From the NCBI GenBank assembly GCA_963809485.1, contig CAWEJX010000008.1, forward strand, positions 480,001 through 544,000: DNA of 64,000 nucleotides, read 5' to 3'. Every line of letters begins with the position of its first letter. The stretch's first letter is position 1. This document shows, piece by piece, positions 1-64,000 of the stretch. The translations under genes and the position numbers were made by a program. The notes under the pieces were generated by a model. The model saw only the letters and a list, made by a program, of their open reading frames with translations. It was not told the DNA's origin and ran no database searches. Source of the DNA: an uncultured Acidobacteriota bacterium. Lineage in GTDB: Bacteria; Acidobacteriota; UBA6911.

Positions 1-1192
1 TTGCATTCTGCTTTTTGAGCGCCAGGGCCATATCCAGGATTTTGCCGGCGATGGCTCGCTTGGACTGATCACTGAGCGTCACTGCTTCACCGGACCGGCT
101 CAAAATGTGGACCGTGGACATATCCGATCCGAAAACACCCGCCGAGACGTCATTGGCCACCAGCAGATCCAGGTTCTTGCGTTCCAGCTTTCTTTTGGCT
201 GAATCAAGCAGGCGCTCGGTTTCCGCGGCAAATCCAATCAGGACCTGATTCTTCTTTTTCATCCCGAGCTGCGCCAGTATGTCCTCAGTCCGGGTAAGAC
301 GAAGCATTAGATCGTCGCCGCTTTTTTTGATCTTCTGCGGGGCAGCTGCTTCAGGACGGTAGTCCGCGACGGCGGCGGCCTTTATAACGATGTCCACCTT
401 GGGGAAGATCCGCATCACCGCATCCTTCATATCCGCCGCAGACCGGACCTGTACCGTGCACGCGCCCGCAGGAGGCGTCAAGGCAGTCGGACCTGAAACC
501 AGGTAAACCTCCGCTCCCCTGTGCAGCGCAGACTCGGCTACCGCATATCCCATCTTTCCCGAGCTGCGGTTCGACAGAAACCTTACCGGATCGATATCCT
601 CAACAGTCGGCCCTGCTGTAACCAGCACCTTCAGGCCTGCAAGGGATTTATCTCCTTCGAGCAGATCGAGAATGCGCCTGACGATCACATCTACGGACGC
701 CAGCTTGCCATCCCCCTCCATTCCGCAGGCCAGAACACCGGGTTCCGGGTCGACAAAGTAATGACCCCTTGCCTTCAGGATTTCGACATTGGCCTGCACC
801 GCCGGGTGATGCCACATCTCAACATTCATGGCCGGAGCGATCAGCACCGGCGACGGAGTGGAAAGGTAAAGCGTGGAGAGGAAATCGTCGGCGACGCCGT
901 GCGCGAATTTGCCGAGTATGTTCGCGGTCGCAGGCACTACCGCCAGCATCTGTATCGATTGGGCTACACTGATATGATGGATGTCGCGGTTTTGTCCCGG
1001 CTGAAACATATCCGTAATGACGTTCTGAGTGGATAGGGACTCGAAGGTCAGAGGCGTGACAAATTCGGCGGCAGACCGCGTCAGCACAACCTGCACCGAT
1101 ACTCCGGCCTTCTGCAGACCCCGCATCACCTCGATAGACTTGTAAGCGGCAATACAACCCGTAACACCCAGCGCGATTTTCACGGCGTTCAT
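1..1192 (-). CDS. coaBC: Bifunctional phosphopantothenoylcysteine decarboxylase/synthetase, 3' end runs off the window
   Basis: Manual translation from ATG at 1192: MNAVKIALGVTGCIAAYKS...; later VLVTAGPTVEDIDPVRFLSNRSSGKMG and GFAAET motifs; classic gmk-rpoZ-coaBC synteny. Confidence 0.95.
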   Translation of the reverse strand, partial: MNAVKIALGVTGCIAAYKSIEVMRGLQKAGVSVQVVLTRSAAEFVTPLTFESLSTQNVITDMFQPGQNRDIHHISVAQSIQMLAVVPATANILGKFAHGVADDFLSTLYLSTPSPVLIAPAMNVEMWHHPAVQANVEILKARGHYFVDPEPGVLACGMEGDGKLASVDVIVRRILDLLEGDKSLAGLKVLVTAGPTVEDIDPVRFLSNRSSGKMGYAVAESALHRGAEVYLVSGPTALTPPAGACTVQVRSAADMKDAVMRIFPKVDIVIKAAAVADYRPEAAAPQKIKKSGDDLMLRLTRTEDILAQLGMKKKNQVLIGFAAETERLLDSAKRKLERKNLDLLVANDVSAGVFGSDMSTVHILSRSGEAVTLSDQSKRAIAGKILDMALALKKQNA

Positions 1193-1193
1193 C

Positions 1194-1397
1194 CTAAGTC
1201 TGGCTCGGCGGCTCGACCGGCGGCGGCATCTCGAAGCTTATCAGGTCAGCCTCCAGTTCCTTCATCGCGATGAACGCCGGCTTCGTGGATTTGGTTTTTA
1301 TTTTGGGCTTCGCGTTGTTCTGCAGCTGCTTCGCCCGCTCTGCCGCGAGAATGATGAAGCGATACTTGGACCCTATTTTTTCAGGGATTTTCTGCAT
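1194..1397 (-). CDS. rpoZ: RNA polymerase omega subunit
   Basis: IGSKYRFIILAAERAKQL...AMKEL motif; between gmk and coaBC; start placed at MQKIPE. Confidence 0.93.
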   Translation of the reverse strand: MQKIPEKIGSKYRFIILAAERAKQLQNNAKPKIKTKSTKPAFIAMKELEADLISFEMPPPVEPPSQT

Positions 1398-2025
1398 CCA
1401 TTCCTCCAAACGTAGCTAATACCGACCCGGCGGACTCCATCCTGGCCGCTGTCCGGCAGCGGGCGCTCAGAATGATGAAACCGAGCTCCTTCACGGAGGC
1501 GCCGAGGTCTTCGTTGATGATCAGATAATCGTAATCCTTATAATGGCTGATTTCCTGGCAGGCCTTTTTAAGTCTCTGCTCGATCACGAAACCGGCGTCG
1601 AGGCTCCTGCGCTGGAGCCTTTCGCGGAGCACCTGAAACGAGGGCGGCATGATGAATATCGCCACTGCGTCCTGGCGCTTCCGGCGGATTATTTGCGCGC
1701 CCTGTACGTCGATATCCAGGAGCACATCGTCGCCTGCCTTCAGGATGTTGTCCACAAAGCTCCGGGATGTCCCGTAATAGTTGTCGTGGACCTCCGCCCA
1801 CTCCAGCAGCTCGTCCCCGCGAATCAGGGACTGGAATTCCTGGCTGCTGATGAAGAAATATTCCACACCGTGACGCTCGTCACCACGCGGCACCCGCGTG
1901 GTATAGGATACGGAAAATTTCAAACGGGGCACCGATTGCAGGACCCCTCCCGCCAAAGCGGACTTCCCGGCGCCGGAGGGCCCGGAAACAATAATCAGGT
2001 TGCCTCTGCCGTTCCTGTTACTCAA
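1381..2025 (-). CDS. gmk: Guanylate kinase
   Basis: IIVSGPSGAGKS P-loop, SYTTR, YYGT, LDIDVQG; probable TTG start overlapping the yicC stop. Confidence 0.95.
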   Translation of the reverse strand: MSNRNGRGNLIIVSGPSGAGKSALAGGVLQSVPRLKFSVSYTTRVPRGDERHGVEYFFISSQEFQSLIRGDELLEWAEVHDNYYGTSRSFVDNILKAGDDVLLDIDVQGAQIIRRKRQDAVAIFIMPPSFQVLRERLQRRSLDAGFVIEQRLKKACQEISHYKDYDYLIINEDLGASVKELGFIILSARCRTAARMESAGSVLATFGGMDAENP

Positions 2026-2896
2026 CGTTCTGAACCTGTTCGCGAAGCTTCTCGATATCCGTCTTGATGGCAAGCGCGTGGCGCGAAATATCCAGGTTGC
2101 CCGATTTTGACAGTATGGTATTGGCCTCGCGCTGCAGCTCCTGCAGGAGGAAATCCAGTTTCTTGCCCGCTTTTTCCTTCGCGTCCACCAACTCTCGATA
2201 CTGCTCAATATGGCTTTCCAGCCGGGCGATTTCTTCCGAGATATCGGATTTGTCCGCGATTAGAGCGGCTTCCTGGGCCAGCCGCTGAGGATCGATGCCG
2301 CCCTGGGGTAAAAGCTGTGAGAGCCTTTCCCGGAGTTTGAGCAGATACTCGCCGGCCAGGTTTACACTCAGCTCGCGAATGTGCCGGGCGCTTTCCTCGA
2401 TGCGTCCGAGGTTGCTCAACATGTCCGCACGCAGAGCGTCCCCTTCCTGCCGCCGCATCTGCAAAACGCCGTCGAGCGCTGTGCGCACGCTCCGGTTCAT
2501 CAGCTCGGACAGGGTGCCCGCAGTCTCAGGCTGAACCACCTCCCGGTTCTGAATGACGCCCGGCAGACTGAGGACCGTCTTCAAATCCGGCGTTTCCTGA
2601 AGGTTGAACTCTTCCTTCAGCTTTGCCGCCGCTTCCAGATAGCCTTTGACAAGGCCGGAATTGACCAGGAACGCCGAGGAGCCGGCGCTTTGAATAGTTG
2701 CGTTGACTTCAACCCGCCCGCGGTCAAGGGCGCTTCGAATCAGCGGCTGGATCTCCGCTTCCAGGAACAGGTATTCCCTGGAAAGACGGACATGGAGATC
2801 CAGAAAACGGTGATTTACAGTCCTGATTTCCACAGATACAGAGGTATCCTCTTTCTGAGCGGCGCCCGTTCCATACCCCGTCATGCTCAGAATCAT
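2018..2896 (-). CDS. yicC: YicC/YloC family endoribonuclease
   Basis: MILSMTGYG N-terminus, GKKLDFLLQELQREANT, C-terminal REQVQNVE; upstream of gmk. Confidence 0.93.
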   Translation of the reverse strand: MILSMTGYGTGAAQKEDTSVSVEIRTVNHRFLDLHVRLSREYLFLEAEIQPLIRSALDRGRVEVNATIQSAGSSAFLVNSGLVKGYLEAAAKLKEEFNLQETPDLKTVLSLPGVIQNREVVQPETAGTLSELMNRSVRTALDGVLQMRRQEGDALRADMLSNLGRIEESARHIRELSVNLAGEYLLKLRERLSQLLPQGGIDPQRLAQEAALIADKSDISEEIARLESHIEQYRELVDAKEKAGKKLDFLLQELQREANTILSKSGNLDISRHALAIKTDIEKLREQVQNVE

Positions 2897-3002
2897 TCCT
2901 CGCTCCGTTGCAATACCTAAAACTTATTATTATATTGTCTTCAGAACGGTTCGTCAAGGCTTAACCTTTGATATTCCATATCTTATGGTCTTGGGGAGGC
3001 TG

Positions 3003-3202
3003 TAAGGATTTAAGGATCAGAGGATCAGAGGATCAGAGGATCAGAGGATCAAAGGGAAAAAACACAACCAAATTGCCGATGGGGGTCTATTTAGGTAATT
3101 GCGTCTCCTGTCTCTACCCTCTAATCCTTTGTTCCTTGAATCCTCTATTCCCTGAACCCCTTTGATCCTTTGATCCTTTGATCCTTGACTCCTTTGATCC
3201 TT
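3003..3202. repeat. Inverted pair of 8-mer tandem arrays: (AGAGGATC)n ... (TCCTTTGA)n
   Basis: Left array 3003-3056, right array about 3117-3202; right unit is the reverse complement of the left unit at 7/8 positions; about 60 nt unique spacer. Confidence 0.9.
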
Positions 3203-3235
3203 CTACCCCCCCAACCTTCATCGCCACATACACTA

Positions 3236-5071
3236 TCACTCCCGATTCCCCTGACCCTCCGTAGAGGACTCCTCAGTTTGAAGTCGGAAAAAGCGGCGGT
3301 AGGGGCCATCGTTCGCCATAAGGCTATCGTGGCTCCCGGACTCCACGATTCTGCCCCGGTCAAGCACGAGGATCAGATCGGCGTTGCGTATGGTGGACAG
3401 GCGATGCGCGATTACGAACGTCGTGCGGTCTCGTATAAGATTGGTCAGAGCCTGCTGAACGAGTTTCTCGGATTCCGAATCCAGCGCCGAAGTCGCTTCG
3501 TCCAAAATCAGGATCGGCGCATTTTTAAGAAGGGCGCGCGCGATCGAGATGCGCTGCCGTTCGCCGCCGGAAAGCCTTTGGCCCCTCTCGCCGATCAAGG
3601 TGTCGTACTTCATTGGAAAGCCATTGATGAAATCATCCGCCAGGGCGGCGCGCGCTGCCGCGAAAATATTCTCCTCCGGCGCGTTCACATCCCCGTAAGC
3701 GATGTTGTTCCGAACCGTATCATTGAACAGAAAGGTCTCCTGCGTCACGATGGCGATCTGTTTCCGCAGAGAACTCTGCGTGTATTCGCGGATATCGGTG
3801 CCGTCGATGCGCACAGTACCGGCGGTAGGGTCATAAAAGCGCGGTAATAACCCGACCAGCGTGGTTTTACCCGATCCGCTGCTGCCCACGATCGCAATCA
3901 CCTGGTTCCGTTTGACCTCGAGATGAATGTCTCTCAGGACTTGAGTGGCGCCATTCTGGTCGACGTAATCGAAGGAAACGTTTTGAAATTGGATCGAGCC
4001 GCGAAATCCGTCCAGAGCCCGGGCATCACCCCGGTCCTGGATTTCCTTGTGCGTATCCAGCAATTCCACTATCCGGGACGCTGAAGCAAGAGCCCGTTGT
4101 ATCTGAACATGTATCCGGCTCAGTTTCCGGATCGGGTCGTACATGCGAAAGAGAGCAAACAGCGATCCCCCGAACATCCCCAGCGTCAGGGTCCCTTCCG
4201 CGATGCGCGTGTGGGCATAATACAAAAGCGGAATGAACGCCACCACGCCCAGCAGTTCCATGACAGGGGAATTGACAAAAAGAATGGCGGCGGCTTTCAT
4301 ATTGCTTCGAAACAGCTTGGCTGCGGTTTTCCGGAATCCGTTTTCCTCGTGCTGTTCCATGCCGAACGCCTTGATGATGCGCATTCCCGTAATCGACTGC
4401 TGGAGCTGGTCGTTCAGATCGGCGGCGTCCTCGCGGCCTTTCCGGCTGACGTGCCGTATGCGTTTGCCCATGCCGAGAGTCAACAGGAGAGCCAATGGCG
4501 CGATGAGCAGGGACAGCAGCGCCAGCTTCCAGTCGATGCAGAAGACCAGGATAATCAGGGAAGCCAGCAGAACGGTCTCCCGGAACAATTCCGCCAGGAT
4601 GGTTGAAACCGCCTCCTGAACCTGCTCGACATCGCCGCTCATCCTGGACATGAGACGGCCGGTCGAGTTCAGGGAGAAAAAACCCATGGATTGGCCCAGG
4701 ACGTGGTGGAAAAGCTCATTCCGCAGATCCATCACGACGCTTTGGCCGACATGGCTCATGGAATAATTGGAGTAATACAGGCATACGCCCTTGAGGAGGG
4801 TCAGAATCAGGAGCGCAAGCGAAAGCTGGGTAATCACGCTGCCGGGCATCAGCGAGAGAATAAGCGAGACATACCTTTCAACGAAACTCAGCCTCTGGCC
4901 GGCCGGGCCGGCTTCAATCGATCCTGTGGCAAGAACCTTATCAAAAAGCGGGATTGACAGGGTTGTAGTAGTGGATTCAAAAATGCCGACAAAAAGAAGG
5001 AGCAGCAGAGAAAGAGCCAGTCCGCCCCGGTGAGGCCGTATGAAAGGAAAGAGTCTTCGAAAATCGGTCAT
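3236..5071 (-). CDS. msbA: MsbA-like ABC exporter (TMD-NBD fusion)
   Basis: Hydrophobic TM region, Walker A GSSGSGKT, signature LSGGERQR, DEATSALD, IAHRLST. Confidence 0.75.
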   Translation of the reverse strand: MTDFRRLFPFIRPHRGGLALSLLLLLFVGIFESTTTTLSIPLFDKVLATGSIEAGPAGQRLSFVERYVSLILSLMPGSVITQLSLALLILTLLKGVCLYYSNYSMSHVGQSVVMDLRNELFHHVLGQSMGFFSLNSTGRLMSRMSGDVEQVQEAVSTILAELFRETVLLASLIILVFCIDWKLALLSLLIAPLALLLTLGMGKRIRHVSRKGREDAADLNDQLQQSITGMRIIKAFGMEQHEENGFRKTAAKLFRSNMKAAAILFVNSPVMELLGVVAFIPLLYYAHTRIAEGTLTLGMFGGSLFALFRMYDPIRKLSRIHVQIQRALASASRIVELLDTHKEIQDRGDARALDGFRGSIQFQNVSFDYVDQNGATQVLRDIHLEVKRNQVIAIVGSSGSGKTTLVGLLPRFYDPTAGTVRIDGTDIREYTQSSLRKQIAIVTQETFLFNDTVRNNIAYGDVNAPEENIFAAARAALADDFINGFPMKYDTLIGERGQRLSGGERQRISIARALLKNAPILILDEATSALDSESEKLVQQALTNLIRDRTTFVIAHRLSTIRNADLILVLDRGRIVESGSHDSLMANDGPYRRFFRLQTEESSTEGQGNRE

Positions 5072-5142
5072 GGAACCGCCAGCTCCGCACCCCGAATTAG
5101 CTTCTACCGCGATCCAGAGACTAGCATGCCCCTAACAAAGCT

Positions 5143-5229
5143 GCCACGAATTTCACGAATTGCTGCTTTGTTTTTCATTCGTGGAATTCGTGGCCTTTGT
5201 TTGATATCGAATTTCGAATCTCGAATCTT
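5143..5229. repeat. GCCACGAATTTCACGAAT...ATTCGTGGAATTCGTGGC hairpin plus (TCGAAT.)x3 7-mer array
   Basis: Read directly; abuts the MITE right end at 5230. Confidence 0.8.
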
Positions 5230-5463
5230 GTCAGGTACCTCCGGCAAAGCCGGAGGCTTGAAAGATTGGAACCGCTCAAAGCGGTTGGAGGAGTTACGCC
5301 GGTCTTGAACGCTGACTTACGCGGGCAAAAGCCGATGCGGCGCTTCCGACCCTCGCCGAACAAATCGGCGTTTGTCAGCGCTTTTATCAGCGTTTCTCAG
5401 CGTTTCAAAATACGGAGCTGTCAAACTCTTTGAGTCTCCCGGCAGAGCCGGGGGTTTACCAAT
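5230..5463 (-). mobile_element. IS200/IS605-type non-autonomous element (MITE/PATE), copy 1
   Basis: Left end ATTGGTAAACCCCCGGCTCTGCCGGGAGACTC hairpin; right end AACCGCTTTGAGCGGTT and GCCTCCGGCTTTGCCGGAGGTACCTGAC hairpins; no ORF; 5 other copies in window. Confidence 0.8.
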
Positions 5464-5467
5464 GCAA

Positions 5468-7516
5468 TTAGCGGTTCCTGCTGGGGCGTGACACTCCGCC
5501 GGGCCTCCCGCCGGCGGCAGGGCCGGAGTTCCCTCCGCTCCTGCCCGCGGAAGGAGCAGGCATCGATCGGGCCCCACTGCTGCGTCCGGCGCCAGAAAAT
5601 GAGCTGGACCGCTGGGGTGCGCTGTATATCGTCATGCGCCGGGACTCAGGCGCTCGCGCGCCCGCACCCGGATTGTTCCAGCCGCCGCCACCGTTTGAAC
5701 GCGGAATGACGGGGTTGTTTTGCGGCCGGACTTCAGCAGGCGCCGCCGGCGCGACCGGAGCGTTGTAGGTTCGCGGCTGCTCCTGCACCGCGCGTTCGGA
5801 GCGCCACGTGTATGATCTCCCCTGAGTGGAGCGATCCGTCGCCTGGGGGCGGGCAACAGGATCGGTGATCGTCCGCGCGCCGGCATCCGGCACCGTTGAA
5901 TAGGACCTCCGGGCGGCAGGCGCAGAGGTTTGAGGCCGCGCGGCCGGCTCGGTCGCAGTCCGCGCTTCCCTGGCTGTTGGGATCGGCCTTGTGGCCGGGC
6001 CTGTATTCCGGATGGTGCGTCCTACGCCCGGGACATCCACCACCTGGATATTGGATTGCGTTCTGCGGCCTTCATCGCCCGCTATCCCTGTATTTATGAC
6101 CTGCCGGGGCGCAGCGCCGTTTGAGCGTATCTGCGGATTGCTTATTGCCGTGAGTCTATTTCGGTCGCCGTTGATGGTTCGGGGCATATTACGGACCACC
6201 GCAGGCAAGGATGCGTTTTCATTCGGCCGGACAGCGGGACGGTCGGGCGCGGCCGGTCTGTAACTGGTTGCCGTGGGCTGAACGGCAGGCCGATCCCCGG
6301 ACCATGAACCCTGTCTCCACGGCTGATCGACATTGGGAAAAGGCGTTCTGCGGTCCCTGTTTTCGAACCTGCCATTCCTGAAGTGCTCGATCCCCGTGGT
6401 GTGGAAGGCTCCGTGAACATTTCTATTGAAAGGATCGCCGGGCCGCCGGGTGTGCAGATTGCCCAATTGACTCAGCTGGTAGCTGTAAATGCCCCTGTTG
6501 TAGCGGTAGTGGTTAATGCCGTAATAATCTCCGGGGCCCAGCGGGCACCAGGAGACCCAGCCTGGGCCGCTGTAAAAACTTACCAGGCCGGGAGACCAGA
6601 AATTAAACGAGAACCCCGGGCCCGGGAGCCAGCACCATCCGTGATGAGAATGGCGATACCACCGGCCGTAATGGTACGGCAACCATCCCCAAGGCTCATA
6701 GGAAATCCATGTCCAGCCCGATAGCGGGCGATAGCACCAGCGTCCGAGAGAATATGGAGACCAGTAGGAATCCACATAATATGGGACCCAGGCGCTGCCA
6801 TAGTAGTCAACGTCCACCCATTGTCCATACCGGTCCAGTTCAGACACTCCCATGTAAAGGCTGTCGGGCAGATATTGCCTGCTCTTATAGGCATTGCGGT
6901 CCACATTGCGCCGGTCCTGCCATTCGTCCCATTCGTCCCGCTTGTTATATTTGGAAAGTAATGCTTCCCTGCCTCTCCCGGGACTGACACGAAGCATCTC
7001 CCCGGAATCGATGGTGCGCGAAAATTCGTTGCTGGCAACCTCAAGTTCGCCTTTTCGGACAATGGCCTCGGTATCCCCGTTTTCCGCGACACTGAAACGA
7101 TATACGCCCTTGCGCCGGGCATTGAAAGCCGCCGCCGGGGTGTTGATCTCGAAATCCAGGCCGCTGGATACATTCAGGGTGGATAAACCGATGAGTATGC
7201 GCAGCTGGATCCGTTTCTCGTCGAGGCTAAGAACTTCTATATCGGTGTTTTCAGCCAGCCGATAAACCGAACCGTCGTCGAGCTCAATTTCGGCTCTTCC
7301 ATCCGGCCCGGTGTATATGCGGTCTCCCGGTTCCAGCGGCAGATTGATGCTTGCCGCCGACCAGTCCGCATCCGAGGCATGCTGAAAACTGACATGCCCG
7401 ACAAGGTAGGATAGGCGTGCAAGACGCACATAATCGTCGTTATCGGATTCTGCCTGAGAAGCAGAAACGGCCAGAAATGAAGTTGTCAGGAATGCTGTTA
7501 CGAGGACATACGACAA
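5468..7516 (-). CDS. Secreted FecR-domain / DUF6600-like protein with long disordered C-terminus
   Basis: Signal peptide, ARLSYLVGHV...GDRIYTGPDGRAEIEL FecR-type region, Trp-rich WxPYxxGRW/EPWGWLPYHYGRW region; true start may be ATG 7529 with a 1-nt indel. Confidence 0.75.
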   Translation of the reverse strand: MSYVLVTAFLTTSFLAVSASQAESDNDDYVRLARLSYLVGHVSFQHASDADWSAASINLPLEPGDRIYTGPDGRAEIELDDGSVYRLAENTDIEVLSLDEKRIQLRILIGLSTLNVSSGLDFEINTPAAAFNARRKGVYRFSVAENGDTEAIVRKGELEVASNEFSRTIDSGEMLRVSPGRGREALLSKYNKRDEWDEWQDRRNVDRNAYKSRQYLPDSLYMGVSELDRYGQWVDVDYYGSAWVPYYVDSYWSPYSLGRWCYRPLSGWTWISYEPWGWLPYHYGRWYRHSHHGWCWLPGPGFSFNFWSPGLVSFYSGPGWVSWCPLGPGDYYGINHYRYNRGIYSYQLSQLGNLHTRRPGDPFNRNVHGAFHTTGIEHFRNGRFENRDRRTPFPNVDQPWRQGSWSGDRPAVQPTATSYRPAAPDRPAVRPNENASLPAVVRNMPRTINGDRNRLTAISNPQIRSNGAAPRQVINTGIAGDEGRRTQSNIQVVDVPGVGRTIRNTGPATRPIPTAREARTATEPAARPQTSAPAARRSYSTVPDAGARTITDPVARPQATDRSTQGRSYTWRSERAVQEQPRTYNAPVAPAAPAEVRPQNNPVIPRSNGGGGWNNPGAGARAPESRRMTIYSAPQRSSSFSGAGRSSGARSMPAPSAGRSGGNSGPAAGGRPGGVSRPSRNR

Positions 7517-7759
7517 TCGGCGGGATCATGGCGGATACCCTCCCGGAGGTCATCCCTCCATCTTTACAACATATCAGATGCATCCCCGCGCGGAAAGTAT
7601 CAATAAAAATGCCTTATTTTGATTTTAATGAGACATTTCCCGCCCTCAAAGGGCGTCGTCTCAAAGTCCAGGAGTGACCCCGATTTTTTCGGCCTGCCCT
7701 GGGTATGCGATTTGGCTAGCCCCTGGAATTAATGCCGCGCGGAATTCGTGGCTCTTCCG

Positions 7760-9556
7760 CTACTCGGAGCTGCTGTTGGGCGCGAGGATCTCCTTGGCAT
7801 AGGAAGCGAGATCCATCTTGACCAGTTTCGCCACGGCATCCGTCAAATACTCGCAAGTCTCCCGGGCGGTGGCGAACGACAGCGTCCGTACCGCTATCTT
7901 GCGGCAGGATGCCACGGAAACCTCCTGCAAAACCCTGCGGATCGTCGGTATGGACAGAGGATTCATGCTGAGCTGCGTGAATCCCATGCCGAGCAGCAGA
8001 ACCGCATAGAACGGATTGGACGATATTTCCCCGCAGATCCTGGCCGGTATCTTCGATTTCCCTGCCACATGGGCTATACGGGAAAGGCAATGCAGCACCG
8101 AAGGATGGAGCGGCTGGTAGAGATACGCGACGTGGGGATTTCCGCGGTCTACGGCCAGCATATATTGGATCAGGTCATTGGTGCCTACGCAAAGGAAGTC
8201 TACCTCCCTGGCCAGCACTTCCAGCGCGAGCACCGCAGCGGGCACCTCGATCATGACCCCGATAGGCACCGGTTTCAGTTCGACTTTAGGCGTTTTAAGG
8301 AGCTTGGACCGGACCTGGCCGATCAGCGCCTTCGCCTGCCGGATCTCCTCCACCGTGGAAACCATCGGCAAGACCATTTCTATATTGCCTTCGCTGCTCG
8401 CTCGGAGGATCGCCTCCAGCTGCGTGCAGAACGCCTCCCTGAGATGCAGGCTCAGGCGTATGCCACGAAGCCCCATGCTCGGATTCACCTGGCTCGCCAG
8501 GTCTTGCGCCTCGAAGATGCTTTCCGATCCGGCGTCCAGGGTTCGAATCGCCACGGGATAGGGACTCATCTCTCTTGCAAGCGTCCGGTAGGCGGAAAGC
8601 TGCTCTTCCATGCCCGGCATTCCGCCGCGATGCCTGAAATACAGGAACTCCGAGCGGAACATCCCAATTCCTTCAGCGCCGCTCTTCTTTGCAGCTCTCA
8701 ATTCGTGCGGCAGTTCCGTATTGGCGCGCAAGGAAACTGCCTTGCCGTCCCGTGTCAGGGTCCCCGGGCCTGCCTGTGCGGGCGCTGCTTCGGCCGCGGC
8801 GCCGAAGGCCTCGATGCGCCGGCGCTGGCTCTGAATGCGTTTCTGTGAAGGATTAACGACCACCTGGCCATCGTCTCCGTTCAGCAAAAGGGTATCTCCG
8901 CTGACGATGGAGGTCAGAAAGTCCTGAATGCCCATTACGGCCGGAAGGCGCAAACCTCTGCTGATGATTGCCGTGTGAGAGTTGCGTCCGCCCGATTCCA
9001 GCACAAGGCCGCGAACCTTCTGCAGGTCCATGGAAGCGAAATTGGACGGATTGAAATCGTGCGATACGATAATCAGGTCCCCGGGCAGGGCCTCCCAACT
9101 GACCGGGCGCCCCCCCGAAAGATTGATCAGGATGCGTTCCACGACATCTTCGATGTCGCTGTGGCGCTCCCGGAAGTATTCGTCTTCCAGCGACTCATAG
9201 GCATGCACCAGACGGTCGGCAGCCTGAGTGACGGCCCACTCGGCGTTGGCGTGGCTGTCGCGGACCGTGGAAAGGATTTCGGCGTTCAGAGACTTGTCCT
9301 CCAGCATCAGGATATGAGCATCCAGAATAATGCTGTGCTCCCGCCCCACCTTCTCTTCCAGGCGGGATTTCAGAGCCGCCAGTTGTTCCTTGGAGGCCTC
9401 GATCGCACGCAGGTACCTGCGCACTTCCTCCTCGACGTCGTCGACGCGGATCCTCAGGATCACACGGTTGTGGCTGTCCAGCTTGAGCGCCTGTCCCAAA
9501 ACAATGCCGCCTGAAACACCGTTACCCTGGAAAACCCTCTCCCGTTTGCGGACCAT
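7760..9556 (-). CDS. ptsI: PTS enzyme I (PEP-protein phosphotransferase)
   Basis: GGRNSHTAII phospho-His motif, GIGMFRSEFLY, NPSMGLRGIR, GTNDLIQY, CGE. Confidence 0.95.
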   Translation of the reverse strand: MVRKRERVFQGNGVSGGIVLGQALKLDSHNRVILRIRVDDVEEEVRRYLRAIEASKEQLAALKSRLEEKVGREHSIILDAHILMLEDKSLNAEILSTVRDSHANAEWAVTQAADRLVHAYESLEDEYFRERHSDIEDVVERILINLSGGRPVSWEALPGDLIIVSHDFNPSNFASMDLQKVRGLVLESGGRNSHTAIISRGLRLPAVMGIQDFLTSIVSGDTLLLNGDDGQVVVNPSQKRIQSQRRRIEAFGAAAEAAPAQAGPGTLTRDGKAVSLRANTELPHELRAAKKSGAEGIGMFRSEFLYFRHRGGMPGMEEQLSAYRTLAREMSPYPVAIRTLDAGSESIFEAQDLASQVNPSMGLRGIRLSLHLREAFCTQLEAILRASSEGNIEMVLPMVSTVEEIRQAKALIGQVRSKLLKTPKVELKPVPIGVMIEVPAAVLALEVLAREVDFLCVGTNDLIQYMLAVDRGNPHVAYLYQPLHPSVLHCLSRIAHVAGKSKIPARICGEISSNPFYAVLLLGMGFTQLSMNPLSIPTIRRVLQEVSVASCRKIAVRTLSFATARETCEYLTDAVAKLVKMDLASYAKEILAPNSSSE

Positions 9557-9831
9557 CAGTTTTCTTCTCCAAATTTCCCTTCGAACAGCTGTTTGATCGC
9601 CTCTCCGGCTTCAGACTCGTCCCGGCCTTCTATGGAAATCACCAGCCGTGTGCCTTTCGAGGCAGCCAGCATGAGAATTCCAAGGATGCTCTTCGAATCG
9701 ATCTGCTGATTCGCGTCTTCGCGCGAGATATGAATCTCGCTGGAAAAACGGGACGCAAGCCGCACCAGTTTGGCCGCGGCGCGTGCATGCAAACCCAGCC
9801 TGTTTGATACTGTAATGGGTTGACGGATCAT
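9556..9831 (-). CDS. ptsH: HPr phosphocarrier protein
   Basis: GLHARAA (His15) and SKSILGIL (Ser46) motifs. Confidence 0.95.
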   Translation of the reverse strand: MIRQPITVSNRLGLHARAAAKLVRLASRFSSEIHISREDANQQIDSKSILGILMLAASKGTRLVISIEGRDESEAGEAIKQLFEGKFGEEN

Positions 9832-10226
9832 GCCGTAAGAAAATCACTGGCCATGGCGATGCTCGAACGCCCCTGGTCGCGCACAATACGGGCCAGTGAA
9901 GCCAAGGTTTCTCCCTCTTTCTGGCTGGCAATCTTGATAATCATAGGCAGGTTAACCCCTGTCACCACGTCCACTTTCCCGGGATCATGAAATGAGAGCG
10001 CGATGTTCGACGGCGTGCCTCCGAACATATCGGTCAATATGAGTACGCCGCTCCCATCCTCGACCTCCAGGATATGCTTCTCTATGTCGTTGTGTGCGTC
10101 ATTCACATCATCATGCCAGCCGATGGAAACGGATTTTATATGGGAAATATCCCCAACAATCATTTCCGCCGCAGCCACCAGTTCCTGGCCAAGGTGTCCG
10201 TGGGTTACCACCAAAGCGCCGATCAT
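9828..10226 (-). CDS. PTS EIIA component, mannose/fructose type
   Basis: VVTHG, LILTDMFGGTPSN, VTGVNLPM motifs. Confidence 0.92.
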   Translation of the reverse strand: MIGALVVTHGHLGQELVAAAEMIVGDISHIKSVSIGWHDDVNDAHNDIEKHILEVEDGSGVLILTDMFGGTPSNIALSFHDPGKVDVVTGVNLPMIIKIASQKEGETLASLARIVRDQGRSSIAMASDFLTA

Positions 10227-10244
10227 AAAGGTAAGTCCGTTTCT

Positions 10245-11108
10245 TCAGAGGTTCACGTCACGATGGCGGACGTGGATCTCCCGTTTATGGCTTTTCAGAT
10301 GCCTGGCTAGCTCCTCTGCAACAAAAACCGAGCGGTGCCGCCCTCCGGTACAACCGACCGCTATCGTGAGATAACTTTTGCCTTCGCGAACGTAAGAGGG
10401 CAAAAGGTATTTTAAGAGATTTCCGACCTTTTTGACAAACTCCATCGTTTCGGGAAACGATCGCAGGTACTGTATCACCTTGCGGTCCTTCCCGCTTAAA
10501 TCCTTGATCCGCGGCACAAAATGGGGATTGGGAAGGAACCGCGTGTCGAACACCAGGTCCGCCTCAAGCGGTAATCCATGCTTATAGCCGAAGCTCATCA
10601 GCTGGATATTGAGGCCGCTGAATGTCGGGCGCTTCCGAAAACGCTCCGTGATCAGAGCCTTCGCCTGGTGCACCGTGTAATCGGAAGTATCGATGATGAC
10701 GTCCGCGAGCGCGGCCACCCGGCGCAGCCTCCTGCGCTCCATCCGGATCGCCTCCAGCAGCGGCCTTTCCGCCGACAGGGGATGCGGCCGGCGCGTCTCG
10801 CTGTAACGGCGCACCAGCACATGATCCCTGGCCTCGAGGTAAATCACCAGTACGCGGGCGATGGATTTCCTGAGGTCCCCGATAATTTTCCCCAGGTCAT
10901 CCAGCCTTTCGCCGGCGCGTATGTCTATGACGAGGGCCACGTCTTTTATTTCCGCCCCCTTGTCCCTCATCCCTTCACTGAATCTATGAATCAGATTTAC
11001 CGGGAGGTTGTCGACACAGATATACCCGAGGTCTTCAAAGGCCTTTAAAACGGTTCCCTTCCCGGAACCGCTCATGCCCGTTACGATGACGAGGTGGCGC
11101 AAAGACAT
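10245..11108 (-). CDS. rapZ: RNase adapter RapZ (YvcJ/YhbJ)
   Basis: VTGMSGSGK, VDNLP, RRYSETRRPHPL, SFGYKHG, GCTGGRHRSV. Confidence 0.95.
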   Translation of the reverse strand: MSLRHLVIVTGMSGSGKGTVLKAFEDLGYICVDNLPVNLIHRFSEGMRDKGAEIKDVALVIDIRAGERLDDLGKIIGDLRKSIARVLVIYLEARDHVLVRRYSETRRPHPLSAERPLLEAIRMERRRLRRVAALADVIIDTSDYTVHQAKALITERFRKRPTFSGLNIQLMSFGYKHGLPLEADLVFDTRFLPNPHFVPRIKDLSGKDRKVIQYLRSFPETMEFVKKVGNLLKYLLPSYVREGKSYLTIAVGCTGGRHRSVFVAEELARHLKSHKREIHVRHRDVNL

Positions 11109-11112
11109 ATCA

Positions 11113-11606
11113 ATTTATGATTTACGAATTACGAATGACGAATTACGAATTTAAACACACGGTGATGATTTCCGGTAAGCTGTTTGTTGTACCGGAAGTC
11201 TATTTTCTTTACGGTGCTCGGGACTGGGGCCTTCATGGGATTCACCCGTTGCGCGCCGGTTTCAGATTGGCAACTCTTATCTAATTCCATTGGTAAACCG
11301 GCTCTGCCGGGAGACTCAAAGAGTTTGACAGCTCCGTAATTTGAAACGCTGACGTACGCTGAAAAAATATAAATTTTTTTCGGCGTGGGTCGGCGTCCGT
11401 TCAGCGTGCGTCGGCGTTCAAGACCGGCCTAACGCCTCCAACCGCTTTGAGCGGTTCAAATCTTTCAAGCCTCCGGCTTTGCCGAGGTACCTGACTGCCA
11501 TTGAAGATTGCATTCTGACTATCGACTGAATAAAAAATGATCGCAAAACATCACCGCGCTTTTTAATTCGTCATTCGTCATTCGTCATTCGTAATTCGCA
11601 ATTCGT
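11113..11606. repeat. Inverted 7-mer arrays (TTACGAA)n ... (ATTCGTC)n enclosing a short IR and MITE copy 2
   Basis: Left array 11113-11151, right array 11565-11606; inner IR CGGTGATG / CATCACCG; right array overlaps the hprK 3' end. Confidence 0.88.
11289..11495 (+). mobile_element. IS200/IS605-type MITE, copy 2 (interior type B)
   Basis: ATTGGTAAA...GGCTCTGCCGGGAGACTC left end and CCTCCGGCTTTGCCGAGGTACCTGAC right end. Confidence 0.8.
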
Positions 11607-12538
11607 GAGGGGTTATAGCCGCGCTGGCGCAGAAGCTGAATCCGCGCGGCTACCTCCACCAGTGTCGCTATATTCCTTCCCGGGCCTACAGGCATCTCGA
11701 TGACAGGAACGGTTATGCCGAGGAATTCAATGGTCGACGGATCGAGTCCCAGCCGGTCGTACTCGGCGTCCGGCTTCCACCGCTCCAGCCGCACTGCAAA
11801 ATCGATATTCTGCCGCCCGCCGGTGGCGGAAACCCCGAACAGCTCCTTGATGTCTATGATCCCGAGCCCGCGCAGTTCAATATGGTGTTTGAGCACCTTT
11901 CCGCCCGTTCCGGAAAGTTTGTCGATCCCATGCCGTGTGATTTCCACGTAATCATCCGTAATCAGGCGATGCCCCTTGACGATCAGCTCCAGCGCACACT
12001 CGCTTTTGCCGATTCCCGATGGCCCCAGAATCAGGACGCCCAGCCCGAAAACTTCCAGCAGAACTCCGTGGATCGTCATCCGCGGCGCCAGCCGCTCCTC
12101 CAGGTAGCTGCTGATTCTTGCGATGCACATCGAACTGAGCGAGGCGCTACGAAAAACCGGGATCCCTTCGTCGCTCGAGACCTTGAGGAGCTCTTCCGGG
12201 ATTTCCAGGCCTTTGGTGACCACGATGCAGCAGATTTTGTTGTTCTTCAGGCGATGGATCGCCGCCGTGCGACCTTCCGGCTCGAGGGTTCGCAGGAAGT
12301 GCATCTCGCTGCTGCCGAAAATATGAACCCGGTCCAGGTGGATGCATCCGCTGAATCCGGCAAGTATCATCCCCAGCTTCTGGACCCTGGGGGACCGGAT
12401 TTGATTCTCCATGCCCTGCCCGCTCTGCAAAGACTCCAGTTTTAAAACAGGGGCCAAAGCAGCGAGTAATTCCCCTGCAGAGACGCTGTCTGCTTTCCCT
12501 TTGACATCGTCGATTATGATTCCATGGCCTTCGGGCAT
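11585..12538 (-). CDS. hprK: HPr(Ser) kinase/phosphatase
   Basis: HGVLLEVFGLGVLILGPSGIGKSECALELIVKGHRLITDD, ELRGLGII, PGRN. Confidence 0.95.
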   Translation of the reverse strand: MPEGHGIIIDDVKGKADSVSAGELLAALAPVLKLESLQSGQGMENQIRSPRVQKLGMILAGFSGCIHLDRVHIFGSSEMHFLRTLEPEGRTAAIHRLKNNKICCIVVTKGLEIPEELLKVSSDEGIPVFRSASLSSMCIARISSYLEERLAPRMTIHGVLLEVFGLGVLILGPSGIGKSECALELIVKGHRLITDDYVEITRHGIDKLSGTGGKVLKHHIELRGLGIIDIKELFGVSATGGRQNIDFAVRLERWKPDAEYDRLGLDPSTIEFLGITVPVIEMPVGPGRNIATLVEVAARIQLLRQRGYNPSRIANYE

Positions 12539-12696
12539 AGCCGGTTCCCCATCCCAGTATACGGCTTTGTCTTATGAGGCGAAGGCAGAAAACCAGCAGG
12601 ATATTAAGCGTTCGCCGCGATGCAGTGCACGCAGATCCTCCCCTGGTTTAGCAGCGTTCCTCAGAGCTTTTGCCAGCCTATGCCGGCGTTACCGGA

Positions 12697-13236
12697 TCAG
12701 TCGTGAATCAGGACAAGAGTGCCGTCTTTGCGGCGGTAAAGCACGCTGACAGTGCCGGAATCTGCATTCCGGAAGACGACAAACGGGTAATCCGAATGAT
12801 TGAGTTCAAGCAGCGCTTCCTCAACCACCATGGGTTTTCTTTGTACTTCTTCTTCCTGGATTCCGTCGCTCTTTCGAGCCAGAACTCGAGCCGCTCGCTC
12901 TCCACCTCCGGTCGATACGGCAACCGTCTTTGCTTTGGCACGCTGGCGTTTTCCTTCGATAAGCTTGCTTTTCTGCTTTAAAGCCTGGCGCTCAAGCTTC
13001 TCGATGGCCCGCACGATCGAGCTGTACATGTCGTCCGTCTGACCCTTTCCCGTCAGATCCAGTATCTTCGATTTGAGCAGGATTTCGGCCGTTTGACGCT
13101 CCTTTTCCACGTCAATAATCACGTGGAAATTGATGTCATCACCGAGGATTTTTACAAACTTGCGCAACCTTTTAAGCACATAGGCGCGTATTGCAGGGGT
13201 AATGACGACGTGTCTGCCGGTTATTTCCACATTCAT
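12697..13236 (-). CDS. hpf: Ribosome hibernation promoting factor (long HPF)
   Basis: MNVEITGRH..., DMYSSI, C-terminal KPMVVEEA...FVVFRN...VLYRRKDG domain; downstream of rpoN. Confidence 0.92.
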   Translation of the reverse strand: MNVEITGRHVVITPAIRAYVLKRLRKFVKILGDDINFHVIIDVEKERQTAEILLKSKILDLTGKGQTDDMYSSIVRAIEKLERQALKQKSKLIEGKRQRAKAKTVAVSTGGGERAARVLARKSDGIQEEEVQRKPMVVEEALLELNHSDYPFVVFRNADSGTVSVLYRRKDGTLVLIHD

Positions 13237-13336
13237 ATCGAGTTTCCCTTCCAGGTAGAAAAAACAAACGGGTTCTTGCAGCACTCAACACCGGGATAAC
13301 AGGAAAGCCTCATCAGGGAGCCAAACGCAGCAGCGG

Positions 13337-14791
13337 TCAGAAGAGGTATCCGATCTTCCGCTCTCGAGAACCGGGAACCTGCATCTGCTCGCGGTATTTG
13401 GCCACCGTGCGGCGTGTGATAAAAATATTGTCCCGGCGCAACAACTGTCCAATCTGATTGTCCGAATAAGGTTTTTTTTTGTTTTCGCCCTCGATCCACT
13501 GCTTGATTTTTAATTTGACCTGAACGATTGAAAACTCTTCGCCGTCGGAGTTTTCAACGCCCATCGTGAAGAACTTCCTCAGCTCCATCACTCCCTGCGG
13601 CGTATCGACATATTTGTTGGTGACGACTCGGCTTATGGTCGAGCTGTGGACCCCCAGTTCGCTGGCAACATCCTTAATTAGCATCGGCCGCAGGCGCGAA
13701 GGGCCGTTATCCAGGAAATCCTTCTGGCGGTTTACGATGCACACACAGACGCGGTAGATCGTCTGCTTCCTCTGATTGACGCTCCTGAGCAGATCCACCG
13801 CCGAACGGAATTTTTCCCTGAGAAAGGCCTTGGTCTCACCGCTGACACCGTTGCTTTTCAGAAGATCCCTGTAGCCGGCATTCAGCCGCAGTTGCGGCAT
13901 GCCTTCGTCGTTCAGGATAATGACGAACTCGTCGTCCACCTTGCTGATGGTCACTTCCGGCTGCACATAGGTCGCTTCCTGATTGCCGTATTTCTGCCCG
14001 GGCTTCGGGATCAGGTGCTTGATGCAATCCACCGCTTGGAGCACCTCCTCGAAATTCGCGCCCGTGTGGCTGGCAATTTCCTTGAACCTGTGGCCTTCGA
14101 GCGAAGGCAGATGATCCTGGATGATCCTGTAGGCAAGACTTTCCTTGAGATCCAGGCTTTCCAGCTGCAGCGAAAGGCACTCGCGCAGATCCCGCGCCCC
14201 GACTCCCACGGGATCCATGGCCTGCACAACTTCCAGGGCCTCAACCGCTTCCTCCATGGTGCAATTTGCCACCTGACACAGTTCTTCAAGGCTGATCAGC
14301 AGATACCCGTCTTCGTTGAGATTGCCGATGATCTGGCCTGCAATCTCCGCAATGCGAGGCTTTGCGTCCGACAGGCCAAGCTGCCAGTTAAGGTGCTCTT
14401 CGAGCGAAGGGGGCCGGGTTAGAAAGGTTTCAAACGAAGGTTTTTCGGAATCCTCGGTTTCACGGTTTTTATAGCCCGTATCGAGATATTCGTCGAAGAA
14501 ATAGCGAAAATCAATCTCGTCAAAGGAATCCGTTTCCTTGGGGCCGGGCGCGCTTTCGGCGGACACAGGCTCGTCTGTCGCCCCGGCATTCTGAATCGCT
14601 TCCTGAGGAGAATCCTGCTCGGTAACCTCTTCCAGGATCGGATTTTCAACCAGCTCCTGGTTGAGCATTTCCTGGAGTTCGAGCTTATTGAGCTGAAGTA
14701 ATTCAATTTTTTGAAGCAGCGAAGGAGTAAGGGCTAATCTCTGGCTGAGACGCAAATCCAAAGTCTGCCGAAGATATGGTTTTCGATTCAT
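13337..14791 (-). CDS. rpoN: RNA polymerase sigma-54 factor
   Basis: LSQRLALTPSL N-terminus, HSSTISR HTH, RpoN box RRTVAKYRE. Confidence 0.97.
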   Translation of the reverse strand: MNRKPYLRQTLDLRLSQRLALTPSLLQKIELLQLNKLELQEMLNQELVENPILEEVTEQDSPQEAIQNAGATDEPVSAESAPGPKETDSFDEIDFRYFFDEYLDTGYKNRETEDSEKPSFETFLTRPPSLEEHLNWQLGLSDAKPRIAEIAGQIIGNLNEDGYLLISLEELCQVANCTMEEAVEALEVVQAMDPVGVGARDLRECLSLQLESLDLKESLAYRIIQDHLPSLEGHRFKEIASHTGANFEEVLQAVDCIKHLIPKPGQKYGNQEATYVQPEVTISKVDDEFVIILNDEGMPQLRLNAGYRDLLKSNGVSGETKAFLREKFRSAVDLLRSVNQRKQTIYRVCVCIVNRQKDFLDNGPSRLRPMLIKDVASELGVHSSTISRVVTNKYVDTPQGVMELRKFFTMGVENSDGEEFSIVQVKLKIKQWIEGENKKKPYSDNQIGQLLRRDNIFITRRTVAKYREQMQVPGSRERKIGYLF

Positions 14792-14797
14792 GATTGC

Positions 14798-15529
14798 CTA
14801 TCTGAGCCTGAAATTCTCGCCCAGGTACACCTTTTTTACTTCAGCATCGTTCGTCAGCTGCTCGGGTGAGCCTTCACGCAGAATCCGTCCCTCATTTATT
14901 ATATAGGCACGGTCCGTTATATTCAAAGTCTCCCGCACATTGTGATCGGTTATCAGCACCCCGATCCCGCGTTCCTTCAAACGGCCGATAATTCGCTGGA
15001 TATCCAGCACGGCCAGGGGGTCGATGCCCGCAAAAGGCTCATCCAGCAGGATAAACCGCGGCGTCAAAACAAGCGCACGGGCTATTTCCAAACGGCGCCT
15101 CTCACCGCCCGAAAGCGTGTAAGCCCCTTGATTGCGAAGGTGCTCAATGCCGAACTCCTCCAAAAGACCCTCCGTCAGCTCGTCCCGTTTCTCCGATGAA
15201 ATATCCAATGTCTCGGCAATGCTACGCAGGTTTTCCTCTACGGACAGTTTACGAAAAACGGATGGCTCCTGCGGAAGGTAGCTGATTCCCGAACGCGCTC
15301 TCTGATACATAGGGAGACGGGTGATTTCCTCATCTCCAAGCCGGACCTGCCCGGCTTCCGGCGGGATCAGGCCCACAATAATATAGAAAGTCGTCGTTTT
15401 CCCTGCCCCGTTGGGACCGAGCAGCCCCACAATCTCTCCGCAGCGCAGCCTGAGGCTGACATCGTTGACGACTTTCCGGCCTCCATAGGATTTGCATAAA
15501 GAGGAGGCTACCAGCAGGCCGTTATTCAT
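14798..15529 (-). CDS. lptB: LPS export ABC transporter ATP-binding protein
   Basis: [51 protein letters not shown]. Confidence 0.96.
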
Positions 15530-15565
15530 ACGTAAATAATTGATAATTAATAACTTAAATACTAA

Positions 15566-18058
15566 CTACTGATCCTCGATCAGAATCCTATCATCCGTGG
15601 TGAAGGATGTCAATCGGCGGGCAAAGGATCGTCCCTTGCCTGGGTCATAGATTTCGGCAGGTTCTCCGGTCACCACGAATTTGCCGGGGTCCAGGTAGTA
15701 GTCCGCGGTTTCCCCCTTGCATTCCCTGGCGCCCTGCCGGATAGCTACCTTCCCTTTCGCTGTCGCCCGCTCGATTCTTTTGCCCTGCTTGTCCAGAACG
15801 GCATCCAGGCTGGCTGACGAAAGGTTGACATCCCGGGAGCGCAGAGTGACATTTCCAGTGTAAGTTATTGAATTTTTTTCCTTTAAATACCGTAATCGGG
15901 AACTCTTGATTATCATCGGCACATTTTCTGAGTTCCTTGCCTTTTTCGCTTCCGTCTGTGGCGGCCTGGTCTCCGTGGCCCCGGAAGCTTCCGAGATTGG
16001 CACAAGGTGCACGATATCCCCCCGGGCTTCAACCTGGTTTCCTGCGCCAAAAATCTCGAGCTCTCTGGATTGAAGCTGCCCGTTTTCCGACAGCAACTGA
16101 ACGCTTCCCGAGTACCGTGCGCGTTGGTTTTCCATCCAGTATTGCAGTTCATCGGCCGTAATGATGCTGGGGGAGGTATTAGAAGCGCCGAAAAACGCGC
16201 CTCCATTCGCGGCCAGTTTCGACCGGACCCGCTTATGGACAAGAAGCAGTTTTTGCCGCTGGTCGTATTCCACGAGCTCCCCGGATGTAGAGCCCGTTTC
16301 CCGGGACACGATGAGGGGCGATTCGCTCAGAACAAGGATAGCCTTATGCGCGTCATAATCGCAGCGTCCCGCCGTTGCGGTCCTGGAATCATCCCGATAA
16401 CGGAAATTACCCCATTGAGAGACGCTGCGCACTGCGCTTTCGCGGTCCTTGAGCTCGAATGCCGCCTGCATATTTTCGCTCTCGGTGTGATATTTCTCGA
16501 GGGATGAACCGGCAGTCCGGACCGGCTTCTTTTCGTAGTCCACTCGAACGTGCCCCCGGGCATCCAGGCTTTTGAGCTGATTGTTTTCCGGGAAAAAGCG
16601 GAATTGGGCATCGTCGGCCTGCAGGCGCCGGATTTGCGGACGGGCTGCTCCATCGGCGGACGTTTCGGTCATTATGACCTTGCCGGCTGCGTGGCCCGAC
16701 TCGAGAAAGTCTCCCAGGGGGGAGTAAATCATTTCCAGCCGTGACGTCTCGAGCGTCCTCGCCGGATCACGCCGTGCGGATGGATTTTTCCGCGGCGGCT
16801 TCAGTGTCCACCGCGCTGCGCCTTCGGCATCAAGTCTTTCGATCCCGGTTTGACCTTCCCGCTTGCGGAAAGAAAGGCGGATTTCATCCGCTTCGAGTTC
16901 CTGGCTTGCGGCATCCGCAGAGCCCTGAGCAGACATTCTGGCATGCTTGCCGACCGTGAGGTTTTCGACATTATTGCTCCCGGCAGCAAATTTTGCCGTG
17001 ATCTGATCCCCTGAGATGAATGTCTCTTCCGGTCCTTTTTTCATCCTGAGACTGGCGCCGTTGCGGCTCAGGACATCGCGCGGCAGATTCCTTGCCACAT
17101 CAAACTCGATATAGATCTCCGCGCCATTCAGAGTCTGCTCCGCAGAGGGCGATGCCAACGAAAATTTCGCGTCGCCCAGCACAGCCATTCTTTCCAATGC
17201 GCCGCTGGTTTCGCCCATTCCGAAGATGATGCGCTGGCCGCTCAACTGTCTTTCGCCGCCGGGATCCCCGGAGCGGTAGACAGCGTCCTGGCTCGCCGTC
17301 AAATAGGTAAGCTTTTTCTCGTCGCTGCTGAAAATAGCCTCAACCTTTTCACCCGAGAGAGTGGAAGTCCCGGAATCCAGCCGCACATTGCCCTCGAGCA
17401 GAATGTGCCGCGCCCCCTCGGAGGCGCGCGCCCGGTTGGAAGTGGCGTGAAGCTTCTCGGTTTCAACACGCCCTCCCTCAACCGTCCTCTTTGGCATGAC
17501 CACCAGTTCGACCTCGCTCTTGAGTTCCAGCAATTTGCTTTTCTGGTCGAAATGCAGGCCGCGGGCTTTGCCGCTGGCTTCCTGCGAATAGAATTGAAGA
17601 GGATCGGAGCTCTCGCCAATACCCGAGTTCAAATCGTAGTGCAGGGACTCGGTACGCATTTCAATCCCATCGCCGAAAAACACGCGGACATCCCCGGAAA
17701 AATCGGCCAGATTCCGGTCGCGGTCGTATTTGGCCCTCTTGCTGCGAATTTCATTGCGAATGCTCCCATCCGGATTGAAATCGCGAGCTTCGATCCCTTC
17801 GAGCAGGCTTTTGCCGAGGTTCGTTTCAAGCAGTTTCTCGGCATGAATCCTGAACCGCAGTTTTCCGTTCTGGTGGTCGGAATAGTCAAGGCCTTCGGCC
17901 GATCGCACCATTTCCGAGCCGAGGACCTGGGGCGTTTTCTGGACATTCTGCGTGCGGTTATACCGGGTAAACAGGTAGTTGATCAATACGGAGAGGGAAA
18001 CGGCCACAATGATGCCGATCATCAACCGGCTAAGGATTTTAATGGCCGACGCTCTCAT
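15566..18058 (-). CDS. LptC-LptA/OstA multi-domain LPS transport protein
   Basis: N-terminal TM anchor, LptC-like region and several OstA-like beta-jellyroll repeats (e.g. AGRCDYD, YTGNVTL, ATAKGKVAI, GETADY); directly upstream of lptB. Confidence 0.8.
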   Translation of the reverse strand: MRASAIKILSRLMIGIIVAVSLSVLINYLFTRYNRTQNVQKTPQVLGSEMVRSAEGLDYSDHQNGKLRFRIHAEKLLETNLGKSLLEGIEARDFNPDGSIRNEIRSKRAKYDRDRNLADFSGDVRVFFGDGIEMRTESLHYDLNSGIGESSDPLQFYSQEASGKARGLHFDQKSKLLELKSEVELVVMPKRTVEGGRVETEKLHATSNRARASEGARHILLEGNVRLDSGTSTLSGEKVEAIFSSDEKKLTYLTASQDAVYRSGDPGGERQLSGQRIIFGMGETSGALERMAVLGDAKFSLASPSAEQTLNGAEIYIEFDVARNLPRDVLSRNGASLRMKKGPEETFISGDQITAKFAAGSNNVENLTVGKHARMSAQGSADAASQELEADEIRLSFRKREGQTGIERLDAEGAARWTLKPPRKNPSARRDPARTLETSRLEMIYSPLGDFLESGHAAGKVIMTETSADGAARPQIRRLQADDAQFRFFPENNQLKSLDARGHVRVDYEKKPVRTAGSSLEKYHTESENMQAAFELKDRESAVRSVSQWGNFRYRDDSRTATAGRCDYDAHKAILVLSESPLIVSRETGSTSGELVEYDQRQKLLLVHKRVRSKLAANGGAFFGASNTSPSIITADELQYWMENQRARYSGSVQLLSENGQLQSRELEIFGAGNQVEARGDIVHLVPISEASGATETRPPQTEAKKARNSENVPMIIKSSRLRYLKEKNSITYTGNVTLRSRDVNLSSASLDAVLDKQGKRIERATAKGKVAIRQGARECKGETADYYLDPGKFVVTGEPAEIYDPGKGRSFARRLTSFTTDDRILIEDQ

Positions 18059-18118
18059 TGAATTGAGTATAGAAGCGCCTGCAGGGGGCGTCAATGATAT
18101 GGGTATTTATTTATAGTT

Positions 18119-18263
18119 TTTCAGCGTGCGTCAGCGTTTATCGGCGTGCGTCAGCGTTAAAATATAAGGATGGGCCTCCAGAGTCGGTCTCAAAACGACC
18201 GTCGCGAGATCCTCGCCGGCAGTTATGAGACAGTCTCATGGAGAGCCGTCCTGACTGGAACCC
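18119..18263. repeat. About 145-bp dispersed composite repeat (TCAGCGT 9/11-mer array plus GGTCTCAAAA...TGAGACAG IR), copy 1
   Basis: Aligns by eye over its length with 62221-62363. Confidence 0.8.
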
Positions 18264-18285
18264 AGGATTATGGGGATTCGGGAGG

Positions 18286-18828
18286 CTAGTTTTTTTTAAG
18301 CCTGTCGGCGAAGACCTGGCGGAACTTTTCAATCTTGGGCATGATCACCACGCGGCAATAACTTTTGTCGGGATTTTTTTCGTAATAGTTCTGATGATAA
18401 TCCTCCGCCGGCCAGAATTTCTCAAAGGGAACGATTTCGGTCACTATAGGCTTCTTCCAGATCCCCGCTGCGTCGAGAGTGGCTTTGTATTCCGCGGCGA
18501 GCCGTTTCTGTTCGCTATTGTGGTAAAAAATCACGGACCGGTATTGCGTCCCGATATCGTTCCCCTGGCGATTCCTGGTCGTCGGATCGTGGGTCTTCCA
18601 AAAGACCTCCAGCAGCTGCTCATAGGAGATGCGCGACGGATCGTACGTAATCTGGGTTACTTCGGCGTGCCCGGTCTTCCCCGTGTAGACAGCCTGGTAG
18701 CTCGGACTATCCACGAATCCGCCGGAATATCCGGACACTACGATAACCACTCCCGCGAGACGCCGGAATATGGCCTCGACGCACCAGAAGCAGCCTGCGC
18801 CGAATGTGGCGAGCTGGAGATTGTCCAT
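18286..18828 (-). CDS. msrA: Peptide methionine sulfoxide reductase A
   Basis: GAGCFWCVE, TGHAE, HDPTTRNRQGNDIGTQYRS, AEDYHQNY. Confidence 0.97.
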   Translation of the reverse strand: MDNLQLATFGAGCFWCVEAIFRRLAGVVIVVSGYSGGFVDSPSYQAVYTGKTGHAEVTQITYDPSRISYEQLLEVFWKTHDPTTRNRQGNDIGTQYRSVIFYHNSEQKRLAAEYKATLDAAGIWKKPIVTEIVPFEKFWPAEDYHQNYYEKNPDKSYCRVVIMPKIEKFRQVFADRLKKN

Positions 18829-18841
18829 AAAATTTCCCCCA

Positions 18842-19559
18842 TCAGTCGATAGACCGCGCGTTGTAGCTGAGCGGTGTCACCTGCTTGGTATCGAGATTCA
18901 CCTGCCATATGTAATCGACATCCGGATTCCCGTCCGACGCGAACCGGACACGCACCCAATAAATGCTGTTTCCTCTGACCGCCGCGTCCCAGGATTTGAA
19001 TTGCAGTGAAGGATTGCTTCCCTGAATCATGCCCGCGATTGCTTTGTTTGACTCCTGCAGCATGTCATAGGCTTCCTGCTCAATTTTGCCTGTTTTATAT
19101 ACCGGCCCCGTATCTGCATCAGGTTCCGCGCCCGCAACGGATTCCGCATCCGTTAAAGCAGCCGCTGCCGGCTCTTCCGACGGCGGCGGGGATTTTATAA
19201 TCCTTTCAATTCTGATGGTCCGAGGCTGGGATGGAGTGGACGGCACGACAACGCCGCCGGGTTTCACGGCGTATACCTGATCGCTTTCAGGGACAGGCAA
19301 GCTGAACGTGACCCGGCATCTGATGCGCCGGCCGCTCGAATTCCTCGGGAAACGGTTCGAGGTTCTCACCCACCTTAAGGTTTACCGGCCGGACTTCGCC
19401 CGCCACCGCTGCCCTCAAAGTCATCATCCGCTCCGACAAACGGTTTCGAAGGGAGGGGACCGCTATCATCGGTAATCCTGCAGCCACCACAAATAAAAGC
19501 ATCGCGCCATAAACGATCGTGCGTTTTTTGTAGAAAGCCGCCGGCCCCGAAAACCTCAC
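18842..19559 (-). CDS. Hypothetical membrane-anchored protein split by one extra base at about 19300
   Basis: ORFs 19287-19559 and 18842-19369 join in frame if one T in CAGCTTGCCT is removed (717 nt). Confidence 0.6.
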
Positions 19560-19639
19560 TTTACCCCTCCTGATTCAATTATAGGACCGCCTTTTATGTT
19601 TCGCCGGCACCAAAAAGACTCGGGAATCCTGCACTTTTA

Positions 19640-19668
19640 TGCAGGGTCGGACTTCCGGCCGCCCCTAC
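19640..19668 (-). repeat. GTAG-class REP-like palindrome
   Basis: Reverse complement reads GTAGGGGCGGCCGGAAGTCCGACCC, about 20 nt after the prfB stop. Confidence 0.55.
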
Positions 19669-19686
19669 GCATATTCTGAACAGGGT

Positions 19687-20791
19687 TTACGCGCGATTGC
19701 GGACGCCTCTGTAGACAAGGTATTTGTAGATGAAGTCCTCGATATCCCCGTCCAGGACGCGGTCCGCGTTGGAGGTTTCATACTTCGTCCTGTGATCCTT
19801 CACCAGCCGGTACGGATGAAGAACATAGGACCGTATCTGACTTCCCCAGCCGATATCCAGCTTCAAATCCTCAACCGCCTGAAGTTCCTGCCTCTTCTTG
19901 GACAACTCCAGTTCGTAAAGCCGCGCCCGCAGGACCTGCCGGGCCATTTCACGGTTCCTTATCTGCGACCGTTCATTCTGGCAGGAAACCACGATTCCGG
20001 TCGGAATGTGAGTGATGCGAACGGCGGAGTCGGTGACGTTGACGTGCTGTCCGCCGGCGCCCGATGACCTGTAGGTATCGATGCGAAGGTCCTTCTCGTC
20101 GATCTGAATGTCGATTGTTTCGTCCAGTTGCGGATACACGAACACGGAAGCGAAGCTGGTCTGGCGTTTACCCATGGCGCCGAACGGCGAGATGCGCACG
20201 AGACGATGCACTCCGCTCTCGGAGGAAAGGTAGCCGTAGACATAATCCCCTTCCACGAGAAAAGTCGCCGACTTTATGCCCGCTTCTTCTCCCGGCTGAT
20301 AGTCGAGCATCTTGGTGACATAGCCGGAACGTTCGCTCCATCTCAGGTACATGCGGACCAGCATCTCGGCCCAGTCTTGCGACTCGACTCCGCCGGCGCC
20401 CGGATGGACCGTGACGATGGCATTCGACGCGTCGTGCTCGCCGGAGAGAAGCATGCGAATCTCCGTGTGCTGAGCCTCCTGCTCGAGCTTCTCGACCTCG
20501 CTCGTGAGTTCGGCGATCACATCCTCGCCCTCCTCCGCAAGTTCGGCGAGCGCCCTGAGGTCGCCGGCATCGGATGCCAATTGGGAATCTAACTGGATAT
20601 CCCGATCCAGGCGGCTGCGCGTTTGCAGCACCGTCTGTGCTTCTTCCTGATTGCTCCAAAAATCCGGTTTGGCTGCTTTCTTTTCCAGCTCGAGAACTTG
20701 TGCGCGCTTGTTGTCCGCATCAAAGATAACCTCGAATCTGCCGTATCTTTTCTTCGATCGCGTTTACCCTGTCATGAAGTTCCTCGAGCAT
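19687..20791 (-). CDS. prfB: Peptide chain release factor 2 with programmed +1 frameshift at CTT-TGA (20725-20720)
   Basis: ATG 20791, 23 codons to GAGGT-TAT-CTT-TGA-T; +1 frame continues DADNKRAQ...PDFWSNQ into the ORF containing SPF and GGQ motifs. Confidence 0.96.
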
Positions 20792-20820
20792 TCAAATCCT
20801 CCCTTGGTTATGGAATATAT

Positions 20821-22353
20821 TTAGGTCCCAATGTCTCTGGCAGAGCCGCGCATTCCGGCAATTGCCGCTAAAACAGTAATGATAGCACACAGGAAAATGA
20901 AAACGTCGCCATAACGGGTGTAGGGTGTTTGATCCGCAATAAATGCAAAACCGCCCCGGCAAACGGCTTCCTTTAGAATGCCTGTGGGTGATTGGATCTT
21001 TCCCGTAGGCTCGATTACGGCGGTGATCCCGGAATTCGCGGCCCGGAGCAGATACCTGCGGTTTTCAATTGCCCTCCAGCGCGCAATGGCAAGATGCTGA
21101 TACGGGGCGGAGCTGTTCCCGTACCAGCGGTCATTGGTTAAATTCACGATCAGCCGGCTGCCTTCCCTGACGAAACGCCGCACCAGGCCCGGGAAGGCCG
21201 CCTCAAAACAGATGATGGCATTAGCAGGATATTGCCCGACATGCACGATGCGATAGTCACTCCCGGGAGCAAAACTGCCGACATCTTTGGAAATGGTTTC
21301 CACGAAGGAAAACATCTTTTTAAGCGGGATGTACTCCCCAAAAGGCACCAGGTGGATCTTGTCGTAGATGCCTGCCAGATTTCCCTTTGCATCCAGAAAA
21401 TAGGCGCTGTTGAAGTATCGCTCCTGGCCCTGCACCACCCTGTAGCTGATGTTGTTGAAAACCAGTCCCAGCGAGTAACGTTTCGCCAGGCTCTCGAGCA
21501 TTTCGCGATAGGCCGGATCATTTTCAAAAGACACCGGGGACGGAGACTCGGGCAGAACCAGCAGATCAGGCGCCGGAGGTCCCAGGCTGTCCGCCATGCG
21601 CACATAGCCCCGCTGGAATTTATCCATCAGGACCTGTTGATCATCATCGATATCCAGGTTCCCCTGGAGCATGGCGGCCTGAAAGGCCGGCCTGAACTTT
21701 CCCCAATGCCGCAGGGACATTTCGCCGTACGCCAGGCACCCGAAGACCATAATCCCGGCTCCAACCAGGGGCGCCCAGACCGCAGGCCTGCGTGTCTTCC
21801 GCAAACAGGGCCAGGCTGCGGCGGTATTCACAGACGCTATCAGGAAAGAAATCCCATAAACTCCCGCGAGGTCCGCAACCTGGATGAGACCCAGCCAGCC
21901 GGACTGTGAGTAACCCGTAAGCAGCCAGGGGAATCCGCCGAACGGTGAAACGCTCTGAGCGTATTCCGAAACCGCCCAAACGAGCGGGAATAAGAGAAAA
22001 CACGATTCTCCGCAACGCTTCATCAGGAACTTCACCGCGGCACAAACCGCTGCCGGATAGCATGCGAGCATTGCAGCGGTCAGCGAATATGCAATCCAGG
22101 CCAACGCTTCGGGCAGGCCGCCGTAGCCGGCGAGAACCGTGGGCATCCAGATCAGCAAAGGGAAAAGCTGCAGGATTCCCGCCAGAAATCCGCCCGCCAA
22201 AGCCTGCGCCACGGATTTTGCGCGGAAAACAAATAGGAGCAGCGGGATGAAAGCTACCCATGCCAGATAGCCTTGGTTGAACTGCGGGAAGGATGCCGCC
22301 AGGAGAAGCCCGGTCAGCGCCGGCAGAAGCAGCTGCATGGCATGGTTCTTCAA
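20821..22353 (-). CDS. lnt: Apolipoprotein N-acyltransferase
   Basis: Multiple TMs, GFPW, QGN, LPES, YDKIHLVPFGEY, ICFE, TNDRWY, RAANSG. Confidence 0.94.
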   Translation of the reverse strand: MKNHAMQLLLPALTGLLLAASFPQFNQGYLAWVAFIPLLLFVFRAKSVAQALAGGFLAGILQLFPLLIWMPTVLAGYGGLPEALAWIAYSLTAAMLACYPAAVCAAVKFLMKRCGESCFLLFPLVWAVSEYAQSVSPFGGFPWLLTGYSQSGWLGLIQVADLAGVYGISFLIASVNTAAAWPCLRKTRRPAVWAPLVGAGIMVFGCLAYGEMSLRHWGKFRPAFQAAMLQGNLDIDDDQQVLMDKFQRGYVRMADSLGPPAPDLLVLPESPSPVSFENDPAYREMLESLAKRYSLGLVFNNISYRVVQGQERYFNSAYFLDAKGNLAGIYDKIHLVPFGEYIPLKKMFSFVETISKDVGSFAPGSDYRIVHVGQYPANAIICFEAAFPGLVRRFVREGSRLIVNLTNDRWYGNSSAPYQHLAIARWRAIENRRYLLRAANSGITAVIEPTGKIQSPTGILKEAVCRGGFAFIADQTPYTRYGDVFIFLCAIITVLAAIAGMRGSARDIGT

Positions 22354-23078
22354 TTGGTTTTTATGAAGGACGTGAATCCGCTCTTCTTCAGCCGGAGCTG
22401 CATGGCTACCGCATCGGCCCGGGATTTGAAATTTCCTACCTTGACAAGATACAGCTGGCCGGCCGAGCCGGGAGGCTCCACCCTGCAGTCGAACCCCTTG
22501 GCCTTCAGCATGCGTGCCTTGACATCCGACTCGGATTTTTGACGGAAAGCGCCGACCTGCACCGAGTAGCCGATCGGCCCGGCAGCTGCCGCAGCCGGCT
22601 TGGGGGCGGTCCCGGCAGCAGTTTCAATACTTGGCTCATCCACGGTCTTCGCAATGGTTGAAGCGGTGCCTGAAGCCGTTGTTGTTTTCTGTTTGGCGGC
22701 GGCATCCGCTGTGGCGACGGGGGTTCCCTTTTTGGGCGGCGCCGGCATTATTTTTTGGGTGTTGTCGGGCTCCCCTTCTTTCCGGTTTACGGTCTTATAC
22801 CAGTCCAGCGGCTGCTCCTCCGTTCCCTCCTTCGGAGTCTCCGCAACAGGGCTCGAGTCGGCCGGCTGCGTCGCTTGGGCCTGAGTGCTGTCGGAATCCC
22901 CACTGGGCATGGACTCCGCGGCTGCCTGAATTCCTTCCTGGTATCCCTGGCGCTTACCCTCGACGAATCCCACCACAAAAGAGCATCCGAGAATCGCAAC
23001 GAGCAAAACAAACGCGATTATGAGCTTACGATTGTCCAGCACAACTTCTATCCCGGCTTCCGAAGCATTCTCCGCCAT
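22350..23078 (-). CDS. SPOR domain cell-division protein
   Basis: N-terminal TM, low-complexity linker, C-terminal YSVQVGAF...YLVKVGNF SPOR domain. Confidence 0.85.
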   Translation of the reverse strand: MAENASEAGIEVVLDNRKLIIAFVLLVAILGCSFVVGFVEGKRQGYQEGIQAAAESMPSGDSDSTQAQATQPADSSPVAETPKEGTEEQPLDWYKTVNRKEGEPDNTQKIMPAPPKKGTPVATADAAAKQKTTTASGTASTIAKTVDEPSIETAAGTAPKPAAAAAGPIGYSVQVGAFRQKSESDVKARMLKAKGFDCRVEPPGSAGQLYLVKVGNFKSRADAVAMQLRLKKSGFTSFIKTN

Positions 23079-23094
23079 CACGACTCTCTCCTCG

Positions 23095-23353
23095 CTGAAC
23101 GTTGAACGTTTGAACGTTAGAACGTTAAACGTTAAAAACAAATCACGTCTTCTGACATGAACGTTTCAATCATCAATCTTTTTTTAAGGTGCAAACCTTG
23201 CAACGTGAAAACGTTTGAACGTTTGAACGTTGAACGTTAAAAACAAATGTGTTTTTCCCAGAATTTGCCGTATCAATGGATACTGCTTTATAAACGTGCA
23301 AACGTTTAAACGTTCTAACGTGCCAACGTTCCAACGTTCTAGCGTTCAACGTC
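23095..23353. repeat. Clusters of (T)GAACGTT / AACGTT(C)(C/A) 7-8-mer arrays
   Basis: Arrays at 23095-23136, 23192-23240 and 23292-23353; the last overlaps the SPFH gene stop. Confidence 0.88.
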
Positions 23354-24100
23354 TTTTTTGGGCACTAACCAGTCTTTTATGATGTCGATGGGCACGGGGA
23401 AAACAACGGTCGTATTCTTCTCCACGCCGATCTCGGTTAATGTTTGCAGATATCGCAGCTGCAGTGCAACAGGTTCTTTATTTATGACGCCGGCCGCCTC
23501 CGCGAGCTTGGCTGCAGCCTGGAATTCGCCATCGGCGTGAATGATTTTTGCGCGCTTCTCGCGCTCCGCCTCAGCCTGCTTGGCCATGGCCCGCTGCATC
23601 ACCTCGGGCAGGTCCACCTGCTTGACCTCGACAAGGCCGACCTTGATACCCCAGGCGTCCGTGTGCTGATCGAGTATTTCCTGAAGCTTGACGTTCAGCT
23701 TCTCCCGGCGGCTCAGAAGGTCATCCAGTTCGACTTCGCCCAACACCGAACGCAGCGTGGTCTGGGCAAGCTGAGAAGTTGCGTACATATAATTCTCAAC
23801 CTCAACAATTGCCCGCGGGGCGTTCATCACACGGAAATAGACGATCGCATTGACCTTCACCGACACGTTGTCGCGTGTGATGATGTCCTGGGGCGGGACT
23901 TCAAGCACGATCGTCCGCAGGCTGACGCGCACCAGCTTGTAGATCGGCCAGAGGACAAATACCAGGCCGGGGCCCATAGCCTTCGGCAGAAGACGGCCCA
24001 GCCGGAACACGACTCCCCTTTCATACTCCCTAAGAATATGGATCGTGCTCCACAGGTACAGCAGAACGATAACAATGCCTACCAGCAGCGTTGATTCCAT
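23339..24100 (-). CDS. Stomatin-like SPFH (slipin) protein
   Basis: [50 protein letters not shown]. Confidence 0.93.
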
Positions 24101-24124
24101 GAGAGCCTCCCTGAAAAGTGCGGC

Positions 24125-25417
24125 TTATTGCCCGACCTCCTCAACTTTCAGCATAAGGTTTTCAACGTCCACAACTCTTACGCTCTTCCCTGCAGGTATG
24201 GGAGAGGCGGAGCGCGCAGTCCAATATTCTCCACGGACCTTGACGCGTCCGCTCTGGTGAACGTCGCTGTCGGCAATCCCTATCAGGCCGATCATCCCCT
24301 GGTCGCCGGTTGCGGCCTTCTGCCTGAAGGACTTGAACAGAGCGATCAGCAGGATAAGGAAGATGGCGGCAAACGGCAGAGCCAGCGCAAGCGCCGTGTA
24401 GAGGCCGATCCGGACCGCCGGATCGGGCGAATCGATAAGGATCAGCATCCCCATAACCATAGCCACTAATCCTCCTATGCCGAGCACACCGAATCCCCCG
24501 ACCTTGACCTCGGCCACAAACAATCCTAAAGCCAGAATTATCAAAAGAACGCCCACGTAATTGATCGGCAGGAAGGAAAGCCCAAGCACCGACAGCAGCA
24601 CGCAGATGCCCCCGATCACTCCCGGCGCGATGAGCCCGGGATGAGTGAACTCGAAGTACAGCAGGAGAAGCCCGAAAATTCCCAACAGCAGCGCCAGGTT
24701 CGGTTGTGAAACTGCCGCCAGCAGCTTCTCTCGCGCCGTCATGCGGTATTCGACAATTTTCCGGCCCTGCAGGTCGAGAACGCGCTCCTCTCCCGAAAAG
24801 GACCGCACCTTATACCCCTGCAGTTTGCCCAGAAGCTCCGGCTCGTTCCCGGCAACAAAGTCTATGAGATGGGCCGCGAGAGCTTCCGCTTCGGTGAAGG
24901 ATTTGCTCTCCAATACACCCTTCTCCGCTTCCGCCACATTGCGGTTGCGTTTGCCGGCAATGCTGCGCAAATATGCTGTCGAATTGCTGGTGATTTTTTC
25001 CGTCAGGGTTTTGCCGGCCTGGCCGCCGTCGACGGGAAACCCGCCAATGGCCATAAGCGGATGGGCTGCGCCGGTATTGGTGCCCGGAGCCATGACCGCC
25101 ACATCAGCCGCCAAAAGGATAAAAAAGCCCGCCGAAGCCGCTTTGGCGCCGCTCGGAGCAACGTAAACCACGACGGGCACCTTGCTTCTCAGAATCCGCC
25201 CGATGATCTCCTCCATGGAAGACCCAAATCCGCCGGGAGTCTGAAGACGCATCAGGAAAATTTCAGCCCGCTCCGCCTCGGCCCGGTCGATGCTGCGGAC
25301 CACGAAACCCGCGGTCACGGGATCGATGGCGCCGTCAACCTCGATGCGCGCAATATCGCCCCGCGCAGGAAGAGCGACAAAGAGAAGCAATAAGGTTAAC
25401 GATAATATTCGTGACAT
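24125..25417 (-). CDS. nfeD: NfeD family membrane-bound serine protease
   Basis: TPGG, AASAG, APGTNTGAAHP ClpP-like domain, TM region, C-terminal OB fold VRGEYW; paired with SPFH gene. Confidence 0.9.
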   Translation of the reverse strand: MSRILSLTLLLLFVALPARGDIARIEVDGAIDPVTAGFVVRSIDRAEAERAEIFLMRLQTPGGFGSSMEEIIGRILRSKVPVVVYVAPSGAKAASAGFFILLAADVAVMAPGTNTGAAHPLMAIGGFPVDGGQAGKTLTEKITSNSTAYLRSIAGKRNRNVAEAEKGVLESKSFTEAEALAAHLIDFVAGNEPELLGKLQGYKVRSFSGEERVLDLQGRKIVEYRMTAREKLLAAVSQPNLALLLGIFGLLLLYFEFTHPGLIAPGVIGGICVLLSVLGLSFLPINYVGVLLIILALGLFVAEVKVGGFGVLGIGGLVAMVMGMLILIDSPDPAVRIGLYTALALALPFAAIFLILLIALFKSFRQKAATGDQGMIGLIGIADSDVHQSGRVKVRGEYWTARSASPIPAGKSVRVVDVENLMLKVEEVGQ

Positions 25418-25446
25418 GGCGTTTGGTCTTATTGTAGCACGATGGA

Positions 25447-25580
25447 GGTTAAACGTTGAACGTTTGAACGTTTTAACGTTGAACGTTTGCACGTTTGAAC
25501 GCTAAAAACTATACAAGTTATGGGGATCTCTGTGATCCTCGCGTTTGCTTTTAACGTTTAACGTTTAACGTTCAACGTTT
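25447..25580. repeat. Inverted AACGTT 7-8-mer arrays
   Basis: 25447-25505 (TGAACGTT type) and 25550-25580 (AACGTTT/C type); overlaps the lipA stop. Confidence 0.88.
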
Positions 25581-26431
25581 TGTTCGTGCGCGTGGTACGA
25601 GGAACGCACGAGCGGCCCCGAAGCGACGTGCCGGAAACCCATGGAATACGCCAAATCGCGGAATTCCCTGAACTCGTCCGGTGTGTAGAATTTCTCCACG
25701 GGCAGGCTTTCGCGGGTCGGCTGCAGATATTGACCCAGCGTCACGATATCCACGTCGGCCTCGCGCAGATCCCTTAATACATCCAGGATCTCATCGCGGC
25801 TTTCACCCAGGCCAAGCATGATGCCGGACTTTGTCGTTACCCGGATGCCGAAGGATTTGGCGTTTGCGAGATGACTGAGGGACCGTTGATAGCGCGATCC
25901 TGCCCGCGCCAGCGGATAAAGCCGCGGAACCGTTTCGACATTGTGGCCCAGAACGTCCGGCACGGCCTCGACAACCGCGCGCAGCGCCTCCGTGCTCCCC
26001 TGGAAATCGGGAATCAGAACCTCGATTCGTATGCCTGGGCAGGAGTCCCGCGTCTTGCGGATTGTCTCGGCAAAAATAGAGGCGCCGCCGTCCTTTAGAT
26101 CGTCCCGGTCCACCGAGGTTATGACGGCATATTTCAGACCCAGTTTCCGGATTGCCTCCGCAATCCGGCGGGGTTCGTCCCGATCGAATGCCGGAGGCAT
26201 GCCGGTCTTCACGGCGCAGAACTTGCACGCCCGTGTGCACACCTCTCCCAGGATCATGAAAGTGGCTGTGCCCGCTCCCCAGCATTCGCCAATGTTGGGG
26301 CAGCGCGCGTCCTCGCAAACCGTATTCAGTTTGTGCTCGTGAACCAGCCCCTTGACCCTGGAATACCCTGCCCCGCCGGGCAGCCTCACCTTCAGCCATT
26401 CCGGCCGGCGCCGATGATTTTCCTGCAGCAT
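25565..26431 (-). CDS. lipA: Lipoyl synthase
   Basis: CEDARCPNIGEC, CTRACKFC, TSVDRDDL, HNVETV, VRSSY. Confidence 0.97.
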   Translation of the reverse strand: MLQENHRRRPEWLKVRLPGGAGYSRVKGLVHEHKLNTVCEDARCPNIGECWGAGTATFMILGEVCTRACKFCAVKTGMPPAFDRDEPRRIAEAIRKLGLKYAVITSVDRDDLKDGGASIFAETIRKTRDSCPGIRIEVLIPDFQGSTEALRAVVEAVPDVLGHNVETVPRLYPLARAGSRYQRSLSHLANAKSFGIRVTTKSGIMLGLGESRDEILDVLRDLREADVDIVTLGQYLQPTRESLPVEKFYTPDEFREFRDLAYSMGFRHVASGPLVRSSYHAHEQNVER

Positions 26432-26502
26432 TGCTTCCTCTCAAAAATATTACACTACACCCATTCAATCCCGATTTTTAGCCAATCTCTCCTCCCCCAT
26501 CT

Positions 26503-26554
26503 TTTAACGTTCAACGTTCAAACGTTAGAACGTTTAAACGTTCCAACGTTCAAC
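26503..26554. repeat. AACGTT 7-8-mer array
   Basis: tttaacgttcaacgttcaaacgttagaacgtttaaacgttccaacgttcaacg between divergent lipA and SNF2 genes. Confidence 0.85.
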
Positions 26555-26588
26555 GCAACAACGAGTATTCCCGAAATGCCATCGTAAA

Positions 26589-29500
26589 ATGTATAATAGT
26601 AGGTTTATGTCGCCATTGGAATTGCTGGGACGGGACGTCAGCCAGAAAATAAAAAACCGCGGCAGGGACTATTTCGAGATGAATGCCGTCCGTATCCTGT
26701 TCGCAGACAAGGAGTTCGTGTCTGCGCGGGTCTCCGGGTCACGCGCTTACGAAGTGGATCTGGAGCGGGACGGGAAGGCCCTCATTTATTCCTGTGATTG
26801 CCCCTATTTTGAAGACCGTTTGGAAGTCTGCAAGCATGTCTGGGCAACCATTCTGGCGGCTGAAAAAAAGGGACTCCTCGGAAATTTGACAGGCGGCGGC
26901 AACCTGGAACTCCTTCCCACGGGTCTTCATGGCGACCTGGATGACGAGGAGCTTGAGGAACTGGACTTTGAAGAAGCCGAAGACTTTCCCGCCTCAATCG
27001 AGTATGAAAGAGCACTTCAGGCTCCAGGGAAACGCCGGGATCCGGCACGCCCCGGCTCCTGGCAGCAGATTCTCAATAAAATTACGCAACAGGAGCCGCC
27101 CGATCCAAGGGTGCCGGCCTGGCCCCCGGACCGGGAAATTCTATATGTCATCGATTACGGCGGCCGGTATTACGGCGCCAACCTGGCGATTCAGGTCGAT
27201 GTGCGCGAGCGCAAAAAAAACCGGGACTGGAAAAAGTCGAAACCCCTGTCGCTTTCGCATGACATGCTTTCCATGATTCCCGATCCGGCCGACCGGGAGA
27301 TTCTTACCCGCCTCATCGGCGTAAAGCGCGAAACCTGGTACCAGGGGCCCTATGAATCCATCTACCGTTTTCAGCCTGCAAAACTTGAGCTGGCTGCGCT
27401 TTTGCCCGTGATTTCCCGCACCGGCCGCCTGTTTTTCCGCACGCCCGAACATGAAACTCCGCTTTCCGTCCACCTCGATGAGGGCGCTCCCTGGGCTTTG
27501 CGGATTGAAGTGCGGGCGGATGAAGATGGACAGCGGTATGAAGTCTGCAGCGCGCTCCGCCGGGACGGCCAGCGCCTCAGCCTTTCCCACCCCGAGCACA
27601 TATTCCGCCAGGGCTTTTTAATCGCCGGCGAAACCATCGCTTTCTTCGAAGGATCTTTCGATTGGATTTCGTTCTTTCGGAGTGAGGGATCCTTTTTCGT
27701 CCCCAGAGAAGAGGCTGTTTCATGGCTGGAAACCATGCTGTCGATTCCGGCCCTTCCCCCGATGGATTTGCCCGACGAATTACGGCTCGAGCAGGTGGAA
27801 GCCACACCCTGCCCGATCGTGCGCGTGAGCACGCGAAAGGAAACCTGGGGCTCCTCCTATCTGCATGCGGAGATGTTCTTCGACTACCAGGGCAATTTCG
27901 TGACGGAAACGGCGCCGGCAACAGGGATTCCCCTTGTTTCGGAGCGGCGGATGATTTTGCGCAACATGGGTTTTGAACGCCTGGCGGCGCAGAAATTCGA
28001 GGAGACCGGCTTCCGGCGCCAGCAAGCCTATGGCGGCAGCCGCTTCTGGACGATCTCCCAATCCCGGCTGCCTTCGGCCGTGCGGGATCTGGTATCGGCC
28101 GGATGGCATGTGGAAGCCGAGGGGAAGCTATTCCGCAATCCGGATTCTTTTAAGCTTCAAATCCATTCCGGCATCGACTGGTTCGAGTTGCACGGCACGG
28201 TTGAGTTCGGCGATGCCCGCGTCGCCATCCCGCGTCTGCTTGCGGCCCTGAAGCGCCGCGAGAACACTATCCGGCTCGACGACGGCAGTTACGGCATGCT
28301 GCCCGAGGAGTGGCTGCAAAAGTACGGGATGCTCGCGAGCCTGGGCACCGCCCAGGCGGATCACGTCCGGTTCAGCCGCAATCAGGCCGGTCTTCTGGAC
28401 GCTCTTCTGGCTTCCCAGCCCGATGTGAGCTGCGACCAGCTTTTCGAAAAGCTGCGCGGCGAACTGCATTCCTTTGGCGGGGTTGAGCCCGCGGACCCCC
28501 CGCCGGGATTTTGCGGGACGCTGCGCCCTTACCAGCGCGAAGGACTGGGCTGGCTGCATTTCCTCGAGCAGTTCGGATTCGGCGGCTGCCTCGCCGACGA
28601 CATGGGACTGGGCAAAACGATCCAGGTCCTGGCGCTGATCGAAGAGCGCCGTGCCCTGCGCGGCGCAAACGGTTCCGCAGACCGCCCGCCTCCATCTCTG
28701 GTGGTGATGCCGCGGTCGCTGGTTTTCAACTGGCGGCGGGAAGCCGAACGGTTTACGCCCAACCTGCGCATCCTGGAACACACCGGGGTCGAGCGCGTAC
28801 GCAGCCACGAACACTTCGACGACTACGATGCGATTTTCACCACTTACGGAACGCTCCGCAGGGATGCGCCGTTCTTCAGGGAGAAGATGTTCGACTACGT
28901 AATCCTGGACGAGGCGCAGGCCATCAAGAATGCATCGACCGAATCGGCCAAAGCGGCCCGCCTGCTGCGCGGCCAGCATCGCCTGGCCTTGAGCGGCACG
29001 CCGATCGAAAATCATCTGGGCGAACTCTGGAGCCTGTTCGAGTTCCTGAATCCGGGCATGCTCGGATCCGCTTCCGTGTTCAAGCTGGGCAAAGGATCCA
29101 TGAGCAAGCTCGACGAGGCTCAACGGGAGCTTCTGGCCCAGGCGCTGCGGCCGTTTATCCTCCGCCGCACCAAGGCGCAGGTAGCCAAAGACCTTCCAGC
29201 CAAAGTGGAACAGACCCTGTTCTGCCAGCTCGAAGCGGCGCAGCGCGCGCTTTACGACGAACTGCGCGATCACTACCGGCGCACCCTTCTGGACCGCATC
29301 GAAACCGAAGGCCTGGAAAAATCCAAGATTCACATCCTGGAAGCGCTCCTCAGGCTGCGCCAGGCGGCGATTCACCCCGGGCTCATCGACCGCTCGCGCG
29401 CCGGCCATGCAAGCGCAAAGCTGGATATGCTGATGCCTCAGCTTGCCGAAGTGCTGGATGAGGGACACAAGGCCCTCGTCTTCTCACAATTCACCTCCAT

Positions 29501-29918
29501 GCTCGCCATCCTGCGCGAGAGGCTTGACAAAGAAAATATCCGCTACGAATATCTGGATGGACAGACGCGCGACCGGGAATCGCCGGTCGAGCGGTTCCAG
29601 AACGATCCGGATTCGAGACTGTTCCTCATAAGCCTGAAGGCGGGAGGATTGGGACTGAACCTTACCGCGGCGGAATATGTGTTTCTACTTGATCCCTGGT
29701 GGAATCCGGCCGTCGAGGCGCAGGCAGTGGACCGGACGCACCGAATCGGGCAGATGCGGTCGGTTTTTGCCTACCGCCTGATCGCCAAAGATACGGTGGA
29801 GGAAAAAGTGCTCGCTTTGCAGAATACAAAGCGCGAAATTGCCGATGCAATCATCAACCAGGACAACAGCCTGATGCGAAACCTCCGCCCGGAGGACCTC
29901 GCGGTTCTGTTAAGCTGA
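26589..29918 (+). CDS. SWIM zinc finger-SNF2 family helicase/ATPase
   Basis: SWIM CDCP...CKH, DDMGLGKT, DEAQ, SGTPIEN, FSQF, SLKAGGLGLNL, DPWWNPAVE. Confidence 0.95.
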   Translation: MYNSRFMSPLELLGRDVSQKIKNRGRDYFEMNAVRILFADKEFVSARVSGSRAYEVDLERDGKALIYSCDCPYFEDRLEVCKHVWATILAAEKKGLLGNLTGGGNLELLPTGLHGDLDDEELEELDFEEAEDFPASIEYERALQAPGKRRDPARPGSWQQILNKITQQEPPDPRVPAWPPDREILYVIDYGGRYYGANLAIQVDVRERKKNRDWKKSKPLSLSHDMLSMIPDPADREILTRLIGVKRETWYQGPYESIYRFQPAKLELAALLPVISRTGRLFFRTPEHETPLSVHLDEGAPWALRIEVRADEDGQRYEVCSALRRDGQRLSLSHPEHIFRQGFLIAGETIAFFEGSFDWISFFRSEGSFFVPREEAVSWLETMLSIPALPPMDLPDELRLEQVEATPCPIVRVSTRKETWGSSYLHAEMFFDYQGNFVTETAPATGIPLVSERRMILRNMGFERLAAQKFEETGFRRQQAYGGSRFWTISQSRLPSAVRDLVSAGWHVEAEGKLFRNPDSFKLQIHSGIDWFELHGTVEFGDARVAIPRLLAALKRRENTIRLDDGSYGMLPEEWLQKYGMLASLGTAQADHVRFSRNQAGLLDALLASQPDVSCDQLFEKLRGELHSFGGVEPADPPPGFCGTLRPYQREGLGWLHFLEQFGFGGCLADDMGLGKTIQVLALIEERRALRGANGSADRPPPSLVVMPRSLVFNWRREAERFTPNLRILEHTGVERVRSHEHFDDYDAIFTTYGTLRRDAPFFREKMFDYVILDEAQAIKNASTESAKAARLLRGQHRLALSGTPIENHLGELWSLFEFLNPGMLGSASVFKLGKGSMSKLDEAQRELLAQALRPFILRRTKAQVAKDLPAKVEQTLFCQLEAAQRALYDELRDHYRRTLLDRIETEGLEKSKIHILEALLRLRQAAIHPGLIDRSRAGHASAKLDMLMPQLAEVLDEGHKALVFSQFTSMLAILRERLDKENIRYEYLDGQTRDRESPVERFQNDPDSRLFLISLKAGGLGLNLTAAEYVFLLDPWWNPAVEAQAVDRTHRIGQMRSVFAYRLIAKDTVEEKVLALQNTKREIADAIINQDNSLMRNLRPEDLAVLLS

Positions 29919-29963
29919 AAAAAACACCAGAGATTTTGGCAATTATGAAAAGGGGGCCCGCTC

Positions 29964-30986
29964 ATGCACAGAAATTGTATTGTTCCACCCTACATGCTGC
30001 GCGCTATCCCCCGGAACGGGGACTCCAGGCAGCAGGCGCTGGCCTGGTCCACGTTGACAGATTCCGAGCAGTTTCGCGGTGAACGCCGGGTGATGACGGT
30101 CCTGGCTCCGCTGGCGGCGACCTCGCCGGGGCGCAAGCGCCGCACGGTTTATGATGCGCGCCACAAATACGACCTGCCCGGCAGGCTGGTCCGATCGGAA
30201 GGCGATCCCAAATCAAGGGACCCGCGGGTCAACGAAGCCTATGACGGCGCCGGGTTCACCTATGACATGTTCAAAAAGGCGTTTTCCCGCAATTCGATTG
30301 ACGACCGCGGCATGCGCATCGATTCGACGGTCCATTACGGGGATTGCTACGACAACGCTTTCTGGAACGGCCGGCAGATGGTCTACGGCGACGGGGACGG
30401 CCGGATTTTCGCCCCGTTCACCAAAGCCCTCGATGTCATCGGCCACGAATTGACCCACGGCATCACACAATGCGAAGCCGGGCTGAATTACCGCGGCCAG
30501 CCGGGCGCCTTGAACGAATCGTTTTCGGACGTCTTCGGAAGCCTGGTCAAACAGTACAGGCGACGCCAGACCGCCAAGGAAGCCGACTGGCTGATCGGCG
30601 CGGACCTGTTTCTTCCGGGCGTAAAGGCCAAAGCCATCCGGTCCATGAGAGAGCCCGGCACGGCCTACAACGATCCCGTGCTGGGCAAGGATCCTCAGCC
30701 CGGCCACATGGACGATTACATTGTCACCGAAGAGGACAACGGCGGCGTGCACCTGAACTCCGGAATCCCCAACCGGGCTTTCTACGAGCTGGCGATGCGC
30801 CTGAAAGGGTACGCCTGGGAGAAAGCGGGCGCTATCTGGTACCTGACCTTGACCGAAAAATTGCGCCCCGGATCGAAATTCCGCGACGCCATGACGATGA
30901 CGCTCACGGCTGCCGCCGAGCTTTACGGCATCAACAGCCGCGAGCAGAAAGCCGTGCGGGAAGCCTGGTCCGAAGTCGGACTATAA
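29964..30986 (+). CDS. Protealysin-like M4 metalloprotease
   Basis: Short propeptide CIVPPYML, NAFWNG, HELTH, GALNESFSD, DNGGVHLNSGIPN; no signal peptide. Confidence 0.93.
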   Translation: MHRNCIVPPYMLRAIPRNGDSRQQALAWSTLTDSEQFRGERRVMTVLAPLAATSPGRKRRTVYDARHKYDLPGRLVRSEGDPKSRDPRVNEAYDGAGFTYDMFKKAFSRNSIDDRGMRIDSTVHYGDCYDNAFWNGRQMVYGDGDGRIFAPFTKALDVIGHELTHGITQCEAGLNYRGQPGALNESFSDVFGSLVKQYRRRQTAKEADWLIGADLFLPGVKAKAIRSMREPGTAYNDPVLGKDPQPGHMDDYIVTEEDNGGVHLNSGIPNRAFYELAMRLKGYAWEKAGAIWYLTLTEKLRPGSKFRDAMTMTLTAAAELYGINSREQKAVREAWSEVGL

Positions 30987-31453
30987 AAAACGCCACGGAT
31001 TCCACGGATAAATCCTGTTTTTTATTTCTATTGGTAAACCCACGGCTCTGCCGGGGGACTCATAGAGTTTGACAGCTCCGTATTTTGAAACGCTGAGATA
31101 CGCTGACAAAAGCGCTGACAAACGCCGATTTGTTCGGCGAGGGTCGGCGAGCAAAAGCCGATGAGGCGCTTCCGATGGAGTTTTCTGCGGCGGCACTGTG
31201 GCAAACGCCCGGTTTCTCATACCCTTCATCTCCTTGCCGCACGGCGCTTGCCACAGTGCCGCCGCAGAAAACTGTCCAGCGCAGAGCGCTGGCCCCTGCG
31301 GGGATCGGAAGCGCCTCATCGGCTTTTGCCCGCGTAAGTCAGCGTTCAAGACCGGCGTAACTCCTCCAACCGCTTTGAGCGGTTCAAATCTATCAAGCCT
31401 CCGGCTTTGCCGGAGGTACCTGACATTTAATCTGTGGAATCCGTGGCGTTTTT
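30985..31453. repeat. AAAAAACGCCACGGATTCCACGGAT ... ATCTGTGGAATCCGTGGCGTTTTT inverted repeat enclosing nested elements
   Basis: Arms 30985-31009 and 31430-31453; both convergent genes stop at the arm edges. Confidence 0.9.
31030..31424 (+). mobile_element. IS200/IS605-type MITE, copy 3, carrying two further nested IR elements
   Basis: Same ends as copies 1, 2 and 5; perfect inner IRs 31151-31176/31304-31329 and 31180-31204/31248-31272. Confidence 0.85.
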
Positions 31454-32474
31454 ATACCTGTTCGAGGATTGGTTCCATTTTGGCTGGATCAAAGCCTGCA
31501 GTAATAGTGCGGATGTTGTCCGCTATCGGTTCCGGTTTCGCTTCTCCCCCGGGATCTATCACCATGAGGCACATGCCAAGGCGTGGATTCATCGCGTTGA
31601 AGTGCCGCCGGACATCATCCAGCGCGGTTTGACTTTCGAACTCATCCGCGGTCAGAAACTCGATCATCATATCGGGGCTTACGAGCTTGCGGTCGTAGAT
31701 TTCGGCAACGATCGGAATTTCATCCGGCGTGGGCAGGAAAGTCAGAAGCATCACGCGCGAATCGAGGCCATAGGACGTGTCCCCGGTCTTCTTCTTCGGC
31801 CGGACCGGAGGCGTGAAGCGAACGACGAATGTGTCTATCTCTCTTGCCGGCCCCATTTTAACCGTCACATATTTGTCCACTTTGCGCGAATGGAGCACGA
31901 ACTCAGGAATGCGCAGGGTCGGATGATGGGCCTGGCGTCCAAAGGCGATTTCCTTCAGATCGGTCAGATACGGCTTGTAATCATCGTCCAGGTCGACGAA
32001 ATAGCCCTTGTCCGGATCGAGTAGCCTGATGAAAGCCAGCGCCGCCCACATTTCGTACCCCAGCCGATACAGGTCCGCTGCAGCCGTCCGTATATCGTTC
32101 GCGCCGGCCGTTTCAAACTCCTCAAACGTCGTCTTGCCCTGCAGCAGGTCAAAAAGCCTGTTGTACATCACCCGGATCAGCCCCTCCCCGGGGCCGTGCA
32201 GAAAGCTGTAGAGATCGACGGGGACGGCGATGCGCTCGATGTTGAGAGTCTCAATGATTTCCCTCTCGACCCGGATGTAGTTGTCGGAGAGCGTCTGCAC
32301 ATCCACAGGAAGCGAGGCATACTGCTCCTTGACAAAAGCCCTGCGCACATCGTCAAAGCGCCGGTAAAATTCCCCCCGTAGCTCTTGTGGTATAGAGATT
32401 TCGCTTTTATTTATGATTATTTCCGGATGATTCTTAATAAAATTATTTAACGAATCAATCTCTAGTCGCATCAT
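31452..32474 (-). CDS. Hypothetical protein
   Basis: 340-aa ORF with protein-like composition; no motif recognised. Confidence 0.7.
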   Translation of the reverse strand: MMRLEIDSLNNFIKNHPEIIINKSEISIPQELRGEFYRRFDDVRRAFVKEQYASLPVDVQTLSDNYIRVEREIIETLNIERIAVPVDLYSFLHGPGEGLIRVMYNRLFDLLQGKTTFEEFETAGANDIRTAAADLYRLGYEMWAALAFIRLLDPDKGYFVDLDDDYKPYLTDLKEIAFGRQAHHPTLRIPEFVLHSRKVDKYVTVKMGPAREIDTFVVRFTPPVRPKKKTGDTSYGLDSRVMLLTFLPTPDEIPIVAEIYDRKLVSPDMMIEFLTADEFESQTALDDVRRHFNAMNPRLGMCLMVIDPGGEAKPEPIADNIRTITAGFDPAKMEPILEQV

Positions 32475-32498
32475 CCCAACTTTTACCTTTCATGTGAT

Positions 32499-32596
32499 AC
32501 GTGGAACGTGGAAAGTGGAACGTGAAACGCGCTACCTTCTACCTTCTACCTTCCACATGAAACGTGCCAACGTTCAACGTTCAAACGTTCAACGTC
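32499..32596. repeat. (CGTGGAA)n / (TACCTTC)n arrays followed by an AACGTT array
   Basis: Read directly; CGTGGAA array recurs at 62143-62166. Confidence 0.8.
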
Positions 32597-32597
32597 G

Positions 32598-33536
32598 TTA
32601 CAGCGCCATCTTGAACATCTCGATCGCGTTGCCGCTGAAAATCAGCTCCTTTTCCGCATCCGTGATCGGCATCCGCTCGATCGATTGTATGGTTCCCTCG
32701 ATCATTCCCCAGCGCGGACCCAGCGGCGCATCTGTGCCGAAAAGCATGTGCCCGGCTCCATAGTATTCGTAGGCGCATTGCAGCGCGGGAGTATGTCCAT
32801 AGAGCGCCGTGTCGACGTAAAAATTGCGCATCTGCTCGTAAATCTTCGGATCGTTCTGGCTGAAGAGCTTAGTGGCTCGAGCGAACCATTTGAGGCGTTC
32901 GGCGAAAAACGGCACCATGGCGCCTGCGTGGTGCACGATGAACTTCAGATCGGGGTACTCGTAAAAGATTCCGCACTGCACCAGGCGCAGCATGGCGGCC
33001 GTGGTTTCATAGGGCCAGCTGAAAATTCCCCGGTCCATGTCCAGCGCCGTGTTGGTTTCCGGATGAAGCCAGATGGGAAGGTGGTATCCGGCCATTTTCG
33101 CATACAGCGGTTTGAATTTGGCTGAATCCAGCGGCTCGCCCGCGATGCGGCTGTATATCTGGACTCCCTGCAGGCCAAGTTTCCCGATCGCGCGGTCGGC
33201 TTCCTCGAGAGCGGCATCGACATCGTTCATGGGCAGGCAGGCGGCGGCGCCGAAAAACTTATTCGGGTATTTGACCAGAAGTTCCGCGAGTTCGTCGTTG
33301 GCGATCCGGGCCAGTTCGACGGCATCTTTCGGTCCCACGAATTTCTCCAGCGGCACCTTTGCCACCGTCAGCACCTGGAGGACGTCCGGGTATCGGTCCA
33401 TGAGCCCCAGGCGCATTTGGAGATCGACGACCGGCCGCGTATAGACCTCGATCTCGTTGTCGATTGCCGGGACCTTTTTGCGGTATTCCGACAAATACCT
33501 TTCCGTCATGATATGAGAAAAAATGTCGATCTTCAT
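32598..33536 (-). CDS. Amidohydrolase_2 family protein (ACMSD/LigW-like)
   Basis: IDIFSH, ANDELAE, WLHP, HHAGAMVPF, FYVDTA, LFGTDAP. Confidence 0.88.
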   Translation of the reverse strand: MKIDIFSHIMTERYLSEYRKKVPAIDNEIEVYTRPVVDLQMRLGLMDRYPDVLQVLTVAKVPLEKFVGPKDAVELARIANDELAELLVKYPNKFFGAAACLPMNDVDAALEEADRAIGKLGLQGVQIYSRIAGEPLDSAKFKPLYAKMAGYHLPIWLHPETNTALDMDRGIFSWPYETTAAMLRLVQCGIFYEYPDLKFIVHHAGAMVPFFAERLKWFARATKLFSQNDPKIYEQMRNFYVDTALYGHTPALQCAYEYYGAGHMLFGTDAPLGPRWGMIEGTIQSIERMPITDAEKELIFSGNAIEMFKMAL

Positions 33537-33581
33537 TGGCGCCTCCTCGCGTCCCATGGATTCCGAACCGATGCTATCAAA

Positions 33582-33635
33582 AAAAGGGGACAGTCACCAG
33601 TGTCCCAACGGGGACACTGGTGACTGTCCCCTTTT
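33582..33635. repeat. Perfect 25-bp-arm palindrome (REP-like)
   Basis: AAAAGGGGACAGTCACCAGTGTCCC-aacg-GGGACACTGGTGACTGTCCCCTTTT between divergent genes. Confidence 0.9.
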
Positions 33636-33671
33636 GATGATATATTTCTGGGACGTTTCTGTGGAGGAATC

Positions 33672-34175
33672 ATGGTTAAGAGACTGCTAATTGCATGCTT
33701 GATTGCGTTGCCCGTAATTCAGGTTTCAGGACAGGAGAAGGCACGGCCTAATAAGCAGGAAATCATCAATCTAATGGTCCAGGGCCGGCAGATGGCCGCT
33801 GCCGATCGAGACAGCGCTCTGGCGAACTGGCAGGACCCGTCCGCAAGCAAGGCAATCCGCGCCGATTTCATGAAATGCACGGGCCTTGCCTACCTCGGCA
33901 ACTACAAAGCCCAGGCTTATGTGGCAGCCAGCTATGAAAAAGCAATAGGGATTGTCGAGGATCAGTTGGAGTCTTATGTGTGGTACGCCGTCGCGCTTGA
34001 AAACGCCGACGCCGACAAGGCCGCTAAAGAAAAGATCCAGGCCTCCCGCGCGCGCGTCTATGAAAAGCTGCATTCGGTCTACCCTGCCCCGAGCGACGAG
34101 GACCTGGAAGATCTGGTAAAGGTCCAGAAAAACCGGATCGCGCAATACCATGAAGAGGCCAACAAAACAAAGTAA
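33672..34175 (+). CDS. Secreted hypothetical protein with one Sel1-like repeat
   Basis: Signal peptide; AYLGNYKAQAYVAASYEKAIGIVEDQLESYVWYAVA resembles the Sel1 pattern; GGAGG RBS. Confidence 0.6.
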   Translation: MVKRLLIACLIALPVIQVSGQEKARPNKQEIINLMVQGRQMAAADRDSALANWQDPSASKAIRADFMKCTGLAYLGNYKAQAYVAASYEKAIGIVEDQLESYVWYAVALENADADKAAKEKIQASRARVYEKLHSVYPAPSDEDLEDLVKVQKNRIAQYHEEANKTK

Positions 34176-34193
34176 GAGGAGAAAGGATTCACG

Positions 34194-35375
34194 ATGCGCT
34201 ACCGCAAAATGGGTAAAACGAATGTCGACGTTTCGATTCTGGGATTTGGCGCCATGCGGCTGCCGATGGTGGGCAACCCGACAGGGATGGCCGGATTCGA
34301 CCCGAACGTGCCGATCGACGAAGTCCATGCCACAAAAATGGTCGAACACGCGCTGGAAAGCGGCGTCAATTATTTCGACACCGCCTACGGGTATCACGGC
34401 GGCCAGAGCGAAAAATTCATGGGGAAAGTCCTGAAGAGCTATCGCTCCAAGGTGATGATCGCCACCAAACTGCCCCCCTTCATGGTTGAAAAGCCCGAGG
34501 ACATGGAGAGGATCTTCAACGAGCAGCTCGGCAAGCTGCAAACCGATTATCTGGACTTCTATCTTCTTCACGGCATCGACAGCGTTTCCTGGAACAAGAT
34601 GAAGGAAATGGGGGCCCTGGAATTCCTGGATCAGCTGCGCTCGAGCGGCCGCATACGCTTTGCGGCTTTCTCGTTCCACGACGAAATCAAAGCCTTCAAA
34701 CAGATCGTCGACGCCTACAGCTGGGACATGTGCCAGGTCCAGTTCAATTTCTACGACCAGATATACCAGGCCGGAAAGGAAGGCATTGCCTACGCCGCTT
34801 CGCGCGGCCTCGGAGTCGTGGTCATGGAGCCGTTGCGCGGCGGAAGGCTCACCGACAGGATTCCGGCCGAGGTTCAGGCGCTGTGGGACAGTGCAAAAGT
34901 GAAAAGAACGCCGGTGGACTGGGCTATGAACTGGGTCTGGAATCACCCGGAAGTTTCTCTCGCGCTCACGGGCTCAAGCACCCTCGAACAGCTCAAGGAA
35001 AACGTGCGCGTCGCCAAGAATGGCGCGGCGGGTCCCTTCACGCCCGAGGAATTCGCTCTGGTGGACCGGGCGCGCGCGGAATACCGCAAAGGGCTCAAGG
35101 TGGACTGCACCGGCTGCGGATATTGCATGCCCTGCCCGAACGGCGTGAACATCCCGCAAAACTTCTCGCTTTACAACGATGCATTTCTGTTCCACAGCAT
35201 GGAACAGAGCAAGTTCTTCTACAACCGATTCCTGAAGCCCGACCAGAGGGCTTCGGGCTGCTTCGAGTGCAAGATTTGTGAAGACAAGTGCACGCAGAAG
35301 ATACCCATCATCAAGGAGCTCAAAGAGGTCCACAAGGCTCTTGGAGAAGAACAGCCCGCCGGAGGCAAAAAATGA
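34194..35375 (+). CDS. Aldo/keto reductase with C-terminal 4Fe-4S dicluster
   Basis: LGFGAMRLP, YFDTAYGY, IATKLP, MEPLRGG, CTGCGYCMPCP and CFECKICEDKC. Confidence 0.92.
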   Translation: MRYRKMGKTNVDVSILGFGAMRLPMVGNPTGMAGFDPNVPIDEVHATKMVEHALESGVNYFDTAYGYHGGQSEKFMGKVLKSYRSKVMIATKLPPFMVEKPEDMERIFNEQLGKLQTDYLDFYLLHGIDSVSWNKMKEMGALEFLDQLRSSGRIRFAAFSFHDEIKAFKQIVDAYSWDMCQVQFNFYDQIYQAGKEGIAYAASRGLGVVVMEPLRGGRLTDRIPAEVQALWDSAKVKRTPVDWAMNWVWNHPEVSLALTGSSTLEQLKENVRVAKNGAAGPFTPEEFALVDRARAEYRKGLKVDCTGCGYCMPCPNGVNIPQNFSLYNDAFLFHSMEQSKFFYNRFLKPDQRASGCFECKICEDKCTQKIPIIKELKEVHKALGEEQPAGGKK

Positions 35376-36088
35376 CCGATCAAAAAACCATCGACACCGT
35401 GGTGAAAGCTCTCAGGGCCAACAATTTCAAGCCCGTCGAATATGTGGAAAAAGCCAAGGACGCCGTTCCCCTGATCCTGGATATGATTCCGGCCGACGCC
35501 AGCATCGAGATGGCGGGCTCCGTGTCCATCTCGCAGCTCGGCCTCCTGGACATGCTCAGGCAGCGCGGAAACAAGGGCCTGGATTTTCCCAAGCCCGGAG
35601 AGTCCATGCTTGATTTAAGCAAGCCGCGCAAGGATGTCCTGCTCGTCAGCACGAACGCGGTCACCATGGACGGGAAGCTGGTCAACACCGACGGCATGGG
35701 AAACCGCGTAACCGGGATGGTCTGGGGAGTGAAAAAAGTCATCCTGCTGGTTGGGGCCAATAAGATCGTGAGAGACGTGAATGAAGCTATGGACCGCGTT
35801 CAAAACACGATTTCGCCCTACCACGCCAAGCACATCGGGCTCAACACTCCCTGCGCCTTGACGGAGGCCTGCAGCGACTGCGACTCGCCCTTCCGCATCT
35901 GCAACATCACGACCATCATCACCAAGAAGCCGCCCGCAGTCGATTTCGCCATCGTCCTCGCAGGGGAGGACCTCGGATTGGGATGGGATCCTGACTGGCC
36001 GGAAGAGCGCATCGAAAAGATCAAGGCGGCGTATCAGACAGAAATGGAAAAGTTCCGGGCGTCCATGCCCCCGCCTCCGAGAAGATAA
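35372..36088 (+). CDS. LUD (lactate utilisation) domain protein
   Basis: STNAVTMDGKLVNTDGMGNRV, GANKIV, PC...CSDCDSPFRICN; ATGA overlap with upstream gene. Confidence 0.85.
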   Translation: MTDQKTIDTVVKALRANNFKPVEYVEKAKDAVPLILDMIPADASIEMAGSVSISQLGLLDMLRQRGNKGLDFPKPGESMLDLSKPRKDVLLVSTNAVTMDGKLVNTDGMGNRVTGMVWGVKKVILLVGANKIVRDVNEAMDRVQNTISPYHAKHIGLNTPCALTEACSDCDSPFRICNITTIITKKPPAVDFAIVLAGEDLGLGWDPDWPEERIEKIKAAYQTEMEKFRASMPPPPRR

Positions 36089-36160
36089 AAAAACGCCACG
36101 GATTTGGCGAAGCAATACTCGTTTTATGAATATTTTTTGGCAGTGTAATCCGTGGCGTTA
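36087..36160. repeat. AACGCCACGGAT...AATCCGTGGCGTT hairpin between convergent genes
   Basis: Same family as 30985, 42878 and 63491. Confidence 0.85.
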
Positions 36161-36814
36161 TTATTTTCGCGAGGAGAAAGATCCCAGGTCGATGAGGCCG
36201 TTCAGCACGAACTGGACCGCGATCGCCGTGAGGACAAGTCCCATCAGTCGCATCATGATGCGTATGCCCGTTTCTCCCAGGTACCTGCGCACCTGGTTGG
36301 CTCCCGCAAGAATGTAATAGGAAGCCAGCGCCGTAATCGCGACCGCCGAAAGCACGGGGATAACCTGCCACCAGTTCCTCGATTGTCCCATCAGCACCAT
36401 AACGGTGGACATGGCGCCGGGACCGGCCAGCATCGGCACGCCCATGGGAGTCACGCCGACTTCATCTTTCTGTGCTCCCTCCAACCGCTCCTCTGTCACC
36501 TCCTGGGTTCCCGACCGGCGGGCCTGGAGCATATCGTAAGCGACGACAAACAATACGAGGCCGCCGGCAATTTTGAAGGCGGGAAGCGTGATGCCGAACA
36601 GTTTAAATATCAAGCCACCGGCAAGCGAAAAAGCGGCAAGAACCACGAAGCAGGTCCACGCGGCCTGTCGCGCCGCCCTGCGGCGTTTTTCCTCGCTGTC
36701 CTCGGCCGTCATGACGAGGAACGACGGGATCGCGGCCAGGGGGTCCACGATAAAGAATATGGAGCTCAAGGCCACAAATGAGAATTGGAGAATTTCTTTA
36801 ACCTCTGCGTTCAT
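36161..36814 (-). CDS. MarC family inner membrane protein
   Basis: IVDPL, FGITLPAFKIAGG, PMGVPMLAGPG, RLMGLVLTAIAVQF. Confidence 0.92.
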   Translation of the reverse strand: MNAEVKEILQFSFVALSSIFFIVDPLAAIPSFLVMTAEDSEEKRRRAARQAAWTCFVVLAAFSLAGGLIFKLFGITLPAFKIAGGLVLFVVAYDMLQARRSGTQEVTEERLEGAQKDEVGVTPMGVPMLAGPGAMSTVMVLMGQSRNWWQVIPVLSAVAITALASYYILAGANQVRRYLGETGIRIMMRLMGLVLTAIAVQFVLNGLIDLGSFSSRK

Positions 36815-36930
36815 ATCGGCTGCGCAAGAATACCGCGAAACCTGCCGCCAGTACAACCGCAGATATGCGATTCAAATTTACTAAAACGCCTGAATTGAAT
36901 ATGATCACAATTTCGAAGGAGGCATGAGAC

Positions 36931-37197
36931 ATGGCAATCAAGAAAGAATCGCACGTCGTGTTGGCCGTCCATGTAACAGACCGGGTGCACAAAGTGCCGA
37001 TGGTCCAGGAAACGCTGTCGAAATTCGGCGACTCAATCCGGACTCGCCTCGGCCTTCACCAGGTAGGCAAGGATTATTCTTCCCCCGGCGGCGTGCTGAT
37101 TCTCGACGTCGTGACCGAACCCAAAGCCCGCCAGCTTCAGAAGGCCCTGAACAAAATCCGCGGACTGGAAACCAGGTTAATCGTCTTCAAACACTAG
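36931..37197 (+). CDS. Small ACT-like protein (TM1266-like)
   Basis: DR...VQETLSKFGDSIRTRLGLH...GVLIL pattern; GGAGG RBS. Confidence 0.55.
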   Translation: MAIKKESHVVLAVHVTDRVHKVPMVQETLSKFGDSIRTRLGLHQVGKDYSSPGGVLILDVVTEPKARQLQKALNKIRGLETRLIVFKH

Positions 37198-37343
37198 CCC
37201 GGGTCAGCATTCGGGATTTCAGTGGGCGTCCCTCGGCGTAGGTCGGCGTTACGAAAGTAAATGCCATCCCTTCCAATTCCCGCTATGATAGGCGGCAACC
37301 GGCCTGCGCCGGCTCACAAATCCATAAATAAGGGGAAAATAGC

Positions 37344-37919
37344 ATGCGGAAAACAACCTTTGTCGCATTGAGCTTTATCGCAGCTTTGCTTCTGACATTT
37401 ATTATTGGCTGCACGCCTCCGGCCACCGAAACGGCCAAAACCCCCGAGGCCAAGCCTTCCAGCTATGCCGAGGACCGCGCCCTCATTGAAGACCTGCAGG
37501 CGCGCTATATGTTTGCTCTGGACTTCCATGATGTCGATAGCTACCTGGCCACCTTCACCGAAGACGGCATACTCGACATCGGCACAGGCGAGATCAAGGG
37601 GCACGAAGCAATCCGCAAAATCATCTCCGGGATGCCTGCCAGCCAGGCGCCCAAGGAAGATCCCAAGCTATATCCCGCCACCGGACGCCACAACATCACC
37701 AACATCGTCATCAAAGTCGACGGCGACAAAGCCTCGGGAGTCGCCTACTGGTTCCACTACGGGAACAATAATCCAAAACGGACGGCCCAGTTTGATTCCT
37801 ATGGCCACTATGTGGACGAGTTGGCCAAAGTGAACGGCAAATGGCTATTCACCAAGAGACGCATTTACAATGAGCAGGTTGCCGAATGGATTGCGCCCAA
37901 AGCCAATCCATCTTGGTAA
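37344..37919 (+). CDS. SnoaL/NTF2-like family lipoprotein
   Basis: Lipobox-like IIGC, EDRALIEDLQARY...D...FTEDG, GHYVDELAKVNGKWLFTKR. Confidence 0.82.
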   Translation: MRKTTFVALSFIAALLLTFIIGCTPPATETAKTPEAKPSSYAEDRALIEDLQARYMFALDFHDVDSYLATFTEDGILDIGTGEIKGHEAIRKIISGMPASQAPKEDPKLYPATGRHNITNIVIKVDGDKASGVAYWFHYGNNNPKRTAQFDSYGHYVDELAKVNGKWLFTKRRIYNEQVAEWIAPKANPSW

Positions 37920-38238
37920 CGCTGACTCACGCTGACAAGAGCGCGGACGAAGGCTGACATTCTTTCATTCAAAGAAGGACAGCTATGAGTCGCCTGAATC
38001 CTGGAAATCAGGGATCGACAAGCCCTTAAGAATGCCCGATTGCCCTCCCTTGGGCCCTAAGCTTTCGCATTGCCCCGGTCATAATCCGTGCCGCCCGCGG
38101 ATGCTATTTTTGCACCCCTCCGGATGGCTTTGGTCATTCTGTGGGAAACGCGGAAAAATGGCGTTCGTATATTGCACTTAGGAGTTCCAAGTTGGACGAA
38201 ATTGTGTATGCTTACAGAGCTTAAAAGGAGGAGGGTTT

Positions 38239-38619
38239 ATGAAATATTGTGCACTTACACTTGTGGCGGGATTGTTGTTTGTAACGGGGATGGCTTTTGG
38301 CGCTGACATCGACGGAAAATGGGTAGGCGAAATCGACGGCATGGACGGCAACAAAATGCAGATTTCCTACACGTTCAAGGCCGAGGGGGCGACACTGACG
38401 GGCACAACCGCGGCTCCTGGCCCGGAGGGCGGCCAGAAGCCGATACCTATCAAGGACGGCAAGATCGACGGTAATAACATTTCTTTTTCCGTCACGATTG
38501 ATTTCGGCGGACAAGAGATGAAGATGGAATACAAAGGCGTCCTTTCCGGCGACACCCTCAAGTTGACGATGGATATGATGGGACAGCCGATGGACTTCAT
38601 GCTCAAGAGAGCCAAGTAG
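38239..38619 (+). CDS. Secreted hypothetical beta-barrel protein
   Basis: Signal peptide AFG/ADIDGKW, IKDGKIDGNNISF; strong RBS. Confidence 0.75.
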   Translation: MKYCALTLVAGLLFVTGMAFGADIDGKWVGEIDGMDGNKMQISYTFKAEGATLTGTTAAPGPEGGQKPIPIKDGKIDGNNISFSVTIDFGGQEMKMEYKGVLSGDTLKLTMDMMGQPMDFMLKRAK

Positions 38620-38726
38620 GCAGAATTTTGATGCAGGCGGCTGATTCCGGGCGGTGAGGATAGGCTTTGGGCCTCAGGTCTTCGAGGCCCGGTAGCCTAA
38701 TCCTGTTGCGCCTGCCCGCACTTTGC
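38620..38726. terminator. Long imperfect hairpin between convergent genes
   Basis: GCAGGCG...AGGATAGGCT-GGGCCTC...GAGGCCC-AGCCTAATCCT...CGCCTGC nested complementarity. Confidence 0.5.
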
Positions 38727-40427
38727 CTACGAGGTCCAGGGTTTTTCTGCAGCGGCATTCTCGCCTGCAATGCAGCCGAATGCGATAGCTTCGGCTATGT
38801 TGCTGCCCCCCGGATACATCAGGCCGAAAAATGAGCCGAGTTCGCCGGCGCTGTACAGTCTCGGAATTGGCTTGTCTTCTTTATCCAAAGTCTGAGCCAT
38901 GCTGTTGTGTTTAGGTCCTCCCTGAGTGTTGGTAACGGTGAGCCCCAGTTCGGCTGCGTAGTAGGGAGGAGTTTTTACCGGAAGAAGATTGCGACGGCCA
39001 AACTCGGGATCCTTCCCGGCTGCGCAATAGTTATTGTATGCGGCAGCCGTTTTTTCCAGCTCCGCCGCATCGATTCCCATCCTGGCGCCTAATTCTTTGA
39101 GGTTATCCGCTTTCAAAATCCAACCTTTTTCAATCTCCGCCTGGTTGTCTTCGCTCCATTCGACCAACTTGTGGATCCCATTCCAACCCATTGTCCTCTT
39201 CGGTGCCAGAGGGCCTTTCCGCCGGTGAGCCTCATCAAAGACGACATAGAAAGGCGCGTTCGGATATTCAGCGTTCTGATGGTCAAAACGCGTGAGCGCC
39301 AAAGTATCCTTTGTATGGGGCAGGGCTTTAGTATCATCCATGAATCTCTTTCCATATTTGTTCACAATGATGAAATTGCCTTGCGCGCCACCTAGCGCAA
39401 GGAGACCGGTATGAACTGAGACTCCGCATTGTTCGCTGGGTATCTTTACACATACAGAATCCCACTCGAGATTGGCCATGTGCCACAGAGGCGCTCCGAT
39501 TTCCGACACCATTTTTATGCCGTCTCCTGTATTGTAGGGCGTGCCCCACGGATGGATTTTCAAACCCGGGTAGTTGAAGTAGCCCTGCATTTCAAAATTG
39601 GCCGAATAGCCTCCGCAAGCCAATACCACCGCTTTCTTTCCCTTAACATAGATCTTTTTGCCCTTTTGTTCCGCGACCACTCCCAAAATGGCTTTGGTTT
39701 CCGGATCCTGTATCAGCTTGTTAACGCGAGTCTCGTACAACACCGGGATATTTCTTTTTTGTACACACTGCTTGTGCGCCAGAAACAGCTGATTTCCGGT
39801 TCCCATGTGTGGAACTTTCACTTCATCGGAAACGACTGCATATAGGGATGCGGATCTGGATCCCGCAAGACGACTCAGCCCGGTGGCCGGACCCGGCGCG
39901 GGACGGGTTGCCGGCCGTGCGGGTGGCGTCGCACCTGCAGGTGGTCTTGCACCTGCGGGGGGCGCCATGCCCATGCGGATAGGCTCCACGGTGACGCCCG
40001 CCTTTTTCAGCGTCTCTGGAACTTTGGCCATGACCTCGCCCATAGTAGTACACAGGCTATCGGGAACGGTCCCGAAACAGAGTGTGCGGTAGTATTCAAT
40101 CGCCTCCGGCACGTTCGTGGGAATCCGTAGCCCGCCCCCGGAAACGCTGGAGTTACCTCCTGCGAACTCTTCCGGCGCCTTTTCCAATATTAGCGCTTTG
40201 GAGCCGGCATCAGTGCTTGCGATGGCCGCGTTGCAGCCTGCATAGCCCATTCCCACAACCACAACATCGGTTTCATAATCCCATCTTTCGGGAAGCCACG
40301 GCTTTGTTTTAGATAACATCAGGCCCGTACCTGATCCAACCACGAGTCCTGCGACTCCCCCAACGGCTGATCCCTTGAAAAACTGTCTTCGCGTCACTTT
40401 CTTCTCGTCGCTATCGGTTGCGATCAT
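38727..40427 (-). CDS. Tat-exported FAD-dependent oxidoreductase (flavocytochrome c / KstD-like FAD_binding_2)
   Basis: TRRQFFK twin-arginine, VVVVGMGYAG, GGNSSVSGG, LACGGY, NTGDG, TQGGP, IPRLYSAGE. Confidence 0.88.
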   Translation of the reverse strand: MIATDSDEKKVTRRQFFKGSAVGGVAGLVVGSGTGLMLSKTKPWLPERWDYETDVVVVGMGYAGCNAAIASTDAGSKALILEKAPEEFAGGNSSVSGGGLRIPTNVPEAIEYYRTLCFGTVPDSLCTTMGEVMAKVPETLKKAGVTVEPIRMGMAPPAGARPPAGATPPARPATRPAPGPATGLSRLAGSRSASLYAVVSDEVKVPHMGTGNQLFLAHKQCVQKRNIPVLYETRVNKLIQDPETKAILGVVAEQKGKKIYVKGKKAVVLACGGYSANFEMQGYFNYPGLKIHPWGTPYNTGDGIKMVSEIGAPLWHMANLEWDSVCVKIPSEQCGVSVHTGLLALGGAQGNFIIVNKYGKRFMDDTKALPHTKDTLALTRFDHQNAEYPNAPFYVVFDEAHRRKGPLAPKRTMGWNGIHKLVEWSEDNQAEIEKGWILKADNLKELGARMGIDAAELEKTAAAYNNYCAAGKDPEFGRRNLLPVKTPPYYAAELGLTVTNTQGGPKHNSMAQTLDKEDKPIPRLYSAGELGSFFGLMYPGGSNIAEAIAFGCIAGENAAAEKPWTS

Positions 40428-40546
40428 GATGTCCTCCTTGTCGGGTTAATAAAATGTAGGATTGCACCCCTCCCTCTCTCAGATCCGATAAAAGCAAAGA
40501 TTTGTCGCATCTTAACACGAAACATAAATTGATTGTCTGATTTTGA

Positions 40547-41070
40547 AAATACTATGCCGTCCTCAGTCGATCATGGGCCAGGGGCAGCGATCTCTATCAT
40601 CTTGTGGGGCACCTTACGGAACACGCCTGGGCGGCTCCGAACCTCGAGCTTCTGAATGCTGCTTTGGAACAAACGAGTTGGGATGGGCCCCGCCTAACAA
40701 AAGCCGTTTGGCGGAAACAGCTAAGGAATCGAGTCAGGCATCTCCTGCAAAGCCGGAGGCTTGAATGACTGGAACTGCTCAAAGCGGTTGGAGGAGTTAC
40801 GCCGGTCTTGAACGCTGACTTACGCCGACCCTCGCCGAACAAATCGGCGTTTGTCAGCGTATCTCAGCGTTTCAAAATACGGAGCTGTCAAACTCTATGA
40901 GTCCCCCGGCAGAGCCTTTTCGAGTCACGCCGCCGTAGACGGCGGTTTGCCTTAAGGCGAATCGATTCCCTTGACTGGGAGAAAGCCCGAGCTGATGTTA
41001 AACCGTTCCTGGAACGCGATCGGGACCTGGATTTAGTGTAGAACGACGTCCTTATCGGTCTCCTGAAATG
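40547..41070 (+). pseudogene. C-terminal remnant of an AbiEii-type nucleotidyltransferase toxin, interrupted by MITE copy 4
   Basis: Manual translation KYYAVLSRSWARGSDLYHL...APNLELLNAALEQTSWDGP...WRKQLR [MITE] RRIDSLDWEKARADVKPFLERDRDLDLV*; family recognised from memory, not searched. Confidence 0.6.
40733..40916 (-). mobile_element. IS200/IS605-type MITE, copy 4 (left end truncated)
   Basis: GTCAGGCATCTCCTGCAAAGCCGGAGGC...GAGTCCCCCGGCAGAGCC. Confidence 0.78.
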
Positions 41071-41203
41071 ATTTGGCTCTCATTTTCCTCTCCGCATTTG
41101 TACCGTCCCCGATGGCCACTCTCCCAATATTCTTCAAATCGGCCGTTACAATGGCGGAACGGCGGGCAAACTCCTTCCGTGCTCTCCGGCCCCCCTGCTA
41201 TCG

Positions 41204-41779
41204 CTATGCCTTGGGCTCCTTCGGCGGCTGCCCTATTCGGGAATAGGTACTTGTCAGCATGATCTCCAGGAAAATGAAAGGCTTATTGATTTTGGTGATC
41301 GTGATCGGGCCATGACTCAGAGCCTTAGCTACTGATATGACGGTAGGTACGTTAATGATATGCTTTTCCTGTTCCTCGCCGAGGCAGACTTCAATTTCCG
41401 CGTCAAATTCCCGGCAGTTCATAGGATCGGTACTAAGGAAACCCAGGACCTGTCCGAAATCGTGTGCGTGCGCCGGCCCGGGAACGACAAATCCCGGCTT
41501 GTAGAACACCTGGTGAATCATGATGCAATCAGCCATGAGCTGTTGGGAATTCACTGAGATAGATTCCATTTGAGCGCGCTTCACGTAGGGTTCTTTGATT
41601 ACGTATTTTCCGTACTTGCCGCTATCCGTATAGCCTGCGGGTGGTTGGCTTTTGGGAACCGGACTGCTTCCGGGCTGCTGAAAAGCCGCCTCCAGATTGA
41701 CCGGAGGAATAACGATTCCAGCTGCGGGGAGAATAAGTCCTGACTGCAGAAATGCCCTGCGCGATGATCTGTTTTTCAT
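41204..41779 (-). CDS. Tat-signal cupin-like protein
   Basis: SRRAFLQ twin-arginine; HAHDFGQVLGF...EIEVCLGEEQEKH...HGP; paralog fragment at 61808. Confidence 0.65.
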   Translation of the reverse strand: MKNRSSRRAFLQSGLILPAAGIVIPPVNLEAAFQQPGSSPVPKSQPPAGYTDSGKYGKYVIKEPYVKRAQMESISVNSQQLMADCIMIHQVFYKPGFVVPGPAHAHDFGQVLGFLSTDPMNCREFDAEIEVCLGEEQEKHIINVPTVISVAKALSHGPITITKINKPFIFLEIMLTSTYSRIGQPPKEPKA

Positions 41780-42072
41780 AATACCTCCTGTTTTCGAGCT
41801 GTCACAAAGAACGCTGGCTTCTGACTTCCGCATGCGATTTGGGGCGGGAGATCCAGGGCGCAGCCCTTACCTGGGTGTTTATCCGAAACTCAACACCCAG
41901 CAACCATTGAGAGGGCAGCCACAGGACACTCGCCCTTACAGCATTGTCCCTTCCAGATTCAGCAATCGGGTGGCCTCCACGATTGAGGGCTGCTTCTTTT
42001 GTACCTCCGTCATTGCGCCGACACAAGATAAATCGTTGGCGGATGGTGGGATGTGATAGCCCTCCGCATAAT

Positions 42073-42396
42073 TCAACGAATCTGTGCAGCGCGCCGCGTC
42101 CAAGCGAGAATAGCTTCTCGAAGCGCCGCATGCAGACTCAATCCCTTTTCCTTAGCCCGTTCTTCCAACAATGCCCAAATAGCTGGAGGGAAACGAACCG
42201 ACCGTGGAACCGTTCCGCCGGTTTCAAGCACTTTCTTCGGACGCCCCCGTCCAACTTGAACCGTAATTCCTTCAGCTGAGATCCGTTTCGCGTAGGGATT
42301 TGGCCGCACATGAGCTTTTGAGAAATCAATCTCAGGCATTGCTTGAAGCGATGCCTTTGATGGCTCTCTTTGATGTTTTTTAGCTGCCTTCTTCAT
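42073..42396 (-). CDS. Antitoxin partner of BrnT (BrnA/RHH-like)
   Basis: MPEIDFSKA..PNPYA, GRGRP, C-terminal RSVRFP...ERAKEKGLSLHAALREAI; overlaps the brnT stop. Confidence 0.7.
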   Translation of the reverse strand: MKKAAKKHQREPSKASLQAMPEIDFSKAHVRPNPYAKRISAEGITVQVGRGRPKKVLETGGTVPRSVRFPPAIWALLEERAKEKGLSLHAALREAILAWTRRAAQIR

Positions 42397-42649
42397 ATTG
42401 TTTCCTTTCATGGGCTGTGGCGCGACGAGCGCTAATAATTCGGATATCATGACCGTCAATCTCTATGAAAACAACCAGGAGCACCCGTTGTTTGATGGAC
42501 TCGCCGATCAATATTGCGCGGTCGCTGTGAATATCATCTGTTACCATCAGCGCTAATGGATCCCAAAAGACTGTAACCGCTTCTTCGAAGGCGATGCAAT
42601 GTTTGCGCAAGTTAGCGATGGCCTTGTTCGGATCCCATGTAAAATGCAT
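42380..42649 (-). CDS. brnT: BrnT family toxin
   Basis: FTWDPNKAIANLRKH.IAFEEA..VF.DP, IRIISARRAT.HER..YEE. Confidence 0.92.
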   Translation of the reverse strand: MHFTWDPNKAIANLRKHCIAFEEAVTVFWDPLALMVTDDIHSDRAILIGESIKQRVLLVVFIEIDGHDIRIISARRATAHERKQYEEGS

Positions 42650-42686
42650 GAATTAAGTGTAATACACTAATGGATTATTTTTCAAG
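42650..42686 (-). promoter_or_regulatory. Sigma70-like promoter with palindromic operator for brnT-antitoxin
   Basis: Minus strand TTGAAA-N18-TACACT-6nt-ATG; palindrome AGTGTA-A-TACACT at 42656-42668 overlaps the -10. Confidence 0.55.
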
Positions 42687-42742
42687 CGTGGAAGGTAGAC
42701 TCAGTATCATCGGCTTTATTGACAATCCTAAGGGAGGTTAAA

Positions 42743-42820
42743 TGGTACGCCTGGCAGGGTTCGAACCTGCGACCTTCGGTTCCGGAGACCGACGCTCTAG
42801 TCCAGCTGAGCTACAGGCGC
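42743..42820 (-). tRNA. tRNA-Arg(CCG)
   Basis: GCGCCTG TA GCTC AGCTGGACTA GAGC G TCGGT CT-CCG-GA ACCGA AGGTC GCAGG TTCGAAC CCTGC CAGGCGT A CCA folds as a cloverleaf. Confidence 0.97.
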
Positions 42821-42877
42821 ACTTTCAGACTGCTTATAATTACACGGCTACTTGCCTTCTTGCAAGCCGCCTGAAAT

Positions 42878-42937
42878 AAAAAACGCCACGGACATCACGG
42901 ATTAAAAAATGTATAATCCGTTCAATCCGTGGCGTTT
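42878..42937. repeat. AAAAAACGCCACGGA...AATCCGTGGCGTTTT hairpin
   Basis: Same family as 30985, 36087 and 63491; 9-nt internal duplication on each arm. Confidence 0.85.
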
Positions 42938-42958
42938 TGCTTATGGGGAGGAGTATTT

Positions 42959-43552
42959 ATGGAAAACAGCAGCCGAAGGAAATTCGTTAAAGACATTACG
43001 GCAATGGCCGCTGTCGGCGCATTGTCCTGCCTGGAAACAGCCCGGCCGGCCGAAAAAGGAAACACTGAAGCGATGGTCGCGCCGTGCGGGCTTTATTGCG
43101 GAGCCTGCCCCATGTACCTTGCGACGCGGGACAACGACCAGCAGAGAATCGATGCCATGCTGAAAATGTTCAACGAGAGGGATCCGAAGCTGACCATGGC
43201 CGACGTGAAATGCGACGGCTGCATCGCCGGGGGCCGCGTCGCCTGGTATTGCCGGCAGTGCGGCATGCGTGAGTGCGCCGAAAGCAAACCGAATGTCACC
43301 CGCTGCCCCGATTGTTCCGAATTTCCCTGTTCCAAAGTCACCAATTTCAACAACGACGGCATGCTGCACCATGCAGAGGTGCTGGAAAATTGCCGCCGCC
43401 TGCGGCAGGTTGGAATCAAGGAGTGGGCGAAACTCGAGGCGGAAAGATGGAGCTGCCCTAAGTGCCACGCGAGCATCGCCTGGTACGACGCTTCCTGCCC
43501 AAAGTGCAGCGCGCCGCGCTCCGAGCGCCTTTTCGCCCTAAAAAAGGCCTAG
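42959..43552 (+). CDS. Cys-rich DUF3795-like protein with twin-arginine leader
   Basis: SRRKFVK; APCGLYCGACP, CDGC, CRQCGMREC, CPDCSEFPC, C-terminal CPKC..CPKC. Confidence 0.8.
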   Translation: MENSSRRKFVKDITAMAAVGALSCLETARPAEKGNTEAMVAPCGLYCGACPMYLATRDNDQQRIDAMLKMFNERDPKLTMADVKCDGCIAGGRVAWYCRQCGMRECAESKPNVTRCPDCSEFPCSKVTNFNNDGMLHHAEVLENCRRLRQVGIKEWAKLEAERWSCPKCHASIAWYDASCPKCSAPRSERLFALKKA

Positions 43553-43659
43553 CCAGGGGGCTTCGCCCCCTGATATCCCCCCGCGCGCGACACCCGATGG
43601 AATTCGAAGCCATCAAAACGCTCTCTGGGTATTGGAAGCCAATGGTCAGAGTAAATTTT

Positions 43660-43693
43660 TAACTGGGAACTCTGAACTGGAAACTGGGAACTG
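43660..43693. repeat. (AACTGGG/A) 7-mer array
   Basis: aactgggaactctgaactggaaactgggaactg. Confidence 0.75.
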
Positions 43694-43749
43694 ATTTTCC
43701 CAATAGAAAGCCGCGGATTCCGGAAAATACAAAACATCCTGCTAATTAC

Positions 43750-43984
43750 ATTGGAAAAACCCCCGGCTCTGCCGGGGGACTCAGAGAGTTTGACAGCTCC
43801 GTATTTTGAAACGCTGACGTACGCTGACATGACGCCGACGTACGCTGAAAAAATATATAAATTTTTTTCGGCGTGGGTTGGCGTCCGTTCAGCGTGCGTC
43901 GGCGATCAAGACCGGCGTAACTAGTCCAACCGCTTTGAGCGGTTCAAATCTTTCAAGCCTCCGGCTTTGCCGGAGGCACCTGAT
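43750..43984 (+). mobile_element. IS200/IS605-type MITE, copy 5 (interior type B), inside an AGCCGCGGAT/ATCCGCGGCT IR
   Basis: Both ends present; wrapper IR at 43709-43718 and 44008-44017. Confidence 0.82.
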
Positions 43985-44215
43985 ATCGGCAAATTTCGGT
44001 TTTTGGCATCCGCGGCTCCCTTTCATTCTCTCCTAAGATCCCTCTAATCAGACTCCGATAGACAAAAATCCCTGTTTGGCTTAGGATGCTTGCACGGCAT
44101 AATAAATTTTTTGTGCCCTACCCCCCTTGAAATACAAAAGCAAAGATGCGCGAAGACTGCAATGGCACTGTCGTCGATTTGAGCCGAACACGCACAATAT
44201 GGAGGCAATTGTTCT

Positions 44216-47200
44216 ATGAACCGGATTCGTTTCATCGCCTGCGCCGCAATTTTACTATTGGGGCTCATCGCTTTTTCCCTGCGCCTTCAGGCCGTCGACG
44301 GCAGCTGGACACTGCTGGCCTGGAATAATCTCGGCATGCACTGCATGGACTCGGATTATTCCATCTTTTCCATTCTTCCTCCCTATAACGTCGTCAATGC
44401 CCAATTGATCGATGCAAACGGCAAGCTCCTTCGAAATCCCGCAGGGGTCACCGTGACCTATGAAGCGGTCCTGGATCCCGACGGTTCGATCAATTCAACA
44501 TCGGCAGGCAAGACCAACTTCTGGAACTACGTCGCCAGCTTTTTCGGTATTTCGCTGCCGGTCGACGCCGGCCTTGCCGGATTCAACATGCCCGGCTTGC
44601 AGAACGTTCCGCAAGCCATGGCCTATGATCCGGCCATTGGCGGATTCACGGCCGACGGCGTTCCCGTAACCCCCTTTGACAACGCCGGCGTAAAGAACTT
44701 TTATCCCCTGTTCCATCTGGTTGCCCGCAACACCTCCGGAAGCATACTGGCGACAACGGATGTCGTGCTTCCAGTTTCCGATGAAATGGACTGCCGCTCC
44801 TGTCACGCCTCCGACTCCTCTGCCGCTGCCCGTCCGTCTGCCGGCTGGATCCATAATCCGGATGCGGAACGGGATTACCGGCTGAACATCCTGCTCAAGC
44901 ATGACGAGCATATTGGCAATTCTGCTTTATACCGGAACGCCCTCGATACCGCCGGTTATCGCCAGGATGGATTGTATGCAACGGTCACACAGGGCGGCAC
45001 GCCAATCCTTTGCGCCCGTTGTCACCGCTCCAACGCGCTGCCCGGAACAGGACTCAGCGGCATCGCGCCTCTGACGCAGGTGGTTCATTCGCTGCACGCC
45101 ACCGTCACGGATCCGACCAACGGTCAGACGTTGAACAGCAGTTCCAACCGGACGGCATGCTATCGATGCCACCCCGGCTCCGAGACTCGCTGCCTGCGCG
45201 GTGCCATGGGGATGTCGGTGGACTCCGGCGGGTCCCTGGCCATCCAGTGCCAGAATTGTCATGGATTGATGAGCGCGGTCGGTTCTGCAAGCCGTGAAGG
45301 TTGGCTCCATGAGCCGGCATGTCAGAGCTGCCATACCGGAACTGCAACCCAGAACAGCGGCCAGATCCGCTATACATCGGCATTGGACTCCAACGGGATC
45401 CCGCGCATAGCCGCCAATAACACTTTTGCCACGAATGCGAATACTCCTGCCGCCGGGCTTTCGTTATATCGTTTCTCCAAGGGTCATGGGAGTCTGCAGT
45501 GCTCGGCTTGCCACAACTCCACCCATGCGGAGTTGCCGTCAACCGTCCGCAATGACAACATCCAGAGCCTGCAGATCCAGGGGCACACGGGCACAATTTC
45601 CGATTGCATCAACTGTCACAACACCCAGCCGCGCACCGTGACCGGTGGGCCGCACGGGATGCATCCCGTCGACCAGCAGTGGGCCAATGGTCATGAAGAT
45701 GTGGTCGAAAATAGCGGATCGTCCCAATGCCGGACCTGCCACGGCACGGACTACCGCGGCACAGTGCTGTCACGATCGCTTGGGGACCGCGATATTTCAA
45801 CCGAATTCGGGGTAAAGAAGTTCTGGCGCGGCTTCCAGACCGGCTGCTATACCTGTCACAATGGCCCGGACAGCGACGATGCCAACCGGAACCGTGCGCC
45901 GGTTGCCGCCAATACATCCGCGTCCACCACATCCGGAGTTCCCGTCAATATCTCGCTCAATGTCTCGGATGCGGACAACAACGCCCTGCAGTTGCGCATC
46001 GTGTCCCAGCCCGCGCATGGAACGGTGGCGCTCAACAACAGGACAGCCACCTTCATACCCAATGCCGGCTATGCCGGGACCGACAGCTTCACCTACGCCG
46101 CCTGGGACGGATCAACCCAGTCCAATCTTGGAACCGTCGCCCTGAACGTCGCCAGCGAATTTTTCGTCCCTCTGTATCTTGGCGATGCTAATTCCTTCAC
46201 GGGTTTTGCCGTATCGAATTTCGGGGCTGTGGGAGCCGAGGTGCAGTTCACCGCCTATGCTGCCAACGGCACAAAGCTTCCCTTCCCCGGCAACCCGTCT
46301 TCTTACATGATTGCGCCTCGGGCGCAACTTGCGCTCCTCGGCCATGAAATCTTTGGCATTCCCTTCACGACTCCCCAAAACGGATGGGTCAGGATTTCCG
46401 GCAGCGTTCCGGACGTCGGCGGCTTGTATCAAATCGGCGATTATGCGGGCCGCCTGCTCGACGGCGCGGCTGCGGATACCCAAACGGCGCGCGTTTTGAG
46501 GTTCACCAGGGTGTATGAAGGAGCGGGCGCATTTCGAGGCCAAAGCGCAAGCACATTTCTGAGCATTGCCAACCCGAATTCTGCTTCGGTCACCATAAAT
46601 CTTAACCTGCGCGGGCCTCAGTCGAATCAGGCGCTCGCCCCGCAACAGACGGTGTCCCTCCCCGGTAACGGAGTTCTCTCGGGCACTGTGGCCGAGATCT
46701 TCAATCCGACGCTGCCGGTAACGAACGGTTGGGTGGATGTCCAGGTAACTGCCGGGGACGGGGTGGCAGGTTTTGAAATGGTCCGATTCCCCGATGTGGG
46801 AACCGTGGTCGGTCTTGCCGGAAACAGCGGCGACGCGCCCAATCAGTCCTATTCGGCCCAATTGGCGGTCACCCCCGACTATTTCACCCATCTGAAACTC
46901 ATCAACACGAGTAACCTTGCCCGTACGGTCAACCTGCACGCCGTTGCCGAGAACGGCGCGGATCTCGTGGCGCCTGTGGCCGTCCATCTCGAATCGGGAC
47001 AGTCTCTCGAACAAAGCGCAGATCAGCTCTTAGGCCTGGTTTCACCCGCTGTGGGTTCTCTGAAGGTTGATGCGGATGGTCCTGGAATCATCGGCGATGT
47101 TCTGTTCGGTGACCCGACGACGCTCACCTTTGCCGCTTCCTGCGCATTGGAGAGCCGGAAATTCAGAGCGGCCGTATTCAGCCACGTAGCCAACGATTCT

Positions 47201-47482
47201 TATTATTTCACCGGACTGGCCGTGCTCAATCCGACCAGCAGGACTGCTTCAATTACCCTGGATGTCTATACCGTATCGGGGCAGAAGACCGGATCGGTTG
47301 TGATGCAGCTCGGGCCGGGACAGCGCTTTTCGAAGCTGCTTACTGAGCTCCTGCCCGTTTCTGCAGGACAGATGAAAGGCTTCATTTCGCTCACGTCGGA
47401 TCAGCCTATACTTGCGCAGGAGCTCTTCGGCGACAAGAGCCTGAGTTTCCTTTCGGCTGTTCCGCCCAAAATTGTCCGATGA
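44216..47482 (+). CDS. Secreted 9-heme c-type cytochrome fused to an Ig-like domain and four C-terminal beta-rich repeats
   Basis: Signal peptide; WNNLGMHC; CRSCH, CARCH, CYRCH, CQNCH, CQSCH, CSACH, CINCH, CRTCH, CYTCH; APVA...PAHGTV...GTDSFTY Ig-like domain; repeats FTGFAVSN, STFLSIAN, FTHLKLIN, FTGLAVLN. Confidence 0.88.
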   Translation: MNRIRFIACAAILLLGLIAFSLRLQAVDGSWTLLAWNNLGMHCMDSDYSIFSILPPYNVVNAQLIDANGKLLRNPAGVTVTYEAVLDPDGSINSTSAGKTNFWNYVASFFGISLPVDAGLAGFNMPGLQNVPQAMAYDPAIGGFTADGVPVTPFDNAGVKNFYPLFHLVARNTSGSILATTDVVLPVSDEMDCRSCHASDSSAAARPSAGWIHNPDAERDYRLNILLKHDEHIGNSALYRNALDTAGYRQDGLYATVTQGGTPILCARCHRSNALPGTGLSGIAPLTQVVHSLHATVTDPTNGQTLNSSSNRTACYRCHPGSETRCLRGAMGMSVDSGGSLAIQCQNCHGLMSAVGSASREGWLHEPACQSCHTGTATQNSGQIRYTSALDSNGIPRIAANNTFATNANTPAAGLSLYRFSKGHGSLQCSACHNSTHAELPSTVRNDNIQSLQIQGHTGTISDCINCHNTQPRTVTGGPHGMHPVDQQWANGHEDVVENSGSSQCRTCHGTDYRGTVLSRSLGDRDISTEFGVKKFWRGFQTGCYTCHNGPDSDDANRNRAPVAANTSASTTSGVPVNISLNVSDADNNALQLRIVSQPAHGTVALNNRTATFIPNAGYAGTDSFTYAAWDGSTQSNLGTVALNVASEFFVPLYLGDANSFTGFAVSNFGAVGAEVQFTAYAANGTKLPFPGNPSSYMIAPRAQLALLGHEIFGIPFTTPQNGWVRISGSVPDVGGLYQIGDYAGRLLDGAAADTQTARVLRFTRVYEGAGAFRGQSASTFLSIANPNSASVTINLNLRGPQSNQALAPQQTVSLPGNGVLSGTVAEIFNPTLPVTNGWVDVQVTAGDGVAGFEMVRFPDVGTVVGLAGNSGDAPNQSYSAQLAVTPDYFTHLKLINTSNLARTVNLHAVAENGADLVAPVAVHLESGQSLEQSADQLLGLVSPAVGSLKVDADGPGIIGDVLFGDPTTLTFAASCALESRKFRAAVFSHVANDSYYFTGLAVLNPTSRTASITLDVYTVSGQKTGSVVMQLGPGQRFSKLLTELLPVSAGQMKGFISLTSDQPILAQELFGDKSLSFLSAVPPKIVR

Positions 47483-47554
47483 TACAGGCAGCTACGGCTG
47501 CAAACCGGCCAGGAAACGCCGGAAATTCCGCGAACGATAGTATTGCTACATCAC

Positions 47555-47710
47555 ATTGGTAAATCCCCGGCTCTGCCGGGAGACCCAAAGAGTTTGACAG
47601 TTCCGTATTTTGAAACGCTGAGAAACGCTGATAAAAGCGCTGACAAACGCCGATTTGTTCGGCGAGGGTCGGCGAGCAAAAGCCGATGAGGCGCTTCCGA
47701 TGGCGTTTTC
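47555..47710 (+). mobile_element. IS200/IS605-type MITE, copy 6 (right half missing)
   Basis: Left end and interior match copy 3 up to GCGCTTCCGATGG. Confidence 0.75.
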
Positions 47711-47714
47711 CTTT

Positions 47715-48046
47715 TCACCCGCAGCAGGATCGAGGCCTCGCATTTTGGACATCACATCCAGGCGCATACGTTCCGCACCCGGAGCCATACACCGAAAATG
47801 GACGGCATGACCGCGCTGGAGATAGCTCGCGTCGAATGGAGGGACTCCGATTGGCTCAGCCTTCAGGTCTGCCAGGGCCTTTTGCAGACAGGCCAGGTTT
47901 CGTGGATCGGCCAGGATCGCCAGATCGATGTCGCGGCTAAATTCGGCTACGCCGTATAATACGCATGCCTGGCCTCCCATAAGGAGGGCATATACCCGGT
48001 GCCTTCGGATCGAAGAAAGGACTTTGCGTATCGGATTCGGGATCAA
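47715..48046 (-). pseudogene. Nucleotidyltransferase-like gene truncated by MITE copy 6
   Basis: LLMGGQACVLYG...SRDIDL (GG-x-DxD pol-beta type motif); ORF tail reads into MITE sequence. Confidence 0.65.
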
Positions 48047-48176
48047 GCGATCCTCCCAATGTCAGGAAGGAATGCCACAGTTTCGCGGTTTCACGCCAAC
48101 GTGGGACAGGGGTTAATCGATACCATTCCGACCACTCTTCTCCGACCAACTCCTCTGCCGATACCATGGACTGCAA
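47937..48176 (-). CDS. Small hypothetical protein, putative partner of the NTase
   Basis: EEWSEWYRLTP..RWRETAKLW...GGSLDPESDTQSPFF; overlaps the NTase start. Confidence 0.55.
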   Translation of the reverse strand: MQSMVSAEELVGEEWSEWYRLTPVPRWRETAKLWHSFLTLGGSLDPESDTQSPFFDPKAPGICPPYGRPGMRIIRRSRI

Positions 48177-48449
48177 TGATGCCCAAACGGTGCCGGGAGC
48201 TCAAGTGAAGAATCATCCTATCCAGCCACGTATACTCTTGCTTCCAGTGAGGCCGGCTCAGGAGTGCACCTTAAATTGGTTGCAGTCGCCGGTAACGCTA
48301 TTGCTCAGCGTCATTGCCCTCACCGGTTCTGTGGTTACTTAGCCCGAATTGCCTGAATTTGGGGAGGCCGTCATGATATTGGGATCCGCCCCACACAGCT
48401 CGCCCAGGCCAATTGTGGGATTATTGCAGACGATAGGGGTCGGCCTGCC

Positions 48450-48832
48450 TTACCAGGCCCTTTTTACAAGCAAATCGGGCATAGGATAATGCTTTTTATT
48501 CAGGCAATAAATTTGACCGCCTGACTGAATTGCAGTGGCCGCCAGAATGGCATCATTGATATCGAGCCCATGGCTCGGATGCCATCGTCTGTAAAGAGAT
48601 GCCGCCTGGTCGATGACGCCTTGATCCACCACGGCAGTTTTGAATTGCGACAGGAATAGGAGTGTAGCATCCTCCTCTTCCGGGCGCATGAAGAAGACGA
48701 CCTGTGCGCTGCATTGCACTTGTCCATCATTACATTCGCCCTGTCGTCGCGAACCCGTTTCAGAAAATCCAGAGCCTGCACATCTCCCCTCAGGTGACAA
48801 ATGAGAACATCCGCATCGATGTAGGCCCTCAT
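48450..48832 (-). pseudogene. vapC: VapC/PIN toxin, frameshifted near 48720
   Basis: MRAYIDADVLICHLRG in one frame; DAILAATA...NKKHYP in another. Confidence 0.8.
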
Positions 48833-49086
48833 TTCCGGCGCCTCTCCATCGACTTGCGAAAAGTTTTCCGCGCTTCCTCCACAATTTGGCCCGCCGACTC
48901 CTTCCTGCGCCACACGCCGCAGGTCTGTTCGAAGATGTCGAACTTCTCCTCCCGGTCGATCTTGTCGGCGTAGTTTTGAATGGCGTCTTCGATGATGCGC
49001 TTTTTGGAAGTGCGCAGCCGTCTGGCTAGTGAACCTATGCGCTGGATCACAGATTCCTCCAATCGTGCTGAAAGTATCTTATCCAT
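48829..49086 (-). CDS. RHH-type antitoxin
   Basis: ILSARLEESVIQRIGSLARRLRTSKKRIIEDAI; ATGA overlap with PIN gene. Confidence 0.75.
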   Translation of the reverse strand: MDKILSARLEESVIQRIGSLARRLRTSKKRIIEDAIQNYADKIDREEKFDIFEQTCGVWRRKESAGQIVEEARKTFRKSMERRRK

Positions 49087-49100
49087 CTCCCGTCTCCTAT

Positions 49101-49141
49101 TCTTACGTAAGTAATATAACGTAAGATCAACTTAAAGGCAA
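49101..49141 (-). promoter_or_regulatory. Sigma70-like promoter with CTTACGTAAG operator for the RHH-PIN pair
   Basis: Minus strand TTGCCT-N17-TATATT; palindrome CTTACGTAAG 49102-49111 plus a second half-site. Confidence 0.55.
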
Positions 49142-49233
49142 ATATTCAAATCGGGAATCCTTGTCTGGAGGAAACCGAGCAGGAGGTCACTCTTTAGGGA
49201 AATACGCGACCATTCGTCGTTGGTTTTTTTGCA

Positions 49234-49512
49234 TTGCTACCCGATTTCAAGATTCAGGAATTGCATAACGGGGAAGCCCGCATCCTGCCGCGCGGCCAGG
49301 TGGAAACCTATCAGACCGCGGAATTCCTCCCCGATGGCCGCCGTATTGTGTTCGTCGGCGCCGAGCATGGGCATCCGCAGCGCATATGGATTCAGGAGCT
49401 TCCGGCCGGCGCGCTGATCGCCACCTTCTTTGTTACACGCGACATGCGCAGTTATGCATACGGCTACTTCCGCATTCTCGACGACCTCTACCTCGTGGAA
49501 GGGCTAAGATAG
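49234..49512 (+). pseudogene. C-terminal remnant of a Ser/Thr kinase-TolB/WD40-like protein
   Basis: FLPDGRRIVF...RIWIQEL and YAYGY...DDLYLVEGLR terminus, apparently internally deleted. Confidence 0.5.
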
Positions 49513-49580
49513 AAAGGCGGGGAACGCCGTCCCGGCGCCGCTTTCGGCCCTTGGCCGCGAGCTTTGGACAGTAGATCTGA

Positions 49581-49665
49581 TCGGATTAACGAATCCAATA
49601 AATAATTCAGCGTTCGTCGGCGTTTCCCTCAGCGTGAGTCAGCGTTACCAAAGCTGATGAATCCC
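49581..49665. repeat. About 85-bp dispersed repeat with TCAGCGTT 9-mer units, copy 1
   Basis: AATTCAGCGTTCGTCGGCGTTTCCCTCAGCGTGAGTCAGCGTTA identical at 56906-56949. Confidence 0.85.
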
Positions 49666-49712
49666 TGGATGCGTCTCTGCCAAGAGCGCATATCTGGCGG
49701 GTCCGGACCTAT

Positions 49713-50527
49713 GTTAGCGACCGAAACCAACCCTACAAGGTCTACGACTATACTCCGACCCTGAGTCGCGACGATCCTGATGCCTACATGAAAGACTTTC
49801 ACGGCTATCTGCAGGTGGATGCCTATTCCGGCTACGACGAGCTATTCCGGGACCGGAACCGTGACATCCCTGAGGTCGCCCTTGGGGCTCCTGCGAGCCG
49901 GCATTATTTTGAAGCGCAATTCTCGGACCTGATGCATTTGACCGTGATATTGGCCCACATACGTCTGCCGTATAACGTCGCGCGAGAAGCCCGAACCATG
50001 GGACTGACCGGCGAGGCCAGAAAAGCCCTGCGCCAGGCCAAATCCATACCAATACTTGAGGACATTGGGGTCCGATATCCAGCGTGAACAGATCGCGGTC
50101 TTACCCAAAAGTCCTGAGGGCATGGCTATCTCATACACGTTATCAAACTGGTACGCACTGGTGCGCTACTGCAACAATGGCAACCTGGAGATCGATAACC
50201 TTGGTTCCGAGCTCAGCCTGCGGGGTGTCGCAGCGGGGAGAAAAAACTGGAATTTTTACGGAAGCGATAGGGGAGGAAGAACTACCGCGGTATTTGCGAG
50301 TATCACAGCCATAGGCAAACGCCTGCGCATGGATCCATTTCAATGCCTGCGCGACGTCTTCCAAAGTATCAGCACATATCCTCAAAACGATCTCGAAGAG
50401 TTACAGCCCGACAGGTGGAGAGCCGCACGGGCGGTCGCAAACACGCATTCCTAATCCAGCACAGTTTGCGGGTTGCCAATTCCACGAAACGCAGACAATG
50501 CCAGGTTTGTGTTCACCGAGCGCATAC
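49713..50527 (+). mobile_element. Degraded IS66 family element (TnpC C-terminal remnant)
   Basis: GYLQVDAYSGY; AISYTLSNW..L.RY..NG.LEIDN...E..LR.VA.GRKNW.F.GS..GG; frameshift about 50060; right end GTGTTCACCGAGCGCATAC. Confidence 0.85.
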
Positions 50528-50586
50528 GTACGGTGACGTTGTTGTGGATCAATTACAATTAGAGATGTATATATGCGCATCCTCCT

Positions 50587-53500
50587 CTAATGTGTGATGT
50601 ATTCTACATTTAACTTGGGCGCGCTGCTAGGATTCGTATCGAAGGGGATTGCTGATCGAAGTCCAGTCCCCGTGATGATGATCGCCAAAGAATTGCCACT
50701 TACCCAACCAGGTCGATTCACAATTTCCTGAATGATCAAAGATATATCGGGAGTTTTCTCTCTGGGACCCGTTTCTCCTTTGGCTGTCCATGCTTCAGGA
50801 GACCAAGGAATGGCTGTTGAAGTCCTTGTTCTGGAAGATATATTCCTTGCAGGAGAGGCAAAGACAAGTGCGTTATCTGTGTTTTGACCCTCAATTATGA
50901 GAGATGTAACCGCAGAGGCTTTTCCTACTGCACTGAATTGTATATAGGCATTGACGATCGTTGCTCCAGTGGGAATATTCACGCCGTTGAACCGAATGCC
51001 TATGGTTTGGTTACCCGTTGCCTTCTGAACCATTTCAAGATCTGTGCTTGTGAGATTCATTACCCCACTATAACTCTCTTCTGCGTCATCTGCGCGGGCT
51101 GCAACAGGTATGAGCAAGACTCGGACATCAGGTGCATTGATTGCAAAAGTCTGGGCATTCGAGGTCCCCCCTCCCGGGACAGGATTGAATACGGTTACGC
51201 TCGCGGTCTCTGCGCTGGCGATGTCCGAGGCAGAGACCGAGGCCGTCAGCTGCGTCCCACTTACATAGGTCGTCGCCCGGTCTGCTCCATTCCAGCGCAC
51301 TACGGAACTCGAGATGAAGCTGCTGCCGTTGACGGTGAGAGCAAAGGCCGGACCGCCGGCTGTGGCCGAAGCGGGGCTCAGGCTCGTCGTTGCGGGCACC
51401 GGATTGTCGGCAGCAGTTGATCGTGAAGGTCTGCGCGTTCGAGGTTCCGCCGCCCGGGACAGGATTGAATACGGTCACACTCGCCGCTCCCAACACCGGC
51501 TATGTCAGAGGCCAGGATCGAGGCCGTAAGCTGCGTCGCATTCACATAGGCCGTCGTCCGGTCCGCTCCATTCCAGCGCACTATCGAACCGGAGATGAAA
51601 TTCGCTGCCGTTAACCGTAATCGTAAAGGCTGGACCGCCAGCCGTGGCCGAAGCGGGGCTCAGGCTCGTCGTTGCGGGCACCGGATTGTCGAAAGCGTTG
51701 ATCGTGAAGGTCTGCGCGTTCGAGGTCCCGCCTCCCGGGGCAGGATTGAATACGGTCACACTCGCCGTTCCCGCACCGGCTATGTCAGAGGCCGGGATCG
51801 AGGCCGTAAGCTGCGTCGCATTCACATAGGCCGTCACCCGGTCCGCTCCATTCCAGCGCACTATCGAACTCGAGATGAAGTTGCTGCCGTTAATTGTGAG
51901 AGTAAAAGCCGGACCCCCAGCTGTGGCCGAAGCGGGGCTCAGGCTCGTCGTTGTCGGGCACCGGATTGTCGGCAGCGTTGAGCGTGAAGGTCTGCGCGTT
52001 CGAGGTTCCGCCGCCCGGGACAGGATTGAATACGGTCACATTCGCCGTTCCCGTGCCGGCTATATCAGAGGCCGGGATCGAGGCCGTAAGCTGCGTCGCA
52101 TTCACATAGGCCGTCACCCGGTCCGCCCCATTCCAGCGCACTATAGAACTCGAGATGAAGTTGCTGCCGTTAATGGTGAGAGTAAAATCTGGGCCGCCGG
52201 CTGTGGCCGAAGCGGGGCTCAGGCTCGTCGTTGCGGGCACTGGATTGTCAGCAGTGTTGATCGTGAAGGTCTGCGCGTTCGAAGTCCCGCCTCCCGGCGT
52301 GGGATTAAAGACTGTCACGCTCGCGGTCCCTGAATTGGCTATGTCAGAGGCAGAGATCGAGGCCGTCAGCTGCGTCGCACTTAAATAGGTCGTAGCCCGG
52401 TCCGCCCCGTTCCAGCGCACTATAGAACTCGAGCTGAAGCTGCTGCCGTTAACGGTAAGAGTAAAATCAGGGCCGCCGGCTGTGGCCGAAGCGGGGCTCA
52501 GGCTCGTCGTCGCGGGCACTGGATTGTCGGCAGCGTTGATCGTGAAGGTCTGTGCGTTCGAAGTCCCGCCTCCCGGCGTGGGATTAAAGACTGTCACGCT
52601 CGCGGTCCCTGAATTGGCTATGTCAGAGGCAGAGATCGAGGCCGTCAGCTGCGTCGCACTCACTAGGTCGTCACCCGGTCCGCTCCGTTCCAGCGCACTA
52701 CAGAACTCGAGATGAAGCTGCTGCCGTTAACGGTGAGAGTAAAAGTCAGACCGCCGGCTGTGGCCGAAGCGGGACTCAGGCTCGTCGTCGCGGGCACCGG
52801 ATTGTCGGCAGCGCTGATCGTAAAGGTCTGCGCGTTCGAGGTCCCCCCTCCCGGCGCGGGATTAAAGACGGTCACGCTCGCAGTCCCTGCACTGGCGATG
52901 TCCGAGGCAGAGATCGAGGCCGTCAGCTGCGTCGCACTCAAATAGGTCGTCGCCCGGTCCGCTCCGTTCCAGCGCACTACAGAACTCGAGGTGAAGCTGC
53001 TGCCGTCGACGGTGAGAGTAAAAGCCAGACCGCCGGCTGTGGCCGAAGCGGGACTCAGACTCGTCGTCGCAGGCACCGGATTGTCGGCAGCGTTGATCGT
53101 GAAGGTCTGTGCGTTCGAAGTCCCGCCTCCCGGGACAGGACTGAATACCGTCACACTCGCGGTCCCTGCACTGGCTATGTCCGAGGCTGGGATCGAGGCC
53201 GTCAGCTGCGTCGCACTCAAACAGGTCGTCGCCCGGTCCGCTCCGTTCCAGCGCACCATGGAAACGGACACAAAACTCGCACCATTAACCGTAAGCGTGA
53301 AGCCTGATCCGCCGGCTGTGGCCGAAGCGGGACTCAGGTTCGTCGTTTCCGGCACCGGATTGTCGGCGGCGTTGATCGTAAAGGTCTGCGCGTTCGAGGT
53401 TCCCCCTCCTGGAGCAGGACTGAATACGGTCACACTCGCGGTCCCTGCTACTTCTATATCCGAAGCCAGGATCACTGCGGTTAATTGCGTCGAAGAATCA

Positions 53501-54918
53501 ACTGTCGTAACTCTATCCGCCCGGTTCCAGCGTACTATTGAGCCAGATACAAAGCCGGTGCCATTAACCACAAGATTGAATGTCGCGTCCCTTGCTGTTG
53601 CCGCTGCGGGACTCAGGCTCGTCGTTGCAGGCACCGGATTGTCGGCAGCGTCGATCATGAATGTCTGTGCGCTTGAGGTCCCGCCTCCCGGGGCAGGATT
53701 AAATACGGTCACATTCGCTGTCCCTGAATTGGCTATGTCAGCTGCAGGAATAGAGGCTGTAAGCTGCGTTGGACTCAAATAGGTCGTTGCCCGGTCCGCT
53801 CCGTTCCATCGAACTACAGAGCTCAAGATGAAGTTGCTGCCGTTGACGGTGAGAGTAAAAGCCGGACCTCCGGCCCTGGCCGAAGCGGGGTTTAGGCTTG
53901 TAGCTGAAGGCATCGGATTGTCGAGCGGGGGAAACGAAATTTCATATAACTTGCCATCATTCTCCAAGGGATTTTGGCCGTTATCAACACCGCGAGCCAC
54001 AATGTAGAGATTCTTCTGTGTGGGATTTTTGCTCGCCGGAGCATAAACCATGCCGCCGCCTGCACCCAATGACACCACGCGGGAAGCATCGATATAGCGG
54101 AGAAGCGTCCCATCAATCGTTGTCTCGGCAATTTTTCTTTTATAGCTCATGACGTATAAGTGACCATTTTCCGAATTGAACGCGATGCCTTCCGGGTCCA
54201 ATATTCCAAGGGCACTCGTATCAAAGTGCGTAACGACATCATCTCCAGCGGGTGGTATTCCGTCGAACACACCATTGAGACCTGGCGAGATGTCATAAAC
54301 TTCGGTGCCCTCACCGTCGGCAATGAGCAAATGACCTCTCGAAGCATCGAAAGTGATATCCTCCGGATCATCACTTCCAAAAGACCTGGTGCTAAAATAC
54401 GTAACAACATCATCTGCCGTGTTGTAGGCTGCATCCTGCCCCGGATTTAGAATGAATACTCTCCCCCAATTGTCGTCCGCAAAAAATAGAAACCTGCTCA
54501 CCGGATCGAAGCTGACGCCCGTCGGCTCATGCGAAAAGGGTATCGTTGTAAGAGTGCCAACCAGCTGACCTGATAATGTCACATCAAACAGGTTGACGCC
54601 CGCAAAGTATGGCGGCATTTCATCAACTTCACTGTCGCATATCAACAGCCTATCGGAATCGGGGATGTAGGTCAGGCCAGCCGGATCAGGGCTTGGTGGG
54701 GAAAAAGCCGAAGTCTCAATGATGCGTTCCAATGTTGCTTGAACAACGGGAGTCTGTGCAGAAACAGGAAGGGCTAATAGGGAACCGTGCATTAGAAATA
54801 TCAAGAGTAAATTCTGGATTATTTTGTTTTTTCTTAAAAACCTGTGATGAGACAAGGCGTCCTCCTGTCTGGCTTGTTTTTTTCGCTCGCTTCCCACGTC
54901 TTCAAGCAGTTTTTGCAT
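50587..54918 (-). CDS. Large secreted protein: N-terminal beta-propeller, 10 IPT/TIG repeats (279 bp each) and a C-terminal beta-sandwich; broken by 5 single-base indels
   Basis: [28 protein letters not shown]...SVVRWNG repeat x10; indels at about 52663, 51953, 51600, 51490, 51412 (net +3, about 1440 aa when repaired). Confidence 0.8.
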
Positions 54919-54968
54919 GCCTCTTACACTGCCTTTTCTTATTCATACCCCTTCGAAGAGATTCCGGA

Positions 54969-55454
54969 TTACTTCTTCGCTCCCGCCCGTCTAAGAACAT
55001 TTTCAATTTCGCGTTGGTTTTTTCGAACAGCGTGCGTCAATGCTGTCGACCCATCGTATGCATCCTTAGCATTGACGTCGGCCCCTTGGGCCAAGAGTTC
55101 TCTGACAATGCTAAGGTGACCGTTCCTTGAAGCACAAATCAATGCTGTTACGCCATATCTCTTCTTGGCGTTGATGTCGGCGCCTTGAGCCAGGAGCTCC
55201 CGGACGACATCAAGGTGACCTTCCTTGGAGGCATAGATTAATGCGGACCAGCCATATTCGTCCGTGGCATTAACACTGGCCCCTTTGGCAAGGAGTAGTT
55301 TTACGGTATGAAGGTCGCCGCATGTTGCGGCTTTAAGCAAGTCCTCATCTATTCCAGCGGTGGCAAAAGCTGTCCATAGCATTACTATGGATATGATGAT
55401 CATTTTTGCGCTTATCCTGCGGGCTTTCAGCTCCATCGTCTTACCTGATACCAT
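54969..55454 (-). CDS. Ankyrin repeat protein, probably secreted
   Basis: GWSALIYASKEGHLDVVRELLAQGADINAK repeats x3-4; hydrophobic leader. Confidence 0.88.
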   Translation of the reverse strand: MVSGKTMELKARRISAKMIIISIVMLWTAFATAGIDEDLLKAATCGDLHTVKLLLAKGASVNATDEYGWSALIYASKEGHLDVVRELLAQGADINAKKRYGVTALICASRNGHLSIVRELLAQGADVNAKDAYDGSTALTHAVRKNQREIENVLRRAGAKK

Positions 55455-56429
55455 GTTGGACCCCCTTTTCGCGTCTTCTATGGAAGTGCCCCTCTCGCTT
55501 ACGAATGCCGCTCTCCTCATTCCCTAAAAGATGGAAGAAGCGCTGTCGTCAGGTTTCGAATACGGTATTTGCTTTCAAACTCTGCATGAGAAAGAACTAA
55601 TGATTGAGCCCGTCTCTGAAGGTCATCTTCCTCCTGAAAACGCCCCCCTTCCTCGGCAATAATGCGTTAAAAATTTATGCCTGCCAGATAGGCCCCTATC
55701 GCATCGATGGCATTCGATCACTCGATTGTTCTCCGCATGATAACTACGGATTTTTCAGTATGGCTGCTTCCTCATGGCGTACGTCATGGGTGAGGCAATC
55801 AGGACTCTCAAGAGGGTACAGTGATGAAAGGAGGTATCACCAGCATCACCACCTGCTCGGTTTTCCTATTGTGTTTGACTATATCATCCAATTTCCATTT
55901 ACCCCAAACGCATTGGGATTAACGCATTTTAATTATCGCATGATAATTTGGTGCAAGGATCAGGCCCAGCCGTGTCGGCAGTAGTACTCAAATGTGGCCC
56001 CTGGCATCCATCGGCGGGTCGAATGGCCGCTAGGCAAGGCCCAGCATCCAAATCCTATGTTCCTCAACTCCGCGAATCCTGTCTAACACACAAGTGTTAC
56101 CAACATATTTCCTCAGGCTAATGATGTCTATGGCACTATGGTAGAGTCCTTAATTAGCCCTTTGGTACCATAAGGGCAGGAACCAAAACCTTTATCCGAG
56201 ACTTTTTGGCATAATTCAGAGAAGATTTGTCTAAATCCCTGTTACCGTCATATCCTGAAACAGGCTGATTCCTGAAAAGAAGGTCAGGCGTCAAACTGTT
56301 CAAAATGCAACAGCGATGATGCTCTCATCGCAGCGGCATCGTCCGCTGGGATCTCAAAGCCGGGGCTAAGCGCATGGGATTCGGCCTTGCGCAGAATTGC
56401 ACCTTGGCCCATGGCAGGCACAACGAGCT

Positions 56430-56880
56430 AATCGCCGATGGCAAGCCCTCCCATGGCCGGCCACCTCGCGAAGGCAGGATATCTGCTCGCAACACACGAT
56501 ATCGACCGCGCAAAAGCAAATGCCCAAGCGGCGCAACTGGTCTTCATGGTGGGCGGAGAAAAGGAGCCCGTCAACAGGGTGATGCCGCTGCTCGAGCTCA
56601 TGGGGAAGAAGGCATTCCACCTCGGTCCCATAGGAGCTGGGCATGCCATGAAATGCATAAATAACCTAATCACGGCGATCACGTTTATGGCGACCACAGA
56701 AGGTTTGATCGTGGGTAAGGAATTCGGCCTTGATCCGGATGTAATGACCGACGTGCTGAGCGTCTCCACCGGAATGCCCTGGATCAGCCAGACTCAATTC
56801 AAACAGCGCATCATGATCAGGAAATTCGACGATCCCTTCCGGCTCGAGCAAATGACCCAAACGGAAATAACCTCGGTCCC
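56430..56880 (+). pseudogene. 3-hydroxyisobutyrate dehydrogenase family remnant with internal deletion
   Basis: PMAGHLAKAGY joined almost directly to LVFMVGG...HLGPIGAGHAMKCINN. Confidence 0.7.
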
Positions 56881-56968
56881 ATCGGATCAACGACCCCTAG
56901 AAAAAATTCAGCGTTCGTCGGCGTTTCCCTCAGCGTGAGTCAGCGTTATCAAAGCTGAGGAATTCCCG
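56881..56968. repeat. About 85-bp dispersed repeat, copy 2
   Basis: Matches 49581-49665. Confidence 0.85.
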
Positions 56969-57080
56969 ATGAATTAGCTTTCAATAAATTCGTGAGAATT
57001 CATTGCCTTTGTTGTTCTATACTACCGCCAGCCATCGCATCGAAATATCTGAGGCTCTGGAATTTATAGGAGATTTGACC

Positions 57081-59543
57081 TTGCCAGAAAAATACCGGCC
57101 GTGGACCTGGAAGATACCCGAGGGCAGTTCCGAAGCAAAACGCAGCATGACGCGCCAGGATGGTTTCGAGCGCGTCAGCGGAACCGCGGTCTACACCAGG
57201 GACATCCATCTTCCAGGGATGCTCTATGCGAAGACCTACACGTCTCCCTACGCTCATGCCAAAATCCTAAGCATGGACACAAGCGCCGCCCGGGCGCTGG
57301 AGGGCGTGCGCGACATCCTCCGCTTTGACGATCCCGAAGTCGTGGAGGAGAATGTTACCGGAACCGACGCCCACTACAACATCCTCACCCTGCCCGGCAT
57401 CAGCGACTTTTATCAGCATCCCATGGGCATGGTGGTCGTGGCGGACAGCGAAGAGATATGCGACCAGGCGCTGAAGCTCATAAAAATTGAATGGGAAGAG
57501 CGGCCGTTCGTCCTGGATTTCGAGGAAGCCCTGAAGCCGGACGCTCCAAAAATCTGGAGCGAGGTGGAGCGCCTCAGGCGTACGGCCAAAGAGCCCAACA
57601 CCATTATTACGGAAAGCGTCGAAATCGGGGATGTCGAAAAAGGCTTCGCCGAGGCAGACAAGATCATCGAATACAAGATAACGAGGGCTACAAATTCGAC
57701 CGCGGGCGTCGAAGCCATGGCCTGCGTGGCGCAATGGCGAGGGGAGTTCCTGGATCTCTGGGTGCATCATCAATATAACCAGGTGCCCTATATCACCAGC
57801 GAAACCAATCCTCAGATGCAGTTCGACGGGGATGATATGGATTTTCCCGCCCAGATGCCGAGCAATTTCGGCCGCATGCCCAGCAAAAGAAAACGTCTGC
57901 CTCCGCTCGTTCACTGGTCCAAACTGACGCTGACCTATCCCTTCCAGGGATCCTGGTTTGGAGGGGTGACATGGCTGGCATATTCCGCGGGATTTATCCG
58001 GCTGGCCGTCATCCTGGCCAGGAGGGCGGGCGGCAGGCCGGTGAAGATGCTTTACGACGAAAGCCAGTTTTACATCAACGGCGACGAAGCCGGCACCTAC
58101 ACGTGTAAAATCGGCGCAAAAAAGGACGGGACGGTCACTGCCTACGACTGGCACACGGTGGGGATGAGAAATCCCGGCATCGACAAAACACCCGAATGCA
58201 CAAAAATACACAACATACGGGGCCGGGAGTCCTGGGCGTTCACTAATCAGGGCCACCATCAGTGTTACAGGCATGGGGCTGCAGCGTGCATTCCTCACAA
58301 TTTGATGTTCGCCCGCGTGGCGGCCGAATTCGGGCTCGATCCCACAGAGGTTGCGCTGAAGAACGACGGCTGCGGCGGCCATTCTTGGGATTGGGTCACC
58401 GAATACCAGAAGGAAAATGGTTTTCCGCAAAGGCACAGTCTTAAAGAGGTGATCGATCTCGGCAAAAAGGCCATCGGCTGGGATGAAAAGTGGCATCCTC
58501 CCGGGGCGCGGAAACTCCCCAACGGTAGAATGCACGGGCTGGGATTCATGTCCATCCACGAATGGCAGGTGGGCATCTTTTCCGGGCCTGCGCCGCCGCT
58601 GGCCTGCCTTATATTACGCGATGGTAAGGTCGCGATTATCGCGACACGCTGCGATATGGGAATCGATTCGGAATCCGGATACCGCATGTGCGTAGCTTCC
58701 GAATCGGGAATGAAGTACGAAGATACTGTTATACAGGTGCGCCGCTCCGATAATAACGCCTATGTCTTTCCAGGTCCCGGCGGCTCCTTCGGCACAACAG
58801 GCACGACGCCTCAACTCGTGCTGGCCGCCCGGGAACTGAAACGAAAAATCCTCCAGTATGCCGTAATGCCGAGATCGACAATGAAGGGTCCCGGGGAGCC
58901 CTTCTTCGCCGGCAGGAAGCTTGAGGATCTCGACATCCGGGATAGTTATATATTCGAGAAGGCAAATCCGGAAAACAGGAAATCTGTTACAGAGGTAGCC
59001 AATCCATTCTGGAATGCCGACCCGGCAATCGTCCATCCTGCAGCGGGTTCATTGGGGGAATTGAAGTCGGAGGGCAAGCCGGATGGCCAGCTTCACTTTA
59101 TGGCCAGGCAGGCCCACTTCGTGGAGGTGGAGGTGGACACGGAGACCGGCCTGGTGGATGTAACCAATATGGTGTGCGTCAACGACGTGGGACATGTGTT
59201 CAATCCACAGGGCGCCATGGGCCAGCAGTACGGGGGCGCAATTATGGGCCTGGGCAGGTCCGCAACCGAGGAGAAGGTCTACTGTCCGAGGACCGGCGTC
59301 GGACTGAACTGGGATCATATAGGATATGCTTTGCCGAGCATGAGCGACTATCCGCCCGTCGAGTGCATCCTCAACGAGAGCCATCTGGGATATTCCACCT
59401 ACGGAGCATGCGGAATCGGCGAGAACGTCGGCGCGAGTGTTTCGGCCATCACGTCCCCTGCCCTATACAACGCAACAGGCAAATGGATCCTAGACTTCCC
59501 CATCACGCCCGAAAAAGTCCTTAAGGCCCTTGGAAAAATATAA
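57081..59543 (+). CDS. Xanthine dehydrogenase family molybdopterin-binding large subunit
   Basis: R.DG.ERVSGTAVYT.D...PGMLYA...SPYAHAKI, EVEVDTETG, DVG..FNP, GIGE, FPITPEKVLKAL. Confidence 0.92.
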   Translation: MPEKYRPWTWKIPEGSSEAKRSMTRQDGFERVSGTAVYTRDIHLPGMLYAKTYTSPYAHAKILSMDTSAARALEGVRDILRFDDPEVVEENVTGTDAHYNILTLPGISDFYQHPMGMVVVADSEEICDQALKLIKIEWEERPFVLDFEEALKPDAPKIWSEVERLRRTAKEPNTIITESVEIGDVEKGFAEADKIIEYKITRATNSTAGVEAMACVAQWRGEFLDLWVHHQYNQVPYITSETNPQMQFDGDDMDFPAQMPSNFGRMPSKRKRLPPLVHWSKLTLTYPFQGSWFGGVTWLAYSAGFIRLAVILARRAGGRPVKMLYDESQFYINGDEAGTYTCKIGAKKDGTVTAYDWHTVGMRNPGIDKTPECTKIHNIRGRESWAFTNQGHHQCYRHGAAACIPHNLMFARVAAEFGLDPTEVALKNDGCGGHSWDWVTEYQKENGFPQRHSLKEVIDLGKKAIGWDEKWHPPGARKLPNGRMHGLGFMSIHEWQVGIFSGPAPPLACLILRDGKVAIIATRCDMGIDSESGYRMCVASESGMKYEDTVIQVRRSDNNAYVFPGPGGSFGTTGTTPQLVLAARELKRKILQYAVMPRSTMKGPGEPFFAGRKLEDLDIRDSYIFEKANPENRKSVTEVANPFWNADPAIVHPAAGSLGELKSEGKPDGQLHFMARQAHFVEVEVDTETGLVDVTNMVCVNDVGHVFNPQGAMGQQYGGAIMGLGRSATEEKVYCPRTGVGLNWDHIGYALPSMSDYPPVECILNESHLGYSTYGACGIGENVGASVSAITSPALYNATGKWILDFPITPEKVLKALGKI

Positions 59544-59559
59544 GCGATCCGTTTTTGAT

Positions 59560-59582
59560 AGGGGCGGTCTGCAGACCGCCCG
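59560..59582 (+). repeat. REP-like palindrome
   Basis: AGGGGCGGTCTGCAGACCGCCC shortly after the stop codon. Confidence 0.6.
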
Positions 59583-59619
59583 TCAGGCAATAACCAGATT
59601 ACGCCTTTCGAGCTGCTCT

Positions 59620-59720
59620 GTAGAGCCATCCTCACCCAATCAACACTAACTGCGCGAAAATCGTATTTTTTAATATTTTTTCAGCGTGCGTCAGCGTTTA
59701 TCGGCGTGCGTCAGCGTTAA
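59620..59720. repeat. Rearranged member of the TCAGCGT composite repeat
   Basis: GAGCCATCCTCACC plus TTTTCAGCGTGCGTCAGCGTTTATCGGCGTGCGTCAGCGTTAA as at 18119 and 62221. Confidence 0.8.
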
Positions 59721-59765
59721 GATCTATAAACGGGCATCCCAAATCTGGCAAATGGAGGCGTGGGG

Positions 59766-59990
59766 ATGATGATTGAAAAGACATTGGCCAAGATTGTCGG
59801 ATCGGGCAACGTCATCCGTAATCAGGCGGCGCTGGATGATTATCTTGCCATCAGGGATTCCCTGCCCGCCTGGGTGCTTTTCTACAACCTCGCGGCCTAT
59901 GAATATCTGCCGGAGGAAAGAATCAGCGGCCAGGTTCAGGATGCAATAGATCTTGCGCAACGGATAGGAGTAGATCAGGTAAAAGCGATA
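59766..59990 (+). pseudogene. FAD-binding oxidoreductase remnant
   Basis: LAKIVGSGNV N-terminus fused to a later segment (LPAWVLF...YEYLPEERI). Confidence 0.45.
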
Positions 59991-60543
59991 GGCAAAACAT
60001 CATGCGCAGGAGACCGTGAGGCGCCGAGCAAGGTCGTGCGGATACGAGGCTGCCAAGAACTCTGACCCGCACTGGAGCCGACAGGAGGTGCGTCACAATA
60101 TTCGAGGCAATACGCGTGGGGCTGGAGCGATCGTCTGCGGATTTGCAGGCATGATAGGCTCAGCCCTTGCATCGAAATACGGGATGCCATGAGCCGCCGG
60201 AGGACTTAAGCTCTGGTGCCCGTTCATCATAGAACGTTCCACTGATTCATTTGTGTTGGACGTCGAAGTCGTCGGGAGCCTGCCGGATGAGGCAACGATG
60301 CCCAAATGGTTGTTCTGGCTGTAACTTGCCTGAGCGTATGGCAATCAAAATGCATCCATCCATCGACGCTCTTCTTCCTCATCCGGTTCATGCATAGAAT
60401 CGTTCTCGGCATTTGCATTCTTGAGAGATTCGGTAATGGGCAGTCGGATTCTTCAGCCATATCGAATACCCAAGCTAGCGGATTTATAAGTGTCTTCTGA
60501 ATTTCAGAAAAGCTTCCTGCGTGGCTATTCTGAGGAGGGCGTT

Positions 60544-61205
60544 ATGGGACTTGCGGATTATCGGAGGGAGATGGAGCTTTGCCACGCTGTTCAGCCTGCA
60601 AATTCATGCCCCTGGAGAAAGTCGAGAAATTCGAGCACGTAAACGTCTGCCCCAGCATTTCCAGATACAATTTTCACGCCTAATCAGGCGGCGGACGCAT
60701 GGTTTTCGGCGTGGCGATGCTGGAGAACCGGATCGACTATTCGGACAAGCTGCTCGAAATTGTCTACAACTGCCAGATGTGCGGCGCCTGCGACGTCTCC
60801 TGCAAGTATTCCCTGGACATGGAGGTGCTGGAGCCGCTCAATGCAATGCGGATTCAATGTGTGGAAGACGGCCACACATTCCTCCCCTTGACGCCACTGT
60901 CAACAGCCTGCGGAAGCAAGGCTCGATGGTTCCTGGCCCGAAAGCCAAGAAAAGCCAATGGGCCGATGGACTGAAGGTTAAGGACACCACAAAACAGAAG
61001 GCCAAAGTGCTTTATCACACTGGCTGCCGGACCAATTATGATAGGGATATGTGGCCGGCGGCCCAAGCCGCTGTTTCGCTGCTCCAGAAGGCGGGCGTTG
61101 ACCCTGGAATCCGCGGGGACAGCGAACTCTGCTGCGGCGGCCGCGCCTACCAGATGGGATACCAGGCGGATTTCCTCAAAACAGCCCAAAAGAACATCGA
61201 GCTGA
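60544..61205 (+). pseudogene. GlpC/HdrD-like Fe-S oxidoreductase pseudogene
   Basis: C..CSACKF, CPSISRYNFHA*SGGG (in-frame TAA 60681), CQMCGACDVSC, YHTGC, ELCCG; two frameshifts. Confidence 0.8.
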
Positions 61206-61807
61206 TGGGCTTCAACGTCGCCATGATGGCAGCCAACGTCTCAACCAGCAATGAAGAGGCCGTGAACATATTCAGACGTTCACCGACTCCGTTCAGGGAC
61301 CGGGATTGATGCTCATGATCGCGGGGACATCTGCAAGGGACTTTGAATATAAAAAGAAGGTGCTGTAGAAGATCATGGAGGAAACCGGCGCGTGGTCTCT
61401 GAAACCGGTTGAGGATCCTGAACTGGGCGCGGATTTTTGTGGCGGTTTATCCGGACGGTGGGATCGATTCGGGAGACTGCGCGAGCTTCGGGAACTGTAG
61501 CCCCCGTGGTTGGAGGCACGGATATCTTCCCCTTGATGACGCGGTATATCCTCGATAACTTCCGACGTCAAGCAAGACTTGATCAAGAAAGGCCTGTCGC
61601 TGGATGAAAGCGTCTATCCGTTCATCCAGTCATTGAGCATGGACATACGGGCACGGAGAAATACTTGTCGGTATGCTCCTCAAGTCCGGATTCAATACCC
61701 GACGTGCCTGGGACGCGATGCGCGAGGCCAACAGGAGAAACAGCCATGAGTTCCATCAACAGAGCGGATAGAGACGCAACTCGAAGGCATTCATCTTCGA
61801 ATTTTCC

Positions 61808-62143
61808 ATGGGCGCCGCCAGGCTGGCTGAAGGCTCGATTATGGTGAACTGCTCCTGGGTATGGGCGGGAGAGGATCCGGGCAGGATGGATGCTCATGCG
61901 CATCCCTATGCGGAGGTCATAGGATTTGCGGGGGGCGATCCCAGGCAGGCGGATGATCTTGGTGCGGAAGCCGAGATGTGGATGGATGACGAGAAGTATA
62001 TTCTGGATAAAAGCTTCCTGGTCTTTATCCCTCAGGGGCTAAAACACTGCCCCTTGATTCTCCGGAACATCAGGAAGGACATCTTTCATTTTGACATCCA
62101 GGTCACGCAAGGCGAATTCCGCGCCGTGCCGTTTAAAAAATAA
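61808..62143 (+). pseudogene. Cupin-like protein, 5'-truncated paralog of 41204-41779
   Basis: HAHPYAEVIGF.G.DP....DLGAEAEMW...EKY...FIPQGLKHCPL. Confidence 0.6.
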
Positions 62144-62220
62144 GGTGGAACGTGGAACGTGGAACGGACGATTTTGGCTTCCTATAGCCCATTTCCCTGC
62201 CGATATGAATATTTGCAGTT

Positions 62221-62363
62221 TTTCAGCGTACGTCAGCGTTTATCGGCGTACGTCAGCGTTAAATTTATGGACGGGCCGCCAGCGCCGGTCTCAAAACGAC
62301 TGTTCCGAAATTCTCGCCGCCAATTTTGAGACAGACTCTGAAGAGCCATCCTCACCAAAACCG
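62221..62363. repeat. About 145-bp dispersed composite repeat, copy 2
   Basis: Matches 18119-18263; inner IR GGTCTCAAAA...TTTTGAGACAG. Confidence 0.8.
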
Positions 62364-62434
62364 GTTGGAGGCTCAATTCCGTCACTCTATGTGTCGTTGC
62401 GATTTTAGATAATTTGTTGTTTAATAATCGCTCT

Positions 62435-63091
62435 ATGTCCATCCGAATCCTGATCGCCGACCGTCAAAAAATGTTCCGTGAGGTGCTGTGCCGCCTGCTG
62501 GAATCGGAACGGGAGTTTGCCGTAGTCGGCGAAACGGATGATGGCCGGGAATTGCCGCAGCTTGCGGCCAGTTTGAATCCCGACATTCTACTGATGAATA
62601 AGGAGTTGCGCCGCCGCCCGGGCCTCGAAGCGCTCCGTGAGGTCACTGCCCGGACCGCAACACGGTCCATCCTTCTGGTGGATGGGATCACCAATGGTGA
62701 AATCATACAGGCCTTGATTTGGGGCGCGCGCGGAATAGTGCGCAAGAACGATGCCACTTCCCTGCTACTTAAGTCCATCCGCACCGTGAATGCAGGCGAG
62801 TACTGGATAAACCATGCGGGGATCTCCGAACTGGTAAGCGCCCTCTGCTCGCTTTCCACTCGCGTCGAGCAGCAGGCCCAGCAGCAGACGCACTCTCTTT
62901 CAATCCAGCAGTTGCAGATTGTCGAGGCGATTGTCAACGGATGCTCCAACAAGGAGATCGCCCGCGACCTGCGCCTGAGCGAACGCACCGTGAAATATCA
63001 CCTGACACGCATTTTCAACAAGTTCGGGGTGTCCGGCCGCATGGAACTGGCGCGCTACTCGCTCAAGAACGAGGTCACCCGTCAAGCATAG
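62435..63091 (+). CDS. NarL/LuxR family response regulator with degenerate receiver
   Basis: REC fold plus G.SNKEIA..L.LSERTVKYHL HTH; phospho-Asp position reads LLMN. Confidence 0.88.
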   Translation: MSIRILIADRQKMFREVLCRLLESEREFAVVGETDDGRELPQLAASLNPDILLMNKELRRRPGLEALREVTARTATRSILLVDGITNGEIIQALIWGARGIVRKNDATSLLLKSIRTVNAGEYWINHAGISELVSALCSLSTRVEQQAQQQTHSLSIQQLQIVEAIVNGCSNKEIARDLRLSERTVKYHLTRIFNKFGVSGRMELARYSLKNEVTRQA

Positions 63092-63201
63092 TTATATAGC
63101 ACCAAAGTACAGTGTTATTCCCTACCAATGTGCCATTCCAAGCTATTACTAAGAAGCATAGCGTATTAATCCACCAACCTTTCGTGCATCAAGAGAAGTC
63201 C

Positions 63202-63492
63202 ATGGAAAGTAACGTACGGCCCCATGTATCTCGTGCCCAGCGTTTCCCGATGCATATTCCATTGCATTATCGATTGAGTGGCATGCCGGCCTGGCATGAT
63301 GCGCGGACGGTGAACATCAGTAGGACAGGAATCCTGATTCAAAGTGATGAATTGCCACAGCCAGATACCAGGCTGGACATCCGCCTCGATTTCCCATTGA
63401 AGGTGACCGTTTCCTGCGAGGGATCGTTCGTACGTTCGGAAGAAAAGGCCTTTGCCGTACGCATCCATCGCTACCGCCTCCACCGCATATAA
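63202..63492 (+). CDS. PilZ domain protein
   Basis: RAQRF and NISRTG motifs. Confidence 0.75.
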   Translation: MESNVRPHVSRAQRFPMHIPLHYRLSGMPAWHDARTVNISRTGILIQSDELPQPDTRLDIRLDFPLKVTVSCEGSFVRSEEKAFAVRIHRYRLHRI

Positions 63493-63544
63493 AAACGCCA
63501 CGGTTTCCACTGATTTAAATCCGCGAGAATCCGTGGCGTTTTTT
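63491..63544. repeat. AAAAACGCCACGG...CCGTGGCGTTTTT hairpin
   Basis: Starts on the TAA of the PilZ gene; same family as 30985. Confidence 0.85.
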
Positions 63545-63556
63545 CGATTGCACGGC

Positions 63557-63592
63557 TTGTACTGTATATACATATAGTATATACTACATCCC
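63557..63592 (+). promoter_or_regulatory. Sigma70-like promoter with GTATATAC operator pair for vapBC
   Basis: TTGTAC-N17-TATACT then 7 nt to ATG; two palindromic GTATATAC boxes. Confidence 0.6.
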
Positions 63593-63823
63593 ATGAAGAC
63601 AACGAGGGTATTCAAGAGCGGCAACTCCCAGGCGGTGCGTTTGCCCAAGGAGTTTCAGTTTGATGCAGACGAGGTCCTTATTTACCGGCGTGGCGATGAG
63701 GTTGTGCTGCGCAAACGAAGCGGAAGCATGGTTCGGGCCTTCGAATTATTGACAAGCCTCCCTGCAGATTTTTTGGAGCAAGGCCGGGAAGATTTGCCAC
63801 CGCAGCCGCGGGAGTGCTTCTGA
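63593..63823 (+). CDS. vapB: VapB antitoxin (AbrB fold)
   Basis: TTRVFKSGNSQAVRLPKEFQF. Confidence 0.92.
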   Translation: MKTTRVFKSGNSQAVRLPKEFQFDADEVLIYRRGDEVVLRKRSGSMVRAFELLTSLPADFLEQGREDLPPQPRECF

Positions 63824-64000
63824 TGGCTTTGCGCTATCTGCTGGACACAAACATTTGCATTTACATTGCCAGGCATCGCCCTTCGGAGGTATTGGAGCGT
63901 TTCAGGAAGCTGCAGCCGGGCGACGTGGGCATGTCGTCGGTCACCTACGGTGAACTCTGTTATGGCGCCTGCAAAAGCCGCCATCGGGACGACGCCCGGA
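63823..64000 (+). CDS. vapC: VapC PIN toxin, runs off the window
   Basis: Manual translation MALRYLLDTNICIYI...MSSVTYGELCYGA.KS; TGATG coupling. Confidence 0.9.
   Translation, partial: MALRYLLDTNICIYIARHRPSEVLERFRKLQPGDVGMSSVTYGELCYGACKSRHRDDAR

Follow-up and report, generated by a model that had tools for sequence, protein, structure and literature searches.

PATEs are a described class of element: transposase-less derivatives of IS200/IS605 insertion sequences, characterized in their published accounts by near-terminal palindromes and the lack of a target duplication (PMC3119063, PMC10055086). Deletion of the core down to terminal-only forms has also been described for them (PMC3119063). 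For IS608, a member of the same family, published work gives the recognition code at both ends: the four nucleotides 5' of each hairpin (the guide) pair with the cleavage tetranucleotide, GL AAAG with CL TTAC on the left and GR GAAT with CR TCAA on the right, through contacts that include the A+16:T-3 and A+17:T-4 pairing (PMC5934647). We refer to this pairing as the guide rule.

Here we examine a repeat family in a window of 64,000 nucleotides (the whole stretch of DNA that was analysed) from an uncultured Acidobacteriota bacterium. The repeats are, in all likelihood, PATEs that arose by internal deletion, with loss of the transposase gene, from a tnpA-only (IS200-group) member of IS200/IS605. 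The assignment follows from near-terminal hairpins on the same strand, the lack of terminal inverted repeats and of target duplication, the homology of the ends to those of Y1 insertion sequences, and the fit to the guide rule. An earlier note on this DNA had already assigned the repeats to a non-autonomous IS200/IS605 element, which homology to the ends of PF01797 insertion sequences and the IS608 rule now support; it had also considered them unusual, a view that does not survive comparison with the published PATEs. Transposase-less derivatives of this kind are thus already described, and what is worked out here is the insertion site.

Copies in the window and in an Acidobacteriota MAG

The window holds six copies (Table 1): four complete, one without its outer left end and one without its right half. 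All six had been located previously, at about one copy per 10 kb; alignment and blastn-short confirmed their positions, the copy alignment bore out the end sequences quoted for them, and the density stands. With the six copies as queries, blastn-short returned exactly these six from the window, plus three short matches to free CRGCGT arrays. Pairwise identity among the window copies is 84–97% over 65–128 nt. At least 19 further copies were found in one Acidobacteriota MAG, sampled through at least 17 LE-anchored loci. Many copies are dead; the right end is absent in 8 of 23, and a good left end is absent in c4 and in L013. Of 21 copies, nine follow a long co-oriented ORF at a distance of no more than 35 nt. 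A lagging-strand bias has been reported for the IS200/IS605 family (PMC5027513); in the window, where GC skew is uniformly negative, four copies are on the plus and two on the minus strand, a sample of six too small to lend that bias any support.

Several neighboring features were observed in passing. Inverted ACGAAT-heptamer arrays flank c2 (11119-11174 and 11542-11597), and the window is rich in other short-period arrays. Two MAG contigs terminate inside copies. Nested in copy L015 is a TIR-type MITE with a 7-bp duplication; this MITE, which looks unlike the repeat family, has no copy in the window.

Table 1. Repeat copies, the parts of c3 and free related repeats in the window
Feature	Position	Strand	Target position	Remarks
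c1, complete, A-type central hairpin, 237 nt	5230..5466	-	TAAT, 5467-5470 (- strand)	Begins TGC-ATTGG, terminates in TGAC; TAA of target is stop codon of ORF 5468-7516(-)
c2, complete, B-type central hairpin, 210 nt	11286..11495	+	TAAT, 11282-11285	Right hairpin with 1-nt deletion
c3, complete long A form, 398 nt	31027..31424	+	TATT, 31023-31026	Lies in loop of terminator-like hairpin CGCCACGGATT...AATCCGTGGCG
c3 left hairpin, loop TCT	31039-31057	+		
c3 central hairpin	about 31083-31350	+		
c3 inner palindrome	31179-31273	+		Inside central hairpin
c3 small hairpin	31368-31384	+		
c3 right hairpin, loop TTT	31398-31416	+		
c3 terminal TGAC	31421-31424	+		
c4, short A form, right end intact	40733..40916	-		Left end missing outward from mid left hairpin
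c5, complete, B-type, 238 nt	43747..43984	+	TAAT, 43743-43746	Extra A in left guide; right terminus mutated to TGAT
c6, left half only, from long A form	47552..47710	+	ACAT	ORF 47546-48046(-) reads through
Free related repeat	18122-18157	+		
Free related repeat	37913-37964	-		
Free related repeat	49608-49645	+		
Free related repeat	56909-56946	+		
Free related repeat	59682-59717	+		
Free related repeat	62224-62259	+		

Element ends and the insertion site

In window copies and MAG loci alike, a hairpin lies close to each end, both hairpins being on one strand. The left hairpin, CCCCCGGC-TCT-GCCGGGGG, begins 12 nt from the element end, and the right hairpin, CCTCCGGC-TTT-GCCGGAGG, ends 8 nt from it; the two are in direct orientation and their loops differ (TCT left, TTT right) in nearly all copies. 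Terminal inverted repeats are absent and so, as previously claimed, is target duplication: the flanks of complete copies share no direct repeat.

Where exactly does the element begin? Comparison of 21 left and 13 right flanks gave a TAAT consensus, again with no duplication. Conservation extends 7 nt to the left of ATTGG, with consensus TAAT-TAC, and then falls sharply, from 1.45 bits at -7 to 0.27 at -8; on the right, information drops from 2.0 bits within TGA to 0.26 at +1. The guide rule fits both ends. The right guide, CAAG, predicts a TGAC ending 8 nt 3' of the stem, which is the point where homology ends, and the right boundary given in the earlier note holds (of 13 right ends, 11 stop exactly at TGAC and two have TGAT instead). 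The left guide, TAAA, predicts a TAAT ending 12 nt 5' of the stem, and the left flank is exactly TAAT in 12 of 21 copies, one base off in 7 and two or more off in 2. Because the guide predicts TAAT at this position, the rule places the true left end 3 nt outside ATTGG, which had been taken as the boundary, and makes TAAT the predicted target rather than a TTAC-like site; the extent of homology in relatives indicates the same boundary. The flanks quoted for the latter site (TTGC, TTCC, TTCT, TTAC and TCAC) were read correctly; with cleavage after TAAT, each consists of one target nucleotide followed by the first three of the element.

The second nucleotide of the element is variable (A in 13, C in 5 and G in 3 of 21 copies), and cleavage may therefore fall after TAATTNC instead of after TAAT. 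A 4-nt linker preceding TGAC at the right end is similarly variable; by eye, no link was seen between the variable left TNC and subfamily, right flank or right linker. The guide of c5 fails to predict that copy's flank. A 7-nt target, TAATTAC, was our first reading of the left flank and was replaced, via the guide rule, by TAAT plus three element nucleotides; 85 heptamers in the window match TAATTAC within one mismatch, and 3 are occupied.

Transposase-bearing relatives in other phyla

A blastn search of c3 against 72,556 plasmids led to full-length IS200-group elements that carry a PF01797 Y1 tnpA and have homologs of both repeat ends at their own termini; they lie on plasmids of Cyanobacteriota, Pseudomonadota and Thermodesulfobacteriota. 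The left end matches Rhodanobacter (87.8% over 49 nt, E 4e-7) and Solidesulfovibrio pDCAR1 (87.2% over 47 nt), where a truncated Y1_Tnp ORF follows it; the right end matches Pseudodesulfovibrio profundus (85.7%, E 5e-6). P. profundus, Leptolyngbya and Iodobacter have full-length tnpA elements in which both ends are homologous, and the encoded proteins match PF01797 with E values of 1e-36 to 7e-41. All 11 full-length relatives fetched have the order left end, tnpA, right end; they are about 0.65–0.7 kb long, tnpA-only, and without tnpB. The Y1 transposase with these ends that the earlier note had called for is therefore present in other phyla. Closer to home none was seen: a tblastn search with the TnpA of three relatives gave nothing better than E 0.3 in about 132 kb (the window plus 17 loci), and a Pfam scan covering 51 of the window's 158 ORFs of 100 aa or more detected no Y1_Tnp. 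One IS66 fragment turned up in that scan.

The guide rule extends to these relatives. The predicted CR ends 7–9 nt 3' of the stem in 11 of 12 loci and the predicted CL ends 12–15 nt 5' of the stem in 11 of 14, across 8 different GL/CL and 4 different GR/CR combinations. In P. profundus, the insertion sequence has AAAC/TTAG and its PATE AAAT/TTAA; the right end of the R. rhizogenes relative is one base off the rule. In Achromobacter pDCA-1, an insertion sequence (L026, 280-943) splits a gene whose counterpart in Delftia pLME1 is uninterrupted. It lies exactly 3' of the predicted CTAG and ends in TTAC, and comparison with the empty Delftia site reveals neither duplication nor loss.

A proposed route of movement

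We infer that the family is mobile from its dispersed copies with sharp ends. Under the IS608 scheme, a TnpA dimer supplied in trans would bind both hairpins on the single-stranded top strand and cut 3' of TAAT on the left and 3' of TGAC on the right. The excised element would be a single-stranded circle, which would then join single-stranded DNA at a position 3' of another TAAT ("peel and paste"). Since TAAT contains a stop codon, insertions 1 nt past the TAA or TGA of a gene would leave that gene intact and be tolerated.

The central hairpin and its two subfamilies

Between the ends, a central hairpin of CRGCGT decamers occupies the place that the tnpA leader hairpin and tnpA take in the relatives. 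It is built from head-to-head arrays, each of four CRGCGT heptamers at a spacing of one helical turn (10 nt). The division into an A form (c1, c3, c4 and c6) and a B form (c2 and c5) had been recognized correctly. The base of the single central stem (TTGAAACGCTGA...TCAGCGTTCAAG) is common to both forms, which differ at the apex, and on this ground they are two subfamilies of one hairpin and not swapped cargo; the earlier descriptions as "exchangeable cargo" and as a MITE-REP hybrid are accordingly replaced. The central hairpin is also found in deletion forms, and deletion is most extreme in a solo copy in L016, a 39-nt, single-hairpin, "terminal-only" element. The inner palindrome of the long form was not found outside the copies.

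The fold is far more stable than that of shuffled sequence (z -4.8 and -10.2), and the right 90 nt of the element are conserved and structured. In alignment A2, both partners change in 5 of 14 pairs, and 98.4% of cells are paired; sliding the partner gives 30–48%. In alignment A1, both partners change in 1 of 8 pairs. Compensatory changes thus maintain the hairpins.

Free arrays and a possible regulatory role

Repeats related to the central hairpin also stand free of any copy, as the earlier note had observed, at six sites in the window (Table 1). Free arrays that match the central hairpin in heptamer, number and spacing lie 57–155 nt upstream of four plus-strand genes, one of them for a LuxR-type response regulator at 62414. 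Could the host have kept the repeats as a regulatory module? Such a role, which is compatible with a PATE origin, would cast the hairpin as a putative terminator or mRNA stabilizer, or the arrays as putative binding sites for a regulator that recognizes both the central paired arrays and the free arrays upstream of genes. Fold stability, the copies positioned just behind co-oriented ORFs and the free arrays ahead of genes are all consistent with it. We nevertheless consider it unlikely: prediction within 56800-62500 gave no promoter-like or terminator-like site at the arrays, the 68 kb of MAG loci showed no free arrays, and slippage may produce such hairpins in a window where short-period arrays are common. 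Somewhat less probable still is that the PATE serves as a vehicle scattering ready-made operator clusters for a putative regulator behind and between genes; if such a regulator binds the array, the PATE could rewire or titrate its regulon. Conversely, domesticated PATE halves could be the source of the free arrays.

Alternative origins

Descent of the repeats from an IS200-group insertion sequence has to be weighed against other origins. RAYTs are Y1 HUH enzymes, as is the transposase of the relatives, and short G+C-rich palindromes dense in intergenic DNA, often right after stop codons, are what REP/REPIN-type repeats spread by a domesticated RAYT (TnpA-REP) would look like. The ends make this origin very improbable: the terminal hairpins are direct, not inverted, and consistently differ in their loops; they are homologous to those flanking tnpA in 11 full-length insertion sequences; and the IS608 rule fits both. 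Nor did the scanned window ORFs include a Y1 gene.

It is just as improbable that the conserved, structured right part is the scaffold of an omega-RNA, encoded by the PATE to guide a TnpB or IscB nuclease. Geobacillus PATEs often encode omega-RNAs, according to one account (PMC10055086). Here, however, all 11 full-length relatives are tnpA-only, no TnpB-like domain was detected in the 51 window ORFs scanned, and the Rfam matches are to generic hairpins far below gathering scores. At gathering score, the whole window yielded a tRNA only; at the E-value threshold, c3 and c5 yielded only miRNA-type look-alikes far below the cut-off.

A classical TIR MITE moved by a DDE transposase, suggested by the fact that reverse-complementing the right end gives both ends GGTA followed by a CC(C/T)CCGGC hairpin, has next to no chance and is refuted by the lack of duplication in every complete copy and at the relative's (Achromobacter) empty site, while the similarity of the ends is the palindrome itself, with loop bases showing direct orientation, and the true TIR-type MITE in L015 looks quite different.

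Implications

These results leave the picture of how the family works unchanged. To our knowledge, mobile elements of Acidobacteriota have been little described, and a dense PATE family is now added to that phylum. The IS608 guide/cleavage code holds across a widespread clade of tnpA-only IS200 elements; therefore, the target of any member can be deduced from four nucleotides of its left end. For annotation, the repeats explain contig breaks and ORFs that run into repeat sequence.

Comparison with described systems

Like REP, BIME and REPIN sequences, the window repeats are abundant extragenic G+C-rich hairpins tied to a Y1 HUH enzyme. REPINs, however, are inverted pairs of one palindrome, and the RAYT is a single-copy gene flanked by REPINs, whereas each window repeat has two different hairpins that face the same way, like those at insertion-sequence ends.

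With IS608 of Helicobacter pylori, as it has been described, the window repeats share subterminal hairpins, a target tetranucleotide 5' of the left end and outside the element, a right cleavage tetranucleotide that forms the element's last four nucleotides, and guides 5' of each hairpin that read both tetranucleotides. The ends of the two show no sequence similarity. The left hairpin of IS608, which also carries tnpB, is 19 nt away from TTAC, and its right hairpin 10 nt away from TCAA; the corresponding distances in the window repeats are 12 nt (left hairpin to TAAT) and 8 nt (right hairpin to the end of TGAC).

Homologous at both ends are the IS200-group elements of Leptolyngbya boryana pLBX, Iodobacter fluviatilis pl1 and P. 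profundus paDPRO, and the ISMex34-family elements (the name is the sequence record's own annotation) of M. extorquens p2META1 and Achromobacter pDCA-1. They share with the window repeats a homologous left end, GGTAAA-CCCCCGGC-TCT-GCCGGGGG-ACTCA..AGTTTGAC, a homologous right end (a small hairpin with TTTGA loop, the guide, the CC(T/C)CCGGC-TTT hairpin and an 8-nt tail) and an identical guide/cleavage geometry; the guide and cleavage tetranucleotides themselves vary between lineages. The relatives carry a Y1 tnpA of 143–144 aa with a leader hairpin, and the window repeats have no tnpA.

Finally, the PATEs of Haloquadratum walsbyi and Geobacillus stearothermophilus, as their descriptions have them, resemble the window repeats in having no transposase gene, terminal inverted repeats or target duplication, in near-terminal palindromes related to those of IS200/IS605, and in core deletions down to terminal-only forms and nested insertions of small elements (PMC3119063, PMC10055086). 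The window repeats differ from those PATEs in belonging to the bacterial phylum Acidobacteriota, in coming from the tnpA-only IS200 group rather than the IS1341/TnpB type, and in carrying a long central hairpin of decamer-spaced CRGCGT repeats.

A Recurrent Repeat and Its Copies

What is the repeat that recurs through this window? Alignment of the six stretches marked out by an earlier note shows that they are real copies of one repeat (c1 to c6; see table), pairing at 84–97% identity over 65–128 nt in a repeat search of the window. A blastn-short comparison of all six with the window returned the same six only, plus three short matches to free CRGCGT arrays. The left end reads TAAA-CCCCCGGC-TCT and the right end CAAG-CCTCCGGC-TTT-...TGAC, and single-strand folding (z -4.8 and -10.2) yields, in order, a left hairpin, a central hairpin, a small hairpin whose loop is TTTGA, and a right hairpin. 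Nearly all copies have TCT as the left loop, and every copy has TTT as the right loop; the two are therefore distinct hairpins in direct orientation. The rest of the window is unremarkable chromosomal DNA of Gram-negative type (coaBC, gmk, rpoN, hpf, hprK, rapZ, lptC/A-like, prfB, lnt, and others), and no Y1 transposase was found in the 51 window ORFs scanned out of 158 of at least 100 aa. An IS66 remnant is present. An ORF reaching ~55 codons into truncated c6, with its stop in the left flank of c6, is either a gene that lost its 3' end there or spurious.

A search of genome contigs with a 22-nt left-end pattern, which biases the sample toward left ends, gave at least 17 further loci, all, among the matches listed, on contigs of one uncultured Acidobacteriota MAG (CAYYTC01). 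The element is present in all 17 listed loci (L001 to L017) at 68–99% identity to window copies; c3 and L015 share 96.1% over 334 nt, and 98.2% over the inner 171 nt. Among these loci, non-element similarity to the window is confined to L007 (~70–73%, in a gene). Twelve of the 23 anchored copies (6 window and 17 listed MAG) are complete, with lengths of 188–398 nt and one of 646 nt, the latter because another element is nested inside. The right end is missing in eight (L001, L002, L007, L008, L009, L016, L017, and c6), the left end is damaged in c4 and L013, and the L012 copy continues past its contig end. Contigs end inside copies at L010 and L012, which would follow if the repeat interrupts assembly from short reads. 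A solo hairpin at L006 has a left tail closer to the Pseudodesulfovibrio profundus lineage than to the main family, from which a second element lineage may exist in the MAG. The nested element at L015, of which the window holds no copy, is a classical MITE.

Coordinates of repeats and associated features (window positions unless a locus is named)
Feature	Coordinates	Strand	Description
c1	5230-5466	-	Complete; long form of c3 minus deletion between two TCGG repeats
c2	11286-11495	+	Complete; inverted heptamer arrays on both sides
c3	31027-31424	+	Complete; long form, 398 nt, additional inner palindrome; in loop of terminator-like hairpin
c4	40733-40916	-	Everything outward from mid left hairpin lost
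c5	43747-43984	+	Complete
c6	47552-47710	+	Left half only
ORF at c6	47546-48046	-	166 aa
IS66 remnant	50056-50454		132-aa ORF matching only last 70 positions of IS66 transposase profile
Free CRGCGT arrays, five of six	18122-18157, 49608-49645, 56909-56946, 59682-59717, 62224-62259	+	Four heptamers, ~10-nt spacing, T-run in front; same design as each central-hairpin arm
Free CRGCGT array, sixth	37913-37964	-	As the other five
78-nt repeats	18160-18237, 62261-62338		81% identity; contain or directly follow free array
86-nt repeats	49580-49665, 56881-56966		90% identity; contain or directly follow free array
Tandem arrays, 7-8-nt units	2997-3056/3158-3217, 5207-5228, 11119-11174/11542-11597, 23096-23352, 25452-25580, 26506-26553, 32499-32595, 62145-62166		In many intergenic regions
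Terminator-like hairpin, four loci	30985-31022/31438-31467, 36088-36176, 42878-42953, 63491-63557		AAAAACGCCACGGATT ... AATCCGTGGCGTTTTT; first locus surrounds c3
279-nt tandem repeats	51149-53923	-	About ten copies, 84% matches
L006 solo hairpin	~1060-1110	+	Left tail TCCAATGAGAGAT
L015 nested element	2302-2544		243 nt, 14-nt perfect terminal inverted repeats
L015 direct repeats	2295-2301, 2545-2551		7 bp, TAACTAG
L016 short copy	~3710-3750	-	39 nt; left tail, single hairpin, right tail
L018 gene-less copy	3994-4162		Rhodanobacter denitrificans plasmid, 169 nt
L020 gene-less copy	3789-4054		P. profundus plasmid, 266 nt
L026 insertion	280-943		Achromobacter element

Relatives That Carry a Transposase

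Does the repeat have autonomous relatives? Blastn of c3 against 72,556 plasmids gave three matches: its left end to a Rhodanobacter plasmid (87.8% over 49 nt) and to Solidesulfovibrio carbinolicus pDCAR1 (87.2% over 47 nt), and its right end to a P. profundus plasmid (85.7%). In pDCAR1, ~60 nt after the left end, lies an ORF truncated by an adjoining IS1380, with 60 residues matching Pfam Y1_Tnp (E 3e-12). Starting from this locus and then using a TnpA protein query, we gathered 11 full-length relatives, from P. profundus, Leptolyngbya boryana (two copies), Iodobacter, M. extorquens (annotated as ISMex34 family), Achromobacter, Rhizobium, Azotobacter, Acidovorax, Fukatsuia, and R. rhizogenes. 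All 11 measure ~0.65–0.7 kb, with tnpA as their sole gene; each of three proteins tested matches PF01797 (E 1e-36 to 7e-41). The first ~60 and last ~60 nt of the window element align as homologs of their left and right ends. A cognate tnpA was absent from the 132 kb of window and MAG loci examined. Gene-less copies occur on plasmids of Rhodanobacter denitrificans and P. profundus, the latter sharing its plasmid with its full-length parent.

We aligned the ends of 4 of the 23 Acidobacteriota copies with those of six (left) or five (right) plasmid loci. Of 14 right-end pairs, 5 changed on both sides, with 98.4% of cells paired, versus 30–48% with the partner slid; the left hairpin has 8 pairs, of which 1 changed on both sides. 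These compensatory changes maintain the hairpins.

Where the Element Begins and Ends

In IS608, the 4 nt lying 5' of the foot of each hairpin act as its guide: the left cleavage site TTAC goes with guide AAAG and the right site TCAA with GAAT, through pairs such as A+16:T-3 and A+17:T-4 (PMC3201880, PMC5934647). We applied this as a rule in which guide bases 1, 2, and 4 pair with site bases 2, 1, and 4, with a stem register of 8 nt. The window's right guide CAAG then predicts TGAC ending 8 nt past the stem, which is the observed terminus. Conservation stops at this ...CCTGAC, as the earlier note had it: across 13 right ends T, G, and A carry 2.0 bits each and the following base 0.26. The flanks show no target duplication, again as that note stated.

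The left boundary had been set at ATTGG, but conservation across 21 left ends carries on 7 nt farther out, with the consensus TAAT-TAC (1.45, 0.72, 1.28, 1.72, 1.41, 0.68, and 1.14 bits; 0.27 at -8). From the left guide TAAA, the rule predicts a TAAT whose end lies 12 nt ahead of the stem. TAAT stands there in 12 of the 21 copies, a sequence differing at one base in 7 (three TGAT, two TATT, one TAAA, and one TTAT), and one further off in 2.

The rule extends to the relatives, in a test spanning eight different left and four different right guide/site combinations. The predicted right site lies 7–9 nt past the stem at 11 of 12 loci (R. rhizogenes is one base off) and the predicted left site 12–15 nt ahead of it at 11 of 14 (Iodobacter fits at 8 nt only; the 8-nt stem register accommodates neither Fukatsuia nor R. 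rhizogenes). The chance expectation for a given tetranucleotide to end at any of four positions is ~1.6% of loci. Between the P. profundus IS (AAAC/TTAG) and its gene-less copy (AAAT/TTAA), guide and site change in step, and the two Leptolyngbya copies share sequence through TAAT inclusive and none past it. The Achromobacter element interrupts a transporter gene, and the uninterrupted gene in Delftia pLME1 provides an empty site: by blastn, the element sits exactly 3' of the predicted CTAG and ends in TTAC, with no duplication or loss.

Guide rule and homology together place the putative left end 3 nt outside ATTGG, so that the element would start T-N-C-ATTGG after a TAAT target. Element base 2 is oddly variable (A 13, C 5, G 3), so a cut after TAATTNC may apply instead; at the right end, the 4-nt linker ahead of TGAC varies in a similar way. 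The putative target TAAT, like TGAT, contains a stop codon. In 4 of 21 copies (c1, L007, L009, and L016), a long co-oriented ORF uses this triplet as its stop, and in 9 of 21 such an ORF ends at most 35 nt upstream. Most simply, this reflects the survival of insertions that did no harm.

Central Hairpin, Free Arrays, and Other Repeats

Is the central hairpin exchangeable cargo, as had been proposed? Its two forms, A and B, have the same stem base and diverge toward the apex, with no sign of swapping; among the 23 anchored copies, 15 are A, 5 are B (c2, c5, L004, L008, and L009), and 3 were assigned to neither. Spaced ~10 nt apart, four CRGCGT heptamers lie in each arm. Four of the six free arrays precede plus-strand genes by 57–155 nt (18238, 57003, 59760, and 62414, the last, to 63091, encoding a LuxR-type response regulator), and three are part of a second repeat family that is a further 78 nt long. 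A promoter/terminator scan of 56800-62500 gave nothing at the free arrays there, and we found no evidence of function for them or the central hairpin.

The tandem-array units (GGATCAGA, ACGAATT, AACGTTNN, and ACGTGGA) often form inverted pairs, which could build long stems spanning intergenic DNA or even genes (e.g., 23194-23242 with 26502-26550). We know of no described counterpart for such intergenic inverted arrays. The 279-nt repeats lie in a run of large ORFs, two of which (50587-51399 and 52663-54918) were scanned and gave no Pfam match; the region may be a repetitive surface-protein gene, possibly split into several frames.

Comparison with Known Elements

Titles and abstract openings listed in literature searches, one of them specific to Acidobacteria (with PMC6006769 among its papers), yielded no description of this family in Acidobacteriota. 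Transposase-less IS200/IS605 derivatives with near-terminal palindromes, lacking inverted repeats and target duplication, are an established class, the palindrome-associated transposable elements (PATEs), in PMC3119063 and PMC10055086. By that usage, MITE, the label in the earlier note, is a loose term for such elements. The window repeat is a further member of this already described class, and the 39-nt copy at L016 matches the terminal-only core deletions that PMC3119063 reports in PATEs.

Follow-up and report, generated by a model that had tools for sequence, protein, structure and literature searches.

Five nested inverted repeats between convergent genes of an uncultured acidobacterium: a terminator-like palindrome, an IS200/IS605-type MITE and its probable cargo

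In a 64,000-nucleotide stretch of DNA from an uncultured Acidobacteriota bacterium (hereafter the window), we examined the short region between an M4 peptidase gene and a convergent ORF of 340 amino acids. Five concentric inverted repeats, which we call L1 (outermost) to L5 (innermost), fill this region (Table 1). They had been described in an earlier note on the same DNA, and both the sequence itself and an inverted-repeat scan bear out their presence and their positions. In the scan, the L1 arms (30986-31012 and 31427-31453) are 27 nt long and 93% complementary. The arms of L4 are 30 nt long and 97% complementary, with 26 nt pairing perfectly, and those of L5 are 31 nt long and 97% complementary, with 25 nt pairing perfectly. 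L3 is part of a 25-nt repeat of 84% (31089-31113 and 31322-31346). The nested repeats are beyond chance, because positions 30980-31460, folded as single-stranded DNA, reach -164.8 kcal/mol versus -77.3 ± 4.5 kcal/mol for 100 shuffled sequences (z = -19.66), none of which folded equally well.

Table 1. Features of the nested locus, and related hairpins and MITE copies elsewhere in the window
Feature	Position	Strand	Remarks
M4 peptidase gene	29964-30986	+	TAA stop (30984-30986) overlapped by L1 left arm
L1 left arm	30985-31012		A-tract and two 8-nt CCACGGAT-type units
L1 loop, rest of left part	31013-31029		TTCT tetranucleotide at its end, immediately 5' of the MITE
L2, IS200/IS605-type MITE, copy c3	31030-31424	+	long form, 395 bp
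LE (left-end) subterminal hairpin of c3, CCCACGGCTCTGCCGGGGG	31039-31057	+	GTAA 1 nt 5' of hairpin foot
MITE core palindrome, left half	31085-31146	+	ACGCTGA/ACGCCGA units every ~10-11 nt; includes L3 left arm
L4 left arm	31147-31176		inverted-repeat scan
L5 left arm	31179-31209		inverted-repeat scan
L5 loop	31210-31242		33 nt; both orientations among public copies (predicted proteins)
L5 right arm	31243-31273		inverted-repeat scan
Two small hairpins within L4, CCAGCGCAGAGCGCTGG and CCCCTGCGGGG	31276-31303		
L4 right arm	31304-31333		inverted-repeat scan
MITE core palindrome, right half (L3 right arm), TCAGCGTTCAAG	31334-31350	+	
RE (right-end) hairpin CCGCTTTGAGCGG	31370-31382	+	
RE (right-end) hairpin CCTCCGGCTTTGCCGGAGG	31398-31416	+	
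L1 right arm	31427-31453		inverted-repeat scan
340-aa ORF	31452-32474	-	convergent to M4 peptidase gene; stop (31452-31454) overlapped by L1 right arm
L1 hairpin without MITE	36087-36164		exactly between two convergent stop codons, arms overlapping them as at the c3 locus
L1 hairpin without MITE	42878-42938		
L1 hairpin without MITE	63491-63543		immediately after a stop codon
MITE copy c1	5230-5463	-	L4 right arm alone remains; nearest L1-like hairpin (5136-5200) at a distance of 30 nt
MITE copy c2	11289-11495	+	L4-free subfamily
MITE copy c4	40733-~40918	-	without L4; 5'-truncated, LE cut off
MITE copy c5	43750-43984	+	L4-free subfamily; L1-like hairpin around it, GCCGCGGAT (43707-43718) and ATCCGCGGC (44008-44020)
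MITE copy c6	47555-47701	+	truncated; passes into unrelated DNA after LE, core and L4 left arm

The outermost repeat, L1, is a putative member of a family of terminator-like extragenic palindromes that is specific to this lineage. It consists of an A-tract, a stem of 8-nt CCACGGAT units and a T-tract, and fits tightly between the two convergent stop codons. The G+C-rich stem, the AAAAA..TTTTT flanks and the location at stop codons are those of a predicted bidirectional intrinsic terminator, and a terminator scan flagged T-tailed mini-hairpins in each L1 arm. Hairpins of the L1 type that are free of the MITE are present at all three positions where the earlier note had placed uninterrupted copies, and they support its view that L2 lies within a hairpin that also occurs empty. 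L1 was also considered as a REP sequence, which the available text of PMC3733652 defines by an end that carries the tetranucleotide GTAG or CGTC and by an associated RAYT gene. This assignment was rejected: both tags are missing from the L1 arms and the window has no tyrosine transposase. An orthologous empty site for the locus was sought in an independent Acidobacteriota metagenome-assembled genome (MAG), and no genes in common with the window were found in the 92 kb compared.

L2 had been named an IS200-type MITE, and its ends support that name. Both align with those of a tnpA-carrying IS200 element of the Leptolyngbya plasmid pLBX (L003, about 2995-3630), whose transposase is annotated as 'IS200/IS605 family transposase' in the record itself. 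The left ends (LE) share 85% identity over 47 nt (BLAST), and the hairpins of the right end (RE) are likewise conserved. Both ends also align with a MITE of different cargo on a Pseudodesulfovibrio plasmid, and across three phyla the RE hairpins are conserved in IS200 elements as well as in MITEs. The hairpins of LE and RE differ and are not inverted copies of each other; a terminal inverted repeat is absent. Twelve copies with an intact LE were available from the window and from the MAG loci among the matches listed. Their 5' flank is TTAC in seven cases, with TTGC, TTCC, TTCT, ATAC and TTAA as the other variants; T occupies position 2 in all 12 and C position 4 in 10. The copy at our locus, c3, follows TTCT rather than TTAC. 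The ORF ends among protein-database matches fit TTNC, and comparison of the flanks by eye gave no evident target duplication around the MITE copies. The GTAA that precedes the LE foot by 1 nt complements TTAC (an equivalent pairing at RE is not obvious); in IS200/IS605 elements, the cleavage site is paired by a guide sequence on the 5' side of the hairpin, according to the available text of PMC3597680. As that text also describes, non-autonomous derivatives of this family are mobilised by the Y1 HUH transposase TnpA. We infer mobilisation of the MITE by a cognate TnpA. No Y1 transposase was found by tblastn in the 156 kb made up of the window and the 12 MAG loci among the matches listed, and a scan of 58 window ORFs returned an IS66 fragment as the only transposase.

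The window holds six copies of the MITE, and their alignment is consistent with L2 boundaries at 31030 and 31424. It also confirms that c4 lacks L4 and that c1 and c6 each keep one L4 arm, as the earlier note had reported. Both arms of L3 are kept in the five copies that have both sides of the core, and the truncated c6, into which a 166-aa minus-strand ORF extends, has the left arm. L3 is thus present in every MITE copy and belongs to the ACGCYGA-repeat core of the MITE; it is not a separate layer.

L4 and L5 together form one module of 187 bp. L4 lies within the MITE at all three window loci and at all 12 Acidobacteriota MAG loci among the matches listed, and hence outside it at none of these 15 DNA loci; the contig-search matches listed do not include the window's own genome, where MITE-free copies of L4 and L5 could exist. 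The assessable protein-database matches likewise include no L4 outside the MITE, although the query contained MITE sequence, which biased the matches towards MITE contexts. Among the matches listed, L5 occurs only inside L4 (in c3, in L005, L013 and L015, and as a partial copy in L010), and it was never seen without L4 in the window, the MAG loci among the matches listed or the protein-database matches. Across these loci and matches, neither repeat behaves as the independent family that it had been taken for.

The full composite, L2(L4(L5)), recurs at 93-96% identity on three contigs of the independent Acidobacteriota MAG (L005, L013 and L015), each time with unrelated flanks. In addition, a spurious ORF that spans the composite has 24 protein-database matches, seven of them carrying the source name 'hypothetical protein'. 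At least 14 of the 24 cover the module from the right to the left L4 arm with MITE-derived sequence on both sides, and several of these composite-derived predicted proteins lie on contigs of 0.15-1.36 Mb. Full copies in unrelated surroundings show that the composite is copied as a unit, and this part of the earlier proposal stands. The L4 module has no match among plasmids (E up to 1), nor has the region 30985-31453, module included, any match among phages. An ORF flanked by copies of the repeats, which the earlier note had envisaged, is absent for the L4 arms from the window and from the loci among the matches listed; the genes adjoining truncated copies are the 166-aa ORF, which is unassigned, and one for a TPP enzyme. 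One match in a Limisphaerales MAG (L016) was treated as chance: it is a lone stretch of 23 nt in coding-like sequence, with neither a partner arm nor a MITE.

The shorter copies look like deletion derivatives. One-armed copies are joined at a direct repeat matching at 9 of 11 positions (GCGAGGGTCGG / GCGGGGATCGG), with three different crossover points. L010 is deleted internally, and L004 combines a deletion with an insertion; among the matches listed, these two microhomology deletions are the only source of an L4 without L5. The segments between the arms also vary in orientation: the L5 loop is inverted in three copies (P0012, P0016 and P0022) and the whole L4 interior in another (P0020), all four as read from predicted protein sequences and not from DNA.

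We consider it likely that a MITE landed in the loop of L1, that L3, L4 and L5 are its cargo, and that this cargo is unstable through deletion and inversion. A non-autonomous IS200/IS605 element would have entered the A/T-rich L1 loop 3' of a TTAC-like tetranucleotide, here TTCT. A Y1 HUH TnpA encoded elsewhere would presumably excise one strand as a circle and insert it into single-stranded DNA, recognising the two unlike subterminal hairpins and leaving no target duplication. L3, L4 and L5 would then have arrived as cargo rather than as further insertions at this locus, L3 as part of the ACGCYGA core palindrome and the 187-bp L4/L5 double hairpin as one piece that moves from site to site. 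The perfect repeats would destabilise this cargo, so that deletions at short direct repeats yield one-armed, L4-less and truncated copies, and flips between its arms yield isomers in which the L5 loop or the L4 interior is inverted. For such inversions, ordinary recombination between the 30-nt arms would suffice, as would template switching. The module itself could go back to one event in which a TIR-type element was captured, or to an inverted duplication inside the MITE. As a speculation, the cargo might fold into a rod, place LE next to RE while the intermediate is single-stranded, and thereby promote its own transposition.

The earlier note had read the five repeats as several independent families that insert preferentially into each other's hairpins. 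On this reading L4 and L5 are present or former independent families, each inserted in the hairpin outside it, and hairpin-seeking nesting is general and continuing. We regard this as quite unlikely, although several observations speak for it. With near-perfect terminal repeats of 30 bp and a length of 187 bp, L4 has the typical size of a TIR-type MITE. GCG flanks L4 on both sides in c3 and occurs once in c4, a pattern that a 3-bp target duplication or a microhomology deletion would explain equally, and the junctions of two other L4-less copies (P0017 and P0019) differ from that of c4. Two independent truncated copies, c6 and L011, break 0-2 nt from the point where the L4 left arm ends on its inner side, which looks like an element boundary; alignments seeking a diverged right half beyond this arm scored no better than shuffles in either copy. 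This break position is left unexplained by the cargo account. Furthermore, independent elements do nest in one another in this lineage, as had been claimed: X and Y, two unrelated and clearly independent MITEs of the TIR type, are both inserted in the same IS200-type MITE in the MAG. In L004, Y occupies the CCCCTGCGGGG hairpin loop, and L009 contains a free copy of it. However, X landed at an A/T-rich site that is not a hairpin, where it is flanked by a 7-bp duplication, TAACTAG (L015). Support for a general hairpin preference is weak. Of 13 MITE copies from the window and the MAG, among the matches listed, one is clearly inside a flanking hairpin, two are marginal and 10 are not; two of five window copies, c3 clearly and c5 less clearly, lie in loops of L1-type hairpins (P about 0.02, for a class of hairpin defined post hoc). 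The confinement of L4 to the MITE and of L5 to L4 at the loci covered, the origin of L5-free L4 by microhomology deletion and the lack of plasmid and phage matches argue against independent families. L4 thus has the terminal inverted repeats of a TIR-type MITE, but it was not found in many unrelated contexts among the matches listed, and a parent IS was not found. An intermediate course of events is unlikely, if less so: a TIR-type L4, perhaps with L5 as an earlier guest, may have entered the MITE core, lost its mobility and become cargo spread solely through a mechanistically unrelated, single-strand Y1 transposase, with X and Y as newer guests and hairpin-rich MITEs serving as mutual landing pads. 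If this were true, cut-and-paste elements would hitch-hike on peel-and-paste elements, and nested perfect hairpins and their flip isomers would shape the single-stranded intermediate.

It is improbable that the L4/L5 module, or the whole cargo, is instead under selection for a function of its own, as a structured RNA, an array of protein-binding sites or a barrier to transcription, and is simply distributed by the MITE. Two convergent transcripts would have to cross the element, and ACGCYGA arrays also lie upstream of genes outside MITEs. In three other full DNA copies the L5 arms have 0 substitutions in 186 positions versus 44 in 821 elsewhere, which had suggested selection on these arms. We dropped this idea because a wider sample of 15-17 translated sequences, that of the window included, shows ordinary variation, with 4.5-4.7% in the L5 arms versus 4.8% in the L4 left arm. 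Moreover, none of the four L4-arm substitutions in these three copies has a compensating change in the partner arm, deletion derivatives that lack L5 are common, and a search of the whole window with Rfam at gathering thresholds returned one tRNA and nothing else. With relaxed settings, 30900-31550 matched nothing in Rfam but generic microRNA models of long hairpins, at scores far under the gathering thresholds, and these matches were dismissed as meaningless. By eye, L4 and L5 can be read as a retron-like arrangement of a1/a2 arms, small hairpins and a long hairpin, but this was set aside with no reverse transcriptase nearby and no Rfam match. We attach almost no weight to an assembly artefact, in which mis-joined reads would have made the palindrome. 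Palindromes and repeats are error-prone in assembly, and two MAG contigs (L008 and L010) end inside X. However, the composite recurs with different flanks in an independent assembly and also underlies at least 14 proteins predicted in other records, with long contigs behind several of them; this contradicts the artefact that the earlier note had named as a possible refutation.

Despite its five visible concentric repeats, the locus demonstrably comprises two independent layers, L1 and L2, plus cargo. It is a well-built case of a known kind of element, and a five-family hierarchy is not supported. Non-autonomous IS200/IS605 derivatives are also called 'palindrome-associated transposable elements' (PATE). 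Like other MITEs of this family, L2 is non-coding, with unlike subterminal hairpins, no terminal inverted repeat, no evident target duplication, a TTAC-like 5' flank and both ends alignable with those of a tnpA-carrying IS200 element. It differs from other derivatives in that a stack of near-perfect palindromes, with inversion and deletion isomers, takes the place of tnpA, no tnpA having been found in the 156 kb. Flip and flop isomers that arise by inversion between inverted repeats are familiar from parvovirus terminal hairpins and from invertible switches. In both cases, as among the predicted proteins here, the segment between perfect arms occurs in both orientations; unlike them, our element gives no sign of hairpin-primed replication or of a dedicated invertase.

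The earlier note knew of no description of such a hierarchy. This is too strong, for published work describes both the nesting of REP dimers in long palindromes and the targeting of REPs by IS elements. Searches for literature on nested bacterial MITEs brought mainly plant and animal papers. Tobes and Pareja (2006, PMC1525189) argued that extragenic palindromes are targets of insertion sequences and safe landing places for them. The mobile element in an extragenic palindrome at convergent gene ends resembles the REP/BIME targets in the available text of that study. There, the REP-targeting families listed are IS3, IS110, IS4, IS256 and IS5, with IS200 appearing once in the table (1 of 25), whereas our guest is an IS200-type MITE, its preference is weak and L1 is without GTAG or CGTC tags. 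In the available text of Di Nocera et al., REP dimers are nested in long palindromes, and in two of the species studied the outer palindrome was never found to lack the inner repeat. One palindrome lies within another there as here, and the same ambiguity holds for L4. In contrast to the two levels described there, our locus has more, and a MITE with ends of the IS200 type acts as carrier. The same study also covers acidobacterial TIR families, one of which may equal L1, L4 or L5.

The locus offers a clean case for telling mobile elements that are truly nested from cargo that merely travels with its carrier. With it comes an IS200-type MITE that has matching ends in three phyla, is abundant in an acidobacterial lineage and holds palindromic cargo that deletes and inverts readily. 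Such MITEs break metagenome assemblies, create spurious ORFs and split a terminator shared by convergent genes. If the cargo does help LE to meet RE, this would give a testable design rule for IS200/IS605 vectors. Finally, the ACGCYGA arrays outside MITEs (at 18121, 49607, 56908, 59681 and 62223) precede genes by 60-100 nt. These arrays look like regulator-binding sites, and the MITEs may spread such putative sites.

The sequence and an inverted-repeat scan bear out the nested inverted repeats that an earlier note had described at 30985–31453 as five concentric layers (L1 to L5; L2 is a 395-bp MITE at 31030–31424). The L3 words belong to a 25-nt, 84% repeat in the same scan. As single-stranded DNA, the region 30980–31460 is predicted to fold into one long rod (-164.8 kcal/mol); its shuffles have a mean of -77.3 ± 4.5 kcal/mol (n = 100; z = -19.66), and 0/100 fold as well. 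The composite is located between two convergent genes, both of whose stop codons are overlapped by the two L1 arms, and the rest of the window, an IS66 fragment apart, is ordinary chromosome (coaBC, gmk, PTS genes, rpoN, prfB and others). The interpretation given with the layers is partly supported: an IS200-type MITE and copying as a unit stand, but five independent layers do not. The element is an IS200-derived MITE with an unusually palindromic, invertible cargo.

Features of the window and MAG loci (L004–L015) that carry the MITE
Feature	Position or locus	Strand	Remark
L1 arms	30986–31012 / 31427–31453		27 nt, 93% complementary; inverted-repeat scan
L4 arms	31147–31176 / 31304–31333		30 nt, 97%; inverted-repeat scan
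L5 arms	31179–31209 / 31243–31273		31 nt, 97%; inverted-repeat scan
M4 (thermolysin-type) peptidase	29964–30986	+	Convergent neighbour of composite
340-aa ORF	31452–32474	-	Convergent neighbour; no Pfam family
IS66-family transposase fragment	50056–50454	+	Only C-terminal 70 residues of Pfam model
Non-MITE four-unit arrays	18121–18151, 49607–49639, 56908–56940, 59681–59711, 62223–62253
Full L2(L4(L5)) composite	L005, L013, L015		93–96% identical to window copy; unrelated flanks
Right L4 arm only	L006, L007, L012		As in window copy c1
Internal deletion	L010		L4 left arm into L5 right arm
L4 left arm and L5 lost	L004		Another element gained
Right-hand MITE fragments	L008, L009, L014
Left end, core, L4 left arm	L011		Then unrelated DNA, as in window copy c6

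Six copies of the MITE (c1–c6; c3 is L2) are present in the window. In a BLAST comparison of the region with plasmids only its two ends match, in 11 records at 83–88% identity from Cyanobacteriota, Thermodesulfobacteriota and Pseudomonadota. In Leptolyngbya boryana pLBX about 60 nt separate the left-end hairpin (LE) match from a downstream gene whose annotation is IS200/IS605 transposase, and beyond this gene are the same two right-end (RE) hairpins as in the MITE. LE and RE are unlike hairpins; neither is an inverted copy of the other. The four bases 5' of the MITE are TTAC in seven of the 12 copies whose left end is intact (TTGC, TTCC, TTCT, ATAC and TTAA are the others), and inspection by eye showed no target duplication. 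GTAA, the complement of TTAC, is placed one base 5' of the LE hairpin foot, the position where IS608 keeps its guide sequence according to the available part of PMC3597680. The label 'IS200-type MITE' given to L2 holds in view of these end matches to a tnpA-carrying IS200 element, the unlike end hairpins and the TTAC-like flank. No Y1 transposase was found in the window or the 12 MAG loci. A MITE of about 250 bp in a Pseudodesulfovibrio profundus plasmid (2803–3053 of the fetched locus L001) has the same IS200-type ends and a different, unrelated interior; its surroundings are crowded with ISL3, IS3, IS1595 and IS1380 transposase genes, and it partly overlaps an annotated 'hypothetical protein'.

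L3, previously taken as a separate layer, proved to be part of the MITE. The MITE has an imperfect core palindrome of its own, built of ACGCTGA/ACGCCGA units about 10–11 nt apart, and the L3 words form the outer part of this palindrome. They occur in all five window copies retaining both sides of the core; truncated c6 retains only the left word. Arrays of four TC(A/G)GCGT units (the same core unit), spaced 10–11 nt, also occur outside MITEs, at least three of them preceding plus-strand ORF starts (18238, 57003 and 59760) by 50–90 nt. Either the MITE may spread binding sites for a putative regulator, or the array-bearing promoters may derive from MITE remnants. Two more diverged MITE-like left ends in L011 (~820–900 and 5300–5400) are each followed by ACGCYGA-type units, so the association of LE with the arrays predates the L4-bearing subfamily.

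A 23-nt L4 arm pattern scanned against species-representative genomes matched at least 13 loci, of which 12 listed come from contigs of a single uncultured Acidobacteriota MAG (CAYYTC01...). A match in a Limisphaerales MAG is lone, lacks a partner arm and reads as coding sequence, and was taken as chance. No L4-arm locus among the matches listed overlaps the window. All 12 listed acidobacterial matches are inside the same MITE as in the window. Among the listed loci and the window, c3, L005, L013 and L015 are the only copies with L5 arms, apart from a partial copy in L010, and these arms are always inside L4. The L4 module had no match in plasmids, and the region 30985–31453, which contains it, had none in phages. 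A spurious 122-aa ORF through the composite (30981–31349, minus strand), searched against a large protein collection, gave 24 matches, several on contigs of 0.15–1.36 Mb. At least 14 of these span the right through the left L4 arm and have MITE-derived sequence at either side; none of the 24 places L4 or L5 in another context, for a query that contained MITE sequence and so leans to MITE contexts. The full composites in the MAG support copying as units, but as the cargo of one MITE rather than with L3–L5 as separate insertion layers.

In the one-armed copies the junction falls within a 9-of-11 direct repeat (GCGAGGGTCGG immediately left of L4, GCGGGGATCGG just inside its right arm), at three different crossover points (c1; L006; L007/L012), a pattern consistent with descent from a composite ancestor by repeated deletion. 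At the site where c3 has GCG on both sides, c4 is without L4, a state that fits a microhomology deletion as well as it fits a 3-bp target duplication. The L4-less copies P0017 and P0019, seen as proteins, have junctions unlike the others. Four predicted proteins are readable only with part of the module inverted: P0012, P0016 and P0022 have a plus-strand reading of the L5 loop amid minus-strand neighbours, or the converse, and P0020 has the entire L4 interior in reverse orientation with respect to the left end. From these protein sequences, rather than from DNA, we infer inversion isomers of the module. The P0020 ORF reads the MITE left end, about 25 residues of flank and then ...IPPAKPE, a reading of another MITE's RE hairpin, which suggests two MITE copies near each other in that record.

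Deletion of cargo does not account for c6 and L011, which both break 0–2 nt from the inner edge of the L4 left arm, with no similarity to the MITE beyond the breakpoints. A 166-aa ORF (47546–48046, minus strand; no Pfam family) takes its last ~50 codons from c6 (L4 left arm, core and LE), and the c6 rearrangement seems to have taken the place of the original 3' end of this gene. Among the three other full copies there are four substitutions in the L4 arms, none compensated in the opposite arm, and 0/186 in the L5 arms against 44/821 elsewhere. We do not claim selection on L5, because in a wider translated set its arms vary (4.5–4.7%) about as the L4 left arm does (4.8%).

Nesting of independent elements, as formerly proposed, does occur inside the same MITE in relatives' loci. 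Element X (245 bp, terminal repeat TTTCTGTCGCGAAAT) interrupts the right part of the MITE in L015, with the 7-bp sequence TAACTAG duplicated at its two ends; c5 has the uninterrupted counterpart, GTAACTAGTCC. X also adjoins the MITE left end in L010 and stands at the ends of two contigs (L008 6517–6578; L010 5709–5779), suggesting a high-copy repeat that breaks the MAG assembly. Element Y (~320 bp, terminal repeat GAGCATGCGCGTCAA) is in the loop of a small CCCCTGCGGGG hairpin inside L4 in L004, with a free copy in L009. Neither is in the window, and these loci, selected for MITE content, give no rate of X or Y near MITEs.

A general preference for insertion into hairpins was weakly supported. 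For the 13 MITE copies with both flanks and for 2000 random window positions, the best duplex that the 50 nt upstream can form with the 50 nt downstream was computed: only c3 was extreme (-31.1 kcal/mol; 0.05% of controls as low), c5 (4.75%) and c4 (7.15%) were marginal and the other 10 unremarkable. L1-type hairpins account for 4.7% of intergenic DNA in the window and enclose two of its five full MITE copies (P ~0.02 in a tiny sample, with the c5 hairpin, GCCGCGGAT, classed as L1-type only after being seen).

The motif AAACGCCACGGAT (≤2 mismatches) marks paired L1 arms at 30988/31439, 36091/36148, 42881/42925 and 63493/63529, with a CACGAAT variant at 5136–5200. Each arm comprises two 8-nt units, with an A-tract before them and a T-tract after, and a terminator scan found T-tailed mini-hairpins in each arm. 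The arms begin at or within a stop codon at 30985, 36087 and 63491, and the hairpin at 36087–36164 likewise occupies the whole interval from one convergent stop codon to the other. L1 is not a classical REP, defined by a GTAG or CGTC tag (PMC3733652, available part), both of which it lacks; tblastn and ORF scans of the 64-kb window found no tyrosine transposase. We read L1 as a lineage-specific family of predicted bidirectional terminator-like palindromes. The motif is nearly missing from 92 kb of the related MAG (four single 2-mismatch matches, no arm pairs). An 8-nt periodicity like that of the L1 arms is found in tandem arrays (AACGTTNN; GAGGATCA; GTGGAAC) in several intergenic regions (2996–3051, 23077–23355, 25431–25580, 26485–26567, 32569–32589 and 62145–62165). 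The L1 hairpin at 42878 follows an ORF for the BrnT-family toxin of a type II toxin-antitoxin pair (42380–42649, minus strand) adjoining a tRNA gene (42746–42820, minus strand).

In the best-supported account, an IS200/IS605-type MITE would have split the terminator-like palindrome L1. As judged from the family mechanism (PMC3597680, available part), a Y1 transposase would move the MITE in trans via a single-stranded circle, inserting 3' of TTAC-like sites. L3, L4 and L5 would be cargo that is copied in one piece and decays through deletions and inversions at its own repeats. The 187-bp L4/L5 module may have arisen either by one capture of a TIR-type element or by inverted duplication within the MITE, and we speculate that the rod-forming cargo helps LE and RE meet. 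The T-tailed mini-hairpin of each convergent gene would now be beyond the MITE, and termination of either transcript would come only after about 400 nt of palindrome.

REPs at convergent gene ends are preferred targets of five IS families in the available part of PMC1525189; the guest here is an IS200-type MITE, a family absent from those five. Open-access text yielded no account of this MITE or of bacterial MITEs stacked at several levels. The earlier suggestion that nothing of this sort has been described is too strong: REP dimers nested in long palindromes have been published, with some outer palindromes never found empty (PMC3733652, available part). The same part ties long-TIR families to tyrosine transposases in Acidobacteria and gives GGGGWSAS as the motif of terminal repeats flanking tyrosine-transposase (TIRYT) genes. 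A perfect 20-bp-stem hairpin at 33586–33631 that starts GGGGACAG fits this motif, and no accompanying TIRYT gene was found in the window. Elsewhere, about ten tandem repeats of 279–280 nt (93 aa each; 51114–53927, within 50587–54918, minus strand) cross three consecutive minus-strand ORFs (50587–51399, 51890–52663 and 52663–54918). The two of these that were scanned had no Pfam match, and together the ORFs may be a large repeat protein, broken or mis-assembled.
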